This document shows positions 1 through 64,000 of a DNA stretch of 64,000 bases, piece after piece (the stretch's first letter is position 1; each line of letters starts with the position of its first letter). Both the position numbers and the translations under genes were made by a program. The notes below the pieces were generated by a model that searched no databases, was not told where the DNA came from, and was given only the letters and a program-made list of their open reading frames with translations. The DNA comes from Rhodospirillales bacterium (GTDB lineage Bacteria; Pseudomonadota; Alphaproteobacteria; Bin95): the NCBI GenBank assembly GCA_038143065.1, contig JAYQLI010000035.1:2080894-2144893 (forward strand), in the 5' to 3' direction.

Positions 1-159
1 GCTGCAACAGCGCCAAGCAGACACATTGATATAAAAATGATCATGTGGGGCATAGAAATATTTCATCCAAGCAAAGGACTTACACAGTAGGCTTTTAATT
101 GTGCTAGCATTCTACATCCAATGTTTCGATAGGTGAAAATTTATTCAGGAGCCGTTGTC

Positions 160-1812
160 ATGAGTGGGTATAATGTTGGGGATTTAGTTGCGGAATTTTT
201 ACAACAAGTGGGCGTTGACACAGTTTTTGGTGTGGTTTCCGTGCATAATATCCCAATGTTGGATGCGATTGGCCGGCGGAATGCGGTGCGTGTGATTGGC
301 GCGCGCGGTGAGATGGGTGCAGGGCACATGGCTGATGCATACGCACGGGCGCGCGGTGGTTTGGGCGCCTTTTTCACCTCAACGGGACCCGGTGCTGCGA
401 ATGCCCCCGGCGCGCTTGTAGAAGCACGGTTCGCTTCTTCACCTATATTACATTTCACCGGACAAACGGCGACCGCTAACCTTGATAAGGAACAAGGTGC
501 GGTGCATGACGTCATGGACCAACTTGGGATGCTTAAAGCTACATCTAAGGCGGCATTCCGCATTAGAGCGCCAGAGATGGCTCTCGGTGTTTTAATGAAG
601 GCAGCCACAGAAGCTTTAAGCCATCCAATGGGGCCTGTGTCCATCGAAATTCCTATCGATGTGCAGCGTGCCCAAATCAGTCGGCCAACTATGCTTGATA
701 ACCTTAAGATAGAAACTCCAAAAGGAGATGCTGGTGATCCTGATAGTTTGGATGTTCTTGCTGAAATGGCATCACAAGCAAAACGCCCTCTCATATGGTG
801 TGGTACTGGAGCTCGACACGCCAGAGAAGCTGTACTTCGCTTAACAGAAATGGGTTTTGGTGTCGTAACGTCTGTTAATGGCAGAGCAGTCATACCAGAA
901 ACGCACCCAATGACCTTGGGAGCGTTCCAAGCAACCCCTGAAGTTGAAAACCTCTATCAAACAGTAGACTTCATGCTAATTGCAGGTGGACGATTAAGAG
1001 GACACGAAACAAGAGATCTAGCTCTTAAGCTGCCGGAGACGCGCGCCCAAATTGATGTAGATCCAGCAGCTTGTGGACGTACATACAGTGTTGAACATTT
1101 TCATGTGGGTGATGCATCCGAAGCACTATCTGCACTGGCCGATCGATTGGAAGGACGAATGAAAGTTGCACCAGACTGGGCGCAAGACCTTTCTACTTGT
1201 CTGAAAGAAACTCGGCATAACTACAGGAAGCAGCTAGGCCCTTATGCTGATTTTCCAGAGATTTTCCGAGATGCCATGCCATCAGATGCTATTTGGGCTC
1301 GCGATGTCACAATGAACAACACCACTTGGGGCAACAGGTGCTTGCAGCTGGAAAATCCAAGCCAGAATATTTATCCGGTTGGTGCTGCCATTGGACCAGG
1401 GTTTCAATTTGGAATTGGTGCGGCTTTCGGTGCGAATGGGCGAAAGACAGTAGCAATAACTGGTGATGGTGGCTTTTATTTAAATATGACGGAGTTATGG
1501 ACTGCGGCACAGGAAAAGCCGGATGTAGCTATAGTCATTTTTAACGATGCAGGGTACGGCGTTATTAAGGATATTCAAGACGCCCTTTATGGAGAACGAC
1601 ACTATTTTGCAGACCCAATCGGACCAGATCTTGAGGGGCTCGCGAAGTTGGCGGGTCTTCCATACTTCCGAGTGTCTTCAGTTAACGAGATGGGCCCACA
1701 GTTGAAGGCAGCTATCGCCACTGAAGGTCCTTCTTTAGTAGAAGTTGAAATGACAAAAATTGGGAAACTGCCCAGATATTATCAGCCGCCACCCTATGCG
1801 GTTAAGAAATAA
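160..1812 (+). CDS. Thiamine pyrophosphate-binding enzyme (acetolactate synthase large subunit-like family)
   Basis: N-terminal VDTVFGV...GEMGAGHMADAYAR...TSTGPG and C-terminal TPP motif GDGGF...IFNDAGYG. The ATG at 160 follows an AGGAG RBS (the ORF track starts at 133). Confidence 0.85.
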   Translation: MSGYNVGDLVAEFLQQVGVDTVFGVVSVHNIPMLDAIGRRNAVRVIGARGEMGAGHMADAYARARGGLGAFFTSTGPGAANAPGALVEARFASSPILHFTGQTATANLDKEQGAVHDVMDQLGMLKATSKAAFRIRAPEMALGVLMKAATEALSHPMGPVSIEIPIDVQRAQISRPTMLDNLKIETPKGDAGDPDSLDVLAEMASQAKRPLIWCGTGARHAREAVLRLTEMGFGVVTSVNGRAVIPETHPMTLGAFQATPEVENLYQTVDFMLIAGGRLRGHETRDLALKLPETRAQIDVDPAACGRTYSVEHFHVGDASEALSALADRLEGRMKVAPDWAQDLSTCLKETRHNYRKQLGPYADFPEIFRDAMPSDAIWARDVTMNNTTWGNRCLQLENPSQNIYPVGAAIGPGFQFGIGAAFGANGRKTVAITGDGGFYLNMTELWTAAQEKPDVAIVIFNDAGYGVIKDIQDALYGERHYFADPIGPDLEGLAKLAGLPYFRVSSVNEMGPQLKAAIATEGPSLVEVEMTKIGKLPRYYQPPPYAVKK

Positions 1813-1882
1813 GCTATTTTCTCGGGGTAATGGAAGGATCAGAGTTAGGGAAACCTATCGCGTTTATTTTTAGCTAATTTCC

Positions 1883-2956
1883 TTATTGTGCTTTGTTCCA
1901 GTGTCCCATTTTGCGGCCTGTTCGCGCTTCAGCTTTCCCGTATAGATGAAGATGAACGTTTGGGTCGGCTAGCAATTTAGGCCATTCATTTACCTCGTCT
2001 CCTAAGATGTTTGTCATTTCTGCTGGTCGTAGGATTTGTGTTGAACCTAAGGGCAAACCCATTGCGCAACGCACCAGTTGCTCAAATTGGCAGGTTGCCG
2101 CGAAATCCATGGTCCAATGGCCCGAATTGTGAGGTCGAGGGGCCATCTCATTCACGATAAGCTGGTGATCGTCCGTAACAAACATTTCGATTGCTAAAAG
2201 GCCTACCATATCGAGCCCCTTGATGGCCTGGGATGCTAGATACTCTGCCTCTTCCGCTAATTTTCCAAGTTCTGCAGCTGGCGCAATGGTTTGTCGAAGT
2301 ATGTGGTTTTCGTGCCTATTCTCTACAGCTGGATAGGATTTGATCTTTCCCATGATATCACGGGCAGTAATTACTGAAATTTCTCTGGTAAAGTTTACAA
2401 ATCCCTCCGCTATGGAGGGCGATTGTCCTAATTCAGCCCAAGCGGATTTTACGTCAGAAGAACTTGTAATCTTGACTTGACCTTTTCCATCATAACCAAA
2501 GCGTCTGGTTTTCAGGATGATCGGAGATCCAAACACCTCTAATGCCTTCGATATATCTTCTGGACCATCAACGGCTTGGAAAGGTGCAGCTTTAAAACCA
2601 ACGCTTTCTAAATATTTCTTTTCTACTAAGCGATCTTGGGCGGTTGCAAGAGCCCGAGAATTCGGTCGGGCAGGCTTCAGCTCGGCGAGTAGAGTTAGAG
2701 CTGCCTCTGGAACGTTTTCAAATTCCACTGTGATGGAGTCAACGTTAGCCGCAAAGGCCTCTAGCGCTTGCTGATCATTATAATCCGCACAGGTAAAGCG
2801 CCAGGCAACATTGGATGCAGGGGAATCTTTTTCTGGAGCGAAGATATGGGCACGGTAGCCTAAATTGGCAGCTGCAAGTGCTGTCATTCTGCCTAATTGC
2901 CCACCGCCGAGAATGCCGAGAATGCTGCCAGGAGGGATCATTTGTTGTACCATCAA
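1883..2956 (-). CDS. purK: N5-carboxyaminoimidazole ribonucleotide synthase
   Basis: [18 protein letters not shown] and [12 protein letters not shown] motifs; overlaps purE. Confidence 0.97.
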
Positions 2957-3465
2957 TCTTCTGGCGCCTCAGGCACGTCTTTCGTTTGTTTGGCCCGCCA
3001 GATAGATAAACGCTCAGCAATCCCTGAATCTGTCAGAGCTAGTATAGCGGCGGCAAAAAGGCCAGCATTGGTAGCGCCGGACTCACCTATTGCAAAGGTA
3101 GCCGTTGGAACGCCGGCTGGCATTTGTACAATTGACAGTAAACTATCAACCCCGTTCAGCATCCTGCTAGGGGCTGGCACGCCCAGTACTGGAAGGTCGG
3201 TCATTGCCGCTGCCATGCCGGGAAGATGAGCTGCGCCTCCAGCGCAGGCGATTATTACCTGCAAACCGCGTTCTTGGGCGGAATGGGCATACTCATACAG
3301 TCGATCAGGTGTTCTGTGCGCAGAAACCACTTTCGATTCATGCGGTATATCTAATGTTTGAAGAATTAAAGCTGCTTTACCGATTATTGGCCAATCGCTG
3401 CGACTGCCCATTATGATTCCCACTTTCGGATTCTTTTGCTCAGGCACTAGGGGCTTCTCCCACAT
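2953..3465 (-). CDS. purE: N5-CAIR mutase
   Basis: [23 protein letters not shown] and IVQMPAGVP motifs. Confidence 0.97.
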
Positions 3466-3552
3466 AGGGTCACCGAAAGCGCGTCAGTATATGGTTCAAC
3501 CAAACGACCGCAAGCCCAAACGGTGGTACCTTAATTTTGAAATTATTTAAAC

Positions 3553-3792
3553 TTAGGCGATGATGTCTGGCTTTTCGCCTGCCTCTAGTCGATCTATAAA
3601 TTCTTTAAGTTTGAGTTTGCGTTTCTTCAATCTTTGAACCTGTAGCTGATCAAAATGTGCCTGTTCACCCAGGGTTGCGATAGCATAATCGAGATCCCGA
3701 TGCTCTGCCTTCAGGTTCTCAAGCTTTGCAAGGATTTCTGTGTTTTCTGAAGTTTCACTCACGAAACTCTTCTCCCCGTCTCGCAAGCCCAT
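3553..3792 (-). CDS. DUF465/YdcH-family small coiled-coil protein
   Basis: EHRDLD...QRLKKRKLKLK...PDIIA pattern; this family usually lies upstream of purE in Alphaproteobacteria. Confidence 0.85.
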   Translation of the reverse strand: MGLRDGEKSFVSETSENTEILAKLENLKAEHRDLDYAIATLGEQAHFDQLQVQRLKKRKLKLKEFIDRLEAGEKPDIIA

Positions 3793-3884
3793 AATCCGAC
3801 TACAATGGGATTACTAGAATCTCTCGGTACTAAGGCTAAACTATACACTGTTTTATCCAAACTACCCATGGAAACCCCTGAGCT

Positions 3885-4358
3885 GTGAAAGAAAATTCAG
3901 AAACAGATGGAGCAGCTTTTTGGGAACATGCACTGAATTTTTACAATCAACCCGGGGCAAAGGAAGTATTGCTTGACTACCAAGATAGACTTGAAGTGGA
4001 TGTTATGGCGTCACTTTGGGCTTTGTCAGCTGCGGTCGAGGGGCGGTCTTTAAACGCAGGAGATGTTAATGAATTCTTTGAATTAACAAACAAAGCCCGA
4101 ATGGAGGCTTCCCGGCTTCGTAAACTTCGGAGGAAGGCCAAGTCTGATGATTGTCCAGAATACCAGCGCCTCCAAATACAGGAGTTGGCAGCGGAGCGAG
4201 CCGTTGCTTCATCAGCACCTCCAATCAATTCTGTAGGGAAGGCGGATATTTTTGAAGAAAATCTTGGATTTAGAAATTTAAAGCTAACGCTTGCGATAAG
4301 TGCTCCAAAAGTTACCCACGCTGAAATTTGGAAGTTAACTAAGATCATTATCGGCTAG
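3885..4358 (+). CDS. TIGR02444/DUF2390-family protein
   Basis: FWEHALNFY..PG....LL..QD...DV N-terminus and ELAAER near the C-terminus. Confidence 0.7.
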   Translation: MKENSETDGAAFWEHALNFYNQPGAKEVLLDYQDRLEVDVMASLWALSAAVEGRSLNAGDVNEFFELTNKARMEASRLRKLRRKAKSDDCPEYQRLQIQELAAERAVASSAPPINSVGKADIFEENLGFRNLKLTLAISAPKVTHAEIWKLTKIIIG

Positions 4359-4550
4359 TGCTATTAGTAGGCGTCTAACCGATACCTGTTTTTTTAAATT
4401 TTACTGACTTCTGCTCTTTCCGTAGACCGGGTTTTATGTTTTGGGTGATGGCAACCGATGTGGTATCGAAACAAAAATTCTAATGAATATTTGGCGATGC
4501 TGCGCCGGTTAGCATTTATCTGGAAGCTGTAACATCTGAGGTCATATTTT

Positions 4551-5138
4551 ATGCTTGCCGAAAATGATAAGAAAACAAAAGCATGGCTTAAACCAGCTGC
4601 TGATTATGGCCCGCTAATTGCGTTTTTCACGGGCTATATGCTCTATGGTCATGACCTGATGATAGCCACTATTTGGTTGATGGTAGCAACCGCTGTTGCA
4701 GTGATTGTGTTGCTTGTTGTCGAGCGTCGTATCCCAGTTATGCCACTAGTAACTGCGGCCATCGTAGGTGTTTTTGGAGGGCTAACGCTCTGGCTACAAG
4801 ATGAAACCTTTATCAAAATGAAGCCCACAATTGTGCAACTTATCTTCGCGTCTATCCTCCTTGGTGGACTCGCTTTCAAAAAACTTTTGTTAAAGCCATT
4901 ATTTGGAGCCGCTTGGAAAATGAGGGATCCTGCATGGCGGTCAATAACTATTAGATATGGGATGTTTTTTATAGCAGCTGCCATACTCAATGAAATTGTA
5001 TGGAGAACGCAGTCAACTGATTTTTGGGTTAATTTCAAGTTATTTGGATTGATTGGATTGACTTTGTTATTCTCACTTTCTCAAACGCCTTTAATTCTTA
5101 GAGAGGCGAAAGCAGCAGAAGCCGAGAAAGACACTTAG
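4551..5138 (+). CDS. yciB: Inner-membrane protein YciB (intracellular septation protein A)
   Basis: PLIAFF, FGGLTL...DETFIKMKPT and WVNFKLFG motifs. Confidence 0.93.
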   Translation: MLAENDKKTKAWLKPAADYGPLIAFFTGYMLYGHDLMIATIWLMVATAVAVIVLLVVERRIPVMPLVTAAIVGVFGGLTLWLQDETFIKMKPTIVQLIFASILLGGLAFKKLLLKPLFGAAWKMRDPAWRSITIRYGMFFIAAAILNEIVWRTQSTDFWVNFKLFGLIGLTLLFSLSQTPLILREAKAAEAEKDT

Positions 5139-5196
5139 ATCCATATGTTTCCTGGCGGTGTAAAAACGCCTCACTTCTAGAAAGAGACGCGGCCCT

Positions 5197-6863
5197 ATGC
5201 CTGAACTCGAGTTACCGAAGGACGATTTCGTCCGTGACATCATTCGTAATGATTTATCTAAAGGTTCCCACCAGGCTGTTATTACCAGGTTCCCACCAGA
5301 GCCAAACGGCTACTTGCATATTGGGCATGCTAAATCCATTTGTCTGAATTTTGGCGTTGCAAAAGAATTTGGGGCCACTGCCATTTGCGTTTTGATGACA
5401 CTAACCCCGCAAAAGAAGAGCAAGAGTTTATTGACTCGATTAAAGAAGATGTCAGCTGGCTGGGCTTCGACTGGGGTGAGAATTTGTTCCATGCCTCAGA
5501 CTACTTCGAACAGCTTTATATATGGGCTGAAAGTCTCATCAACAATGGACTGGCATATGTATGTGATTTAAGTGCTGAGGAGATGAGAGAGTATCGCGGA
5601 ACCCTGACTGAATCTGGGCGCGAGAGTCCATATCGAAATCGCTCTGTTGATGAAAATTTAAGCCTTTTTCGCAAGATGCGAGCGGGTGGTTTCCCGGAAG
5701 GCTCCAAGACGTTGCGTGCCAAAATTGATATGGCATCAGGCAATATGAACTTGCGCGACCCCGCCTTATACAGAATTAAACATGCTGCTCATCCTCGAAC
5801 AGGAAGTACGTGGAAAATTTATCCAACATATGACTATGCCCATGGCCAATCTGATGCGATTGAGGGCATTACTCACTCACTGTGTACGTTAGAGTTTGCT
5901 GACCACCGCCCCCTTTATGACTGGCTCATCGAACATTTAACGGTTCCAGCGCGTCCTCGCCAATACGAATTTGCAAGGCTAAATTTAACACACACAGTCT
6001 TATCAAAACGTGTGCTTATGCGCCTAGTCTCAGAGGGTCATGTAACAGGTTGGGATGATCCTCGGATGCCAACAATCCGTGGCATGCGTCGTCGCGGCGT
6101 CCCGCCAGAGGCTCTTAAAGATTTTATTGGAAGGCTAGCGATATCCAAAAGTGATAGCACGATTGAGATGCAGATGCTGGATCACTCAATTCGTGAACAC
6201 CTCAATGAGCACGCTGAGCGAAGGATGGCGGTTTTGAAGCCCTTAAAACTCACCATTCGTAACTGGCCAGAAGGTCAAACAGAAATGATTGAGGTGCCAA
6301 ATCACCCAGGAAGACCTGAGCTCGGCACACGAAAAATCCCATTTTCAGGGAGCCTTTGGATTGAAGTGGACGATTTTATGGAGGATCCACCGAGAAAGTT
6401 CTTCCGCCTTGGCCCTGGGCGTGAGGTGAGGCTTCGTTTTGCTTATTTAGTTACTTGTGAAGACTTCATTAAAAACGAATCCGGTGAGGTAACGGAAATA
6501 ATCTGCACTTATGATCCGGAAACTGCTGGTGGAAATGCACCTGATGGTCGAAAGGTCAAAGGAATTATCCATTGGGTATCAGCAGTTCATGCACTTGAAG
6601 CTGAAGTCTTGTTGACTAATCAGCTTTTCAAATCAGAAAATCCATCTGCTGGTGGGGATCCAATTGAAGATATCGACGCTAATTCGTTGGAAGCTATAAA
6701 AGGAGTGAAGTTAGAGCCAGAGCTAGCTTCGGCCTCGGCGGGGTATCCGGTGCAATTTGAGCGGCTTGGTTATTTCAATAGAGACCCTGCGCAATCGCAA
6801 TTAGCTTTTATTCGCACAATTGGACTGCGCGACAGTTGGGCTAAGGCCCAAACGAAGGGATAA
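5197..6863 (+). CDS. glnS: Glutamine--tRNA ligase; one apparent frameshift at about 5371-5375 (G run one base short)
   Basis: [17 protein letters not shown] in frame 1 continues as [22 protein letters not shown] and QFERLGYF in another frame. Adding one G restores [12 protein letters not shown]. Confidence 0.92.
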
Positions 6864-7653
6864 TCCAACGTTCGAGAGCCTTACAGTTCAGCCGTTTGCC
6901 GACACCGAGAATTGGGCCTTAGCGCTTACCCTAGCCGCGTATTTTTTGGGCTTCCTGGTTCGTGGTGCTTTTGGTTTTGGGTCTAACTTACCAATAATTA
7001 TCCTTACCGCTTGGCTTCTTGGTCCGCACCATGCAGTGATTTTGGTGGTTTTGACGGGAATGATGGCGCAACTATATCTGTTCCCTCAGGGGTGCCGTAC
7101 TGCTAATTGGCCCTTAGCTTTAAAGCTAACCATAGGCATTTATCTTGGGATTGCTCTTGGCACTTATGCGTTTGTTACACTCGACCCAAAAGTTTTTACA
7201 CCAGTCCTTGGCACCTTAGTAATAATTTTGGTTGCGATGGACCGGCTTAATGCTATTCAACATCTCTCAAAATTTATTGACCTCACAAGCCGGCCTGTGA
7301 CTCTAGCCCTCTCAGTCACAGGAGGTTTTGTTGGTACTGTCTCTGGCGGGGGGGGAATTTACTTCCTTGCGCCATTCCTTCGCCATATGTGCCCTACACC
7401 AATTGGTTTTAGGTCAACTAACCTCGTGATTTCGGGAATTTTTCTAGCAGGCAGAACAACATTCATAGCGATCGCAGGCTTAATTGATTTAACGTCAACA
7501 ATAGAAGCGTTACTTTTAATGCCCGTTGCGTTTGCTGGAGGATGGGCAGGAGGGCGCTGGTTCTCACGCTTAAATTCAGACAAGTTCTTTCGTTTGCTGT
7601 CGTTTTTACTGGTAGCCGGTGCGCTCTCACTTATTTTTAGAAATTTCCTTTGA
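6820..7653 (+). CDS. Sulfite exporter TauE/SafE family membrane protein
   Basis: Hydrophobic multi-TM protein with GAFGFG and SGGGG repeat motifs; start codon uncertain. Confidence 0.8.
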   Translation: MDCATVGLRPKRRDNPTFESLTVQPFADTENWALALTLAAYFLGFLVRGAFGFGSNLPIIILTAWLLGPHHAVILVVLTGMMAQLYLFPQGCRTANWPLALKLTIGIYLGIALGTYAFVTLDPKVFTPVLGTLVIILVAMDRLNAIQHLSKFIDLTSRPVTLALSVTGGFVGTVSGGGGIYFLAPFLRHMCPTPIGFRSTNLVISGIFLAGRTTFIAIAGLIDLTSTIEALLLMPVAFAGGWAGGRWFSRLNSDKFFRLLSFLLVAGALSLIFRNFL

Positions 7654-7656
7654 CCC

Positions 7657-9099
7657 CTATTCAAATGGGTTGAAGGGGCCTGGAAATATGCCTCGGGGTT
7701 TTATGAATTCGTAAGGGTCTCTTGCTAAGAAACGACCACGCCCTGGTGTCGCTTTGAATTCTCCATCGTCCCAAAGCACTTCGCCCCGTGAAATCGTTGT
7801 TGTTGGCCAGCCAGTTATGGTCATGCCTTCGTAAGGTGTATAATTGACGTCATGGTGTAGGTTTTCCTGCTTTATCGTAACCTTTGCATCAGGATCCCAA
7901 ATAGCAATATCTGCGTCTTTGCCTGGAGCAATATCGCCCTTGTTCTTTAAGCCAAAAAGCCGCGCAGGATTGCGTGATGAGATGGCGGCAAAAGTCTCTA
8001 AATCTATTCGGCCCTCAACCACGCCTTTTGAGAAGAGAATAGGTAGCCTTGTTTCTAATCCAGGCACTCCATTTGGCATTCTGGTAAATGGAGTATTTGG
8101 TCCATCAGGCAACTTTTCCCCCTCAATTTCTCCAAAATTGGAAGGCGCATGATCTGATGAAACAATATCTAAGACACCAGATTTTATATATCCCCAAAGT
8201 TTATCATGCTCTTCAGTTGAACGCGGTGCAGGGGAGCAGACCCACTTTGCTCCTTCGCCATTTGGCTTATCCAGATCATCAGAAGTTAGGGTTAAATACT
8301 GAGTGCAGGTCTCTCCCCAAATTTTTAAACCACGAGCCTGCGCCCTCCGAATTTCTTCGGCCGCTTCGCCGCAAGTTACGTGAAATATCTGGACAGGTTG
8401 ATCCATTAGCTCGGCCATAGCTGCCACTCGATGCACAGCTTCCCGTTCTACGACTGGAGGTTTTGACCAACAATGATGTTTAGCTTCTGTTAGCCCTTTT
8501 GCTGTGAGCTGCTCCATCATCCACATGATCATATCGTGGTGTTCCGCATGGATCACCATGAAGGCCTGATTTTTCCGAGCTAAAGCCATAAGATTCAGTA
8601 AGCCGGTATCGTCAACGCGGTTTGATGGATAGGTCATAAAGACTTTGATGGTGCGATGACCTTGCGCGATTAGGCTCGGCAATGCGTCTAATGTTTCTTG
8701 ATCGGCCCGATTTACAATTAAATGAAAAGAGTAGTCGCAGGTGGCCCCACGTTCGGCTCTAGCGTGATAGTCAGCAGTCGATGTTGTTATGTGCGTGGAT
8801 TTGAATTGAGGGGCAAAGCAGATAACTGAAGTGGTTCCACCGCATATTGCAGCGCGAGTTCCTGATAGGAATGTATCAGCATTGACCCCTCCAGTGGAAC
8901 TCGGTTGTTCGATATGACAGTGACTATCAACGCCACCCGGAAAGACGATGCGTCTTTTAGCATCAATTTCGCGTGCGCCCTTTGATAGGTTTTTACCTAC
9001 TGCAACAACCTGCTCTCCAGCGATACCTACATCACCTTCAAATACTCCACTAGCTGTTGCAACAGTTCCGCTTCGGATCACAACATCAAAGTCAGCCAT
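7657..9099 (-). CDS. hydA: Dihydropyrimidinase / D-hydantoinase
   Basis: PGGVDSHCH, IKVFMTY, HAE, ETCTQYL, SDHAP and NGVPGLETR motifs; ATG at 9099 follows GGAGA. Confidence 0.88.
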   Translation of the reverse strand: MADFDVVIRSGTVATASGVFEGDVGIAGEQVVAVGKNLSKGAREIDAKRRIVFPGGVDSHCHIEQPSSTGGVNADTFLSGTRAAICGGTTSVICFAPQFKSTHITTSTADYHARAERGATCDYSFHLIVNRADQETLDALPSLIAQGHRTIKVFMTYPSNRVDDTGLLNLMALARKNQAFMVIHAEHHDMIMWMMEQLTAKGLTEAKHHCWSKPPVVEREAVHRVAAMAELMDQPVQIFHVTCGEAAEEIRRAQARGLKIWGETCTQYLTLTSDDLDKPNGEGAKWVCSPAPRSTEEHDKLWGYIKSGVLDIVSSDHAPSNFGEIEGEKLPDGPNTPFTRMPNGVPGLETRLPILFSKGVVEGRIDLETFAAISSRNPARLFGLKNKGDIAPGKDADIAIWDPDAKVTIKQENLHHDVNYTPYEGMTITGWPTTTISRGEVLWDDGEFKATPGRGRFLARDPYEFIKPRGIFPGPFNPFE

Positions 9100-9211
9100 G
9101 GGTCCATCTCCCGCTTTGCTTTTTCTTTCTGTCTGAAGATTAAAGGGAAAACACAAGCTCTGAAAATGTTTTTGCGTCTAAGTTAGGAATTTCACTTGGG
9201 CCTTTAATCGA

Positions 9212-10180
9212 TCAATAAAAAAGTGTCTTAGGATCCATACCCGAATACAGGCCAGCAACCTCTTCCGCATAACCGTTATAAAGCAAGGTGGGAATTCTCT
9301 CATTCTGACCAAGGGGTTTTTCGGTTGCTTGGCTCCACCGGGGGTGATCTACCTTTGGATTAACATTCGCATAAAAGCCATATTCTCGGCTTTGAAGTTG
9401 CTCCCAAAAACTCTTTGGCTGTTTGTCTGTGAAGGTAAACTGGACAATCGATTTGATTGACTTGAAGCCATACTTCCAAGGTATTGCCAAGCGCAAAGGT
9501 GCACCCATCTGTTTAACTAGAGGCTTTCCATAAATCCCTGTAACTATGAATGCTAGGTCATTAGTTGCTTCGTCGAGTCGTAAACCCTCGAGGTAGGGCC
9601 AAGGATACCAACGTTGCCGTTGCCCTCTAGCAACATCTGGTTTTGTAAAACATCGCATTTCTAGAAACTTCGCTCCAGCTTGAGGCTGAGCGAGTTTGAC
9701 CAAATCTTTGAGTGGAAATCCGCTCCATGGGACAGCCATCGACCATGCCTCTACACATCGGTGACGGTAGAGCCGCTCTTCTATGGGCATTTTCCGAATG
9801 AGATCTTCTGCATCAAGCTCTATGGGATTGGAAACCATACCGTCGATTTTAACTAACCACGGCTTTACCGATAGTTTCTGAGCTCGTTGCCAAATATCTT
9901 TGTGAGATCCAAATTCGTAAAAGTTATTGTAAGTTAACACGTCACGGCGCGGTGATAGTTTGCGATCGAGAGAATATGCTAGATTCTGTTTTGCAGGGTA
10001 TAACTCGGTGGCAACGTCAGGGCTATCATCAAAGTTTGCGGCACGGGCATTAGACGGCATACCAGCGGCTAGAATTCCAATTCCAGTAGTCCCGAGGAGT
10101 TGGCGCCTACTCATAAATATCGTTTCGGGCGTAGCGTCGCGTTCAGGAATTGCCCCTCGTGGGGTTTGGCGAATGAGCAT
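9212..10180 (-). CDS. msrP: Protein-methionine-sulfoxide reductase catalytic subunit (periplasmic molybdoenzyme)
   Basis: Tat motif SRRQLL, YNNFYEFG, RHRCVEAWS, PWKYGFKSIKSI and HPRWSQ. Confidence 0.95.
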   Translation of the reverse strand: MLIRQTPRGAIPERDATPETIFMSRRQLLGTTGIGILAAGMPSNARAANFDDSPDVATELYPAKQNLAYSLDRKLSPRRDVLTYNNFYEFGSHKDIWQRAQKLSVKPWLVKIDGMVSNPIELDAEDLIRKMPIEERLYRHRCVEAWSMAVPWSGFPLKDLVKLAQPQAGAKFLEMRCFTKPDVARGQRQRWYPWPYLEGLRLDEATNDLAFIVTGIYGKPLVKQMGAPLRLAIPWKYGFKSIKSIVQFTFTDKQPKSFWEQLQSREYGFYANVNPKVDHPRWSQATEKPLGQNERIPTLLYNGYAEEVAGLYSGMDPKTLFY

Positions 10181-10273
10181 GCGAATGCCTCCTTGAGATT
10201 GCTTCTTTGATAAGATTCTAGGAAGCTTTCGCATGAAAGGCCAACAGTTGGAAAAAAATTAGAGGACCCAGAC

Positions 10274-11083
10274 ATGAGCCCCAACCCAGATAAGGTAGCA
10301 GTGGAAATAGATTCTCAAGGTGTTGCTTGGGTAACTCTTAATGAACCAGCTGTCAGAAATGCACTATCTCCAGAGCTGCGGGCACAGTTTTGCGAGCGTA
10401 TTCCGCAGCTAGAATTTAATTCTGCAGTGCGCTGCGTGGTTTTGCAGGGGGCAGGTGATCATTTTATGGCTGGTGGAGACATCCGGGTAATGAAAGAACG
10501 CTTGGAGTGGTCCAAGGAGGAGAGATCTCAGCACATCATTGCGGGCCTCCATGATATCAATCATGCAATATTCGCCCTTCGCCGAATGCCAAAGCCTGTA
10601 GTTGTTAGTGTTAGAGGCGCAGCGGCGGGATTTGGCTTAAGCTTGGTTGGCGCTGCAGATTTGGCGATTGCGGCAGACGATGCATTTTTCACCCTTGCCT
10701 ACTGTCATATTGGCGCAAGTCCTGACGGAGGAGCTTCTTACTTTTTAGGCCGCACGCTTGGAATGAAACAGCAGATGGAGCTCGCTTTTCTTGGTGAGCG
10801 CTTTGAGGCTAACAAGGCTAAAGAGTTAGGCATTGTGAACTGGGTGGTGCCATCCGTCGATTTGAAATTTGAAACAGAAAAACTTGCTTCTCGACTTGCA
10901 AGTGGTCCTACACGTGCATACGCCAATGCCAAGGCTCTGTTCAATGCAAGCAACCATCTGTCTATGGAAAGTCATCTACAGATGGAGGCAGAGAGGATAG
11001 CTGACAGCATGGCCTCCGAGGATCATGCAGAGGGCGTTAGCGCATTTTTGGGGAAGCGACAGGCTAATTTTAAAGGAAAGTAA
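10274..11083 (+). CDS. Enoyl-CoA hydratase/isomerase (crotonase family)
   Basis: FMAGGDI, AAGFG and IGASPDGG motifs; C-terminal EGVSAFLGKR. Confidence 0.9.
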   Translation: MSPNPDKVAVEIDSQGVAWVTLNEPAVRNALSPELRAQFCERIPQLEFNSAVRCVVLQGAGDHFMAGGDIRVMKERLEWSKEERSQHIIAGLHDINHAIFALRRMPKPVVVSVRGAAAGFGLSLVGAADLAIAADDAFFTLAYCHIGASPDGGASYFLGRTLGMKQQMELAFLGERFEANKAKELGIVNWVVPSVDLKFETEKLASRLASGPTRAYANAKALFNASNHLSMESHLQMEAERIADSMASEDHAEGVSAFLGKRQANFKGK

Positions 11084-11201
11084 ACAGTACTTAGCCCCAA
11101 ATTTCAAAGGTGGATGTAAGCGATCAATCAGACATTATCCTAATTCTCTGCTGCATCTCAGCAAAGCAGCTAATCTTATTCGATGTTGGCTTACCTGGCT
11201 G

Positions 11202-12431
11202 TTAGAGTTGTTTGTTAATTATGGCTTCCGCAACGTGCGGCACTGTTAAACGCTTTATAACAAAATCAAGCTTGGGATCCTTTCCACCACCAATTTTGCG
11301 GATCGCTAGCAGAGTTTGTCCCGCTTCAGTTTCATTCCAAAACCATGAGTTGATTTCTGCCGTATTGCCAACTGCTCCTGGCTGAGCGTTAGCTGCTTCC
11401 TGATAAAAAGTTAGAAGGTCGTTAACGCCCAACTTAAAAGTATTTGCAGTTTCGCTACCGGGCAAAAGCGCCCCAGGCTCTTGTCCATCGGCAAAGCTTC
11501 CAAAGAAGTCTGCAAGTTTTTCCGGTTCTAACCCAGTTAACCCAAATCCTGTTCTGCCATGCTTGCGCTTCCACGCTTCATGCCATGGAACAAGAAGTGA
11601 TACCTCCGCAGCTAGCCTTGTTGCATGGGTGTCATGGTCGCTGACTGAAGGGCTATTGAAGCTAACAGGACATACCCAGTTTTCATCATAGCTGGATATG
11701 TTGTTGTCTGGTGGTGCATCTTCAGGAAAGTCATTGAGAACTGGAGTTGCTTGGTTTCCAAGAAGCTTTAGTGCAGCTTTGATGACTCGGCGTTGAAACC
11801 TCGAGTCTCCTGGAGCACCTAAAGGCCGGCCCAGCTCAAATGGCACCCAAAGTGCGCGTGGTGGGCGGATTTTTTCAGCATGCGGCTTTACAAGCGCGAT
11901 GAGGGTTGTTGGTAATCCAGCAGCCTCCAGCTGATGAGCAATTGCGCACACGGCGCGAGTGCAATTTGGTCAAACAGGTAAAAGTAAAATAGCGTCGACT
12001 TTTTCTTGCTTCATCGACTTGGCAATCATATCGATCCCAGGCTTCATCGTTTCAGGATCAGAAGCGCCCATAAAGCTGTAATGGTGATCAGCAACTGTTC
12101 CGATCGTGCCGTCTTCAGCCATCTCACGAAGCCGCTCCAGAGGAAGAACAACATTCCAATCGCGCTGATACCCGGTTCTATCGTAATTGACGGAGATGTG
12201 GCTCATGACGATATCATCAGCTTCAGCATTTCCAGGAATTATCCTGTAATCTGCCGCTCCCATACCAAATGGGCTCTCTCCACGCATAGATAAGCCTGCC
12301 GTGGAGATAAGTGCGACACGACGTTCTGAAAGAGATGGGCCAATCGCAGATGGAGTGTCTTCAAATACCGGTAACGGTAACATTTCGATGTGCTTCCTTA
12401 GTGCCTCCGGCATATCGGATAGTCGAGCCAT
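11202..12431 (-). CDS. GrdB/PrdB-family selenoprotein (glycine/betaine/proline reductase selenoprotein B-like), Sec encoded by UGA at 11972-11970, with a C-terminal extension; 409 aa
   Basis: ORFs 11970..12527 and 11202..11951 are in frame across one TGA: DAILLLPV-U-PNCTRAVCAIAHQLEAAGLPT. GrdB/PrdB motifs RVALISTAG, DWNVVLPLERL, HHYSFMG and PRALWVPFELGRPLG. ATG at 12431 follows GGGGGA. Confidence 0.88.
11940..11969 (-). promoter_or_regulatory. Putative bacterial SECIS element of the GrdB-like gene
   Basis: mRNA after the UGA reads CCAAAUUGCACUC-GCGC-CGUGU-GCGC-AAUU: a 4-bp GC upper stem, a loop starting at +18 with G as second base, and AAUU/AAUU lower pairing. Confidence 0.65.
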
Positions 12432-12616
12432 TTGCTTATTCCCCCGCAATTTTCTGATGGCTGTATTGCAAAAACTACATACCGCCTCTGCGTGTGCTGG
12501 GCAGCCTAAATTATTGCGTAAAGCCACGGTATTCCGTTAGTTTAGAGATTAACGCGCGCAATTTGTAGAAACGCGTGTTGATAAAATTACATGCGTTAAG
12601 TTAGGGGACTGATTAA

Positions 12617-13596
12617 ATGAAAGTGAACGCGTTCGTCTTCGAAAAACCTGGTGCTGCTGGTGTTATGAAATGGCGCACCTTTGAGCTAGGTGATCCTGGT
12701 CCTGGCGAAGCATTAGTGCGTCACACCGCTATCGGTCTGAACTACATTGATGTTTACCATCGTTCTGGTCTTTATCCGCTGCAGTTTCCAAGTGGTCTTG
12801 GTCTTGAGGCGGCTGGAGTCGTTGAGGCCGTTGGTAAGGGCGTAACTCACGTAAAAAAGGCGACCGCGTAGCATATGGAACCGGAACGCTAGGAGCCTAT
12901 TCTGAAGCCAGAATAATGCCGGCTCAGCACCTTTTGAAATTGCCAAATGGCATTTCTGATGAAGAAGGTGCTGCCATGATGCTGAAGGGGAGGACCGTAG
13001 AGTACCTCTTTAATCGGACCTACAAGGTTAAAAAAGATGAGTGGGTATTGTTCCAAGCCGCAGCTGGAGGAGTTGGTCTTATCGCTGGTCAGTGGTTGGC
13101 TGCAGTTGGGGCTCATGGAATTGGCACTGCCGGTGGCCCCAAAAAGGTGAAACTCGCCAAGGAGCATGGCTTTGAGCAAGTTATCGATTACAAGAAAACG
13201 CAAAATATTGCTGACCGAGTAAAGAAGATAACAAAGGGTGCTGGAGTGCCGGTCGTTTTCGATAGTGTGGGCAAGGATACTTGGGTGCAATCATTGAACA
13301 GCTTAGCCCCGCGCGGGCTGATGGTCAGTTTCGGTAATGCTTCTGGTCCTGTGCCAGAGTTTGGTCTTGGGGAACTCGCAAGTCGAGGGTCTTTATACGT
13401 TACCCGACCATCTCTTGTGGCTTATACCTCTACTCGCCAGGAGCTCGAAAAATCAGCAAGAGCTCTTTTCAAGATGGTAACGTCAGGAGCAGTAAAAATT
13501 GAAGTGAACCAGACTTATCCATTGAAAGAAGCACCGCAAGCTCACCGTGATTTAGAAGGTCGTAAAACAACTGGTTCGACCATCTTTATACCTTAA
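12617..13596 (+). CDS. qor: NADPH:quinone oxidoreductase (zeta-crystallin/MDR family); apparent frameshift at about 12853-12859 (A run)
   Basis: GLNYIDVYHRSGLY, AAAGGVG and FGNASG motifs. Adding one A restores HVKKGDRVAY. Confidence 0.9.
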
Positions 13597-13614
13597 AGGC
13601 AGCCTATGCCTCGT

Positions 13615-13649
13615 AAACTGGCTCCAGTCACTTTGACTGGGGCCAGTTT
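13615..13649. terminator. Bidirectional intrinsic terminator between convergent qor and CMD-family genes
   Basis: Inverted repeat AAACTGGCTCCAGTCA-CTT-TGACTGGGGCCAGTTT. Confidence 0.8.
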
Positions 13650-13667
13650 CTATGGATTAACTGAGGT

Positions 13668-14216
13668 TTATTTAGGTAGTGGGTGCGCATCTAAGTGAGG
13701 CTGATAGCTTGGTTCTACGTCCACTCCAAGTGAGGCCAAAAGCCGAACGACGCCGCAATAAAAAGCTATCACAATCACTAAATCGACCATTAGTTCATTA
13801 CTAAGGTCTTCGGACAGTTGGTTATAAGTGGTTTCGGCCATTTCACCGTTTGTAGCCATTTCTCGAGCAGCCTGTAGGGCTAATCGGTAAAGCTTTGGAA
13901 GCTGGGTTTTTTCTCCTGCGGTCTCGAGTTTGACAGCTTTAATCTCGGTATCTGAGAGACCAAAATCCTTCCCAATTTTCACATGATGAGACCACTCATA
14001 TGGACTTTTGGATAACCAACCTACTTGAAGTATGGCAAGTTCCCGCAGTTTGGGATCTAGACGTGAGCCAAATCTAATCCAACTCCCAACTTTACCAAAA
14101 GCTTTGGCACCCTCTGGTGAGTGGGCCAGCGCTCTGTGGAGGTTAATAGGCCTTTTCAGTATCTCTTGGTCGTTTTCAGCGAGATCTTTAGCATCGAGGT
14201 AAGGTAAGCGTGCCAT
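13668..14216 (-). CDS. Carboxymuconolactone decarboxylase (CMD/AhpD-like) family protein
   Basis: LDPKLRELAILQVG...YEWSHH motif; no CxxC. Confidence 0.85.
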   Translation of the reverse strand: MARLPYLDAKDLAENDQEILKRPINLHRALAHSPEGAKAFGKVGSWIRFGSRLDPKLRELAILQVGWLSKSPYEWSHHVKIGKDFGLSDTEIKAVKLETAGEKTQLPKLYRLALQAAREMATNGEMAETTYNQLSEDLSNELMVDLVIVIAFYCGVVRLLASLGVDVEPSYQPHLDAHPLPK

Positions 14217-14217
14217 G

Positions 14218-15390
14218 TTAAGCAGTCTCCGCCAAAAATGAAGCAGCCGCGTCAAGCGCGCCGGCGCCATGGGGCACCTTTAGATGCTTCAACGTTAAAT
14301 CAATGCCAGCCAGGGCGCCCATTATCATTGGTTCATTAAGGTCACCCATGTGGCCAATTCTGAAAGCTTTATCAGCCAGCACGTGTAGCCCTCCGCCGAG
14401 GCTAACGTTGAAACGCTCTCTCGCTACTTGGCGAATAGTGTTCATGTCAGTTTGTCCCACCTGGCGAACACATGTGATAGAATTTGAGCGTGATTTTGGG
14501 TCCACAGTATTAAATTCAAGCGCCCCACCTTCTGCCCAGCGCGCAACGGCAGTTCTCGTAGCTTCAGCAAGCCGTGCGTGGCGCTCAATAATGTTATCAA
14601 GTCCTTCTAATCGAACTTTCTCCATGACCTTCATTAGACCCCAAACCATGTGCATGGGTGCTGTTCCGCAGAAGCGTCTATAGGTCTCCATCGCCATTCG
14701 GCTTTTCCAGGACCAATATTCTCTATGAGAAGTGCAAGCTTCAGAAGCTGCAAGTGCCTTAGGTCCTGCGGCGGTAAACGAAATACCAATGGGCATCATC
14801 AAGCCTTTTTGAGAGGCTGCTATCACGCAGTCAATTCCACTCTCATCCATATCCAATTTATGGCACCCAAAAGATGCAATTGCGTCTACAACAAAGAGTG
14901 CAGGGTGGCCAGAGGCATCGATAGCCTCTCGAATAGCTTCCAAATTACTAACAGCGCCGGTCGCGGTCTCCACGTGTACGGCCAAGACAGCTTTAATTTT
15001 CTTTTCTGTATCTTGTCTCAATGCGTCTTCAACAGCTTGGGGATCGATTGGTGAGCGCCAATCATTATTTAATCTGACTGTCGAAATGCCGAATGCCTTT
15101 ACCATGTCATCCCAAACGAGGGAGAACTGCCCGGTATCTGGCATCAAAACTTTATCGCCCGGTGACAGCAAATTGACAATTGAGGCCTCCCAGGCGCCAT
15201 GACCATTGGCGATATAGGCGAAAACTTCACCCTTTGTGCGAAAGAGGTCTTTCAGTTCTTCGAACATCCTAAGCATCGTTTCCATAAACTCAGGAGCAGA
15301 GAAATCTTCTGCAGGTCGATGCATTGCGTTAAGCACATCTTCTGGGATGTTGGTTGGGCCCGGGGTGTGTAGAAACATTCGACCTGGCAT
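14218..15390 (-). CDS. Class V PLP aminotransferase (serine--glyoxylate/alanine--glyoxylate aminotransferase-like)
   Basis: TPGPTN, HVETATG, VDAIAS, ASQKGLM (PLP lysine) and FRIGHMG motifs. Confidence 0.9.
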   Translation of the reverse strand: MPGRMFLHTPGPTNIPEDVLNAMHRPAEDFSAPEFMETMLRMFEELKDLFRTKGEVFAYIANGHGAWEASIVNLLSPGDKVLMPDTGQFSLVWDDMVKAFGISTVRLNNDWRSPIDPQAVEDALRQDTEKKIKAVLAVHVETATGAVSNLEAIREAIDASGHPALFVVDAIASFGCHKLDMDESGIDCVIAASQKGLMMPIGISFTAAGPKALAASEACTSHREYWSWKSRMAMETYRRFCGTAPMHMVWGLMKVMEKVRLEGLDNIIERHARLAEATRTAVARWAEGGALEFNTVDPKSRSNSITCVRQVGQTDMNTIRQVARERFNVSLGGGLHVLADKAFRIGHMGDLNEPMIMGALAGIDLTLKHLKVPHGAGALDAAASFLAETA

Positions 15391-15427
15391 TACAACCTCT
15401 CAGTGATCGTTTTTAAGAAAATGGGAA

Positions 15428-15450
15428 GGGCGACAGAAAAACTGTCGCCC
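15428..15450 (-). terminator. Intrinsic terminator downstream of rne
   Basis: Perfect 9-bp stem GGGCGACAG-AAAAA-CTGTCGCCC followed by a T-rich tract on the minus strand. Confidence 0.75.
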
Positions 15451-15465
15451 AAGTCAAAGATGTTG

Positions 15466-18066
15466 CTATGAACGTAGTCGGCGCCACCATCCAGTACGTG
15501 GTGGTCCAGAAGGTTTAGATTCTGTCTCTTCCTGCGCAGCAGGTGTTTCAGGCGGTGTATCTGAACTAATTTCCGCTGAACTATGCTCTAGCTCACTTGC
15601 AGGTGCTACCTGCTTATCTACTTCGCCTGCTGAAGCCCCCGTAGGAAATTCTTGTACATCATCATTGGAAGTAGGTTCAGATTTTAATTCTACGCCATCA
15701 ACATTCTCGTTGATGTCCTTGCTGGAATCGTTGACTCCACTTCTACGGCGCCGGCGACGGCGCGGGTTCTTTTGTTCTACTTCACTATCTTCGGCAACTG
15801 CATTAACTGGCTCATTTTCAGAGATTCCATCAGAAATTTCTGGAGTATCGCTCTCTACACTTTTACGACGGCGTGGTCGTCGATTTTTTTTCTCACCATC
15901 TTTGGAAACGGTATCGTCTCGTTCATTTTCAGAGCTCCCATTAGAAATTTCTGAGGTATCGTTCTCCGCACTTTTACGGCGGCGTCCGCCGCGGCGTCCA
16001 CGACGACGACGACGATTACCATTCTCATCATCATCTTCTTTGGCCGTTTCTGGGGACTGGTGCTCGTCTCTGATGTTGACTTCTTCGGTTTCTTGAGACT
16101 CTTCTATATTTCTTTCATCGACACGTTTGCGACTACGTCTGCGGTTTTGGGGTGAGCGGTCGTCTGCTGCATCCTCTTTCTGGTCGTGTCTACTATTGTA
16201 AGCGTTATCTTGGTTCCTTTCGGAGACGTCATTTTGTCCGCTACTACGCCCAATAACTTCTACAATACGCTCATGCGCTGCTAGAGTATCATCTGGGGTG
16301 AACAACAAGCGCACCCCGTAAACCTCTTCGATACGCCGCACCCCGTCTCGCTTATGATTAAGCAAGTAAACAATGGTTTCGGTTGCTGTTTTGACGGCAA
16401 TATCAACACCACCCCCTTCATGAAACGCACAATCCTCAGCCGCTCGAAGTAAGCCGAGTGCATTAGACTCAACACTTCGAACCCGTCCAAGGCCAGCGCA
16501 CATTTCACACTCGTGGAAGTTGGTTTCAAACATGGAAGGACGCAGCCGCTGCCGCGATAATTCAACGAGTCCTAAAGGACTCATTCTGCCAACATGAACA
16601 CGAGCTCGGTCAGCCTTTATTGATTCCTTTAGCTTGCGTTCTACGGCAGCATTATTACGCCGTTCGTCCATATCAATGAAATCTATAACAACTATGCCGG
16701 CCAGCTCACGTAAACGCAGTTGACGTGCAGCTTCAACTGCCGCTTCTAGATTTGTTTTGAGAGCGGTCTCTTCAATATTTCTCTCCCGAGTAGAACGGCC
16801 AGAGTTAACATCGATTGCGACTAATGCTTCTGTCTGATTGATTACAAGATATCCACCAGAGGGTAACCGAACGATTGGGTGAAAAAGGCTCTCTAGGCGA
16901 CCTTCAACGCCCCTTGCTTGGAAAAGTGGCACTGGGTCTTTGTATGGCTGTACTCGCTTAGCATGGCTCGGCATGAGAGATCGCATGAAGTCTTTAGCTT
17001 CGCGATAGCAGTCATCCCCCTCTACGAGAACCTCATCGACATCTCGGCCATATAGATCACGAATTGCACGTTTTACCAGACTTGCTTCTTCATAAATTAG
17101 TGCGGGTGCAGAAGAGCTGAGAGTACGCTCCCTTATTTCATCCCATAGCCGAAGGAGAAATTCATGATCCCTTTTTAACTCTGCCTTAGTGCGTTGTACT
17201 CCAGCTGTTCTGACAATGGTTGCCATCCCTCCTGGTAAATCGAGGTCATCAATCAAGCTTTTCAGACGCTTTCTATCGTTTGCGTCTGTGATTTTTCGGG
17301 ATATGCCACCGCCATTGCCTGTGTTTGGCATTAAAACACAATAGCGGCCAGCTAGAGAGATAAATGTAGTCATTGCGGCACCCTTGCCACCACGCTCTTC
17401 CTTGCCAACCTGGACGAGCATTATCTGACCACGTTTAATAACTTCCTGTATTTTGTATCGATTATTGGATGGGTGGCGGCGGCGTTGTTGTCTACGGCGG
17501 GACCTACCTCGATTGCGGTCATGATCTCTACCTTCGTCTAACTCACCGTCTTCCGTATCTTCCTCTTCGGCGACTTCCTGGCTTTCAGTGTGCTCAACTT
17601 TGCTGCCGTCTAGCAGCTCTATGTTGGACTCAATTTCATCAACTTGTTCTAAATTTTGATCCTCAGATATTTCTAGGGATGGCGCTTCCGTTACATTGTC
17701 ATCGTCTGCTGCCCCTGTTGGGCTTTCAACATCATCTTCATTAGACACGTCATCATTTTGGACAAGACGATCTTGCTGTTCAGCAGCGGTTTCCGCAAGC
17801 AGAGCTTCTCGATCAGCTATGGGAATACGGTAATAATCGGGATGAATTTCGCTGAATGGCAAGAAACCATGACGATTACCACCGTAGCTTACGAAGGCGG
17901 CCTGCAGAGATGGTTCTACTCGCGTTACTTTTGCGAGATAAATATTGCCTTTGAGCGTCCGAAGGGATGCACTCTCAAAGTCAAATTCTTCCAGCCCGTT
18001 GGGGCCAATCACGACGACGCGCGTTTCTTCGCTGTGCGCAGCGTCTATCAGCATTGATTTGGACAT
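15466..18066 (-). CDS. rne: Ribonuclease E
   Basis: GNIYLAKVTRVEPSLQAAFV, IDVNSG, DFIDM and Zn-link CEMC motifs; acidic/Arg-rich disordered tail ending in GWW. Confidence 0.97.
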   Translation of the reverse strand: MSKSMLIDAAHSEETRVVVIGPNGLEEFDFESASLRTLKGNIYLAKVTRVEPSLQAAFVSYGGNRHGFLPFSEIHPDYYRIPIADREALLAETAAEQQDRLVQNDDVSNEDDVESPTGAADDDNVTEAPSLEISEDQNLEQVDEIESNIELLDGSKVEHTESQEVAEEEDTEDGELDEGRDHDRNRGRSRRRQQRRRHPSNNRYKIQEVIKRGQIMLVQVGKEERGGKGAAMTTFISLAGRYCVLMPNTGNGGGISRKITDANDRKRLKSLIDDLDLPGGMATIVRTAGVQRTKAELKRDHEFLLRLWDEIRERTLSSSAPALIYEEASLVKRAIRDLYGRDVDEVLVEGDDCYREAKDFMRSLMPSHAKRVQPYKDPVPLFQARGVEGRLESLFHPIVRLPSGGYLVINQTEALVAIDVNSGRSTRERNIEETALKTNLEAAVEAARQLRLRELAGIVVIDFIDMDERRNNAAVERKLKESIKADRARVHVGRMSPLGLVELSRQRLRPSMFETNFHECEMCAGLGRVRSVESNALGLLRAAEDCAFHEGGGVDIAVKTATETIVYLLNHKRDGVRRIEEVYGVRLLFTPDDTLAAHERIVEVIGRSSGQNDVSERNQDNAYNSRHDQKEDAADDRSPQNRRRSRKRVDERNIEESQETEEVNIRDEHQSPETAKEDDDENGNRRRRRGRRGGRRRKSAENDTSEISNGSSENERDDTVSKDGEKKNRRPRRRKSVESDTPEISDGISENEPVNAVAEDSEVEQKNPRRRRRRRSGVNDSSKDINENVDGVELKSEPTSNDDVQEFPTGASAGEVDKQVAPASELEHSSAEISSDTPPETPAAQEETESKPSGPPRTGWWRRLRS
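15811..15985. repeat. Imperfect direct repeat (2 copies of about 64 nt, period 111 nt) inside the rne C-terminal disordered region
   Basis: 15811-15874 versus 15922-15985, about 10 mismatches by manual count; encodes RRRKSAENDTSEISNGSSENE and RRRKSVESDTPEISDGISENE. Confidence 0.85.
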
Positions 18067-18504
18067 CTAATGTTTTCTCCAGCGCGATGCTGAAGCCAAT
18101 TTTCCGACCAGGCTCTGCCAAATGGTTAACTCCGTGCGTTCGAAAAAGAACGTGACGAGTGCCTTTACTATCTGCTTGGCAATATATTTCGGTCATGCGG
18201 GCTCCAGGTGTGCGCGCAAAGTTAATTCTGCGTTCGGAATCGTTCAGCCGCGCTAAGGTTTTAACCTTGTCAGCGCGATGCTGATCGACCTTCGTCGTCT
18301 CACTAGGGCACTTGCGATGTGAAGAGCCAAGTGGCGCGTCGAAATAAATCCTTTTCAATATGTATAGGTAGAAGTGGAAACCAACAACAAAAATCGGCAG
18401 CAATTCGATCTGAAATATTTTTCCAGGTCCAACTATTTAGGAATTATGTCGGTTTAAAAGGACTGTTCAGTAAAAAATCAGGGATTTTTTGGGTTAGAAA
18501 AGGG

Positions 18505-20043
18505 TTAATTCTCTGTCTCCCTGGCCAACAGATTTCGCAACTCTGTTTTTAGAACCTTGCCGTAATTATTTTTAGGCAAGCTTTGAACAAAACGATAACT
18601 TTTGGGTCTTTTGAACCTCGCGATAAGATCCTGGCAATGTAAATCCAGTGACTTATCGTCAACTCCCATATTTGGGTGGGCTACAATGTACGCTAAAACG
18701 TTTTCGCCCCACTCTTCATCTGGCTCACCAATAACTGATACTTCACTTATGCCAGGATGGGCTAAAAGCGCTTCTTCTACTTCTCTGGGATATATATTGG
18801 TACCGCCTGAAATTATCATGTCCTTTGAACGATCTCTTAGTGTCAGATAACCCTCAGAATCTAAGAATCCGACATCACCAGTATGCAACCAGCCATTTCT
18901 GAGAGTTTCAGCAGATGCTGCTGGATTTTCCCAGTAACCCGACATCACTACGTCGCTTCGAACGCAAATTTCCCCAACCTCTCCTATGGACGCGGGCTGA
19001 TCATTTTCGTCAGCAACCATTACCTCCACATTTGTAATAGCCCGGCCCACCGAAGCTATATGAGCTTCGTAATTCGGGTGATTCACATCAGAAATGTCTA
19101 CCCGAGGCAGGCAGGTGATTGTCATTGGGCACTCACCTTGGCCATAAATTTGCACAAGAACGTCACCAAACGCAGATTTGGCTGCCTTGCAGTCCTCTAC
19201 GTACATTGGACCACCACCATATACGATCGTTTTCCAGTTTCTGCAGTCGGCGGTTGAAAGGCTTGGGTGTTCAATAAGGCGCTTTACCATAGTCGGCGCT
19301 GCAAACATCCCAGCTTTTGGGAGCTCTGGAAGAAGATCAAATATCTCTGGCGGATCGAACTTTCCGCTTTCCGGCACTACTTGAGAAGCCATTCCCGCAA
19401 CGTAAGGTATTCCATAAAGACCCCCTCCATGAGACATGGGGGCTGCGTGAAGCCAATGCTCTCCTTCAGCAGGCACATCCACATCTGAAAAGTAAGCAAG
19501 TGAACACCCCAAAAGATTTCGATTTGTAAGAGTTGCCCCTTTTGGTCTTCCTGTAGTGCCAGAAGTGTAGAAAAGCCAAGCAGGGTCTTCGGCTCGACGT
19601 GAAACAATACCTAGAGGATCTTCTTGGAAGATTTTGGAGTATTCAGCGGAGTTTGCGAGTATTAATCTCTCGCAAAGGGGTAAATCGCTCATTATACCAC
19701 TCAATCCGTTGAGTAAATCATCTGTAGTAAAACAGATTTTTGCCCCTGAATTTTCGAGGATATATTCGATTTCCCTGGGATGCAGTTTGGCGTTTATAGG
19801 AACAGCAACCAGACCAGCTAACCAACATCCAAATAGAACTTCTAAAAATTCTACGCAATTTGTCATTGCAAGACCGACCCGATCTCCCGGCTTTAAATTA
19901 ACGGTTTCCGTCAACCACCGTGCGATAGAGCCAGAACGCTGCGCGAATTTTGCATAAGAAGCTACGGAAGTTGTGCCCCGCTTTATGGCGATTGTATTTG
20001 GCCTGGCACGGGCTGCCCGAAGCAGGAGGTGGGCGATGTTCAT
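18505..20043 (-). CDS. AMP-binding acyl-CoA synthetase (long-chain fatty acid--CoA ligase family)
   Basis: YTSGTTGRPKG, YGQGE, WLHTGD and LPKNNYGK motifs. Confidence 0.92.
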   Translation of the reverse strand: MNIAHLLLRAARARPNTIAIKRGTTSVASYAKFAQRSGSIARWLTETVNLKPGDRVGLAMTNCVEFLEVLFGCWLAGLVAVPINAKLHPREIEYILENSGAKICFTTDDLLNGLSGIMSDLPLCERLILANSAEYSKIFQEDPLGIVSRRAEDPAWLFYTSGTTGRPKGATLTNRNLLGCSLAYFSDVDVPAEGEHWLHAAPMSHGGGLYGIPYVAGMASQVVPESGKFDPPEIFDLLPELPKAGMFAAPTMVKRLIEHPSLSTADCRNWKTIVYGGGPMYVEDCKAAKSAFGDVLVQIYGQGECPMTITCLPRVDISDVNHPNYEAHIASVGRAITNVEVMVADENDQPASIGEVGEICVRSDVVMSGYWENPAASAETLRNGWLHTGDVGFLDSEGYLTLRDRSKDMIISGGTNIYPREVEEALLAHPGISEVSVIGEPDEEWGENVLAYIVAHPNMGVDDKSLDLHCQDLIARFKRPKSYRFVQSLPKNNYGKVLKTELRNLLARETEN

Positions 20044-20246
20044 TAGATGCCTCTCCAGTGTTTATTTTTTATTACAATAAATATACGCGCAGCTGTCTAA
20101 TAAAATGCTCGAGCGTCAGGTCTAAAGTCTGAAGATAATCTTATTTATTATTATCCGGGAAATAAATTTATGCTCGGTAAGTGTCCTGTGATACCAGAGA
20201 ATAAACTTAATTCGTGCTTACGAGAGCTTTCAACTCAACGATTACA

Positions 20247-20275
20247 TTGACAAAAACACAAATTTTAATTAACTG
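20247..20275 (+). promoter_or_regulatory. Candidate sigma70 promoter for the DEAD-box helicase
   Basis: Perfect -35 TTGACA at 20247, a 17-nt AT-rich spacer, then TAACTG as an imperfect -10. Confidence 0.45.
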
Positions 20276-20376
20276 GACCGCGATTATCTATCGTTGTGTT
20301 GCGATAGATCCAGTCTTAGTGGTTTTCACGAAAGCCCTTTTTTCCCAATAATTGATTAGTGATTGTTTAAACCCGC

Positions 20377-21819
20377 ATGAAATTTGATGAATTCTGACTG
20401 AGTGATCCGATCCTTACGGCTTTAACCGAGGCCGGTTACGAAACACCTACTCCTATTCAGGCAGAAGCTATTCCTGTCGCTCTTATGGGGCGTGATATAC
20501 TTGGTTGTGCCCAAACTGGCACTGGAAAAACGGCTTCTTTTACTCTTCCAATGATCGAAGCTCTGCATAATGGGAGAGCGAAGGCGCGAATGCCGCGAGC
20601 TCTTATCCTAGAGCCCACACGGGAGTTAGCAGCCCAGGTTGCTGAAAATTTTGAGAAGTATGGAACTCACCTGAAGCTCAGTCACGCACTTTTAATCGGC
20701 GGCGAATTTATGACCGAGCAAATGAAAACCTTAGAGCGTGGTGTCGACGTTCTAATTGCGACGCCTGGCCGATTGATGGATATGTTTGAGCGCGGCAAAA
20801 TCATGATGAGTGACGTAAAGATTTTCGTCATAGATGAAGCTGACCGAATGCTCGATATGGGGTTCATTCCAGATGTTGAGCGAATAGCAGGACTTTTGCC
20901 TCGTTTACGTCAAACTATGTTGTTTTCTGCCACGATGCCGCCTGAGATTAAAAGGCGTGCGGATCAGTTCTTGATGAATCCAAAGTCAATTACTGTAGCT
21001 CCTCCTGCGTCTCCTGCTGAAACTGTAGATCAGAAAAAAGTGCGCTGTGGTCCCAGGGATAAAAGACGAATTCTTCGCGATATAATTCGCGGAGAAGATA
21101 TTCAAAATGCAATAATATTCTGCAACCGAAAGCGTGATGTAGATATTCTCGTCCGTTCTCTGAAACAACATAAGTTTAGTGTTGCAGCCCTTCATGGAGA
21201 CATGGCTCAGTTCAAAAGGATGGAAACTCTTGATGAATTCAAGAAAGGGCAGGTAGACATTCTTGTTGCTAGTGACGTAGCAGCCAGAGGACTGGACATT
21301 GTTACTGTTTCTCATGTTTTCAATTTTGATGTGCCCAATCATCCTGATGACTACGTTCACCGTATAGGCCGCACGGGGAGGGCAGGTCGTTCAGGAAAAT
21401 CCTTCACCTTAGTGACAGAGGAAGACGACAAGTCCGTTGCCGCCATTGAACGATTAATGGCAAAAGAAATCCCCGAGCTGAAAATCAAGTCGACGGAAGT
21501 GCCCGATAAAAAGGCCTCCTCTGAGACTTCTTCGCGATCGCACAAAAGTCGCCGTAACGATCAAACCGTCAGGCCTGATAAAAACCAAGCTTCTTCTCAG
21601 CGACAAAATCATGAGACAAAGCGAGATTTTACATCTGAACCGAGGGTAAATAACCGCTCAGATTCCAACAGACGAAGACGTCGCGACTTCGGTGACGATG
21701 GAAATCGTCGCACCCCTTGGGTCGAGCATCCAGCTGATATCCCTGGTCCGCAATCTTTTGGAAAAGATAACACTCCTGCATTTCTTTTGAGGCCAGGTCG
21801 ACAAGTTGTCGCCAAGTGA
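20377..21819 (+). CDS. DEAD-box ATP-dependent RNA helicase (RhlE-like); in-frame TGA at 20395-20397 in the Q-motif region
   Basis: ATG at 20377 gives MKFDEF*LSDPILTALTEAGYETPTPIQAEAIP, in frame with AQTGTGKT, PTRELA, DEAD, SAT and HRIGRTGRAG. Confidence 0.9.
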
Positions 21820-21833
21820 CGGTCTAAGACCTG

Positions 21834-22403
21834 TCAGCCCTCTTCAAGTTCGCTATCCCAGTATAAAAAATCTCCCCAACTTTCATGGAGGTAGTTGGGA
21901 GGGAAGCTACGCCCTCTTTCTTGCAATTCGAAAACAGACGGCTCTCGAGGTGTCCAAAGCAAAGGCATGCGGGCTCGGTCAGGTGTCAGGTTGGCTTTTG
22001 CCACATTGCAGCGGGAGCAGGCCGCAACAACATTTTCCCACGAGGTTACGCCACCTTTCGATCTAGGTATCACATGATCAAATGTAAGATCTGAAGGAGC
22101 GAATTTGCTGCCACAATAAACACAATGAAAGTGATCTCTGAGAAAAACGTTAAATCGTGTGAAGGCAGGCCGTTTTGCTGGAGCAATATATTCTTTCAAA
22201 GATATAACACTGGGCGCTTGCATCTCAAAATTAGGAGAACGAACGGTGACATCTTCATACTCGGCCAGGACGTTGACACGATCTAAAAACACGGCCTTGA
22301 TGGCGTCACGCCAGGACCATAATGATAATGGGAAATAGCTAAGAGGCCGAAAGTCGGCGTTCAGCACTAGAGCGGAGCGTTCGTCTAGCATCGTAGCGTT
22401 CAT
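21834..22403 (-). CDS. HNH endonuclease (McrA-like family)
   Basis: LVLNADFRPL, CVYCG, DHVIPRSKGG and CSRCN motifs. Confidence 0.9.
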   Translation of the reverse strand: MNATMLDERSALVLNADFRPLSYFPLSLWSWRDAIKAVFLDRVNVLAEYEDVTVRSPNFEMQAPSVISLKEYIAPAKRPAFTRFNVFLRDHFHCVYCGSKFAPSDLTFDHVIPRSKGGVTSWENVVAACSRCNVAKANLTPDRARMPLLWTPREPSVFELQERGRSFPPNYLHESWGDFLYWDSELEEG

Positions 22404-22481
22404 TTAATCACTCGACTTATTCTCCACGGATTGTATTTCCGTCTCACAATATATTGATACATATCGGAGCATCATTACAAG

Positions 22482-24308
22482 ATGAAGACAATGTCTAGGG
22501 GTGTGGAGGAAAACCGGAAGGCGCGAGTTGGTGTTTTGAAGATGCTTTGGCCTTACATTTGGCCGAAGGATCGCCCAGTCTTTAAGTTGCGAATTTTATT
22601 AGCCGCCATCTGCCTAGTTCTGGCAAAGGTTTGTAATGTATATGCACCTCATTTTTATAAAGATGCTATCGACAGTTTGGGTGTTGCTGAGAACCTAAGT
22701 GCAGCCCTTTTGGTGGGAGTTATTGTTGCCTATGGGCTGGCTCGCATTGGCGCGACGCTTTTTGGTGAGATTCGCGAAGCGTTATTCGCAGCCGTTGCGC
22801 AAAATGTAGTTCGACAGGTTGGTTGCCGTGTATTTGAGCACTTGCATGCTCTTTCCCTGCGTTTTCATTTGGAACGTCGCACAGGCGGTTTGTCCCGCGC
22901 CATAGAACGGGGCGTTAAAGCAATAGAAACTCTTTTACGCTTTGCAGTTTTCAATATTTTTCCGACGATATTTGAAATTATTGTTGTTTTAATCATCTTG
23001 TGGGTGCTGTTGGATTGGCGGTTTGCTGCGGTGACATTGGTAACCATCGTAATCTATGTGCTCTATACAAAGGAGGTAACTACCTGGCGTCTGGGTATTC
23101 GCCGTCAGATGAATGAGGAAGATAGCCGAGCGCACTCTAAAGCGATTGATAGCCTTCTTAACTATGAAACGGTTAAGTATTTCAATGCAGAAGCGCATGA
23201 AAGTAAGCGCTTCGATCAGGCCTTAGCTGCTTATGAAAAAGCAGCCATTAAGAGTACCATCTCCCTTTCAACTTTGAACGTTGGACAGGCCGCCATTATT
23301 TCTGTTGGGCTAGTTGCCGTAATGGTTATGGCGGGCTTGGGTGTAAAAAATGGCAATATGACCATCGGTGAATTTGTTATGGTCAATGCATATTTAATCC
23401 AATTGTATCAACCATTGAATATGTTTGGATTTGTTTATCGCGAGATTATGCAAAGTCTCATTGATATGGAAAAGATGTTCTCGCTCTTGGATGTGCCGCA
23501 AGAGGTTCAGGATCGTCCAATAGCAAAGCCTCTCAATGTTGCTGCAGGAGAGGTGCGATTTGATAACGTCGTTTTTGGATATGACGAACGGCGCCCAATT
23601 ATTAAAGGGATTTCTTTCACCGTTAGGGCGGGAAAAACTGTAGCTATAGTTGGCCCGTCTGGCTCTGGAAAATCGACTATAGGGAGATTGCTATACCGAT
23701 TTTATGATGTTGGGAGTGGGTCAATCTCAATTGATAATCAAGATATTCGCGACGTTTCCCAGGACAGCTTGCGCGATTGTATCGGTATAGTACCGCAGGA
23801 CACAGTGCTGTTTAATGATAGCCTGATTTATAACGTTCTCTATGGTCGACAGAATGCATCTGAAAAAGAGGCGAGGGAAGCGGCGCGACTTGCACAGATT
23901 GCAGACTTTATCGAAAATTTGCCCGACGGGTGGGCTACGGAAGTTGGTGAGCGCGGTTTGAAGCTTTCGGGTGGCGAAAAGCAGCGTGTTGCCATCGCTA
24001 GAACTATTCTTAAAGACCCACCTATTCTCCTATTAGACGAAGCGACATCAGCGCTTGATACAGCTACTGAACGTGCAATCCAATCCAACCTGGATGAGCT
24101 GGCGCGAGGCCGAACAGCAATTGTGATTGCTCACAGATTATCAACCATAGTGAATGCAGACGAAATTTTAGTGTTTAGGGATGGGATAATTTCGGAGCGG
24201 GGGCAACATCACAAACTGTTAGAGCAGCAAGGCATCTATGCGGAGATGTGGGCTCGTCAACAGGAGGATAAAACAAAGCTTGAACATACAATGAAGGTGC
24301 AGGATTAA
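22482..24308 (+). CDS. ATM1/HMT1-type ABCB transporter (fused permease and ATPase)
   Basis: FHLERRTGGL, DSLLNYETVK, GPSGSGKST, LSGGEKQR and DEATSALD motifs. Confidence 0.93.
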   Translation: MKTMSRGVEENRKARVGVLKMLWPYIWPKDRPVFKLRILLAAICLVLAKVCNVYAPHFYKDAIDSLGVAENLSAALLVGVIVAYGLARIGATLFGEIREALFAAVAQNVVRQVGCRVFEHLHALSLRFHLERRTGGLSRAIERGVKAIETLLRFAVFNIFPTIFEIIVVLIILWVLLDWRFAAVTLVTIVIYVLYTKEVTTWRLGIRRQMNEEDSRAHSKAIDSLLNYETVKYFNAEAHESKRFDQALAAYEKAAIKSTISLSTLNVGQAAIISVGLVAVMVMAGLGVKNGNMTIGEFVMVNAYLIQLYQPLNMFGFVYREIMQSLIDMEKMFSLLDVPQEVQDRPIAKPLNVAAGEVRFDNVVFGYDERRPIIKGISFTVRAGKTVAIVGPSGSGKSTIGRLLYRFYDVGSGSISIDNQDIRDVSQDSLRDCIGIVPQDTVLFNDSLIYNVLYGRQNASEKEAREAARLAQIADFIENLPDGWATEVGERGLKLSGGEKQRVAIARTILKDPPILLLDEATSALDTATERAIQSNLDELARGRTAIVIAHRLSTIVNADEILVFRDGIISERGQHHKLLEQQGIYAEMWARQQEDKTKLEHTMKVQD

Positions 24309-24718
24309 AGGACCTGACCTTGCATTGGTTGCATATAGCAACCGTCGACTCTCCATTCTCCATCGGCTTGCTGAACCATTGGGTAAATGGCTAGGAACAC
24401 TTTCCCATCGTTTGTTACAACTCGCGCGCGTGCCATCCCTTTTCTTCCTGAGGTTTCAACATCGCGAACCTCAAATTTCTGAGGGTTAATCAGAGCAGGA
24501 TAACTAGCCTTAACCATGTTTATGAAAAAGTCCGCTGATACAAAACGAGCTTTAATGCTCGGTGTGGCATAGTTAAATGCGGCACTTGCATTGCCATCCG
24601 AAAAAGCCCGTACCTGGTTTGATATTACATTTCGTATTTCAGATTTATCGTCTGCCATCGACGGAAAACAGAAGGCAATTAGAGCTATAACAAGAGCTTT
24701 GTGTATCCAAGCCGACAT
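24305..24718 (-). CDS. DUF4864-family exported protein
   Basis: Signal peptide; VISNQVRAF...AF.YA.P.I...F and DGEWRVDGC patterns. Confidence 0.75.
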   Translation of the reverse strand: MSAWIHKALVIALIAFCFPSMADDKSEIRNVISNQVRAFSDGNASAAFNYATPSIKARFVSADFFINMVKASYPALINPQKFEVRDVETSGRKGMARARVVTNDGKVFLAIYPMVQQADGEWRVDGCYMQPMQGQVL

Positions 24719-24976
24719 CTTCTCACTCTTTAAAAGGAACTAAATAGTTTACGTGTGTGGCGGTTCTATGGATCAAATTCAGAATTTTTTGGGTTCTGCG
24801 GGGAAATATAGCTTTTTCAGTTGCATGATAATTTAGAGATATTTTAAGCAGAAGTTTGCATGAGCTGACCAGACTAATACGATAAGGCGTAACAGCTTTT
24901 AAGTTTATTGAAAGCATAGACAGCGTTTGAAAATGTCTATTTTGATGGAGCAGAATGAATTGCTCTGAATGCCTGA

Positions 24977-25291
24977 ATGGCCAAAGGAGTTAACCAAATT
25001 AGGCGCTTATTTACTTTGGGTTGTATTTTATTAGCGGCTTTTACACTTGCAGCTGATATTTATGAATGGTGGGCTACAGGTCAATGGGACCTAATTCTTT
25101 TTGGGGATATAGCGTTCAGATTGTTTCCAGAAACTTTGAATATTTTTCAGGCCATAATTCAACGTTATGTTTGGGCATATCTCTGGGACCCCATCGCACA
25201 GACCTTACTTCTTTTGCCTGTATTTCCAGTCCTTGGCACAATCGGGTTAGGAATTTTGATCTGGGATCTTTCTAAACGAAGATTTCAGTAA
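24977..25291 (+). CDS. Hypothetical membrane protein
   Basis: Hydrophobic ORF with LN..QA.IQRY....LWDP, a pattern recalled from alphaproteobacterial hypothetical proteins. Confidence 0.65.
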   Translation: MAKGVNQIRRLFTLGCILLAAFTLAADIYEWWATGQWDLILFGDIAFRLFPETLNIFQAIIQRYVWAYLWDPIAQTLLLLPVFPVLGTIGLGILIWDLSKRRFQ

Positions 25292-25357
25292 GGCGACCCT
25301 AGCAATTCCAAAATGGGGGTTACGCAGCTTTTTAGATTTGGAATCGATTTAGCGAAT

Positions 25358-26512
25358 TTAGCTCATCAGACGCGATAGTACTGCGTTAAGTCTTTGTCGG
25401 CCATCTGCCGTTGCGCACAAATGGGAGTCATTCAATTCAAGAAACCCTCCGTCTATGAGGGTTTTTAATGCTGATTTGTCTGCCAATGCTTCAAGAGACA
25501 GTCCAGTTTGAAAAGAGAGCCTGTCTAGGTTGACGCCTTCTTTGAGCCTTAATCCCATCATGAGATTTTCTTGACCTATTTCCACTGCTGTCAGAGCAAT
25601 TTTTTCAGCTACGCCATTTCCACTAGCCTCTACTCGTGAAATCCATGCTTCTGGGGTTTTTACTTGCCGAAATGCTGTTCTATGGCCGTTGACACCTAAT
25701 CTCCCGTGTGCCCCAGGCCCCACGCCAACCCACGAACCACCGCGCCAATAAATTAAATTATGTCGAGCTTCTTGGCCGGGGTAAGCATGGTTTGAAATCT
25801 CGTAATTTAAGAGTCCTGCCGAAGATAAAACTGATTGGGTTGCCTCGAATAATTGTCCGGCAAAGTCATCTTCTGGTATTTGAAAAAGTCCACGTGCATG
25901 AGCGCCATGGAAGGCAGTTCCTGGTTCGATCGTTAGCTGATACGCAGAAAGATGGCTGCTTCCAAATGATAGAGCTTGGTAGAGTTCATTTTCCCAGGCT
26001 AGCTGAGATTGTTCTGGCAAAGCATAAATAAGATCAAGAGACCAACGATTAAAGGTTTCACTTGCTATCTTTATGGCTTTCAAGGCATCCGCTGCTGAAT
26101 GCTGACGGCCCAAGAATTTTAATGCATCATCATTGAGAGACTGTACGCCAAGAGAAACTCGATTGACGCCTGACGCCGCATACCCCGCGAACCGTTCTGC
26201 TTCAACGGAACTGGGATTGGCTTCCATTGTGATTTCAATGTCGTTACTGAAACCCCATTCCCGTCGAGCTGCATCAATCACCGAAGCAATAACCTCAGGT
26301 TCCATGAGCGATGGGGTGCCGCCACCAAAGAAAATAGTTTCAAGCGGACGGCCATCAGTGTTAGCCGCAAAGTAAGCGATTTCCTCTGTTAAGGCTTTTG
26401 CCCACCGGGACTGATCAATTTCTGCTCGGACGTGACTGTTGAAGTCACAGTAAGGGCATTTAGATTGGCAGAACGGCCAGTGAACGTACAGGCCAAAGCT
26501 ACCTTCATGCAT
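25358..26512 (-). CDS. hemW: Radical SAM heme chaperone HemW
   Basis: YVHWPFCQSKCPYCDFNS, FGGGTPS, YEISN and HNLIYW motifs; in an operon with rdgB and rph. Confidence 0.93.
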   Translation of the reverse strand: MHEGSFGLYVHWPFCQSKCPYCDFNSHVRAEIDQSRWAKALTEEIAYFAANTDGRPLETIFFGGGTPSLMEPEVIASVIDAARREWGFSNDIEITMEANPSSVEAERFAGYAASGVNRVSLGVQSLNDDALKFLGRQHSAADALKAIKIASETFNRWSLDLIYALPEQSQLAWENELYQALSFGSSHLSAYQLTIEPGTAFHGAHARGLFQIPEDDFAGQLFEATQSVLSSAGLLNYEISNHAYPGQEARHNLIYWRGGSWVGVGPGAHGRLGVNGHRTAFRQVKTPEAWISRVEASGNGVAEKIALTAVEIGQENLMMGLRLKEGVNLDRLSFQTGLSLEALADKSALKTLIDGGFLELNDSHLCATADGRQRLNAVLSRLMS

Positions 26513-26521
26513 TAGAACTAC

Positions 26522-27136
26522 TCAGCGCCGAAGACAGGAATCAACAAAAAGTCTGAATGCATGGGCTCGGTGGCTCATGCTGTGCTTAATGTGTGGTTCC
26601 ATTTCACCAAAAGTAATTGCGTGCCCATTTGGCTGAAACATTGGGTCATACCCAAAGCCTTTGTTTCCACGGGGCGGCCAAGCTATGTCGCCCCATACCT
26701 CACCACGAAAGGTGAGAGATTTTCCAGTTGGCCATGCAATAGACAGGCAACATACAAACCAAGCAGTTCGATCTTCTTGTGTGCCCAATTGATCGTTTAT
26801 GCGGGACATCGCTACACTAAAATTCTTATCTGCTCCTGCCCATCTTGCGGAATAGATGCCAGGAGCTCCTTCCAATCCGGCAACACAAAAACCAGAGTCA
26901 TCAGCCAGCGCTGGTAAGTTTGTAAATTGAGCAGACGCATGGGCCTTAAGCCTAGCATTGGCCTCAAATGTATCACCAGTTTCTTCTGGCTCAGGTGCCC
27001 CAAGGTCACCTGCTGAAAGAATTTCTAAACCAAAAGGTTCTAGTAATTCTTGTATCTCGCGGACCTTCCCTGAATTATGAGATGCAACGACTAATTTATC
27101 GCCAGGCGAGAAACTCGTTTCTGTTGTCAAATTCAT
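26522..27136 (-). CDS. rdgB: Non-canonical purine NTP pyrophosphatase
   Basis: ASHNSGK, ADDSG, GFGYDP and SHR motifs. Confidence 0.95.
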
Positions 27137-27858
27137 TCGCTCATCGCTATTGCTTCGGCTTGAGCCTTGCATAAATCGGCAATGCCGTCTGTGGCAAGGT
27201 CTAGGAGTTCGTTAAATTGTAGGCGTGAAAAAGGAGCGCCTTCTGCTGTTCCTTGGACCTCAATTAACATCCCTTCTTTCGTCATCACGAAGTTTGCATC
27301 TGCTTCTGCAGAGGAGTCTTCTTCATAATCTAGATCAATAATGGTTTCACCTTGATAAATACCGCAAGAGATTGCCGCTACTTGGCCAACAATTGGGCTT
27401 CGCGTAATCGCACCTATCTTTTCAAGGCCTCGACAGGCTAATGCAAGAGCTACATAGCCTCCCGTAATTGCAGCAGTTCGGGTTCCCCCATCCGCCTGAA
27501 TGACGTCGCAATCGACCTTAATTTGTACTTCTCCTAGTGTCTTTAAATCTATTATTGCCCGAAGCGAGCGACCAATCAGGCGCTGGATTTCTTGAGTCCG
27601 GCCAGACTGTTTTCCTCGGGCAGCTTCTCGGTCTCCGCGTGTGTGTGTGGCGCGAGGTATCATTCCGTATTCCGCAGTCACCCAGCCGCGCCCAGAATTT
27701 CTCATCCAACCTGGAACGCGATTTTCAACCGACGCAGTGCAAAGCACGTGGGTATCACCAAACTTCGCCATGCAAGCGCCCTCGGCATGCTTGCTCCATC
27801 CTTTTGTTTCAAGTGATATTGATCGGAGTTGATTTCGGTTCCGCCCAGAAGGTCGCAT
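27133..27858 (-). CDS. rph: Ribonuclease PH
   Basis: [24 protein letters not shown] and ADGGTRTA motifs. Confidence 0.97.
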
Positions 27859-27994
27859 TGACTAGATTCTTCCTTGAAATAATGTTGAGGGTTCTAACTA
27901 TCTGATAAGAATGGGTACCCTTTTGTGGGGTTTTTTACCAGGAAATTTCATCCGAACGCGCTTTGTGCGCTGAATTGATGGTGGTTAAACGCTT

Positions 27995-28165
27995 ATGACC
28001 GAAAAAAATATGAAAAAACAATCTGAGCCCGTTGGATCAGTTGCAGACGATGAAAAAGCATTTACGGATGAGCAAGTGTCGTTAGAAGAGATTGGTGGTC
28101 CTAAGGGCCCCGATCCAACGCGTTTTGGTGACTGGTCAGTGAAAGGTCGATGCATAGACTTCTGA
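27995..28165 (+). CDS. DUF1674 / SdhAF4-like succinate dehydrogenase assembly factor (56 aa; not in the ORF track)
   Basis: Manual translation MTEKNMKKQ...EIGGPKGPDPTRFGDWSVKGRCIDF matches the family C-terminal signature. Confidence 0.9.
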   Translation: MTEKNMKKQSEPVGSVADDEKAFTDEQVSLEEIGGPKGPDPTRFGDWSVKGRCIDF

Positions 28166-28380
28166 TCTCCTCTCCTGTGTCTTATCCTTGATTTGCGGAT
28201 TGTGCATAATTAATTAATTTGGTGCCCTATCGTCTAGGTGCGTTTTCGAGTTCTGGGCCGTGTAAATTTTCAATAATTGTTATATTGCTAGTTTGTAGGC
28301 TTTGAGCGGCTGATCACTGGTCAAGACTTTCGAGTGAGATGCACTGCCCTTTGGCTATGGATTTAAAGGGGCTACGTGTG

Positions 28381-29091
28381 ATGCAATTCTCTGATTTTGA
28401 AGCTCTATCATTTGATTGTTATGGAACTTTGATAGATTGGGAGACAGGAATATGGAACGCCCTACAGTCTATCGTCGTTCGTTCTCAGCTGTCAGTAAAA
28501 CGGGAAGAAGCTTTAGTCGCTTTTGCTGAATTAGAGTCAGCTGCTCAGGCTTCCAGACCAACACAATTCTACCCTCACTTGTTAACCAGCATTCTTCCCC
28601 ACATAGCGGAACGATTTGATGTTGTGGCGTCGGAAGAGGACGCGGCTGCGTTTGGGGCGTCAGTGGGGTTATGGCCAGCATTTCCAGATGCTGCGTCGGC
28701 TCTAAGACGTCTTGGCAAACGTTATAAATTGATAATTCTTTCGAATGTTGATGTTGCCAGTTTTTGCCAAAGTGCAAAACGCTTAGAGGCACCTTTTGAT
28801 TACGTATTTACTGCGCAAGAAATCAGATCTTATAACCCAAATCCCGCAAATTTTGATTTTATGGAAAGTCGATTGGAAGAGGTGGGGATCACAAAAACCA
28901 AGACATTACACGTTGCCCAGTCCTTGTTTCATGACCATCAAGAGGCGACCAGACAAGGTTACGCAACTTGTTGGATTGACAGACGACAAGGTTCAGGTTG
29001 GGGGGCCACTAAAGAAATTGACAATATGCCTAAAACCGATTGGGCTTTTCCATCAATGTCTTCTTTTGCTGATGCAGTAGAAAACGAATAA
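28381..29091 (+). CDS. HAD-superfamily hydrolase (haloacid dehalogenase type II-like)
   Basis: FDCYGTLIDWETG, LSNVD and HVAQSLFHDH motifs. Confidence 0.88.
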   Translation: MQFSDFEALSFDCYGTLIDWETGIWNALQSIVVRSQLSVKREEALVAFAELESAAQASRPTQFYPHLLTSILPHIAERFDVVASEEDAAAFGASVGLWPAFPDAASALRRLGKRYKLIILSNVDVASFCQSAKRLEAPFDYVFTAQEIRSYNPNPANFDFMESRLEEVGITKTKTLHVAQSLFHDHQEATRQGYATCWIDRRQGSGWGATKEIDNMPKTDWAFPSMSSFADAVENE

Positions 29092-29098
29092 AGGATCT

Positions 29099-30484
29099 TT
29101 GAACTTGGTTAGTGTATTACTGAACTCTGCCCGAAATTCTTTGCCTCTTGATGTTGTAGAAACGTCACAATTTTCAATCTGGTGCGATACTCTGCCTAAG
29201 AATTCGCTAACTTGGGTCGAAGCATCTGGTTTTATGGCCAGAGCAGGTGAGACGGTTTTGTTGCCTGACTCGAGTGGTTTGCCTGCCTCTGCAGCACTTG
29301 GTATTTCCAGTTTAGATGATGTGTGGGCTCTTGGAGATGCAGGATTAAAATTACCACCAATACGACCCTATAAAATTCGAACTAAGCTATCAAAGCTGCA
29401 AGCAACTAATGCTGCAATTTCCTGGGCTCTGGGAGCATATAAATTTGACCGTTACAAAACGAAAGGTGGTCACAAAGTTGCCCAGGTGATCTGGCCAAAG
29501 GGCGCAGATAAAACCCTCGCTGAGTCGGTTATTGATGGTGTTTCCCACGCTAGAGATCTTATATCCACTCCCGCTAATGAGATGGGACCAAAGGAATTGG
29601 CTGCCGCTGCTCGAAAGATTGGCCGCCAGCACCGGGCAAAGATCTCAGTAATTGTGGGTGATGATCTTTTAAAAAAGAATTTTCCGACAATCCATGCCGT
29701 TGGACGTGCAAGCTCTCGCGCACCGAGATTAATAGATATGACTTGGGGCAATCCAAGAGCGCCCAAAGTCACCCTTATCGGTAAGGGTGTATGTTTTGAT
29801 ACTGGAGGCCTTGATCTTAAGCCGTCGGGGGCAATGCTTAACATGAAAAAGGATATGGGGGGAGCTGGTAACGTATTGGGGCTTGCCCACTCAATTATGG
29901 CGACGAAGCTTAATATTCGTCTTCGAGTACTTATTCCGGCAGTAGAGAATAGTGTATCAGGCGACGCGTTTCGGCCGCTTGACGTTATCAAGACCCGAAA
30001 GGGTATCACGGTTGAAATTGGTAATACCGATGCCGAAGGACGCCTTGTGCTTTGCGACGCGATAGCCCTCGCCGTGGAAGAAAGCCCAGATCTCGTTATC
30101 GATTGCGCAACGCTGACTGGAGCGGCGCGCGTTGCACTCGGGCCAAGTTTGCCTGCCCTTTTCTGCAACAATGATGCTCTTGCCGCTGATATTCTTGGGG
30201 GTGGTTTAGAGGCAGATGACCAATTTTGGCGTTTACCTCTCCATCAGCCGTACAAAAGCATGTTGAAGGGCGAAGTGGCTGACTTAAATAATGTTTCGTC
30301 AGGTGGTTTTGCCGGAGCCATCACTGCAGCATTGTACCTGCAGGCTTTTATTGAGGACACGGTCCCATGGGCACATATTGATATGATGGCTTGGAATCCA
30401 ACAGGTAGACCTGGTCGTCCCAAAGGCGGTGAAGCTCAAGGTTTGCGAGCGTTATTGTCCATGCTTCAAAAGCGTTATTGCTGA
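29099..30484 (+). CDS. Leucyl aminopeptidase, M17 family (PepB-like)
   Basis: GKGVCFDTGG, MKKDMGG and NTDAEGRL motifs. Confidence 0.93.
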   Translation: MNLVSVLLNSARNSLPLDVVETSQFSIWCDTLPKNSLTWVEASGFMARAGETVLLPDSSGLPASAALGISSLDDVWALGDAGLKLPPIRPYKIRTKLSKLQATNAAISWALGAYKFDRYKTKGGHKVAQVIWPKGADKTLAESVIDGVSHARDLISTPANEMGPKELAAAARKIGRQHRAKISVIVGDDLLKKNFPTIHAVGRASSRAPRLIDMTWGNPRAPKVTLIGKGVCFDTGGLDLKPSGAMLNMKKDMGGAGNVLGLAHSIMATKLNIRLRVLIPAVENSVSGDAFRPLDVIKTRKGITVEIGNTDAEGRLVLCDAIALAVEESPDLVIDCATLTGAARVALGPSLPALFCNNDALAADILGGGLEADDQFWRLPLHQPYKSMLKGEVADLNNVSSGGFAGAITAALYLQAFIEDTVPWAHIDMMAWNPTGRPGRPKGGEAQGLRALLSMLQKRYC

Positions 30485-31182
30485 CCTTTTCGATGAACTA
30501 GTACTGCAATAACTAACCACGCAATAGCTAAACCAAACCAAGTGAATGAATATTGCAGATGATTATCTGGAATATTCGGTTTTGCCTGTCGGCCAGTTAA
30601 ACCCTCAGGAGGGTTGGTCAAGCGAAGAATTAAAGAGGATATCTGGATATCGTTGAGACCGGCTGTTCGGGTTAATGCAATTGGATCAATCCAATACCAG
30701 TCTTTAGGTGGTTGGTTATCAGGGGTGAAAGCGGACGGCTTTCTGGCTGGAATTAAAACACCCTCAATGATAGTAGCGCTGCGAGGAAGAGAGATTTCTT
30801 TGATCTCATTATTTGACCATCCCAACTCAACAGCAATGATTCCTCCATCCTTCAAGCGAAAAGGTGCCGCATACACACTGCCAACCTTCCCAGCTGATGT
30901 AGTTGGAAAAACACGTATTAGATGACCAAGTACCCATGAGCCATTAGCTAGGACTGGGTGCCATGAAAAAGTGCTTTCGGGAATTTTTTCAATTGTAACA
31001 GGAGGTGATGCCAGACCGGCATTAATTTCTGCCAGCATGTTTTGTTTCCATGCACGCCTCTCCCACTGCCAAATCCCGAGTCCTGTAAGAATTAGGAAAC
31101 CCACTATCGATATAACGATAAATATGCGACTTTTCATGGACTTAGAGGGCAGTTGACCGACGTCGATATTGTATGTCGACAA
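30475..31182 (-). CDS. SURF1-family cytochrome oxidase assembly protein
   Basis: LGIWQWER..WK and NHLQYSFTWF motifs; true start probably near 31137. Confidence 0.9.
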   Translation of the reverse strand: MSTYNIDVGQLPSKSMKSRIFIVISIVGFLILTGLGIWQWERRAWKQNMLAEINAGLASPPVTIEKIPESTFSWHPVLANGSWVLGHLIRVFPTTSAGKVGSVYAAPFRLKDGGIIAVELGWSNNEIKEISLPRSATIIEGVLIPARKPSAFTPDNQPPKDWYWIDPIALTRTAGLNDIQISSLILRLTNPPEGLTGRQAKPNIPDNHLQYSFTWFGLAIAWLVIAVLVHRKGQQ

Positions 31183-31459
31183 ATTTGGCTTTTAGTGGCC
31201 TTAGCAGCGCTAACGTTAAGCCGAGAACGACTAAAGGCCAGACCAAAAAATGAAGCCAATAAAGTGGCTCAAAAAGTATCTCTAGACTGAGTGCGCCAAT
31301 GACTGAAAGAGCGCCAAAAATGAAGGTTACAAAGATGGCGGGACCATCCCCTGCATCATGAGCACGCAAGTCCAGTCCGCATGAGGGGCATTTTGGGTTT
31401 ACATCTAGCAACCCAGAGAAAAATGCACCTTGTCGGCAGCGTGGGCACCGGGCACTCAC
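31142..31459 (-). CDS. DUF983-family protein
   Basis: RCPRC...CPSCG...DGPA pattern; usual position between ctaE and SURF1. Confidence 0.85.
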   Translation of the reverse strand: MSARCPRCRQGAFFSGLLDVNPKCPSCGLDLRAHDAGDGPAIFVTFIFGALSVIGALSLEILFEPLYWLHFLVWPLVVLGLTLALLRPLKAKFVDIQYRRRSTAL

Positions 31460-31465
31460 TCTCGC

Positions 31466-32263
31466 TCAGCCACCCCAAACGTAAACGCAAGCAAACAAAA
31501 ACAGCCATACAACGTCAACGAAATGCCAGTACCATGCGGCAGCTTCAAAGCCAAAATGATGGTCAGATTTGAAGTGACCATTCATACCGCGGAACAGACA
31601 GACTGCTAGAAAGATGGTGCCGATAATAACATGGAAACCATGGAAACCGGTCGCTAGGAAAAAGGTTGAAGGATAAATTCCATCACGGAAGCCAAACGCT
31701 GCGTGACTATACTCATAAGCCTGCAATATTGAGAAGAAGAGCCCCAGAAGAACTGTTATTGTTAACCCTAAGATAAAATCTTTGCGATTATTGTGCAGAA
31801 GAGCGTGATGCGCCCATGTGACGGTGCAGCCTGAAAGCAGCAGTATTAGCGTATTGAGGAGCGGGAGATCTAAGGCATCAAATGTTTGAATCCCCTCGGG
31901 AGGCCACACAAAGCCAGTTGCTGCTTTTGGAAAAAGGCTTGCATCAAAGAAGGCCCAGAAAAACGCCGCAAAAAACATCACTTCCGATGCAATGAAGAGG
32001 ACCATGCCATATCGAAGCCCTATCTGTACTGTTTTGGTATGATGTCCCTGATGTTCGCCTTCTCGAACGACATCGCGCCACCAGCCAAACATCACGCCTA
32101 CTACGCAAAGTACTCCAATGATAAGAAGCCAATATGACTCAAGTCGCATTACCATGAGAGCACCTGCTGCAAGAACTAATCCTGCAAAAGCACCCAAAAA
32201 TGGCCATGGGCTTGGGTCAACTAGGTGGAATGGATGTTTGGGCGCGGCGTGGCTATCGGCCAT
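31466..32263 (-). CDS. ctaE: Cytochrome c oxidase subunit III
   Basis: HPFHLVDPSPWP, TGFHGFHV and WYWHFVDVVW motifs. Confidence 0.97.
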   Translation of the reverse strand: MADSHAAPKHPFHLVDPSPWPFLGAFAGLVLAAGALMVMRLESYWLLIIGVLCVVGVMFGWWRDVVREGEHQGHHTKTVQIGLRYGMVLFIASEVMFFAAFFWAFFDASLFPKAATGFVWPPEGIQTFDALDLPLLNTLILLLSGCTVTWAHHALLHNNRKDFILGLTITVLLGLFFSILQAYEYSHAAFGFRDGIYPSTFFLATGFHGFHVIIGTIFLAVCLFRGMNGHFKSDHHFGFEAAAWYWHFVDVVWLFLFACVYVWGG

Positions 32264-32293
32264 TTTTAAGCTCCTCGGCTAGTGCCGGTTAAT

Positions 32294-32865
32294 TCAACAG
32301 CTTAGCCTGGACATTACCAGAGGTGACATCACGGGCTGGGAAAAAGTATAAGAAAGTGTTATCGATTTAACATCATCTAAATTGCGATCTTCTGATATCT
32401 CAGGATCAATAAAGAAAGATACGGGAAAGTCCATAGTCTCCCCGGATTGGAGAACCTGCTCCTCAAAGCAGAAGCATTGTACTTTATTGAAGTAGATACC
32501 TGCTTTTTGTGGGGTAACGTTGAAAACAGATGTACCTGTTAGCGCTTGGTGAGAGGTATTCGTCGCTTGGAAGAACACCAGATGCTCTTCGCCAGCCTTC
32601 ACTGATATAGCGCTGCCAGATGGACGGAAAGACCAGTCAAGTTCTGGACTAATGTCAGTATTAAATCGGACTGTAAATTCACGGGCATCTTGCGGTGCAC
32701 CTGGTGCCGCTTCAGCTCTTTGGGTTGTTCCACCATACCCTGTCACCCTGCAGAACAGGTCGTAAAGCGGTACGGACGCGTAAGAGAGCCCAATCATTCC
32801 AACGACTACCCCAGCAAGAACTACAGCTAGTCGTCGGTTTTTTTGTTAGGCGCACTCTCAACCAT
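32294..32865 (-). CDS. ctaG: Cytochrome c oxidase assembly protein CtaG/Cox11; apparent frameshifts near both ends
   Basis: VPLYDLFCRVTGYGGT and QCFCF motifs. The ATG at 32865 is off-frame by one A in a homopolymer at about 32838-32844, and the C-terminal T run at about 32341 is also one base short. Confidence 0.92.
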
Positions 32866-33035
32866 CAACCTGCCCCTAGGCCGGCCTGAATCCGAACAAT
32901 TGTCACGAGATAAAAGGTTGCCATCAAAGCAACAAGAGCCCCAAGAATTGCAAGGTTGCGAACACGTTTTCGACGATGCAATGCGCTGTTCCTAGGAGAA
33001 ATATCTGAACGCTTAGACGGACGAGCTAGAGGCAT
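32865..33035 (-). CDS. Small single-TM protein between ctaB and ctaG (CoxF-like; 56 aa; not in the ORF track)
   Basis: Manual translation MPLARPSKRSDISPRNSALHRRKRVRNLAILGALVALMATFYLVTIVRIQAGLGAG; fills the ctaB-ctaG gap and overlaps the ctaG start (TGATG). Confidence 0.8.
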   Translation of the reverse strand: MPLARPSKRSDISPRNSALHRRKRVRNLAILGALVALMATFYLVTIVRIQAGLGAG

Positions 33036-33037
33036 AG

Positions 33038-33949
33038 TCAACCACCTAGAATGGCGTGATCCGCAATTAGACCACCAAGAAGCAAGAAAAGATAAAGGAT
33101 CGAAAATCCAAAGAGACGTTTTGCATCCCGATCATCGTCGCTCTGAAACAGCCGATACGCCATTCCAACAAACAGTGCCCCTAATATAGCCGCAAACCCA
33201 CCGTATGCGATGCTAGACAGGCCAACTGTCGTAGGTGTTATACCGATTGGCGCTAGAATAAGACTGTAAATAAGAATTTGTTTTCGAGTTTCCGTCCGAC
33301 CAGCAACAACTGGTAGCATTGGTACACCAGCGGCAGCGTAATCATTTGCCCTGTAAAGGGCCAGTGCCCAAAAGTGTGGGGGTGTCCAGAAAAAGATAAT
33401 CAGAAAAAGTACGAACGAGCCTACTGTTACATCTCCAGTAACAGCAGCCCATCCAATCATTGGTGGAAAGGCACCCGCAGCCCCTCCGATAACAATATTT
33501 TGAGCCGTGCTGCGTTTCAGCCACATTGTGTAAACAAAAATATAGAAGCCAATAGTCAAAGCTAATAAAGCAGATGCTGCCCAGTTCACTGCTAATCCCA
33601 TCAAAGCGATGGAGCCTACTGCAAGAATGCAGCCAAATCCTAGGGCTGTTGTCTTATCAATGAGACCGGCAGGAATTGGGCGTCTGGCCGTTCGTGACAT
33701 TGTGGCGTCGATATCTGCATCGTACCACATATTAATTGCGCCAGATGCACCAGCGCCAATTGCAATGCATAGAATTGCTACGACAGCCAACACAGGGTGG
33801 AGTGACCCAGGTGCAACGAACAGCCCGGCTGCTCCGGAAAATACGACCAGAGACATTACGCGAGGTTTTAGCAAAGCCAGAAAATCCCGAACGCTGGGGT
33901 CAGCGCTCGGGGTTTCGGTTAAGGCTGAGACAACTGTCGCTTCGGCCAT
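33038..33949 (-). CDS. ctaB: Protoheme IX farnesyltransferase (heme o synthase)
   Basis: [20 protein letters not shown] and WTPPHFWAL motifs. Confidence 0.96.
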
Positions 33950-33985
33950 TGGCTTTCGTCTGAGCTCGCTTAGCTCCGCGGCGCG

Positions 33986-36524
<2,539 letters not shown>

Positions 36525-36746
36525 ACGGTCTGCCTCACTTCCACAACTGTCCGTACAAGATCAACCTAACGGGACATACGATTTTAATAACCTATTCGCT
36601 ACACTATTCAGCCACTTTTTGGAACCTATGCGACTGGTTGTCGCTAAAATTTCGGCACACATTAAGTCTCTACAAATTCCATCTATGGTTAGAGATGTAT
36701 CTGCATTTCAGAGTCGTCAATGCTTACCGACTTAGGAGGGGATATA

Positions 36747-38180
36747 ATGAACCCTACTTTAGAAACGAACCGGCTTTTTTTTGATGAGACCGAGCTAACG
36801 AATGAACAGGCACGCCAACGTTTGTCAGAGGGAATCGCCGGAGCGGATGACGGCGAGCTGTTTTTGGAGCGGCGCACGACAGAAAGCCTAGTTTTTGATG
36901 ATGGACGACTGAGATCGGCCAATCATGACATCTCGCAAGGTTTTGGAATGAGAGCAGTTGCAGAAGAGTTTGTAGCATATGCTCATGGGGGAGAGTTATC
37001 TGACGCTGCGCTTGCAAAGGCTGCCGAGACAGCCCGAGAGGCAGGTAAGGGCCGAGAGGGTAGTAAGAATTTTGGCCCCGCCTTAGTTAATCATACCCTT
37101 TATGGACATAGCGACCCCACTGTTCAGCCCAAATTTGCCGTCAAAGTTGGGATTCTTGAGCAAATTGATGCTTATTTACGCGCCAAGGACCCCGCAGTCG
37201 TTCAGGTTTCAGCTTCAATTACTGCCGAATTGCAAGCAATTAAAATTCTTAGAGCAAATGGCGACGAAGTATCCGATGTACGCCCGTTAGTTAGAGTCAA
37301 TGTTCAGGTGACTGTCCGAAAAGGTGAACGAATGGAAATTGGTTCAGACGGTCGTGGTGGTAGGCTTCCACTTGCTGAATTTCTTGAAGCCAATTCTTGG
37401 CGCGCTTCCGCTGATGAAGCACTTCGTCAGGCCCTTATCAAACTTGATGCCATCCCTGCTCCAGCAGGAGAAATGACGGTAGTTCTAGGACCAGGTTGGC
37501 CAGGTGTTATGTTGCATGAGGCAGTCGGCCACGGTCTTGAAGGAGATTTCAATCGGAAGGGTTCATCCGCATTTTCCGGACTTATGGGTGAAATGGTGGC
37601 GGCGAAGGGCGTTACAGTAGTTGATGATGGAACGATTGAAGCGCGCCGTGGATCCTTAAACTTTGACGATGAGGGCACACCTACTCAGCGTAATGTTTTG
37701 ATAGAAGACGGCCGCCTTGTAGGTTACATGCAGGATCGGATGAATGCTCGGCTTATGGGAGTTCATCCAACAGGCAATGGCCGGCGTCAGTCCTATGCGC
37801 ACCAGCCAATGCCTCGCATGACGAACACCTTTATGGTGGGCGGTAATTTGGACCCAGAAGACATCATCGCTTCCGTTGATAGGGGCGTTTACGCTGTTAA
37901 CTTTGGTGGTGGCCAGGTCGATATCACCAGCGGTAAATATGTCTTCTCTGCTTCTGAGGCCTATATGATTGAAGGTGGCAAGGTAACTGCACCTATCAAA
38001 GGCGCTACGCTGATTGGTGACGGTCCTGAATCGATGAAGCGCGTGTCCATGATAGGTAACGATATGGCTTTGGATGCAGGCATTGGAGTGTGCGGTAAGT
38101 CTGGGCAAGGTGTGCCAGTAGGTGTTGGTCAGCCAACCCTAAAAATGGACGGTGTTACGATAGGCGGAACAGCGGCCTAA
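36747..38180 (+). CDS. tldD: Metalloprotease TldD
   Basis: HEAVGHGLEGDFNRK, PRMTNT and CGKSGQGVPVGVGQPT motifs; ATG at 36747 follows GGAGGGG. Confidence 0.95.
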   Translation: MNPTLETNRLFFDETELTNEQARQRLSEGIAGADDGELFLERRTTESLVFDDGRLRSANHDISQGFGMRAVAEEFVAYAHGGELSDAALAKAAETAREAGKGREGSKNFGPALVNHTLYGHSDPTVQPKFAVKVGILEQIDAYLRAKDPAVVQVSASITAELQAIKILRANGDEVSDVRPLVRVNVQVTVRKGERMEIGSDGRGGRLPLAEFLEANSWRASADEALRQALIKLDAIPAPAGEMTVVLGPGWPGVMLHEAVGHGLEGDFNRKGSSAFSGLMGEMVAAKGVTVVDDGTIEARRGSLNFDDEGTPTQRNVLIEDGRLVGYMQDRMNARLMGVHPTGNGRRQSYAHQPMPRMTNTFMVGGNLDPEDIIASVDRGVYAVNFGGGQVDITSGKYVFSASEAYMIEGGKVTAPIKGATLIGDGPESMKRVSMIGNDMALDAGIGVCGKSGQGVPVGVGQPTLKMDGVTIGGTAA

Positions 38181-38186
38181 TTGTTT

Positions 38187-39296
38187 TTAAAGCCCTTTCA
38201 AAGAATCCAGGGTCTGTCTCGTGGTTTCAATGATTTCGCTAAAGATCTCTGCAGCTGGTCGTTTGCTTTGTATACCCCCGGCACCCTGACCTCCAGCATT
38301 CATGGTGATTTCAAATCGGCCTGCAGTCATGGCGGCTTCTTTAAAATCTTCCATTAATACCCTTTGGTGTGGGGTTGGGAGTGCGGGAAGGCCACTATCA
38401 CTCCAGGCTTGTGACACTGCATTGTGAACGGCGCGGATGGGTTTGCCTGTCCAGTAGGGTGATATGCGCATATCACCCGTTGATGCATTGACCAATTGGT
38501 CTTTCAGCGACTCGGGCAATCCTCCTTCATTCGCAACAAGGAAGGCCGTCCCTATCCACGCACCTTGCGCCCCAAGAGCTAAACTCGCCGCAACCCCTCT
38601 ACCGTCATATATTCCACCCGCCGCGAGCACAGGAATATCTCCCGCAGCATCAACAACCTGAGGTAAAAGCGCAAAATTGGCGATTGCGCCGGTATGGCCG
38701 CCCCCCTCTGTGCCTTGAGCAACAATCACGTCAACACCCGCCTTAACCTGGCGAATGGCATTGCGTGGTGATCCGCAAACACCCATTACTTTCATGCCGA
38801 CCTCGCGGGCTTCTGGCACGACAATTGCCGGGTCACCAAGTCCTGCAGCGAAAACTGGCACTCTCGCATTTAAGGTAACTTCAATCTGCTCCTGGATGAG
38901 TTTGGTGGAAATAACGTGATCTTCTTGGAATGGGCGCTCTGGAAGTCCGAATGTTTGATGTAATTTAGTGAGAAATGCCCAATGTTCGGGATGTTTTTCT
39001 CTTATTTCTCTCCTTACTGCCGCTCGACTGCCTGAAGCCTGAGCGAGGGAAGCAGGAAGCAGAAGGTCGACGCCAAAAGGTTTATCTGTCAGTAAACGCA
39101 CAGCAGCTATCCGGCGATCAATTTCCGCAGCTGGAAGATTGGAGCAGCCAAGGACCCCCAAACCACCTGCATTTGAGACAGCCGCTACGAGCTCAGGTGG
39201 CGTTCCCATACCCCATGAACCCATCCCAGCTAGAACGATTGGGTACTCAATCTCGAGAAGGTCGCATATGGGGGTGTGGAGAATGGTCATTATCAA
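38187..39296 (-). CDS. Nitronate monooxygenase / FabK-like FMN oxidoreductase
   Basis: LVAAVSNAGGLG, QGTEGGGH, AAGGIYDGRG and GTAFL motifs. Confidence 0.88.
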   Translation of the reverse strand: MIMTILHTPICDLLEIEYPIVLAGMGSWGMGTPPELVAAVSNAGGLGVLGCSNLPAAEIDRRIAAVRLLTDKPFGVDLLLPASLAQASGSRAAVRREIREKHPEHWAFLTKLHQTFGLPERPFQEDHVISTKLIQEQIEVTLNARVPVFAAGLGDPAIVVPEAREVGMKVMGVCGSPRNAIRQVKAGVDVIVAQGTEGGGHTGAIANFALLPQVVDAAGDIPVLAAGGIYDGRGVAASLALGAQGAWIGTAFLVANEGGLPESLKDQLVNASTGDMRISPYWTGKPIRAVHNAVSQAWSDSGLPALPTPHQRVLMEDFKEAAMTAGRFEITMNAGGQGAGGIQSKRPAAEIFSEIIETTRQTLDSLKGL

Positions 39297-39457
39297 AATC
39301 TCGAAAACAATCTAAACGACAGATTAATTGTCGCTGACTTTTTAATGTAAGCAAATTAACAATTTTTTGAGCTTGAATAAATGTGCAGCGCAAATGCAGA
39401 ACCTTCTTTGCCACATTTATCCAATTAATTTCCCCAAGCTTGCAGTACTGATTGATT

Positions 39458-40279
39458 TTACCCGTCTAGCCGAGCGCGAATGGCGCGAAGATCCTGCCAG
39501 GCTTGTTTTTTGCGCCGGCTGACGCAGCAGGAATGCAGGGTGGAATGTAGGCAAGGCTGGGATAGATAGGCCACTAGGTTCATCGCGCGTTTGGAAATCA
39601 ATCCATCGACCGCGGAGGCGAGTTATGCCAGTCGTCTCATTCAGTAAGCTTTGAGCAGCTGGTCCACCAAGAAGCACTAGCACTTTTGGACCAATCAGCT
39701 CAATTTGTCTCAACAAGAAGGGTAGAGTCGCATTTCGTTCTTCTGGTGTAGGCGTTCTGTTTCCAGGTGGACGCCAGTACAAGGTATTGGTCACGTACAC
39801 TTCTGACCGATTAAGGCCGATAGAGGCCAACATTCGGTCGAGTAATTTTCCACTAGGCCCAACAAATGGGATTCCTTGACGATCTTCTTCAGCGCCAGGA
39901 GCTTCGCCAATCAACATTAATTTTGCTGCCAGTGCTCCATCACCAAAAACTGTATTTGTAGCAAAGCGCTTGAGCGTCCCACCGTCAAAACCTTCAAGGC
40001 ATTGGCGAAGCTCTTCTAGAGTTGATACGCTTTTAAGGTCTTCGAAAGAGGTTTTTAATTGCCCTGAGTCGGCTAGCCTTACCGGGGAGTGGAATCGTTA
40101 AAACGTGTTTGGGCCAGTGATTTAGCCCCAAGTTTTTCCGTAGCTGGTGGATCTGAACTTTCAAAACGGTTCCAAGGAACCTCTTGAACGACGTCGGTTG
40201 CTCCTGCCTCAACTTGCCAACGCAACATTGAAAGCAACGTTTGCCGGTCTAGTCCGTCTATTGATTCGTTCGCCACCAT
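39458..40279 (-). CDS. Uracil-DNA glycosylase, family 4; two apparent frameshifts (near 40085 and near 39508)
   Basis: IGEAPG.EED..G.PFVG.SG, WRPPGNRTP and TFHPAFLLR motifs. Adding one A restores PAQKKQAWQDL. Confidence 0.88.
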
Positions 40280-40379
40280 GGCGCTGTTATAACTCCTGCC
40301 CTATCTTTAAAACATATGTATACTTTAGGTTGATGCGTTAGCGTCGCCAAGTAACTGTACTGGGAGAGATAGGAGCGTC

Positions 40380-42024
40380 ATGGAACGGGAGAGTATGGAG
40401 TTTGATGTCGTCATTGTTGGTGGAGGGCCCGCGGGACTGTCAGCAGCAATCCGTCTAAAACAACTCGCGGCCGAGTCAGGTAGTGACATTAGCGTTTGCT
40501 TGCTCGAAAAGGGCTCTGAAATCGGTGCGCACATTCTTTCTGGTGCTGTGCTTGATCCGCGCGCATTAAATGAGCTTTTACCCAATTGGAAGGAATTAGG
40601 AGCACCGCTTAACACGCCAGTGAAACGCGACAAGTTTTTATTCTTAGATAAGAAGGGTGGCTTTCGGGTTCCTGAGTTCGCAATGATGCCAGCAATGAAA
40701 AACCATGGGAATTTCATTGTCAGTCTAGCAAACGTTTGCCGCTGGCTGGGTGAGCAAGCAGAAAGCGTTGGAGTTGAGATTTATCCGGGCTTCGCAGCCG
40801 CTGAGGTGTTATTTCACAGCGATGGCTCAGTCAAAGGCGTTGCCACCGGGGATATGGGAATAGGAAAGGATGGAGAGCCTAAGGCTGGTCATGAACCAGG
40901 CATTGAACTCCATGCTAAATATACTTTCTTTGCCGAGGGGTGCAGGAGGCCATCTTGGCAAGCAGCTCATGGAAACATTTAATCTTCGAGATGAAGCCCA
41001 GCCACAAACCTATGGAATAGGTATTAAGGAGTTATGGGAAGTAGATCCGGAGAAGCATGAGCAAGGTCTAGTCATGCACACCGCTGGGTACCCCATGGAT
41101 CGAAATACGTATGGGGGATCATTTCTTTACCATCTTGAAAACAATCAAGTGGCATTAGGATTTGTAATTGGCCTCGATTACGAGAACCCATACCTTTCAC
41201 CCTACGATGAGTTTCAACGCTGGAAATCTCATCCAGTTATCAAGCAAACCTTAAAAGGAGGTAAGCGCATAGCTTATGGTGCGCGTGCATTAAACGAGGG
41301 TGGCGTCCAATCTCTTCCAAAATTGGTATTTCCGGGAGGTTGTTTGATCGGATGTGATGCAGGCTTCCTAAACATGCCCAGGATCAAGGGAAGTCATGCC
41401 GCCATGAAGACAGGCATGCTGGCGGCAGAGGCTGCTTTTGAGCGTGTTTCAAAGGGTTCAGAGGGCCGAGATGAATTGACAGAATACCCAGAGGCTTATC
41501 GGGCTTCTTGGTTACATAAGGAACTTTGGTTGGCTAGAAATGTTCGACCAGCATTCAAGTGGGGCCTGATTGGTGGTACCCTGTATGCAGGGATTGACCA
41601 AGTGCTCCTGCGTGGTCGTGCTCCTTGGACATTGTCGCACCACGGTCCTGACCATGCTGCGATCAAGCCAAAATCAGAATTTAAACCAATTGATTATCCG
41701 AAATATGATGGTGAGATTACTTTCGACAAACCATCTTCTGTGTATTTGTCTGCGACCAATCATGAAGAGGATCAGCCAGTACACCTGACCTTGAAAGATC
41801 CATCGGTACCAATTCAAACAAACCTCGAATTGTATGATGCGCCAGAACAACGATATTGCCCGGCGGGGGTGTATGAGATTGTTGCTGACAATGGAGAGCC
41901 GAGATTGCAGATAAATGCTCAGAACTGCGTTCACTGCAAAACCTGCGATATTAAGGACCCAACTCAGAATATTGTTTGGGTAACACCAGAAGGTGGTGGA
42001 GGACCAAATTACCCTAACATGTGA
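40380..42024 (+). CDS. Electron-transfer flavoprotein-ubiquinone oxidoreductase; apparent +1 frameshift at about 40945
   Basis: [21 protein letters not shown], and C-terminal CPAGVYE...[13 protein letters not shown]; AEGCRGHLGK is split between frames. Confidence 0.93.
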
Positions 42025-42031
42025 TCGTTCT

Positions 42032-43714
42032 ATGGGACGTTTACTTTTTCTCTATTCTTTTTGGCCTTCGGCGTCGCGACGCAAACAATTTGTTCTGCTT
42101 CTGCGGCGCCAGCGGGGTTTGCTTCTGCTTATCTCTCCGGATTAGTAGCTGAGCAAAGAGGAGAAATCGGCAGAGCCTCTACTTACTTCGCACACGCTCA
42201 AGAGACTGCACCAGAAACACCAATGCTCCAAAGGCGTGTTATGCGTTTGCAGCTTTTGGAAGGCCAATTTGATTCGGCAGCGGAAGCAGCCCGTCTTATG
42301 GCCAAATCAGGTGACGATAACTTTCCTACAACACTTATTCGTTTAGTAGATTTCCTTAGAGATGGAAACTTTAAGGGTGCCCTCAATCTCGTAAACAGGC
42401 CAGGGTCTAATGGTCTTTCCCCTGTGGTTACGGTTCTGGCAACGGCTTGGTCACAAGCGGGAGAGGGTAAGGTTGATGAAGCGATTAAGGTCCTTACTGA
42501 TTCAGCTAAGGAAAATCCGGATTTACAAACATTATTTTTATTGCACGCTGCTTTTTGGCAGAACAAGCCACTCGTTTAGATATTGCTCGATGGCTGTATG
42601 AAGAATCCCTTTCAGCAGCCGAAGCTAAGAAACAGACTATTTCACCTCGATTAATTCATGCTGTTTCCGGATTCTTTGATAGGAGGGGCATGTCAACAGA
42701 AGCGGCAGAGGTGCGCGCAAAAGGATTTTCTTCCCTCGACATTATGTCACCAGCACAGTCAATTGTTACATCTCCTACTGAAGGCTTCGCAGAAGCGTTA
42801 TTCAATATTGCTGGAAGTCTCTATGGAGACCGGCAATACATACAGGCTCTGAGCTATACTAGATTATCGGAAGTTCTTCGGCCGAATGATCCATCTGTGC
42901 GTTTTACAACAGCGCAAATTTTAGAAGCTTTAGGCAGATATATGGACGCGGTTAAAGCTTATGAATTGGTTCCAAAAGTAGGGTCATACGGCTGGCAATC
43001 TAGGCTGCGTCTGGCGGAAAGTCTTTCAGACGCCGGCGATAGTGAAGGCGCTATAAACGCGATGCGCCATCTGCTCGATATGGAGCCAGATGAGCCTCAG
43101 GTAGCGTTAACGCTTGGAAATATCCTGCGCGCCCATAATTACTTTCCTGAGGCTGTAAAAGCTTACGATGAGGCTGTTCGTCGTCAGGCAAAACTTGGTA
43201 AAATTGATGCGTGGCTTCACTACGCGCGAGGTGTTGCGCTTGATCGTTCAGGTCGTTGGCCTGAGGCAGAAAAAGAATTTCTCGAATCTCTCAAGACGCT
43301 ATCAGAAGAGCCATTGATATTGAATTATCTCGGCTACAGCTGGATTGATCGTGGAGAAAATATAGAGCGTGCATACGGCATGGTTTCTCGCGCAGTAGAA
43401 TTAAGACCGGATGATGGTTTCATTCGTGATAGCCTTGGCTGGGCAGAGTTCGAACTGGGAAATTTGAAAAGGCGGTTATTACGTTAGAGCTGGCCATTGA
43501 AATGCAGCCTATTGATCCCGTCATTAACGAACACTTGGGCGACGCTTATTGGCAGGTAGGTCGCTTCCGTGAAGCTCGCTTCCAATGGAGGCGCGCACTC
43601 TCGTTTGAGCCTGAGGATAAGCAAGTTTCAATAATCGAAACAAAATTAAAGTGTGGAATCGATGGCTGTCCAACCCCTATCGATGCCAGTAACAAGAGCG
43701 ATAATGGTAACTAA
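42032..43714 (+). CDS. Tetratricopeptide-repeat protein upstream of ispE; several apparent frameshifts
   Basis: Fragments 42061..42579, 42555..43487 and 43502..43714 carry LNYLGYSW, DSLGW and DPVINEHLGDAYW..GR..EARFQW motifs. Confidence 0.85.
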
Positions 43715-44578
43715 AGGCAGTTGGCAAATTTCACGGGCTCCTGCAAAGGTAAATCTTAGTCTTAAGGTTGTGGGGCGCCGAGCTGATGGCTATCACTTGC
43801 TTGATAGCATCGTCGTATTTTCAAATTTTGGAGATCATCTGGCGCTTAAGCCTACACTATCTGCGCCAACTCTAAGTATTAGAGGGCCATTCGCGGCTAA
43901 CCTTGAAAGTTCCCCAGAGAATAACTTGGCCTTCTTAGCAGATCGTGCATTTGCTGAGGCATTTGGCGGCACTCGTTGTGACATACGACTCTGGAAACGC
44001 TTGCCAACGGCAGCAGGCATCGGTGGTGGCTCTGCCGACGCTGCAGCGGTCTTGCGCTTAAAGGCCAAGCTAGCTGGAATACCTTTAAATGATACCGACC
44101 TTAACATGGTTGCTCTTTCATTGGGCGCTGATGTTCCAATGTGCTTGCGGGGTAGATCGGCGCGTGTGGGGGTGTTGGGGAAACACTGATTGAAGCCCCT
44201 ATGATGCCTGCGCTTCCTTCAGTATTGGTGAATCCAGGAGTGATGCTTCCAACACCGTCGGTCTTCAAACTGCGATCTGGTCCTTTTTCAACTTCAACAA
44301 CGCTGCCCGAGGCTTGGAATGATTTGTGTGAGGTTTCGGAAGCCGTTAATGACCTTGGGAATGACTTAATGCAGGCGGCTATTCACATAGAGCCTGTCAT
44401 AAAAGAAGTTTTGTCAAACCTCAAAGCAATGGCAGGCCTAAATGTGGCCTCAATGAGCGGCTCCGGTGCTACATGTTTTGGTTTATTTGATGATTTAAAA
44501 TCTGCACGCCAGGCTGCACGCGCACTTAAACGTCGATGGCCAGGCTGGTGGGTTGCTGAGATGGTATTGAATCCATAA
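43704..44578 (+). CDS. ispE: 4-diphosphocytidyl-2-C-methyl-D-erythritol kinase; apparent frameshift at about 44168-44172
   Basis: APAKVNLSL, RADGYHLLDS, AGIGGGSADAA, LGADVP and MSGSGATCF motifs. Confidence 0.93.
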
Positions 44579-44616
44579 TACTTACTTCGAGATTCTTTAA
44601 GGTAGCAGTAAATTAG

Positions 44617-46353
44617 ATGGAGGCCTCTATGGAGAGAGAAGCAGCCTTATGGCCTAGAGGTGCGAAAGCGGCTGGAGCCAAGCCGCTCGCAAAGCGCCTA
44701 GATAGTCTTGAAGGCAAAACTGTTGCCTTTCTTTGGGATTATATGTTTCGCGGCGACGAAATTTTTCCACTTATAGAACGTGAACTGTCCTCCAAGTATT
44801 CTGGCATTAAATTCATTGGATACGACCATTTTGGCACCACGCATGGAGGTGGTGAAAGAGAGGTTATTCGCACTCTTCCAGAGCACATAAAAACACTTGA
44901 GATAGACGCAGTCGTCTCAGGTATGGGTTGTTGAGGTAGCTGTACGCCCGCCGTGTTGCGGGCGAGTGCAGCTGCTGAAGCCGCCGGCATTCCAACGGCA
45001 AGCTTAGTTTGCGATGGTTTCCTCGGTCAGGGTCGATCTACAGCAGCCGGTATAGGTATGCCAAATATTCCTCTGGCGCAGGTTACTGGTCATGTCGATG
45101 TCCAGACAACTGATGAGTTAGTCTCAAACATAGTTGGTGTTACCATCCCAGCAGTAATCAAGGCTCTTACCGAAGATCCACCGCCTGTTGCTTCTCCTAC
45201 TGAGCCAAAACCAACAGATGTTGTATTTCAGGGTACGTTCGAGGAAGTGAACCAGTATTTCTACGAGAATGGCTGGACTGATGGGCTTCCCATAGTGCCG
45301 CCTACGCTAGAGCGGGTCCAAGCATTTTTGAAGTTTACTGATCTTCCTCAAGATACGGTGCTCGGCCAGGCACAGCCCGACAATAGAATTGCGACCGTTT
45401 GGAATGCAGCAGTAAACGGCGTTATGGCGGGATGTAAGCCAGAATATATGCCGGTGATGGTAGCCGCCATTCAGGCAATGTGTGATGAGGAATATGGGGT
45501 TGAGCACTCTGGAAATACACCAGGGGCGGAAACTTTGCTGATTCTTAATGGCCCTATAGCCCAAGAACTTGGATTCAATGCAGAGCAGGGCGTACTTCGC
45601 GATGGCATTATGGCCAACACAGCTCTTGGGCGTTGGTGGAGGCTTTGCCTGAAAAACATTGCTGGTTTTCGCCATCAACAAACCGACAAAGCAACCTTTG
45701 GGGGAACCTGGAAGGTTGCTATGGCGGAAAATGAGGACGTTTTGCAAGAAATTGGCTGGCCACCAATGGCCGCAGAGTTTGGATTTAAACTTGGCGAAAA
45801 TGCTATCTCTATCGCTCGATTTACTGGTGGAGATGTTGTTACTAGTGTTTTTGGGGATAAGGCGGAATCTATTCTCCCCTATTTGGCAGATGCGCTTGCA
45901 CGTATATCGGCATGGCAACTTGTTTTCACTGTTGGCATGTCGACGGGGACTTATCGTCCTCTGCTAATCATTTCTCCAATTTTGGCACGAACTATCGCTA
46001 AGTCTGGGTGGTCTAAAGATCAGGTGAAAGACTATCTGTTTGAGAACGCTCGAATTCCAGCTCATAAGTTCGAAAAATACATGGGTGAATATACTAACCT
46101 AATTCCAGGACGCCAAACTCTCTATGACATGGCGCAGAAGGGAGAGGCACCACCAGTTTTTGGCGTGTCAGATGATCCAGAAAGATTGGTACCTATCGTT
46201 TTTGAGGCTAAAGATTTTCTGATTGCAGTTTCAGGAGATCCGGGACGAACAAATGCCTATGTAATGAGCCATAATGGGCAGCTTGGTTATACTGTTGGGG
46301 CTGGTATTAAGACCCCACAGAATTGGCCAGCTTTGCTCGACGATCTGGACTAA
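44617..46353 (+). CDS. UGSC-family selenoprotein fused to a large C-terminal domain, Sec encoded by UGA at 44932-44934; 578 aa
   Basis: ORFs 44617..44934 and 44953..46353 are in frame across one TGA: DAVVSGMGC-U-GSCTPAVLRASAAAEAAGIPT. The C-terminal domain begins GWTDGLPIVPPT...NGVMAGCKPEY. A strong hairpin lies immediately 3' of the UGA. Confidence 0.88.
44938..44973 (+). promoter_or_regulatory. Putative bacterial SECIS element of the UGSC gene
   Basis: AGCUGUA-CGCCCGC-[CGUGUU]-GCGGGCG-(AG)-UGCAGCU: perfect 7-bp GC upper stem, 2-nt bulge, 7-bp lower stem with one G-U pair; the loop starts 18 nt after the UGA. Confidence 0.8.
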
Positions 46354-47557
46354 GTATTTGAACTTTGTGTTGTTGCTGGTGATGCTATCAATACAAGGGC
46401 CATAAAAAGTGCTGGGATAGCTATAAGTGCATAGCCAGCTATATAGCTTCCGCTGGCTAGACCCAGTCCGAATAGCATCGGGTAAAATACTTGACCTGCT
46501 GAGCCAAAAGCGAGCACCCCACCCGTCATGCGTCCTGCTTCTCCAGGCTGTGCTAGGCGAGCGGCTTCAGATAACAGAACACCATGCCAAGAAAGAACCG
46601 ATAGGCTTATAAGACCCATCACGCCAAAAATCTGCCAATCTTCCCATCCAGTTCCGAAGAACCCCATGGTTATGGTTGAGATTGCCATCATCGCTGCTAA
46701 ACAGGCTAGCAGCATTTTTGGTTTTATAAGGGTGCTACCAACCCAACCCCAAAGTATTCGGGCTGGAACGGCTATTAGTGCTGCAGCGCCAAAAAGAGGA
46801 CCAGCCTCCTCAACAGTATAGCCCAGGGCCTCGTGTAAGTAGGTTACGCTAAAGCCCATGAAAATTGACTGCATTCCCACAAAGCAAAAAGCTGCCATGG
46901 CTAGTGAACGCATTTCAGGGGCATTTAGCACTTGTCGAATGGTTAAAGGGAAGTCTGAAAATTTTGGACGCGCTATTGGGTCTCGGTCTGCGTCAAATTC
47001 ATCGCGCAGGGGCTGTAATGCTACCGCGATTAAAATGCAAACACATGCAAGCCCGAGAAGAGCTGGCCTCCAGCCCAATGAAGCTGCAATTGGAGCCAGC
47101 ACCATACCAGAGATGGCTAGCCCTGCGGGCACGCCGGTTTGCTTAATTGAAAAAACTAGTGGTGCCCATTTGGGGGTGCATATTTGGCAAGTATCTGTGA
47201 GCTTGCGGGAGTTGCAACGGTTGAGCCTGCACTGTTCAAGAAAATACCTAATATCAGTGGAGGAAGCGCTAACCAGGGCTGCGCTAGCAAAGCCGCAGCT
47301 GCAAGACCAATTGCCATAGCTAAACAGCCAATTTGGCTTGTGCGGAGCGCACCCCAGCGACGCAAAGCTCCACCGCACCCTGCCATCACCAGGATAGCAA
47401 CAGCTGCGTAGCTCCAAGTGTAGCCGAGGACTACCTTGGGATCGATTCCTAAGTCAGCGGCCACAGTTGGAAACATTGCGGGCATCCCAAGCTTCGCAGT
47501 AGTCGCTATAGTCTGCTGGATTAGCATAGCTACGATGGCAATAATTAAAATTGGCAT
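46350..47557 (-). CDS. MFS transporter; apparent frameshift at about 47170-47178 (C run)
   Basis: N-terminal ORF 47156..47557 joins the frame of 46350..47417 at APPKWAP; motifs TPASSQIL and FSIKQTGVPAG; many TM segments. Confidence 0.85.
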
Positions 47558-47607
47558 AGGCCAGAAAGCTCAGGTTGAATTAGGTTAGTGTCAACGGAGA
47601 CTGTGAG

Positions 47608-48762
47608 ATGTCAGATTACAAGACTTTTGGGTTCACGCCAGAACAGGTAATGATCCGCGACAATGTGCTAGGGCTACTTCAGGATGTCCTCCCACAGCAA
47701 AAAATCACAGAGCTTGATCTCAACAAAACTGAACCTCAAGAGGCTTATGAGGCGCTAGCTGACGGAGGATGGCTGGCTCTACCTTTTGGCGAAGAATGGG
47801 GCGGGGCTGCTGCTACAAATAAAGACATGGCGATATTCATCGAAGCGATAGGCTACTGGCATTATGGAATTCGATCCGCTTACATGACTACAGTGATTTA
47901 TGGCGGAGGACATTTGCAACATCATGCTTCGCCCGAATTACGAGCTGAAATGTTGCCTAAATTGATAGAAGGCAAACTGCGCATGGCTATTGCCTATTCG
48001 GAGCCAGAAAGTGGGTCTGACGCTGCTGGCATCCGAACCCGAGCTACTAAAGTTGGCGATGGGTATAAAATTAATGGCCAGAAGATTTATACTACTAATG
48101 CCCATGTTGCCGACTATCTGGTGGTTTCAGTCAAAACAGATATTGAAGCAGGACGGAGAGGCCTATCTTTAATTATTGTAGATACCAAGGCTGAGGGCGT
48201 TAATATTCGCCCGATGGATTCACTTGGGACACGAACCTCGCGCCCCAATGAGGTTTTTTTCGACGATGTTTATGTGCCCAAAGAACATCTTTTAGGAGAA
48301 GAGGGCTCGGGCTGGCCTATGCTCATGCGGGGACTTAACCAGGAACGATTGTTGTTGGCTGCAAATGGTGGGGGTGCTTCTCTTCGTTGTATCGATGTTT
48401 CTCGGGCTTTTGCGAGGGAACGTTCCGCATTTGGTAGCAAAATAGCCAACTATCAGGCCATTAGTCACAAATTTGCTGATATGCATGCTTTAACGGAGGC
48501 TGCACGACTGGTTACATTCCATGCCGCCGAGATGCTCGATGCGGGGGAAAATGCTGTTTCTGAAACCACAACGGCCAAGATAGTGGCAACTGACAATAAC
48601 TATCGTGTTGCCGATCTTGCTATGCAGGTAATGGGGGGCGCGGGTTATGTAGATGGTGAGATGCAGCGTCTCTTTAGAGAAGCCCGCCTTGGCCCAATTG
48701 GTGGCGGATCGAATGAAATTCTTCGAAATGTGCTTGCAGCAAGAATGGATTTGCGAAGTTAA
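47608..48762 (+). CDS. Acyl-CoA dehydrogenase family protein
   Basis: YSEPESGSDA, INGQKIYTTNA, FGSKIANYQAISH and IGGGSNEI motifs. Confidence 0.92.
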   Translation: MSDYKTFGFTPEQVMIRDNVLGLLQDVLPQQKITELDLNKTEPQEAYEALADGGWLALPFGEEWGGAAATNKDMAIFIEAIGYWHYGIRSAYMTTVIYGGGHLQHHASPELRAEMLPKLIEGKLRMAIAYSEPESGSDAAGIRTRATKVGDGYKINGQKIYTTNAHVADYLVVSVKTDIEAGRRGLSLIIVDTKAEGVNIRPMDSLGTRTSRPNEVFFDDVYVPKEHLLGEEGSGWPMLMRGLNQERLLLAANGGGASLRCIDVSRAFARERSAFGSKIANYQAISHKFADMHALTEAARLVTFHAAEMLDAGENAVSETTTAKIVATDNNYRVADLAMQVMGGAGYVDGEMQRLFREARLGPIGGGSNEILRNVLAARMDLRS

Positions 48763-50240
48763 TCCAAATAACGGCGCTTGATATGTGTTTCAAATGCATC
48801 TGTTGAAAGAGGTCTACCGGTCACTGCTGCGATTAGGTCATTGCTCGATGCGTGCAGGCAGCCTTGGCTATGGATTTCCCTTGCCATAAAATCTTGGAGG
48901 CTACTGTAGTCACCATTTCCAAGTTCAATTGCTAGCTTTTCCTTCCCTATTTTCTTTTCTGCTGTTTGGAAGAGCTGTGCGGCAGTAAGAGCGCCAAGAG
49001 TATATGTTGGAAAATAGCCAACTGCTCCGTCGAACCAATGTATGTCCTGTAAACAACCCTCTACGTCGTCCGGTCCTGGAAGACCTAGATGAGTTTCTAG
49101 ATGGTCATTCCAGGCGGTTTTGAGATCCTTAGGTTGAAGGTCACCTGATACCAGACCTTGCTCTAACTCAAAACGGAGGATTATGTGGATTGGGTATGTC
49201 ACTTCGTCTGCTTCAACCCTGACATAGCTTGGTTGAACAGACTGCAAGGCACGCCGAACGGAATCTGCAGATGTTCTGCACCCAGCCTCATTCAGAATAC
49301 CTGCGAGGAAACTGCTCATTTCCAGGGAGCGCCCTGCTTGCATTTCGAAAGTCAGTGATTGGCTCTCGTGCATTGTCATCCCCGCGGCAGCACCCACAGG
49401 CTGGTTCCGCCAGACTTTTGGTTGGCCTCGGGTATAGGCGGCATGACCAGCTTCATGAAGGACTGCCATTAAGCCAGAGAGAGCATCATCCTTATCCCAA
49501 CGTGCAGTAATTCGGGCATCTTCAATGGTGCCTGTTGAGAAAGGATGGAGGCTCTCATCCATTCGACCATGTTCAAAGTCAAAACCTATAGTTTTAAGCA
49601 ATCGCATGCCCATATCTCGCTGATCTGTAACATCAGCTTTAATGGCTGGTTCTGATGGCCATTTTGCCTGTTTTTCAATGATCTCTGGAATTGTTTCAGC
49701 TAGGAACTGACTTAGACGATCAAAAATGGCCTCAATCTGATTTGCCTTGCGGCCGGGGTCATATTGATCGAGTAGAGCATCATAAGGCGAGAGAGCCTTT
49801 GCATTCCCTAAGGCCGCGGCTTCTTCTCGTACAAGATTAACTAGTGAGTCAAATGCTGGTAGCACCACATTAAAATCATTCTCATTGCGCGCTAGCCGCC
49901 AAGCAGTTTCGGACTTTGCCTTAGCGCGAGCAAGGGCAGTTACTAGATCTGGAGATACTGCTGTTGCAGCCGTATGCATCCGCTGCATTTCCCGGAAATT
50001 TGCTTGATACCAAACATCATCTTTCACTGTAGCCGTTGCCAGGAGGTCCCCTATCTCTGGGTTGGATATGATTGCATGCGACGCTTCAGCAAGCACAGCC
50101 AATTGTTCGCTGCGATCCAGGATTCCTCCTTTTGGCATAGTTACGCTTTGATCCCAATGGAGCCAGCTGGCAGCCTCGTCAATGCGAATTGCGCGAGCAA
50201 AACGTTTTTCCAGTTCCTGCAGTGCAGTCAAGATAGCCAA
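48759..50240 (-). CDS. Carboxypeptidase M32 (Taq-like)
   Basis: HPF, HEAGH, HESQS, RVEADE, GCLQDIHW and GYFPTYTLG motifs. Confidence 0.95.
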   Translation of the reverse strand: MAILTALQELEKRFARAIRIDEAASWLHWDQSVTMPKGGILDRSEQLAVLAEASHAIISNPEIGDLLATATVKDDVWYQANFREMQRMHTAATAVSPDLVTALARAKAKSETAWRLARNENDFNVVLPAFDSLVNLVREEAAALGNAKALSPYDALLDQYDPGRKANQIEAIFDRLSQFLAETIPEIIEKQAKWPSEPAIKADVTDQRDMGMRLLKTIGFDFEHGRMDESLHPFSTGTIEDARITARWDKDDALSGLMAVLHEAGHAAYTRGQPKVWRNQPVGAAAGMTMHESQSLTFEMQAGRSLEMSSFLAGILNEAGCRTSADSVRRALQSVQPSYVRVEADEVTYPIHIILRFELEQGLVSGDLQPKDLKTAWNDHLETHLGLPGPDDVEGCLQDIHWFDGAVGYFPTYTLGALTAAQLFQTAEKKIGKEKLAIELGNGDYSSLQDFMAREIHSQGCLHASSNDLIAAVTGRPLSTDAFETHIKRRYLD

Positions 50241-50255
50241 GTTCTCCGATTATTT

Positions 50256-51572
50256 TTAATTTAGCCGGACTTGCGGGGGTGTAACTCGGATTTGAGCAAT
50301 CTGGTTACGTGCACGGCGTAGTATACGGAAACGGTACCGGTGGAATTCGAAGGTTTGCCCTACTTCAGGGAGCGTTCGCGCTTCATGCATAATTAGGCCG
50401 GCCAGTGTTGTCGCATCATCGTCTGGCAAGTTCCAGTCAAACTCACGATTTAAATCCCTAATGTGAGTAGCTCCTGGCACCATATAACTTCCATCAGGCT
50501 GTCGCCGAACTCCTGCAAGTGGAAGGTCATGCTCATCGGCAATATCACCAACAATCTCTTCGAGTATGTCTTCAAGGGTAGCCACTCCCATGAATGCTCC
50601 ATACTCGTCAACAACAAGAGCAAAATGCTCTCTCCTTCGACGGAACTCCTGAAGTTGGTCCAACAAAGTAGTAGATTCAGGAACGAACCAAGGGGGAGAG
50701 GCTACTTTGTTGATATCAATTCTGGCTGGATCACCGCCCGCAGCTTGGACTGCACGCAGCAGCGCTTTAGCATGAAGAACCCCAACGATATTTTCAGCGG
50801 ATTCCTGCCAAATAGGAATTCTAGTATATGGGCTAGAAAGGACTTCGGTTACAATTTCTTCTGAAGGCCGACTGCCATCTACCATCACGACTTTGCTTCG
50901 GTGCGTCATCGCCTCACCTACTTCCAACTCTGCCAGCTCTAAGATGCTGTGTAGCATCTGACGTTCAGACTGACTTTCTTCATCACCGTGATGCATATCA
51001 ATGGCGCCGCGAAGTGCTTCCTGTCTTTCCTCTACTGCCTCGATGGCGCGATTATCAATATTTTTACTTTCACCAAAAATACGAAGAACGCAGTTAACTA
51101 TCCACTGGATCGATCGCGAAATTGGTGCCAGGAAGCCCACGATGAATCGGACTACTGGTGCTACTGCGAGAGCGGCTCGGTCTGAGTGATTTATAGCGAA
51201 AGTTTTTGGTGCAACCTCAGAAAAAATTAAAACAAGCAGTGTCATCCCTAGAGTCGCATAGGCCACACCAGCTTCTCCAAAGAGTTTTATTAATGCATTT
51301 GTTGCAATGGATGCGGCTAAAATGTTGACGAGATTGTTACCAAGCAGGAGGGCACCTAACAAATCTTCCTTGCGGTCACCTAGCCTGCGAACCATCCGCG
51401 CGCGTTTGTCTCCCTTACGAGCAAGATGATGCATCCGGGGTCTGTTAACAGCAGTGAGTGCTGTTTCAGAACCTGAGAAGAATGCTGACAATAACAAAAG
51501 AAATAGAATTGTAAGGATTGAAAGCCAAAATTCCCAATCCCAATCGATTAGGAAATTTGTTTGCTCGATCAT
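50256..51572 (-). CDS. HlyC/CorC (CNNM) family transporter with CBS domains
   Basis: [19 protein letters not shown] and VVDEYG...[11 protein letters not shown] motifs. Confidence 0.93.
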
Positions 51573-52683
51573 GGGGATAATGCCTCGCTCAGAGTCGCTT
51601 TAATAGCTGCTAGTTCTGAATTAGGACATACAAAGGCTTTTCCAATTCCTCGGACGAGAATGAGTGTTATATTGCTATCGACCGATTTTTTATCAGCTTT
51701 CATTCTTTTTAAAAGCGCCTCTATCGTTGGTACAGATTGGTTTCCGGTTAAATCAGGGCGCACAGGAAGGCCAACAGCTTCTAAGCTTTCAGAAACTCGG
51801 TTTGCCTCTTCTTTACTGATCAACCCTAAGCGAGCGGAATGATGGAACGCCATCGCCATTCCTATTGAAACAGCCTCTCCGTGTAATAGGCTACCATCAT
51901 ACCCCGCTTCTGCCTCGAAGGCGTGACCGAAAGTATGCCCGAGATTTAATAGGGCTCGTTGCCCGGCTTCCCGCTCATCTGCAGCGACAATCTCTGCTTT
52001 GGCATGGCAGCATTCGGATACAGCACTTGCCATTAATTCGAGGTTACCGGAAAGAGCTGCAGCGCCATTTGATTCCAGCCATTCGAAGAAATTAGGCCGA
52101 TTTATTATACCATATTTGATAACTTCAGCATATCCTGCGAGCAAATCGCGTCTGGGTAATGTTTGTAGAACGTCAAGATCCGCTAGAACTAGTTTAGGCT
52201 GATGAAAGGTGCCTACCAGATTTTTGCCAGCGCCCAGATTGATAGCGGTTTTCCTCCAACGGAACTATCTACCTGGGCTAGCAAAGTGGTGGGTATCTGA
52301 ACAAAATCCAGACCGCGTAATAACACTGATGATGCAAATCCTGCCAAATCACCTATGACCCCACCGCCCAACGCTATAATTGTTGTGCGTCGGTCGATAC
52401 CAAGTGAGAGGGCCTGTTCTAACAGGTTAGAAAACGTATTAAAGGATTTACTCGCTTCGCCGGGAGCTATCTTAATTAGCTCAGTACGGAATCCGCAGAC
52501 TTTTAGGCTCGCAGAAAGTCGGGGCCAATGAAGGTCAGCGACGCTTGCGTCGGCTACGACAATAAGTCGATCATGACACCCAACGGCACGTATGTGTTCC
52601 CCTGCTCGATCAAGAAGCCCAGATCCTATAAGGATGTCATAGCTTCGTTCATCCAGATCCACGCAAACAGTTTTGTAGCTCAT
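51569..52683 (-). CDS. aroB: 3-dehydroquinate synthase; apparent frameshift at about 52247-52251 (A run)
   Basis: GGGVIGDLAGF, PTTLLAQVDSSVGGK and LNLGHTFGHA motifs. Adding one A restores GGKTAINLGAGKNLVGTFHQP. Confidence 0.93.
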
Positions 52684-53276
52684 TTGGGCTCCACTGGTGC
52701 GACTACACCAATTTCAATCAGCTTTGCTTCAGCAGTACTTGCTGTGGTGTCGACCGACGAATCATCACTACTAATAACGATATCAGCTTCAGAATACGAT
52801 GAAATTCGAGCATTCAGGAGTTTTTCTAATTCTGCTCTAGGATCTGAGACGTACAGCATTGGCCTGTTTTTTCTGCGTGAGACGCGCTGAAATAGCGTGT
52901 CTAAATCAGTATTGATCCAGATACTCGCGGCTCTCTCTTTGGTTTTTTTTCGTGTGGTTGGGTCTGCAAATGCTCCTCCACCTAACGCGAGGATATGAGG
53001 AGGGTCATCCAGAAGGCGAGATATTACTCGACGTTCACCTTCCCGAAATCCCGCTTCACCTAATGAACGGAATATCTCTGGAATTGTGCATCCCGCGGCA
53101 CGTTCAATTTCTGTATCCGCATCTGCAAATTTAGCTTCCAAGCGCTGCGCAAGTGTTCGCCCAATAGTGCTTTTGCCGGCTCCCATCATTCCCACGAGGA
53201 CGACAGTGCGGTTAAGTCGGCAAGGTTTTTTTATTTTGGCGTCTTTGGAATTCATTTCGTCTCGACAATCCGTCAT
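52680..53276 (-). CDS. aroK: Shikimate kinase
   Basis: GMMGAGKSTIG, GE..FR..E and LGGGA motifs. Confidence 0.95.
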   Translation of the reverse strand: MTDCRDEMNSKDAKIKKPCRLNRTVVLVGMMGAGKSTIGRTLAQRLEAKFADADTEIERAAGCTIPEIFRSLGEAGFREGERRVISRLLDDPPHILALGGGAFADPTTRKKTKERAASIWINTDLDTLFQRVSRRKNRPMLYVSDPRAELEKLLNARISSYSEADIVISSDDSSVDTTASTAEAKLIEIGVVAPVEPK

Positions 53277-53378
53277 GGAATCGCCATGGTTTTCATTTTA
53301 TATTAACACATAGCGTAAGCAGGTCCTTCCAGAGGCTGCTTCGCCGCTTATAACGGCCTCGTGCTTAGGAGAAGATTT

Positions 53379-53522
53379 GTGATCGGCCGAGTTTTGGGGT
53401 TTTTAGTGTTATTGATAATAGTGGTATTGCTTGGTGGCGCTGTCTTCCTTGCTTACTGGGATATTCCAGCTCCGACTTCAACAGTAGAGAAAGTGCTGCC
53501 GAATGAGCGTTTCCCGGACTAG
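53379..53522 (+). CDS. Small single-TM protein (47 aa; not in the ORF track)
   Basis: AGGAG RBS then GTG; manual translation MIGRVLGFLVLLIIVVLLGGAVFLAYWDIPAPTSTVEKVLPNERFPD; overlaps the next CDS. Confidence 0.75.
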   Translation: MIGRVLGFLVLLIIVVLLGGAVFLAYWDIPAPTSTVEKVLPNERFPD

Positions 53523-55110
53523 ATTCATCGTAGCATTAGCATTCGTTTTAACGTGTGGCTCGGCGATTGCCCAGGATGAAGTTAAAACAAGCCAAATCGC
53601 AGAAGGTCTTGACGTTGCTGCCGTAGGAGCCTTTGGCTCTGAAGAGGCAAGAATGCCAAGTAATATATGGTCTGGTTCGGATAGGGCGGTTGTTGCACAG
53701 CTGGTATCCGATTTGCCGGTCCGAATAAGCTCGCCCACGCTTGCAGATGTAACGCGGCGTGTATTGGCAGTGGCAGCGGAGCCGCCTGCTGGTGACCAGT
53801 TAGTTCCTAATTTTGCTTACGTCCGAGCAAACGCTTTACTTCGTATTGGGCATGCCGATCTTGCCGCTCGTATAATTTCTGGTCTCCCAAGAGCAGGTCG
53901 CCAGGAAGAAAGTGATATTACTCTTGTTAAAGCAAATCTTTTAACTCGAGATGTAGCGGGTTCTTGCGAAGTGGCACGCGAGCGGGTAGGCAGAGCCAAG
54001 TCTTCCATATTTGCAAAAGTAAACGCTTTTTGTGATGTTTTATCTGGCGATATAAGTCGCGCACATTTTAGTGCCGCTCTTGTAGCTGAACTTGCACCGG
54101 AAGATAGTGCCTATTTTGAGCTTCTGGGACTGCTCTCCCATGAAGGCGCAAAACCAGGTCCTGCAATTGGAAATTTAATTAATCCTTCTCCTTTACACAG
54201 AGCTATGCTGGCCACAGCAGGTTTATCGTCCGAAATCTTGCCTGCAGGCGGCCTCCCTGACCCGTTTTCTGAAGATGCAGTTGCAGTTGAGATGCTTTTG
54301 GCGACGGATCCAATAGCAAGCCCGACTTTACGACAAGAAGCTGGCCAGTACTCAATTCTGGCGAATGCTTTAAAGATTGAGGATGCTCGCCAACTTGTTA
54401 TGGTTGCTGGCACACCCAATGCACCTTTTGGGCTTGCTGAAGTTGTTAGGATATCTAGTGGTCCTGAACGCGCAATTGCGATGGGTCAGTTTTTGGATAT
54501 AGCAAGAAATTCGGCAGCAGCGGCAACGATGGCAAAACTTGCCTTGCCAATACTGACTAATCTTCCAATGACCGATATCAGTCCTGAAATAGGCGGAAAA
54601 GTTGCTCGCGGTCTCGTCTTAGCCGCGGCACCAGATATGGCAAAAGGTTGGTTGGATCAGCTGGAGGCAGATTCTGCAAGTGAAGAATTGGTCAAGTTTT
54701 CGCAGGTCTTCGCGATCGCTGCTGGCAGAGATTTAAAACCTTTTACTGGGGAAGAGGCTCTCGTCTGGGTGAAAGCAATGGACCCTGCGTCTATAGCTGA
54801 AAAAGCCTCTCTGCTTGGGCTATTGCGTCGATCAGTTGGCTTAACCACATCACCAGTACTTGAGGCTATTGGATTAGTAACAGACATAAAATCAACCATC
54901 CCACCTTCTGATTTAATGCCCTTAGAGGTGGCAGGGGCCGAGAAGCTTGTTGGGGAAACCATTTTGCGCGCGGTAAAATTTGTTAGCAGCGGAACTCAGT
55001 CAGACCAGCCTTTGCGTCTGGCGGCTGCTTCAAAAGCTCTGTTTGAGGTTGGGCTTATAGAAGAAGCTCGTTTGATAGCAGCGGAAGCTGCTGTTATGGG
55101 TGGCTTGTGA
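53503..55110 (+). CDS. Conserved hypothetical exported alpha-helical protein upstream of xerD
   Basis: Signal peptide; IWSGS, a Cys pair, and C-terminal VGETIL...L..VGL.EEAR..A.EA. Confidence 0.75.
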   Translation: MSVSRTRFIVALAFVLTCGSAIAQDEVKTSQIAEGLDVAAVGAFGSEEARMPSNIWSGSDRAVVAQLVSDLPVRISSPTLADVTRRVLAVAAEPPAGDQLVPNFAYVRANALLRIGHADLAARIISGLPRAGRQEESDITLVKANLLTRDVAGSCEVARERVGRAKSSIFAKVNAFCDVLSGDISRAHFSAALVAELAPEDSAYFELLGLLSHEGAKPGPAIGNLINPSPLHRAMLATAGLSSEILPAGGLPDPFSEDAVAVEMLLATDPIASPTLRQEAGQYSILANALKIEDARQLVMVAGTPNAPFGLAEVVRISSGPERAIAMGQFLDIARNSAAAATMAKLALPILTNLPMTDISPEIGGKVARGLVLAAAPDMAKGWLDQLEADSASEELVKFSQVFAIAAGRDLKPFTGEEALVWVKAMDPASIAEKASLLGLLRRSVGLTTSPVLEAIGLVTDIKSTIPPSDLMPLEVAGAEKLVGETILRAVKFVSSGTQSDQPLRLAAASKALFEVGLIEEARLIAAEAAVMGGL

Positions 55111-56005
55111 GTGTTACCCGGCCATCTTGAACAGTTTTTTGAGATGCTTCTTGCAGAGCGGGGAGCAGCCAAAAACACAATAGAGGCCTACCGCCGCGAC
55201 TTAGTTGCCGTTACTGAATATCTCCAACCACAAGCTTTAGATACTATCACCTCTGTTGGACTTACAGATTACTTAAGTTCGATTGCTGAGGGGGAATGAG
55301 TCCGCGTACCAGTTCTCGGCGGTTATCAGCTTTGCGTCAGTATTTTGGGTTTCTCGTTCAAGAAGGTATCCGGACCGACAACCCAACCATTAAAATTGAC
55401 AGGCCAAAGCTTGGGCGACCTTTGCCAAAATACCTAACAGAATTTGAAGTGGGTGCCTTGCTGACAGCTGCACGCTCACAGCGCGGACGAAATGGAAGAC
55501 GATTAACTTTAATTGTGGAGCTGCTTTACGCAACTGGGCTGAGGATATCTGAGCTCGTGACATTGCCAGCTAGTGCGGCAAAGGCACAGGATGCGTTGAT
55601 AATTTATGGTAAAGGGGAAAAGAGCGCCTAGTGCCGCTTGGAAGCCAGGCAATCTCAGCAATGCAATATTATGAAAAAGACAGAAACTCGTTTTCTATGG
55701 GCCAAGGTGACAGCCCGTGGTTATTTCCATCGCGAGGAAAGGGTGGTCATATATCAAGAAGACGAGTTGGGCAGATGCTTGATGAGTTAGCGGTTGAGGC
55801 TGGTATCGAGGTGCAAAAAGTGTCGCCTCATGTCCTTCGTCACGCTTTTGCAACTCATCTACTGCATAATGGGGCAGATTTGCGAACGGTGCAGGAGCTT
55901 CTAGGACATGAAGACCTCTCAACCACAGAAATATACACTCATATTCTAGACGAAAGAATGAAAAGCCTTGTTCTGCAAAAGCATCCCTTAGCCACTGAGG
56001 AATAG
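55111..56005 (+). CDS. xerD: Tyrosine recombinase XerD; two apparent frameshifts (about 55290 and 55615, G runs)
   Basis: [53 protein letters not shown] and TT.IYTH motifs. Confidence 0.9.
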
Positions 56006-56066
56006 AGCAGGATTTCTAATCTCCACCGTTACGGCCAAGATAATCACCATTTTCGAGATGTAGAAA

Positions 56067-56933
56067 TTAAGTCAATAATTCCTGTGGGTTGCTGAAAGAG
56101 CTTCTAAACCGTTCACGCAATTTGTTCAGGGCTCGTTTTTCAAGTTGGCGAACACGCTCTTTACTCACACCCAACTCTGCCCCAAGAGCTTCGAGAGTCA
56201 GTGTGTCTTCCTCTAATAACCTGGCTTGAATTATGCGTGCCTCTCGTACCGGTAAGTCTGAAAGAGCACTCTGCACCCAATCAGATCGTATTTCGGCATC
56301 TTTGGCTTCTATTGTAACAGCTTCTGGAGTCGGGCGGTCATCTACCAGGTAGTCTTGCCAAGAAAGATCAGTCTCTTCTCCCACAGGAGCATTCAACGAT
56401 TGGTCCGACGCAGATAATCGGGCCGACATACCATGTACATCACGCTCTGGTACCTTTAATTCCGCTGCGATTTCTTTGCGCCCCGCGTCATCAAGTAACT
56501 TTCCTGTACGACCCTCAATCCTGGCGCGAAGCCGACGGAGATTGAAGAAAAGGGATTTTTGCGATGATGTTGTTCCCGTTCTTACTATCGACCAGTTTCT
56601 CAGAATGTAGTCTTGCATTGCAGAACGCACCCACCAGGAAGCGTAGGTAGAAAATCTAATATCACGCTCTGGTTCAAAGCGCGCGGCTGCCTGCATAAGA
56701 CCAACGTTGCCCTCTTGGATCAGATCAGCAAGTGGCAGTCCATAATTGCGAAACTTAACGGCCATACCAGCTACAAGACGACCATAAGAAGTAATCAATT
56801 CGTGTAGGGCTAGCTCGTCTTCTTCGTCACGCCAGGCCTTAGCTAAGGAAAGTTCCCGCTCTCGAGTGAGCAGAGGAGTGCTCATCGATGATCGGACCAG
56901 GCGCATTCCGTTGTTTTGCGATATATGGGTCAT
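56067..56933 (-). CDS. RNA polymerase sigma-32 family factor (RpoH2-like paralogue)
   Basis: DLIQEGNVGLM, RFSTYASWW, RpoH box QKSLFFNLR and GVSKERVRQLE. Confidence 0.9.
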   Translation of the reverse strand: MTHISQNNGMRLVRSSMSTPLLTRERELSLAKAWRDEEDELALHELITSYGRLVAGMAVKFRNYGLPLADLIQEGNVGLMQAAARFEPERDIRFSTYASWWVRSAMQDYILRNWSIVRTGTTSSQKSLFFNLRRLRARIEGRTGKLLDDAGRKEIAAELKVPERDVHGMSARLSASDQSLNAPVGEETDLSWQDYLVDDRPTPEAVTIEAKDAEIRSDWVQSALSDLPVREARIIQARLLEEDTLTLEALGAELGVSKERVRQLEKRALNKLRERFRSSFSNPQELLT

Positions 56934-57044
56934 ATGAAGTCCCTTCCTGGAGCAACATTATTTGCAACTCATAAAGAGATACGATGCTTTTAGCTTTGCG
57001 GATCACCCGCATACACATTTTGAATTTAAATTTAAAACCAAAAC

Positions 57045-57074
57045 GCAAAAAGCAGCTGACGGTTAGCCAGCTGC
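57045..57074 (-). terminator. Intrinsic terminator downstream of carD
   Basis: GCAGCTG...CAGCTGC stem followed by TTTTTGCGTTTT on the minus strand. Confidence 0.7.
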
Positions 57075-57102
57075 CCTTCTAAATCACAGTCGCTTTTTAG
57101 GT

Positions 57103-57606
57103 TTAAGCTGCAGCTGATCGCAATTGGGCTACGATTTTTTCTTCTGCTGCCGCTTCATCAATTTTATCAATGGCAGCTACCTCACGAGTAAGCCTCTCCA
57201 ATGCAGATTGATAAATCTGACGCTCACTATATGACTGATCAGGTTGGTCAGCGTTTCTATGAAGGTCTCGCACTACTTCGGCAATCGACACTGGATCGCC
57301 AGAGTTAATCTTAGCTTCATACTCTTGCGCCCGACGGCTCCACATCGCTCGACGAACCCGAACCTTTCCAGTCAGAGTTTTCATTGCGACTTGAATATCT
57401 TTTTTAGAAGAGAGACTTCTAAGGCCCGCAGACTCAAGCTTGTCTAATGGAATCCGTAAGGTCATTTTCTCTTTTTCAAACTCTACAACTAGTAATTCTA
57501 GCTTTTCGCCAGCAATTTCTTGAGTTTGAACAGCTTTCACCTGACCGACCCCGTGTGCCGGATAGACAACGTAATCGCCAGTGCGATGTTTAGCAGCTTT
57601 GCTCAT
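57103..57606 (-). CDS. carD: CarD/CdnL family transcription factor
   Basis: VVYPAHGVG, WSRRAQEYEAKINSG and QSYSERQIY motifs. Confidence 0.95.
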   Translation of the reverse strand: MSKAAKHRTGDYVVYPAHGVGQVKAVQTQEIAGEKLELLVVEFEKEKMTLRIPLDKLESAGLRSLSSKKDIQVAMKTLTGKVRVRRAMWSRRAQEYEAKINSGDPVSIAEVVRDLHRNADQPDQSYSERQIYQSALERLTREVAAIDKIDEAAAEEKIVAQLRSAAA

Positions 57607-57969
57607 CAGTAATGTATAAGCCTCGATTTTAATATGGTCAGATTATGATATGTACACGAAATGGTGAGGAAACACCTGTTTCACACGTCTAGATCTTAAC
57701 GGTCTGTACTACAAAATTATGATAAAAAAAAGATAAATGTGAAAACGATATGATTAGAAGGTCAAAAATAAAAAGTATATAAAAAACAATTTCTACAACA
57801 CAAAACAAAAATGAAATCTAAATCTAATAAAAAATTACAACACTCTAGGTTTTAATTTTTGTACGATTTTATAATTGAATTTTAAATTTACGGATTCATT
57901 GTTTTAAAGTTTAATTTATAATTAATCACAACAGAATTTTTCCAAAATATTTTTTTAAATACACTATTA

Positions 57970-59058
57970 TTATTTGCTCAATACTTTTCGGATACCTTCT
58001 AGTCCTGAATAACTAGCATCGATAATACCAAACTCGGTAATAAGGCCAGAGATGAGATGTGCCGGTGTAACATCGAAGGCATCATTGCGTGCATGGCTGC
58101 TAGTGGGGGTTAAACGCACCTTTTGACGACTCCCATCATTGGCTTGGCCCCAAATATGGGTGACCTCGTCTTCTGCTCGTTGTTCGATCGGGATTTGCAA
58201 TCCGTCTTCGAGTGTCCAGTCAATGGTTGGGGTTGGTAGAGCTACATAGAAAGGGATTTGATTGTCTTTGGCTGCAATGGCCTTGAGATAGGTTCCTATT
58301 TTGTTGCAAACGTCACCGTTCGCTGTTGTTCGATCGGTGCCAACGATGCATAGATCCACCAGTCCCCTTTGCATCAAGTGACCGCCAGCGTTATCTACAA
58401 TTACATGGTGCGGAATTCCGTGAGCGCCTAGCTCCCATGCCGTGAGTGCTGCACCGTGATTTCGGGGGCGGGGTTCATCAACCCAAACGTGTACATCAAG
58501 TCCTGCCTCATGGGCTTTATAAATTGGAGCAAGCGCTGTGCCCCAGTCTACAGTGGCAATCCATCCAGCATTACAATGGGTCAATATATTGACTGGAGAG
58601 TTATTCTTTTTACCCGAAGCAATACTGCGAATAACTTCAAGCCCATGGTTACCAATGGCCTCATTAATAGCTACATCCTCATCGGCAATGGACGCAGCCT
58701 CGGACATTGCAACTGACGCACGGTTCGAAACTAACTGTCCAATAAGGCGACTGTGCATGCGCTCCAATGCCCAGCGAAGGTTGATTGCTGTTGGTCGAGT
58801 AGACAAAAGGGCTTTGAATGCCTTCTCAAGGTTGGTATCGCTGGGATTTTCTTTGAGAGCTATCGCTAAACCATAAGCGGCAGTAGCTCCAATCAATGGG
58901 GCACCCCGCACTTGCATGTCGCAAATCGCTGTGATTACCGAAGTGAGGTCTGCCAGTTCTTTTATTTGGACTTCATGTGGAAGCAACGTCTGATCTATAA
59001 TCCAAATACGGCCATCATTCTCCCAAATTGAGCGATAACTCTTTCCGTCGATTTTCAT
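57970..59058 (-). CDS. mtnA: S-methyl-5-thioribose-1-phosphate isomerase
   Basis: [33 protein letters not shown] and AFDVTP motifs. Confidence 0.95.
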
Positions 59059-59944
59059 TTATTAAGCACCCTGCCCGCCACTGCATCGAGCATACTGATT
59101 AACTGTGGGTTTCGCTTTTCGGGCGGCGTAACTATTGCAACATCCAACGCTGTTTGACAGCCAGCGTGACAGGTCTGTGTGCGTTTGCCTAAGGCTGGGA
59201 CAATATTTTTAATAATAGAACGAGCTTTAGCTGCATTTTCATGCAGGACTTTGATTACAGCATCGACCGTAACGTCATTGTGTCCCTCATGCCAGCAATC
59301 ATAGTCTGTCACCATTGCGACGGTGGCGTAGCAAAGTTCGGCCTCACGGGCGAGTTTTGCTTCGGGCATGTTGGTCATGCCAATAACATCACAGCCCCAA
59401 GCTCTATACAGTTGTGACTCTGCTCGTGTGGAAAATTGAGGTCCCTCCATTGCCAGATAGGTACCACCTCGGGTCACCGTTACTCCTGAAGCTGCGGCTG
59501 CAGCCTCTAGCGCATCACCCATTCGGGTACAAACGGGGTCACCTAGCGCAACGTGTGCGACGCAACCCTCGTCAAAAAAACTTTTTTTCCTGGAAAATGT
59601 CCGATCGATAAACTGATCAACAATCACAAAATGCCCTGGAGGAAGTTCTTCCTCAATGAACCTACCGCAGAAAGCGAGAGAAGCTCTGTGGCGCCGGCAC
59701 GCTTGAGAGCATCAATATTAGCTCGATAGTTTACAGCGCTCGGGGGGAGATGATGGTTGCGCCCATGCCTAGGCATAAATAAGACGGCCTGACCGTCGAG
59801 GACGCCTTCCATGATCTCGTCGGAAGGTGTTCCGAATGGAGATTCTATTTTTCTCCAACGTCGCTCCTCAAGCCCATCAATATCATAAAGCCCACTGCCG
59901 CCGAGTATCCCAATTACTGGTGGCGTGCCAGGTTTTGCCGTCAT
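59055..59944 (-). CDS. mtnP: S-methyl-5'-thioadenosine phosphorylase; apparent frameshift at about 59650
   Basis: [39 protein letters not shown] and TDYDCW motifs. Confidence 0.93.
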
Positions 59945-60026
59945 GTTTTCGCCCCTACCCAGAAAACCAAAAGGCCGTTGCAATACATTTACAACGGCCT
60001 TTGTACAACGTTTTAAACGTAGTTGG

Positions 60027-60839
60027 TTAGTGCACTTTTCGCCAAACTTCACGCTTCGCGAGGTACAGTAGAATGGTTAATATCACTAAGAAGATGATAA
60101 CTTTAAAACCAGTCTGTTTCCGTTCTTCTAACTTTGGCTCTGCAACGAAAGCAAGAAAATTGTTTATGTCAGTCGTCATTTGTTCGACTGTTGCTGGTGT
60201 GCCATCATTGTAAGTGACTGCATCTGGTGACAGAGGTGGCGCCATACTAATTTGGTAGCCTGGGTAATAGGCATTGTAGTAACGGCCTTCCCCGACTTCA
60301 CACCCTGCAGGTGCATCCATGTAACCACCAAGAATTTTTGGAATATGGGCCTCAAAATCAGGGCGAGCTTTCACTATTAGGCTAAGGTCAGGAGGATAAG
60401 CACCTCCGTTGGCCGCCGCCGCTGCTTTTATGTTCGGAAAAGGATTTGGAAATTTATCCGATGGAAGCGCTTTTCTTAATACAATTTCGCCCTCGTCATT
60501 AGGCGCAGCAGGGACTTCGTATTCCAACGCTACCCCTTTGATCTCGTCTTCAGTCGCGCCAAGCGCTGACAAGTTCCGGAATGCAAAAAGGTTGAGGGAG
60601 TGGCATGAGGCACACACTCCTCTGTAAACCTCAAAACCACGAAGGGCTGAATCGTGGTCATAGTGTCCAAAAATCCCCTGAAAAGACCACTTTTGCTCTG
60701 GAATTGTGGGAGGATTTTTTGGAGTGCAAGCAGTTTTTTTTCCAGCTCCCGCTGCGTTCGCAGCGGATAAGGTAATGCTTGCAGACGCAAGAACAATTAG
60801 ACCTGCAAACAAGCAGGAAGAAATTTGTTTAAGGGTCAT
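60027..60839 (-). CDS. petC: Cytochrome c1
   Basis: CASCH heme motif, NGGAYPPDLS, ISMAPPL and a C-terminal TM segment. Confidence 0.95.
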   Translation of the reverse strand: MTLKQISSCLFAGLIVLASASITLSAANAAGAGKKTACTPKNPPTIPEQKWSFQGIFGHYDHDSALRGFEVYRGVCASCHSLNLFAFRNLSALGATEDEIKGVALEYEVPAAPNDEGEIVLRKALPSDKFPNPFPNIKAAAAANGGAYPPDLSLIVKARPDFEAHIPKILGGYMDAPAGCEVGEGRYYNAYYPGYQISMAPPLSPDAVTYNDGTPATVEQMTTDINNFLAFVAEPKLEERKQTGFKVIIFLVILTILLYLAKREVWRKVH

Positions 60840-60874
60840 TTTCCTTCGTTCCTTCAAGCGCTGGAGCCGGATGG

Positions 60875-62073
60875 CTACGGATTTGAAATACTCAAATGAA
60901 GATCAATCGGCCGCTCATATAAGCCAAGAAGGGGCAGCAGGATGATGAAGTGGGCAAAATAATAGACAGTACCAAGTCTAGACAACACAACCCAGATACC
61001 CTCTGCGGGCATTGCTCCACAGAAGCCTAATAAAATACAGTCTGCTAACAGCACCCAAAACAGAACGAAGTATACGGGGCGGAATTTCGCTGACCGGATT
61101 GGTGAACGATCCAACCATGGGAGCACGAAGAGCACTGCAATTGCGGCAAACATTGCAATAACACCACCCAATTTATCTGGCACAGCTCTTAGGATTGCGT
61201 GAAAGGTAAGAAATACCATTCGGGAACAATGTGGGCAGGGGTCACTAAAGGATTTGCCTCAACGTAGTTGTCAGGGTGACCCATATAATTAGGGGCAAAA
61301 GATACCACTGCCATGAAGATCGTAAGAAACACTCCCAACCCAAACATATCTTTGATTGTGTAATAAGGATGGAAGGGAATCGTATCACCCTTGTTTTTTA
61401 TATCGATTCCGAGGGGATTGTTTGAGCCGTGCTGGTGCAACGCTGCTATGTGCAAAATAACCACCCCAGCAATCACAAACGGTAGGAGAAAATGCAAAGA
61501 GAAGAAGCGGTTTAGAGTTGGGTTGTCCACTGTAAAACCACCCCAAAGCCATGTGACGATGTTTTCACCAATCAATGGAATAGCCGAGAACAAATTGGTG
61601 ATAACGGTGGCGCCCCAGAAACTCATTTGGCCCCATGGTAAAACGTACCCCATAAAAGCAGTTGCCATCATCAATAACAAGATGACAACACCAAGGATCC
61701 AGAGCAGCTCTCGTGGTGCCTTGTAGGACCCATAATAAAGTCCTCTGAAAATGTGAATGTAAACCACAATGAAGAAGAACGATGCTCCGTTCATATGAAT
61801 ATATCGGATCAGCCAACCAAAATCGACGTCTCGCATAATTCGTTCTACTGAGGCAAAGGCGTAATCCACATGCGCTGTGTAGTTCATCGATAGCACAATG
61901 CCGGAGACAATCATTATCACCAGACAGAAGCCGGCAAGACTGCCAAAATTCCACATGTAGTTAAGATTTCTCGGCGTAGGATACTCATGCAATTCGTGAT
62001 TGAGCATGGAGAACACCGGCAAGCGATACTCAATCCACCGGACGATTGGATTAGAAAATTCAGGTGAGCTCAT
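60875..62073 (-). CDS. petB: Cytochrome b; apparent frameshift at about 61200
   Basis: [20 protein letters not shown] and PEWYFLP motifs, continuing as [12 protein letters not shown] in another frame. Confidence 0.95.
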
Positions 62074-62085
62074 CGATTAAATGCC

Positions 62086-62655
62086 TTATCCGATCTTAAT
62101 AACGTTTTCAGATAAGAATTCGTAAGGAGGGACAGCCAAATTATATGGGGCTGGCCCCTTGCGAATTCTGCCGGAGGAATCGTAATGGGAACCATGACAA
62201 GGACAGAACCAGCCATCGTAATCCCCTTTAACATCTCCGGTCTTTTGGCCAAGGGGAATACATCCTAGATGGGTGCAAACCCCGATGATAACAAGCCATT
62301 TGGCTTCACCGGGCAAAACACGCTCTGCATCAGATTGAGGATCTGGTAAATCATCGAGGCTAACACTTTGTGCTTCCTCTATTTCCTTAGAAGTCCGGTG
62401 CCTAATGAAGGTTGGCTTTCCTCGCCAGACCACGGTTATAGATTGCCCCTCAGCAACTGAAGCTACATTTACCTCAGTAGAAGCTAAAGCAAGAGTATCC
62501 GCTGCGGGCCGCAGGTTTGACAGGAAAGGCCAAACTGCAGCGACTGTTCCAACGGCTGCCATTGCGCCTGTTGCCATAAAGAGGAAGTCGCGCCGTCCCT
62601 CATCCATGCCAACATCAGCGTCATGGTTTCCGGCGGCGTGTACCGGCTCCGACAT
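62086..62655 (-). CDS. petA: Rieske iron-sulfur subunit of the bc1 complex
   Basis: Tat motif RRDFL, CTHLGC and CPCHGS. Confidence 0.97.
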   Translation of the reverse strand: MSEPVHAAGNHDADVGMDEGRRDFLFMATGAMAAVGTVAAVWPFLSNLRPAADTLALASTEVNVASVAEGQSITVVWRGKPTFIRHRTSKEIEEAQSVSLDDLPDPQSDAERVLPGEAKWLVIIGVCTHLGCIPLGQKTGDVKGDYDGWFCPCHGSHYDSSGRIRKGPAPYNLAVPPYEFLSENVIKIG

Positions 62656-62814
62656 AAACTAATACCTCGCAAAAAGGGAAAAAATTACGACTAACACTTA
62701 GCCCAGCCGCACGTGTGAACCCAACCCGTTTGAGGTCCAAGCGTCATTATGACGCGCGATTTCCGTAACGTTTAATATGTCTAAGATTTTTCGAGAAAGA
62801 AGTCATTATAAGAT

Positions 62815-63264
62815 ATGCGAATTGCTCTAATCCAACCTGAAATTCCTCAAAACGTTGGGTCTGTAATCCGACTTGCCGCCTGTCTTGACGTGAATGTTGA
62901 TCTTATCGGTCCTTTAGGTTTTGTTTTGACCGACAAAAAATTGAGGCGAGCTGGCATGGATTACATTGACCTTGCAAAGATTCGCCGCTTTGACAGCCTG
63001 GAAAACTTTATAAGCATGATGACAGGAAGGCTTATTCTCTTCACCACAAAGGGTGACATTGGGGCCTATAGTTTTACCTATAAAGCAGGAGATGTGCTGG
63101 CTTTTGGTTCGGAAACATCTGGTGCACCTGCTTTAGCTCATTCATCAGCCGCCGCCCGTTTGGCGCTGCCAATGACCGAAGGCGCACGCTCAATGAACTT
63201 AGCCACTGCTGCCGCTTTGGCGCTTGGGGAGGGACTCCGCCAAATTGGTGGATTGCCTCAGTGA
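62815..63264 (+). CDS. trmL: tRNA (cytidine/uridine-34-2'-O)-methyltransferase
   Basis: PEIPQNVG, LRRAGMDY, FGSETSG and RSMNLA motifs. Confidence 0.92.
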   Translation: MRIALIQPEIPQNVGSVIRLAACLDVNVDLIGPLGFVLTDKKLRRAGMDYIDLAKIRRFDSLENFISMMTGRLILFTTKGDIGAYSFTYKAGDVLAFGSETSGAPALAHSSAAARLALPMTEGARSMNLATAAALALGEGLRQIGGLPQ

Positions 63265-63286
63265 ATTCGAAAGGCTCAAGCTAGCT

Positions 63287-64000
63287 ATGATAAATAACGA
63301 AGCACGGAAATCAGAAACGAAGGCTTGGTCTGAGGCGCTGCGAGATAGGATTTGCAACGCCTTCGAACTTATTGAGGAGGAGTTTGCCAAAGGCGCTAAT
63401 ATAAACTTGATGCCAGGCCGGTTTGAACGAGATGCTTGGACCCGCACAGCCAAGAATGATGATCCTGAGTCAGGTCCAGGCGGGGGCGGGGTGATGTCGG
63501 TGATGCGTGGTAACGTATTTGAAAAAGTAGGTGTGAACGTTTCAACGGTTTATGGGGAATTTTCTGACTCTTTCAGAGGTCAAGTTCTTGGCACAAAAGA
63601 TGATCCAACTTTTTGGGCGAGTGGCATCTCGCTCGTTGCTCATATGTGCAACCCTCATGTCCCCGCAGTTCATATGAATACTCGTCATATTGTGACTTCC
63701 AAGGCCTGGTTTGGCGGTGGAGCGGATCTAACACCAATGTTTCCTGAAAATCATCACGATGATGGTGTTCGTTTTCATTCAGCCCTTAAAGCCGCGTGTG
63801 ATAGGGCTAATCCAGATTATTACGAGCGATATAAGGAATGGTGCGATAAGTACTTTTTTCTTCCACATCGGAATGAACCCCGTGGTCTAGGGGGAATATT
63901 TTTTGATGGCTTAGATAGCGGTGAGTGGAAGGCAGATTTTGCATTCGTGCGTGACGTTGGTGAGACATTTTTGGAGGTTTACGCCCATATTGTTAGGGAT
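63287..64000 (+). CDS. hemF: Oxygen-dependent coproporphyrinogen III oxidase (partial; runs off the window; not in the ORF track)
   Basis: Manual translation gives GGGGVMSVMRGNVFEKVGVNVSTV, FWASGISLVAH, NPHVPAVHMNTR, WFGGGADLTP and WCDKYFFLPHRNEPRGLGGIFFD. Confidence 0.95.
   Translation, partial: MINNEARKSETKAWSEALRDRICNAFELIEEEFAKGANINLMPGRFERDAWTRTAKNDDPESGPGGGGVMSVMRGNVFEKVGVNVSTVYGEFSDSFRGQVLGTKDDPTFWASGISLVAHMCNPHVPAVHMNTRHIVTSKAWFGGGADLTPMFPENHHDDGVRFHSALKAACDRANPDYYERYKEWCDKYFFLPHRNEPRGLGGIFFDGLDSGEWKADFAFVRDVGETFLEVYAHIVRD

Follow-up and report, generated by a model that had tools for sequence, protein, structure and literature searches.

Two genes lying far apart in one 64-kb window (the whole stretch of DNA analysed, 64,000 nucleotides) are each split by an in-frame TGA, which raises the question of whether they encode one selenoenzyme system, two independent selenoproteins, or broken frames that resemble each other by chance. 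The features are collected in Table 1. The sequence-only reading of this DNA had aligned the two peptides without gaps around the TGA, and the match was exact: U-PNCTRAV-CAIAHQL-EAAGLPT in gene A and U-GSCTPAV-LRASAAA-EAAGIPT in gene B, with (V/I)DA and hydrophobic residues preceding both motifs. The DNA word GCCGTGT was likewise confirmed at +16 to +22 after both TGAs (11954-11948 in gene A and 44950-44956 in gene B). A genome-wide scan for TGA-N15-GCCGTG returned 27 occurrences where base composition predicts about 30, and the word by itself is therefore unremarkable; only two of these 27 sites fell within frames that stay open for 40 codons or more to either side, namely genes A and B.

Table 1. 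Coordinates of the features in the window.
Feature	Position	Strand	Description
Gene A	11202-12431	minus	409 codons; ATG at 12431, stop 11202-11204; frame open through one TGA only, at 11972-11970
PrdB-like Rossmann-type Sec domain, gene A	11742..12344	minus	residues 30-230
All-helical C-terminal domain, gene A	11208..11627	minus	residues 269-408; seven helices in AF2 model
Sec codon (UGA), gene A	11970..11972	minus	residue 154; motif U-P-N-C
Candidate SECIS hairpin, gene A	11942..11958	minus	stem GCGC/GCGC and closing U-A pair; loop CGUGU 11952-11948
Gene B	44617-46353	plus	578 codons; UGSC domain fused to partner domain; frame open through one TGA only, at 44932-44934
UGSC domain, gene B	44647..45171	plus	residues 11-185
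Partner domain, gene B	45214..46350	plus	residues about 200-578, roughly 380 residues
Sec codon (UGA), gene B	44932..44934	plus	residue 106; C-U-G-S-C at residues 105-109
SECIS hairpin, gene B	44939..44972	plus	upper stem 44946-44951/44958-44963, loop CGUGUU 44952-44957, and lower stem

We found that the in-frame TGAs of both genes genuinely encode selenocysteine, since the TGA is kept in orthologues, Cys forms exist and the decoding machinery is present. For gene A, 76 of 80 metagenome loci gave a full-length frame in which TGA occupies the equivalent position, and gene B had TGA at all 80 sites (from 79 of 80 loci), which bears out the earlier proposal that both are selenoprotein genes. Cys took the place of the gene A Sec in 15 of 16 full-length database homologues, and Cys forms of gene A were present in four genomes; the Cys forms of gene B read A-C-G-S-C and keep T-P-A-V. 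The search for the sel machinery that had been suggested identified selA, selB and selD in the same genome, all above curated cut-offs (the selA frame is intact, its C-terminus slightly short), as well as tRNA-Sec(tca) at C35:2209072-2209168, 64 kb beyond the window.

Gene A is a selenoprotein gene of the PrdB/GrdB family with a C-terminal extension. It scored 34.2 bits against Pfam GRDB (PF07355), above the gathering cut-off of 22, and this model was matched by 76 of 76 family A members. The NCBIfam PrdB equivalog (TIGR04483) aligned with residues 30-225 at E 6.5e-32 and 110.9 bits, under its curated cut-off of 300; the score against GrdB TIGR01917 was 47.5 bits, below the cut-off of 602.2, and the GrdB/F/H cut-offs were also missed. 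Homologues are publicly annotated as 'D-proline reductase PrdB', and NCBI names the full-length relatives 'glycine/sarcosine/betaine reductase selenoprotein B family protein'. The 76 aligned sequences had a mean column identity of 52%, with C254, W283, Y343, E345 and P351 conserved; the AF2 model reached a pLDDT of 90.3, and the C-terminal helical domain matched no Pfam family among the 76 members. No neighbour of gene A recurred in more than 9 of 76 loci. Gene A is an ordinary member of the environmental PrdB selenoprotein family with nothing that sets it apart, namely the selenoprotein B form common in aerobic aquatic bacteria, PrdB-like with a helical domain of its own.

Gene B matched Pfam PF24696 (UGSC) at 103.7 bits and E 1.6e-29, above the gathering cut-off of 25, and scored 49.5 bits against the UGSC_fam equivalog NF041046, below the curated cut-off of 125 of this model, which describes the short stand-alone UGSC form over 147 positions. 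It had 575 relatives in the species-genome collection, and its AF2 model reached a pLDDT of 89.4. The partner domain matched no Pfam family among 40 members; it carries an invariant C273 and the motif GVEHSGNTPG, and is probably the 'Unknown_1' domain of the 2008 survey. Paralogues of the partner domain adjoin each stand-alone UGSC gene of the same genome, and one lies directly downstream of gene B in about 30 of 79 loci; an SDR recurs nearby in 33 of 79. UGSC is normally accompanied by such a partner domain of about 380 residues, and in gene B the two are fused, so that gene B is not the stand-alone enzyme that had been proposed. The literature guess for the UGSC fold is thioredoxin-like; the best 50 chains in VIA and the Foldseek matches listed were all of Rossmann, flavodoxin or SDR type, with no thioredoxin-fold chain among them.

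We further studied the RNA downstream of the two codons. In canonical bacterial SECIS elements, the upper stem begins about 11 nt after the UGA and G-U is exposed in the apical loop. The sequence-only reading had placed a CGUGU(U) loop at +18 on a GC stem in both genes. For gene B this was upheld: the stem CCCGC/GCGGG, extended downwards, carries a CGUGUU loop from +18, at -29.4 kcal/mol and z -4.9, and none of 200 shuffles was as stable. For gene A it was not, as the minimum-energy fold of the window copy differs from the proposed hairpin (-9.6 kcal/mol, z +1.0; 171 of 200 shuffles at least as stable), although the GCGC/GCGC stem with its CGUGU loop is feasible with four G-C pairs. Across family A the hairpin was 87% paired in 54 sequences; it is therefore supported at the family level only, and the copy in gene A itself is thermodynamically weak. 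The suggested check of synonymous sites was positive for both genes. Third positions of gene B codons +5 to +9 carried 0 bits against a mean of 1.34 elsewhere (p 0.002; 42 sequences with less than 85% identity), and gene A codons +4 to +6 carried 0.45-0.76 bits against 1.79 elsewhere (p 1e-4). Covariation was also found in gene B, whose hairpin showed five invariant pairs and one covarying pair (GC 28, AU 12) in 42 sequences. Both hairpins are thus under synonymous-site selection. Moreover, none of the 4 Cys forms of gene A keeps its hairpin pattern: they lack the GCC codon and have Ala or Thr in place of Val.

The relatedness of the two Sec domains was then considered. BLASTP between the two proteins gave only E 0.007 over 62 residues, so the case rests on profiles. 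Two hhalign runs, at 92.3% (E 5e-7, 85 columns) and 85.1% (E 6e-6, 90 columns), both placed Sec on Sec, and the alignment takes in about 50 columns upstream of Sec, comprising a helix and then the strand 'VDAV', as well as the downstream E-x-x-G-x-P-T strand. Among 40 family B members, 28 matched PrdB (best E 3.7e-4), 13 GrdH and 8 TIGR01918, and when the profiles were searched reciprocally, every real sequence (76 of 76 and 40 of 40) outscored all reversed or shuffled decoys. Both AF2 models are Rossmann-like and place Sec at the N-terminus of a helix, with the secondary-structure elements around it in equal order; 20 of the best 50 VIA chains were common to both. Profile searches of the PDB gave no match. 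Taken together, the profiles and predicted models support the Sec domains of A and B as distant homologues of one superfamily, in line with the kinship of UGSC and GrdB-type domains that had been claimed.

The similarity is confined mainly to about 90 residues and peaks just after Sec, where the hairpin constrains the codons, so that the SECIS could account for some of the peptide resemblance. Convergence would carry this further: two unrelated Rossmann-like domains would have been forced into similar codons (ACG CNC GCC GUG) by a GC-rich SECIS with a GU loop. The highest identity does fall within 10 RNA-constrained codons, the loss of Val from the Cys forms of gene A shows that the peptide is shaped by the RNA, the matches by fold are generic, and the pairwise E value is only 0.007. 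However, the profile alignment extends well upstream of Sec and into the E-x-x-G-x-P-T strand, outside the constrained codons; the Cys forms of gene B retain T-P-A-V; and the 28 of 40 B members match PrdB/GrdB-type models specifically and no other Rossmann families. We therefore consider convergence unlikely.

Genes A and B are separated by 33 kb and sit in unrelated contexts with different neighbours. As a separate observation, the assembly is rich in frameshift-split genes, and single-base errors are thus common in it; the two TGAs are nonetheless conserved in other assemblies. Among 301 genomes sampled, a close B orthologue was found in nine, three of which hold a full-length A, and gene A was found in 23, three of which hold B. 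Since they co-occur in only three of the nine B-carrying genomes, genes A and B do not form one system. The sequence-only reading had seen in them the parts or enzymes of one lineage-peculiar, stand-alone selenoenzyme system with a lineage-specific SelB-binding loop. In favour of it are their presence in one 64-kb window with GCCGTGT at the same distance, the CGUG(U/A) loop at +18 common to four GrdB-type or fusion-type genes of the genome, and the failure to find Grd or Prd partners in genome searches run without a positive control. Two further PrdB-like Sec genes of this genome carry the CGUG(U/A) loop at +18 on another stem, CAGAC/GUCUG. Against that reading, the gene B hairpin core CCCGCCGTGNTGCGGG, loop and stem, is identical, apart from a single CCT proline codon, in 80 sites of many phyla (Alpha-, Beta- and Gammaproteobacteria, Acidimicrobiia, Dehalococcoidia, Methylomirabilota, Nitrospinota and others), family A retains its own hairpin version across 54 diverse metagenome sequences, and three stand-alone UGSC genes in this genome rely on another hairpin, whose loop is GUU. 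The CGUG loop is thus not lineage-specific: it occurs throughout the family in different phyla, and its geometry is that of a canonical SECIS. With the differing neighbours and the rare co-occurrence added, we regard a single system as very improbable; the distribution data largely refute it.

The host is an aerobe with the aa3 oxidase and bc1 complex named in the sequence-only reading; HemF, also named there, was not seen. As that reading had stated, no GrdA or PrdA/GrdE-type genes were found in the window. PF09338 (PrdA/GrdE) and PF04723 (GrdA) had no match in the 97.6% complete genome either, in searches of unproven sensitivity that were also empty in 14 of 14 control genomes. Gene A might still be a true B subunit of a D-proline/glycine-type reductase, working with an unrecognised pyruvoyl partner in Stickland-type reductive cleavage, as the long PrdB alignment and the public names of its homologues would suggest. 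Its score, far under the PrdB cut-off and short of the GrdB/F/H cut-offs, speaks against this, as do the empty PF09338 and PF04723 searches (run without a positive control), the aerobic respiratory chain of the host, the extra helical domain that the PrdB model does not contain and the lack of a conserved operon partner; we give this possibility a very small chance, slightly below that of a single system. Finally, that the TGAs are true stops or assembly errors and the 'genes' fragment pairs or pseudogenes, as at least eight other frameshift-split window genes and the database listing of gene halves as separate proteins might suggest, is next to impossible and already refuted by conservation, given the identical codon position in 80 (B) and 76 (A) independent loci, the Cys forms known for both genes, the synonymous constraint and covariation exactly downstream of the TGA, and the complete Sec machinery.

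Altogether, the best overall explanation is probably that the window holds two independent selenoprotein genes of one old superfamily. On this explanation, the UGA of both genes is read as Sec by SelB and tRNA-Sec, aided by a hairpin whose start lies about 11-12 nt 3' of the UGA and whose loop exposes G-U at +19/+20. Sec sits in the loop that joins a beta-strand to the next helix of a Rossmann-like alpha/beta domain, as the first residue of U-x-x-C. By analogy with textbook PrdB/GrdB chemistry and from the U-x-x-C motif, the selenol may attack a substrate or disulfide, the nearby Cys may resolve the adduct to give a selenenylsulfide, which would then be re-reduced by a thiol or an NAD(P)H-linked donor. 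The choice of substrate would come from the added parts, namely in A a PrdB-type insert plus the helical domain, in B the partner domain, and neither gene would need the other.

Compared with the canonical SECIS of E. coli fdhF, the hairpins are alike in lying directly 3' of the UGA, in an upper stem that begins about 11 nt on and in showing G-U in the apical loop. They differ in the CGUG(N)(U) loop, which places G-U at +19/+20, one base nearer, and in the family B core, which is identical letter for letter across phyla.

The uncharacterised Sec chemistry that had been put forward is not a new discovery, because both families, functionally unsolved, have been catalogued since 2007-2008. The UGSC family and the PrdB selenoprotein family are both among the most abundant in the 2008 ocean-sampling survey (PMC2398784), and the 'UGSC/Unknown_1' fusion is already reported (Zhang and Gladyshev, PMC2398784). 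The UGSC-containing protein family corresponds to Pfam PF24696 and NCBIfam NF041046 (Zhang and Gladyshev, PMC2398784, PMC1976440). Gene B resembles it in its U-G-S-C motif and PF24696 match, and departs from the stand-alone form in its long fused product of 578 aa, under the NF041046 cut-off. Gene A resembles the ocean-metagenome 'Proline reductase PrdB' family, described as pfam07355 with UxxC (PMC2398784), in passing the Pfam GRDB cut-off, in its U-x-x-C motif and in the names of its relatives. With PrdB and GrdB/F/H of anaerobes it shares a homologous Sec domain with Sec first in U-x-x-C, but it stays far under all their equivalog cut-offs, and it reads U-P-N-C-T-R-A-V-C rather than the UxxCxxC quoted for GrdB (PMC13188914). 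Unlike those anaerobes, the host of A and B is aerobic, and each of the two proteins carries an added domain that the classical PrdB/GrdB subunits lack.

When the TGA was read as selenocysteine (Sec), each of the two interrupted genes became one open frame: gene A, of the PrdB/GrdB family with a helical C-terminal domain, and gene B, in which a UGSC domain is fused to a partner domain of about 380 residues. Gene A matched Pfam GRDB at 34.2 bits (cut-off 22), and its residues 30-225 matched NCBIfam PrdB at E 6.5e-32, yet at 110.9 bits, where the cut-off is 300; gene B matched Pfam UGSC at E 1.6e-29. Of the 8000 candidates scored for each protein in database searches, 1560 were related to A and 4930 to B at E <= 0.001. 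Most of the matches listed were fragments beginning just past the TGA (about 247 residues for A and 466 for B), and full-length entries of both families carried Cys at the Sec position (Cys forms). Among the orthologues (families A and B), TGA occupied the same codon of a full-length frame in 76 of 80 family A metagenome loci, and 79 of 80 family B loci from public collections gave 80 sites, all with TGA. A Xanthobacter genome record (L076) among the family B loci represents a culturable carrier. The window's own genome carried adjacent selA and selB, selD, and a tRNA-Sec(tca) 64 kb beyond the window end, so that the Sec machinery sought was all present. Its selD match lies inside a 531-codon open frame, compared with 311 positions in the model, and may belong with the SelD fusions reported by an ocean survey.

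At least eight other window genes were split into two adjacent or overlapping ORFs with complementary Pfam halves, which points to frequent assembly indel errors or real decay. These frameshifts required us to consider that the TGAs of A and B are errors as well; this explanation was excluded by the conservation of TGA across independent assemblies. Together with the Cys forms and the constrained hairpins described below, these results show that A and B are real selenoprotein genes, as the sequence-only reading had claimed. In family B, the residue before Sec was Cys in 78 of 80 sites (C-U-G-S-C; L013-L092) and Ala in 10 pattern-matching Cys forms (A-C-G-S-C; database proteins P0136-P0161); judged from sequence, the Cys next to Sec seems tied to selenium use.

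Coordinates of the genes discussed; those without prefix are window positions, and C35 and C36 are contigs of the same genome
Feature	Location	Strand	Remarks
Gene A	11202-12431	-	TGA read as Sec gives one open frame, 409 codons from ATG; Sec is residue 154
Gene B	44617-46353	+	TGA read as Sec gives one open frame, 578 codons; Sec is residue 106
Split quinone oxidoreductase	12617-13596		Complementary Pfam halves
Split ETF-QO	40380-42024		Complementary Pfam halves
Split IspE	43653-44578		Complementary Pfam halves
Split MFS transporter	46350-47557		Complementary Pfam halves
Split 3-dehydroquinate synthase	51569-52683		Complementary Pfam halves
Split integrase	55296-56005		Complementary Pfam halves
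Split purine/uridine phosphorylase	59055-60052		Complementary Pfam halves
Split cytochrome b	60875-62073		Complementary Pfam halves
AhpD/CMD-family gene and class-V aminotransferase	13668-15390		About 1.2 kb upstream of A
Coproporphyrinogen-type gene	25358-26512		Radical-SAM HemN/HemW type
aa3 oxidase genes	30475-36524
bc1 complex genes	60027-62655
PrdB-like Sec genes	C35:1681092-1681742 (L174); C35:2335117-2335515		Motif U-P-V-C-H-Q-T-V; CGUG(U/A) loop at +18, stem CAGAC/GUCUG
Stand-alone UGSC genes	C35:915353-915850; C35:1743585-1744094; C35:109117-109611 (L175-L177)		About 178 codons, in-frame TGA, motif ADUGSC
selD match	C35:517788-518672 (L010)
Paralogue of gene B	C36:11552-12991 (L179)		566 residues; C-U-G-S-C reads C-D-G-G-T

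Ordinary bacterial SECIS elements have a stem starting 11-12 nt after the UGA and a G-U in the apical loop. The peptide match around Sec and the word GCCGTGT at +16 to +22 (counted 3' of the TGA) in both genes were exactly as first read. The long hairpin of gene B also folded as described, with a GC-rich upper stem CCCGC/GCGGG closing a CGUGUU loop from +18 (-29.4 kcal/mol, z -4.9), and none of 200 shuffles folded as well. In 42 family B sequences sharing less than 85% protein identity, the P-A-V-L-R that follows Sec was invariably encoded by CCC GCC GTG YTG CGG. The third positions of these codons carried 0 bits, compared with a mean of 1.34 and a lowest value of 0.38 over 126 four- or six-fold columns of equal conservation elsewhere (Mann-Whitney p 0.002). 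The closing pair of the upper stem covaried (G-C in 28, A-U in 12, broken in 1), and the structure was 97.9% paired, compared with 25-52% when the partners were slid.

For gene A, the four G-C pairs proposed around CGUGU are possible, but the single sequence does not show them: it had a different minimum-energy structure, with z +1.0 and 171 of 200 shuffles folding at least as well. At the family level, the codons ACG CGC GCC carried 0.45-0.76 bits versus 1.79 elsewhere (54 sequences, p 1e-4), indicating that the hairpins of both families are selected as RNA. A seven-pair register tested by hand was 87% paired in family A; it showed hardly any covariation, and 26 of the 54 sequences had a G-G mismatch in it. 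RNAalifold predicted only 3 pairs on this family. The pattern was lost in all four genomic Cys forms of A, none of which had GCC, and Val was replaced by Ala or Thr in these forms, so the Val of family A, which supplies the loop G-U, is seemingly kept for the RNA. Two PrdB-like Sec genes of the same genome, with the same loop on a quite different stem, support the hairpin of gene A. The gene divergent from the first of these looked TauD/TfdA-like by eye.

A genome-wide scan for TGA-N15-GCCGTG revealed no further selenoprotein: the 4.63-Mb genome contains 27 copies of the word, where about 30 would be expected, and only in two cases, genes A and B, does the frame stay open for 40 or more codons in both directions. 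Family searches instead yielded the remaining five Sec genes of the A/B superfamily in this genome. The loop had been taken as lineage-specific, which did not hold, because the family B core was identical in loci titled Alpha-, Beta- and Gammaproteobacteria, Acidimicrobiia, Dehalococcoidia, Methylomirabilota, Nitrospinota, Myxococcota and others, and the three stand-alone UGSC genes of the same genome have a different hairpin, in which the stem UCGUGCA/UGCAUGA carries a GUU loop at +20. A 16-nt RNA core within a coding region that is kept letter for letter across many phyla, with the pattern lost in Cys forms of A, is a clean case of an RNA signal shaping protein sequence. Two Sec genes of the UGSC-fusion type, separated by 3.5 kb on one betaproteobacterial contig (L090; 4286, 7793), have the same SECIS core.

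We then compared the two Sec domains. Profile-profile alignment placed Sec on Sec both with thin alignments (92.3%, E 5e-7, 85 columns) and with 76 plus 40 sequences (85.1%, E 6e-6, 90 columns). Among 40 family B members, 28 matched NCBIfam PrdB (best E 3.7e-4), 13 GrdH, 8 TIGR01918, 5 GrdB and 4 GrdF, while stray matches to unrelated models involved 1-3 members each; in the reverse direction, one of 76 family A members touched Pfam UGSC, at E 0.14. With each domain profile, all members of the other family scored higher than any reversed or shuffled decoy (medians 11.6 and 11.9 versus a maximum of 4.7 bits), which counts as one observation and not 76 because members of one family are kin. The confident AlphaFold models (pLDDT 90.3 for A and 89.4 for B) share the element order strand-helix-strand-helix-strand-[Sec]helix-strand-helix-strand-helix, with Sec between a beta-strand and the next helix, and the model of A has an extra insert at residues 44-97 holding its most conserved residues. 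Taken together, these results support that the two Sec domains are related.

Searches of solved structures by sequence, using both proteins and both family profiles, gave nothing usable, and hence no experimental 'GrdB fold' for comparison. Foldseek against the PDB returned no match for A at E <= 0.001 and, for B, only class I fumarate hydratase, which we distrusted at its low TM of 0.17-0.18. Wide VIA-align searches placed the Sec domains among generic Rossmann-like chains only and, as the models are close to or above 400 residues long, hardly covered the C-terminal domains; no thioredoxin-fold chain was among the structure-search matches listed. When 1.84 billion representatives were searched with the UGSC-domain profile, 1229 proteins scored E <= 0.001, and the best 150 of these all aligned within the domain profile.

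The proposal that A and B form one stand-alone system was not borne out: among 301 genomes sampled from the class, 23 had a full-length A and 9 a close B orthologue, and only 3, including this genome, had both. The GrdA and PrdA/GrdE models had no match in the genome, in searches run without a positive control. The aa3 oxidase and bc1 complex genes are present as first read and the window shows an aerobic organism, but oxygen-dependent HemF was not found among the ORFs scanned; the coproporphyrinogen-type gene is of another kind.

The accessory domains differ between the A and B proteins. Pfam, searched at E <= 5, assigned neither the partner domain of B nor the helical domain of A to a family and showed no likeness to PrdA/GrdE; the protein atlas placed the partner domain in unnamed clusters and some auto-named 'thioredoxin family' or 'thiol-disulfide oxidoreductase', and Rfam had no match in the window. 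All three stand-alone UGSC genes of this genome adjoin a paralogue of the partner domain, and such a paralogue (28-35% identity) lies within a few bases downstream of B in about 30 of 79 family B loci. A short-chain dehydrogenase (SDR) recurs in 33 of the 79, which hints at an NAD(P)H link. The window's gene B has neither neighbour: it comes after the split ispE and is followed by a transporter gene in convergent orientation; around family A, no neighbour recurred in more than 9 of 76 loci. The aminotransferase near A is of the NifS/cysteine desulfurase/selenocysteine-lyase type, and it and the AhpD/CMD-family gene may be linked to selenium or sulfur handling. Judged by its sequence, the C36 paralogue of B, which lacks both Sec and Cys at the Sec position, would have lost its redox activity or be wired differently; its contig is small, and contamination of the genome is rated 5.5%.

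The sequence-only reading was thus mostly right in what it observed, and its useful part, the shared domain, is supported. A and B add one ordinary member each to two families already catalogued, and have been mis-split at the UGA. The ocean survey (PMC2398784) names 'UGSC-containing' (255 Sec sequences) and 'Proline reductase PrdB' (pfam07355; 235) among its top families and reports a 'UGSC/Unknown_1' fusion in a supplementary figure, and UGSC is given as a selenoprotein of unknown function in PMC1976440; no link of UGSC to GrdB/PrdB appeared in the accessible portions of the UGSC literature. Both families count among the most plentiful selenoproteins in ocean and freshwater metagenomes.

In both models the U-x-x-C motif lies at a helix N-terminus in a Rossmann-like domain. 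From this motif and textbook PrdB/GrdB chemistry, the selenol would attack a bound substrate, and the selenenylsulfide presumably formed would then be re-reduced. Placing UGSC beside selenoprotein B and not among thioredoxin-like proteins would offer a concrete chemical model, selenol attack with the selenenylsulfide resolved, and suggests that the partner domain, whether fused or neighbouring, is the half that holds the substrate. We tentatively propose that UGSC and GrdB/PrdB might descend from one Sec-bearing ancestor, with the SECIS (ACG-CNC-GCC-GUG, CGUG loop at +18) carried along, that UGSC may not be thioredoxin-like as the literature assumes, and that the abundant UGSC-plus-partner units of aerobic aquatic bacteria could be working analogues, on not-yet-known substrates, of the GrdB-plus-GrdE reductases.
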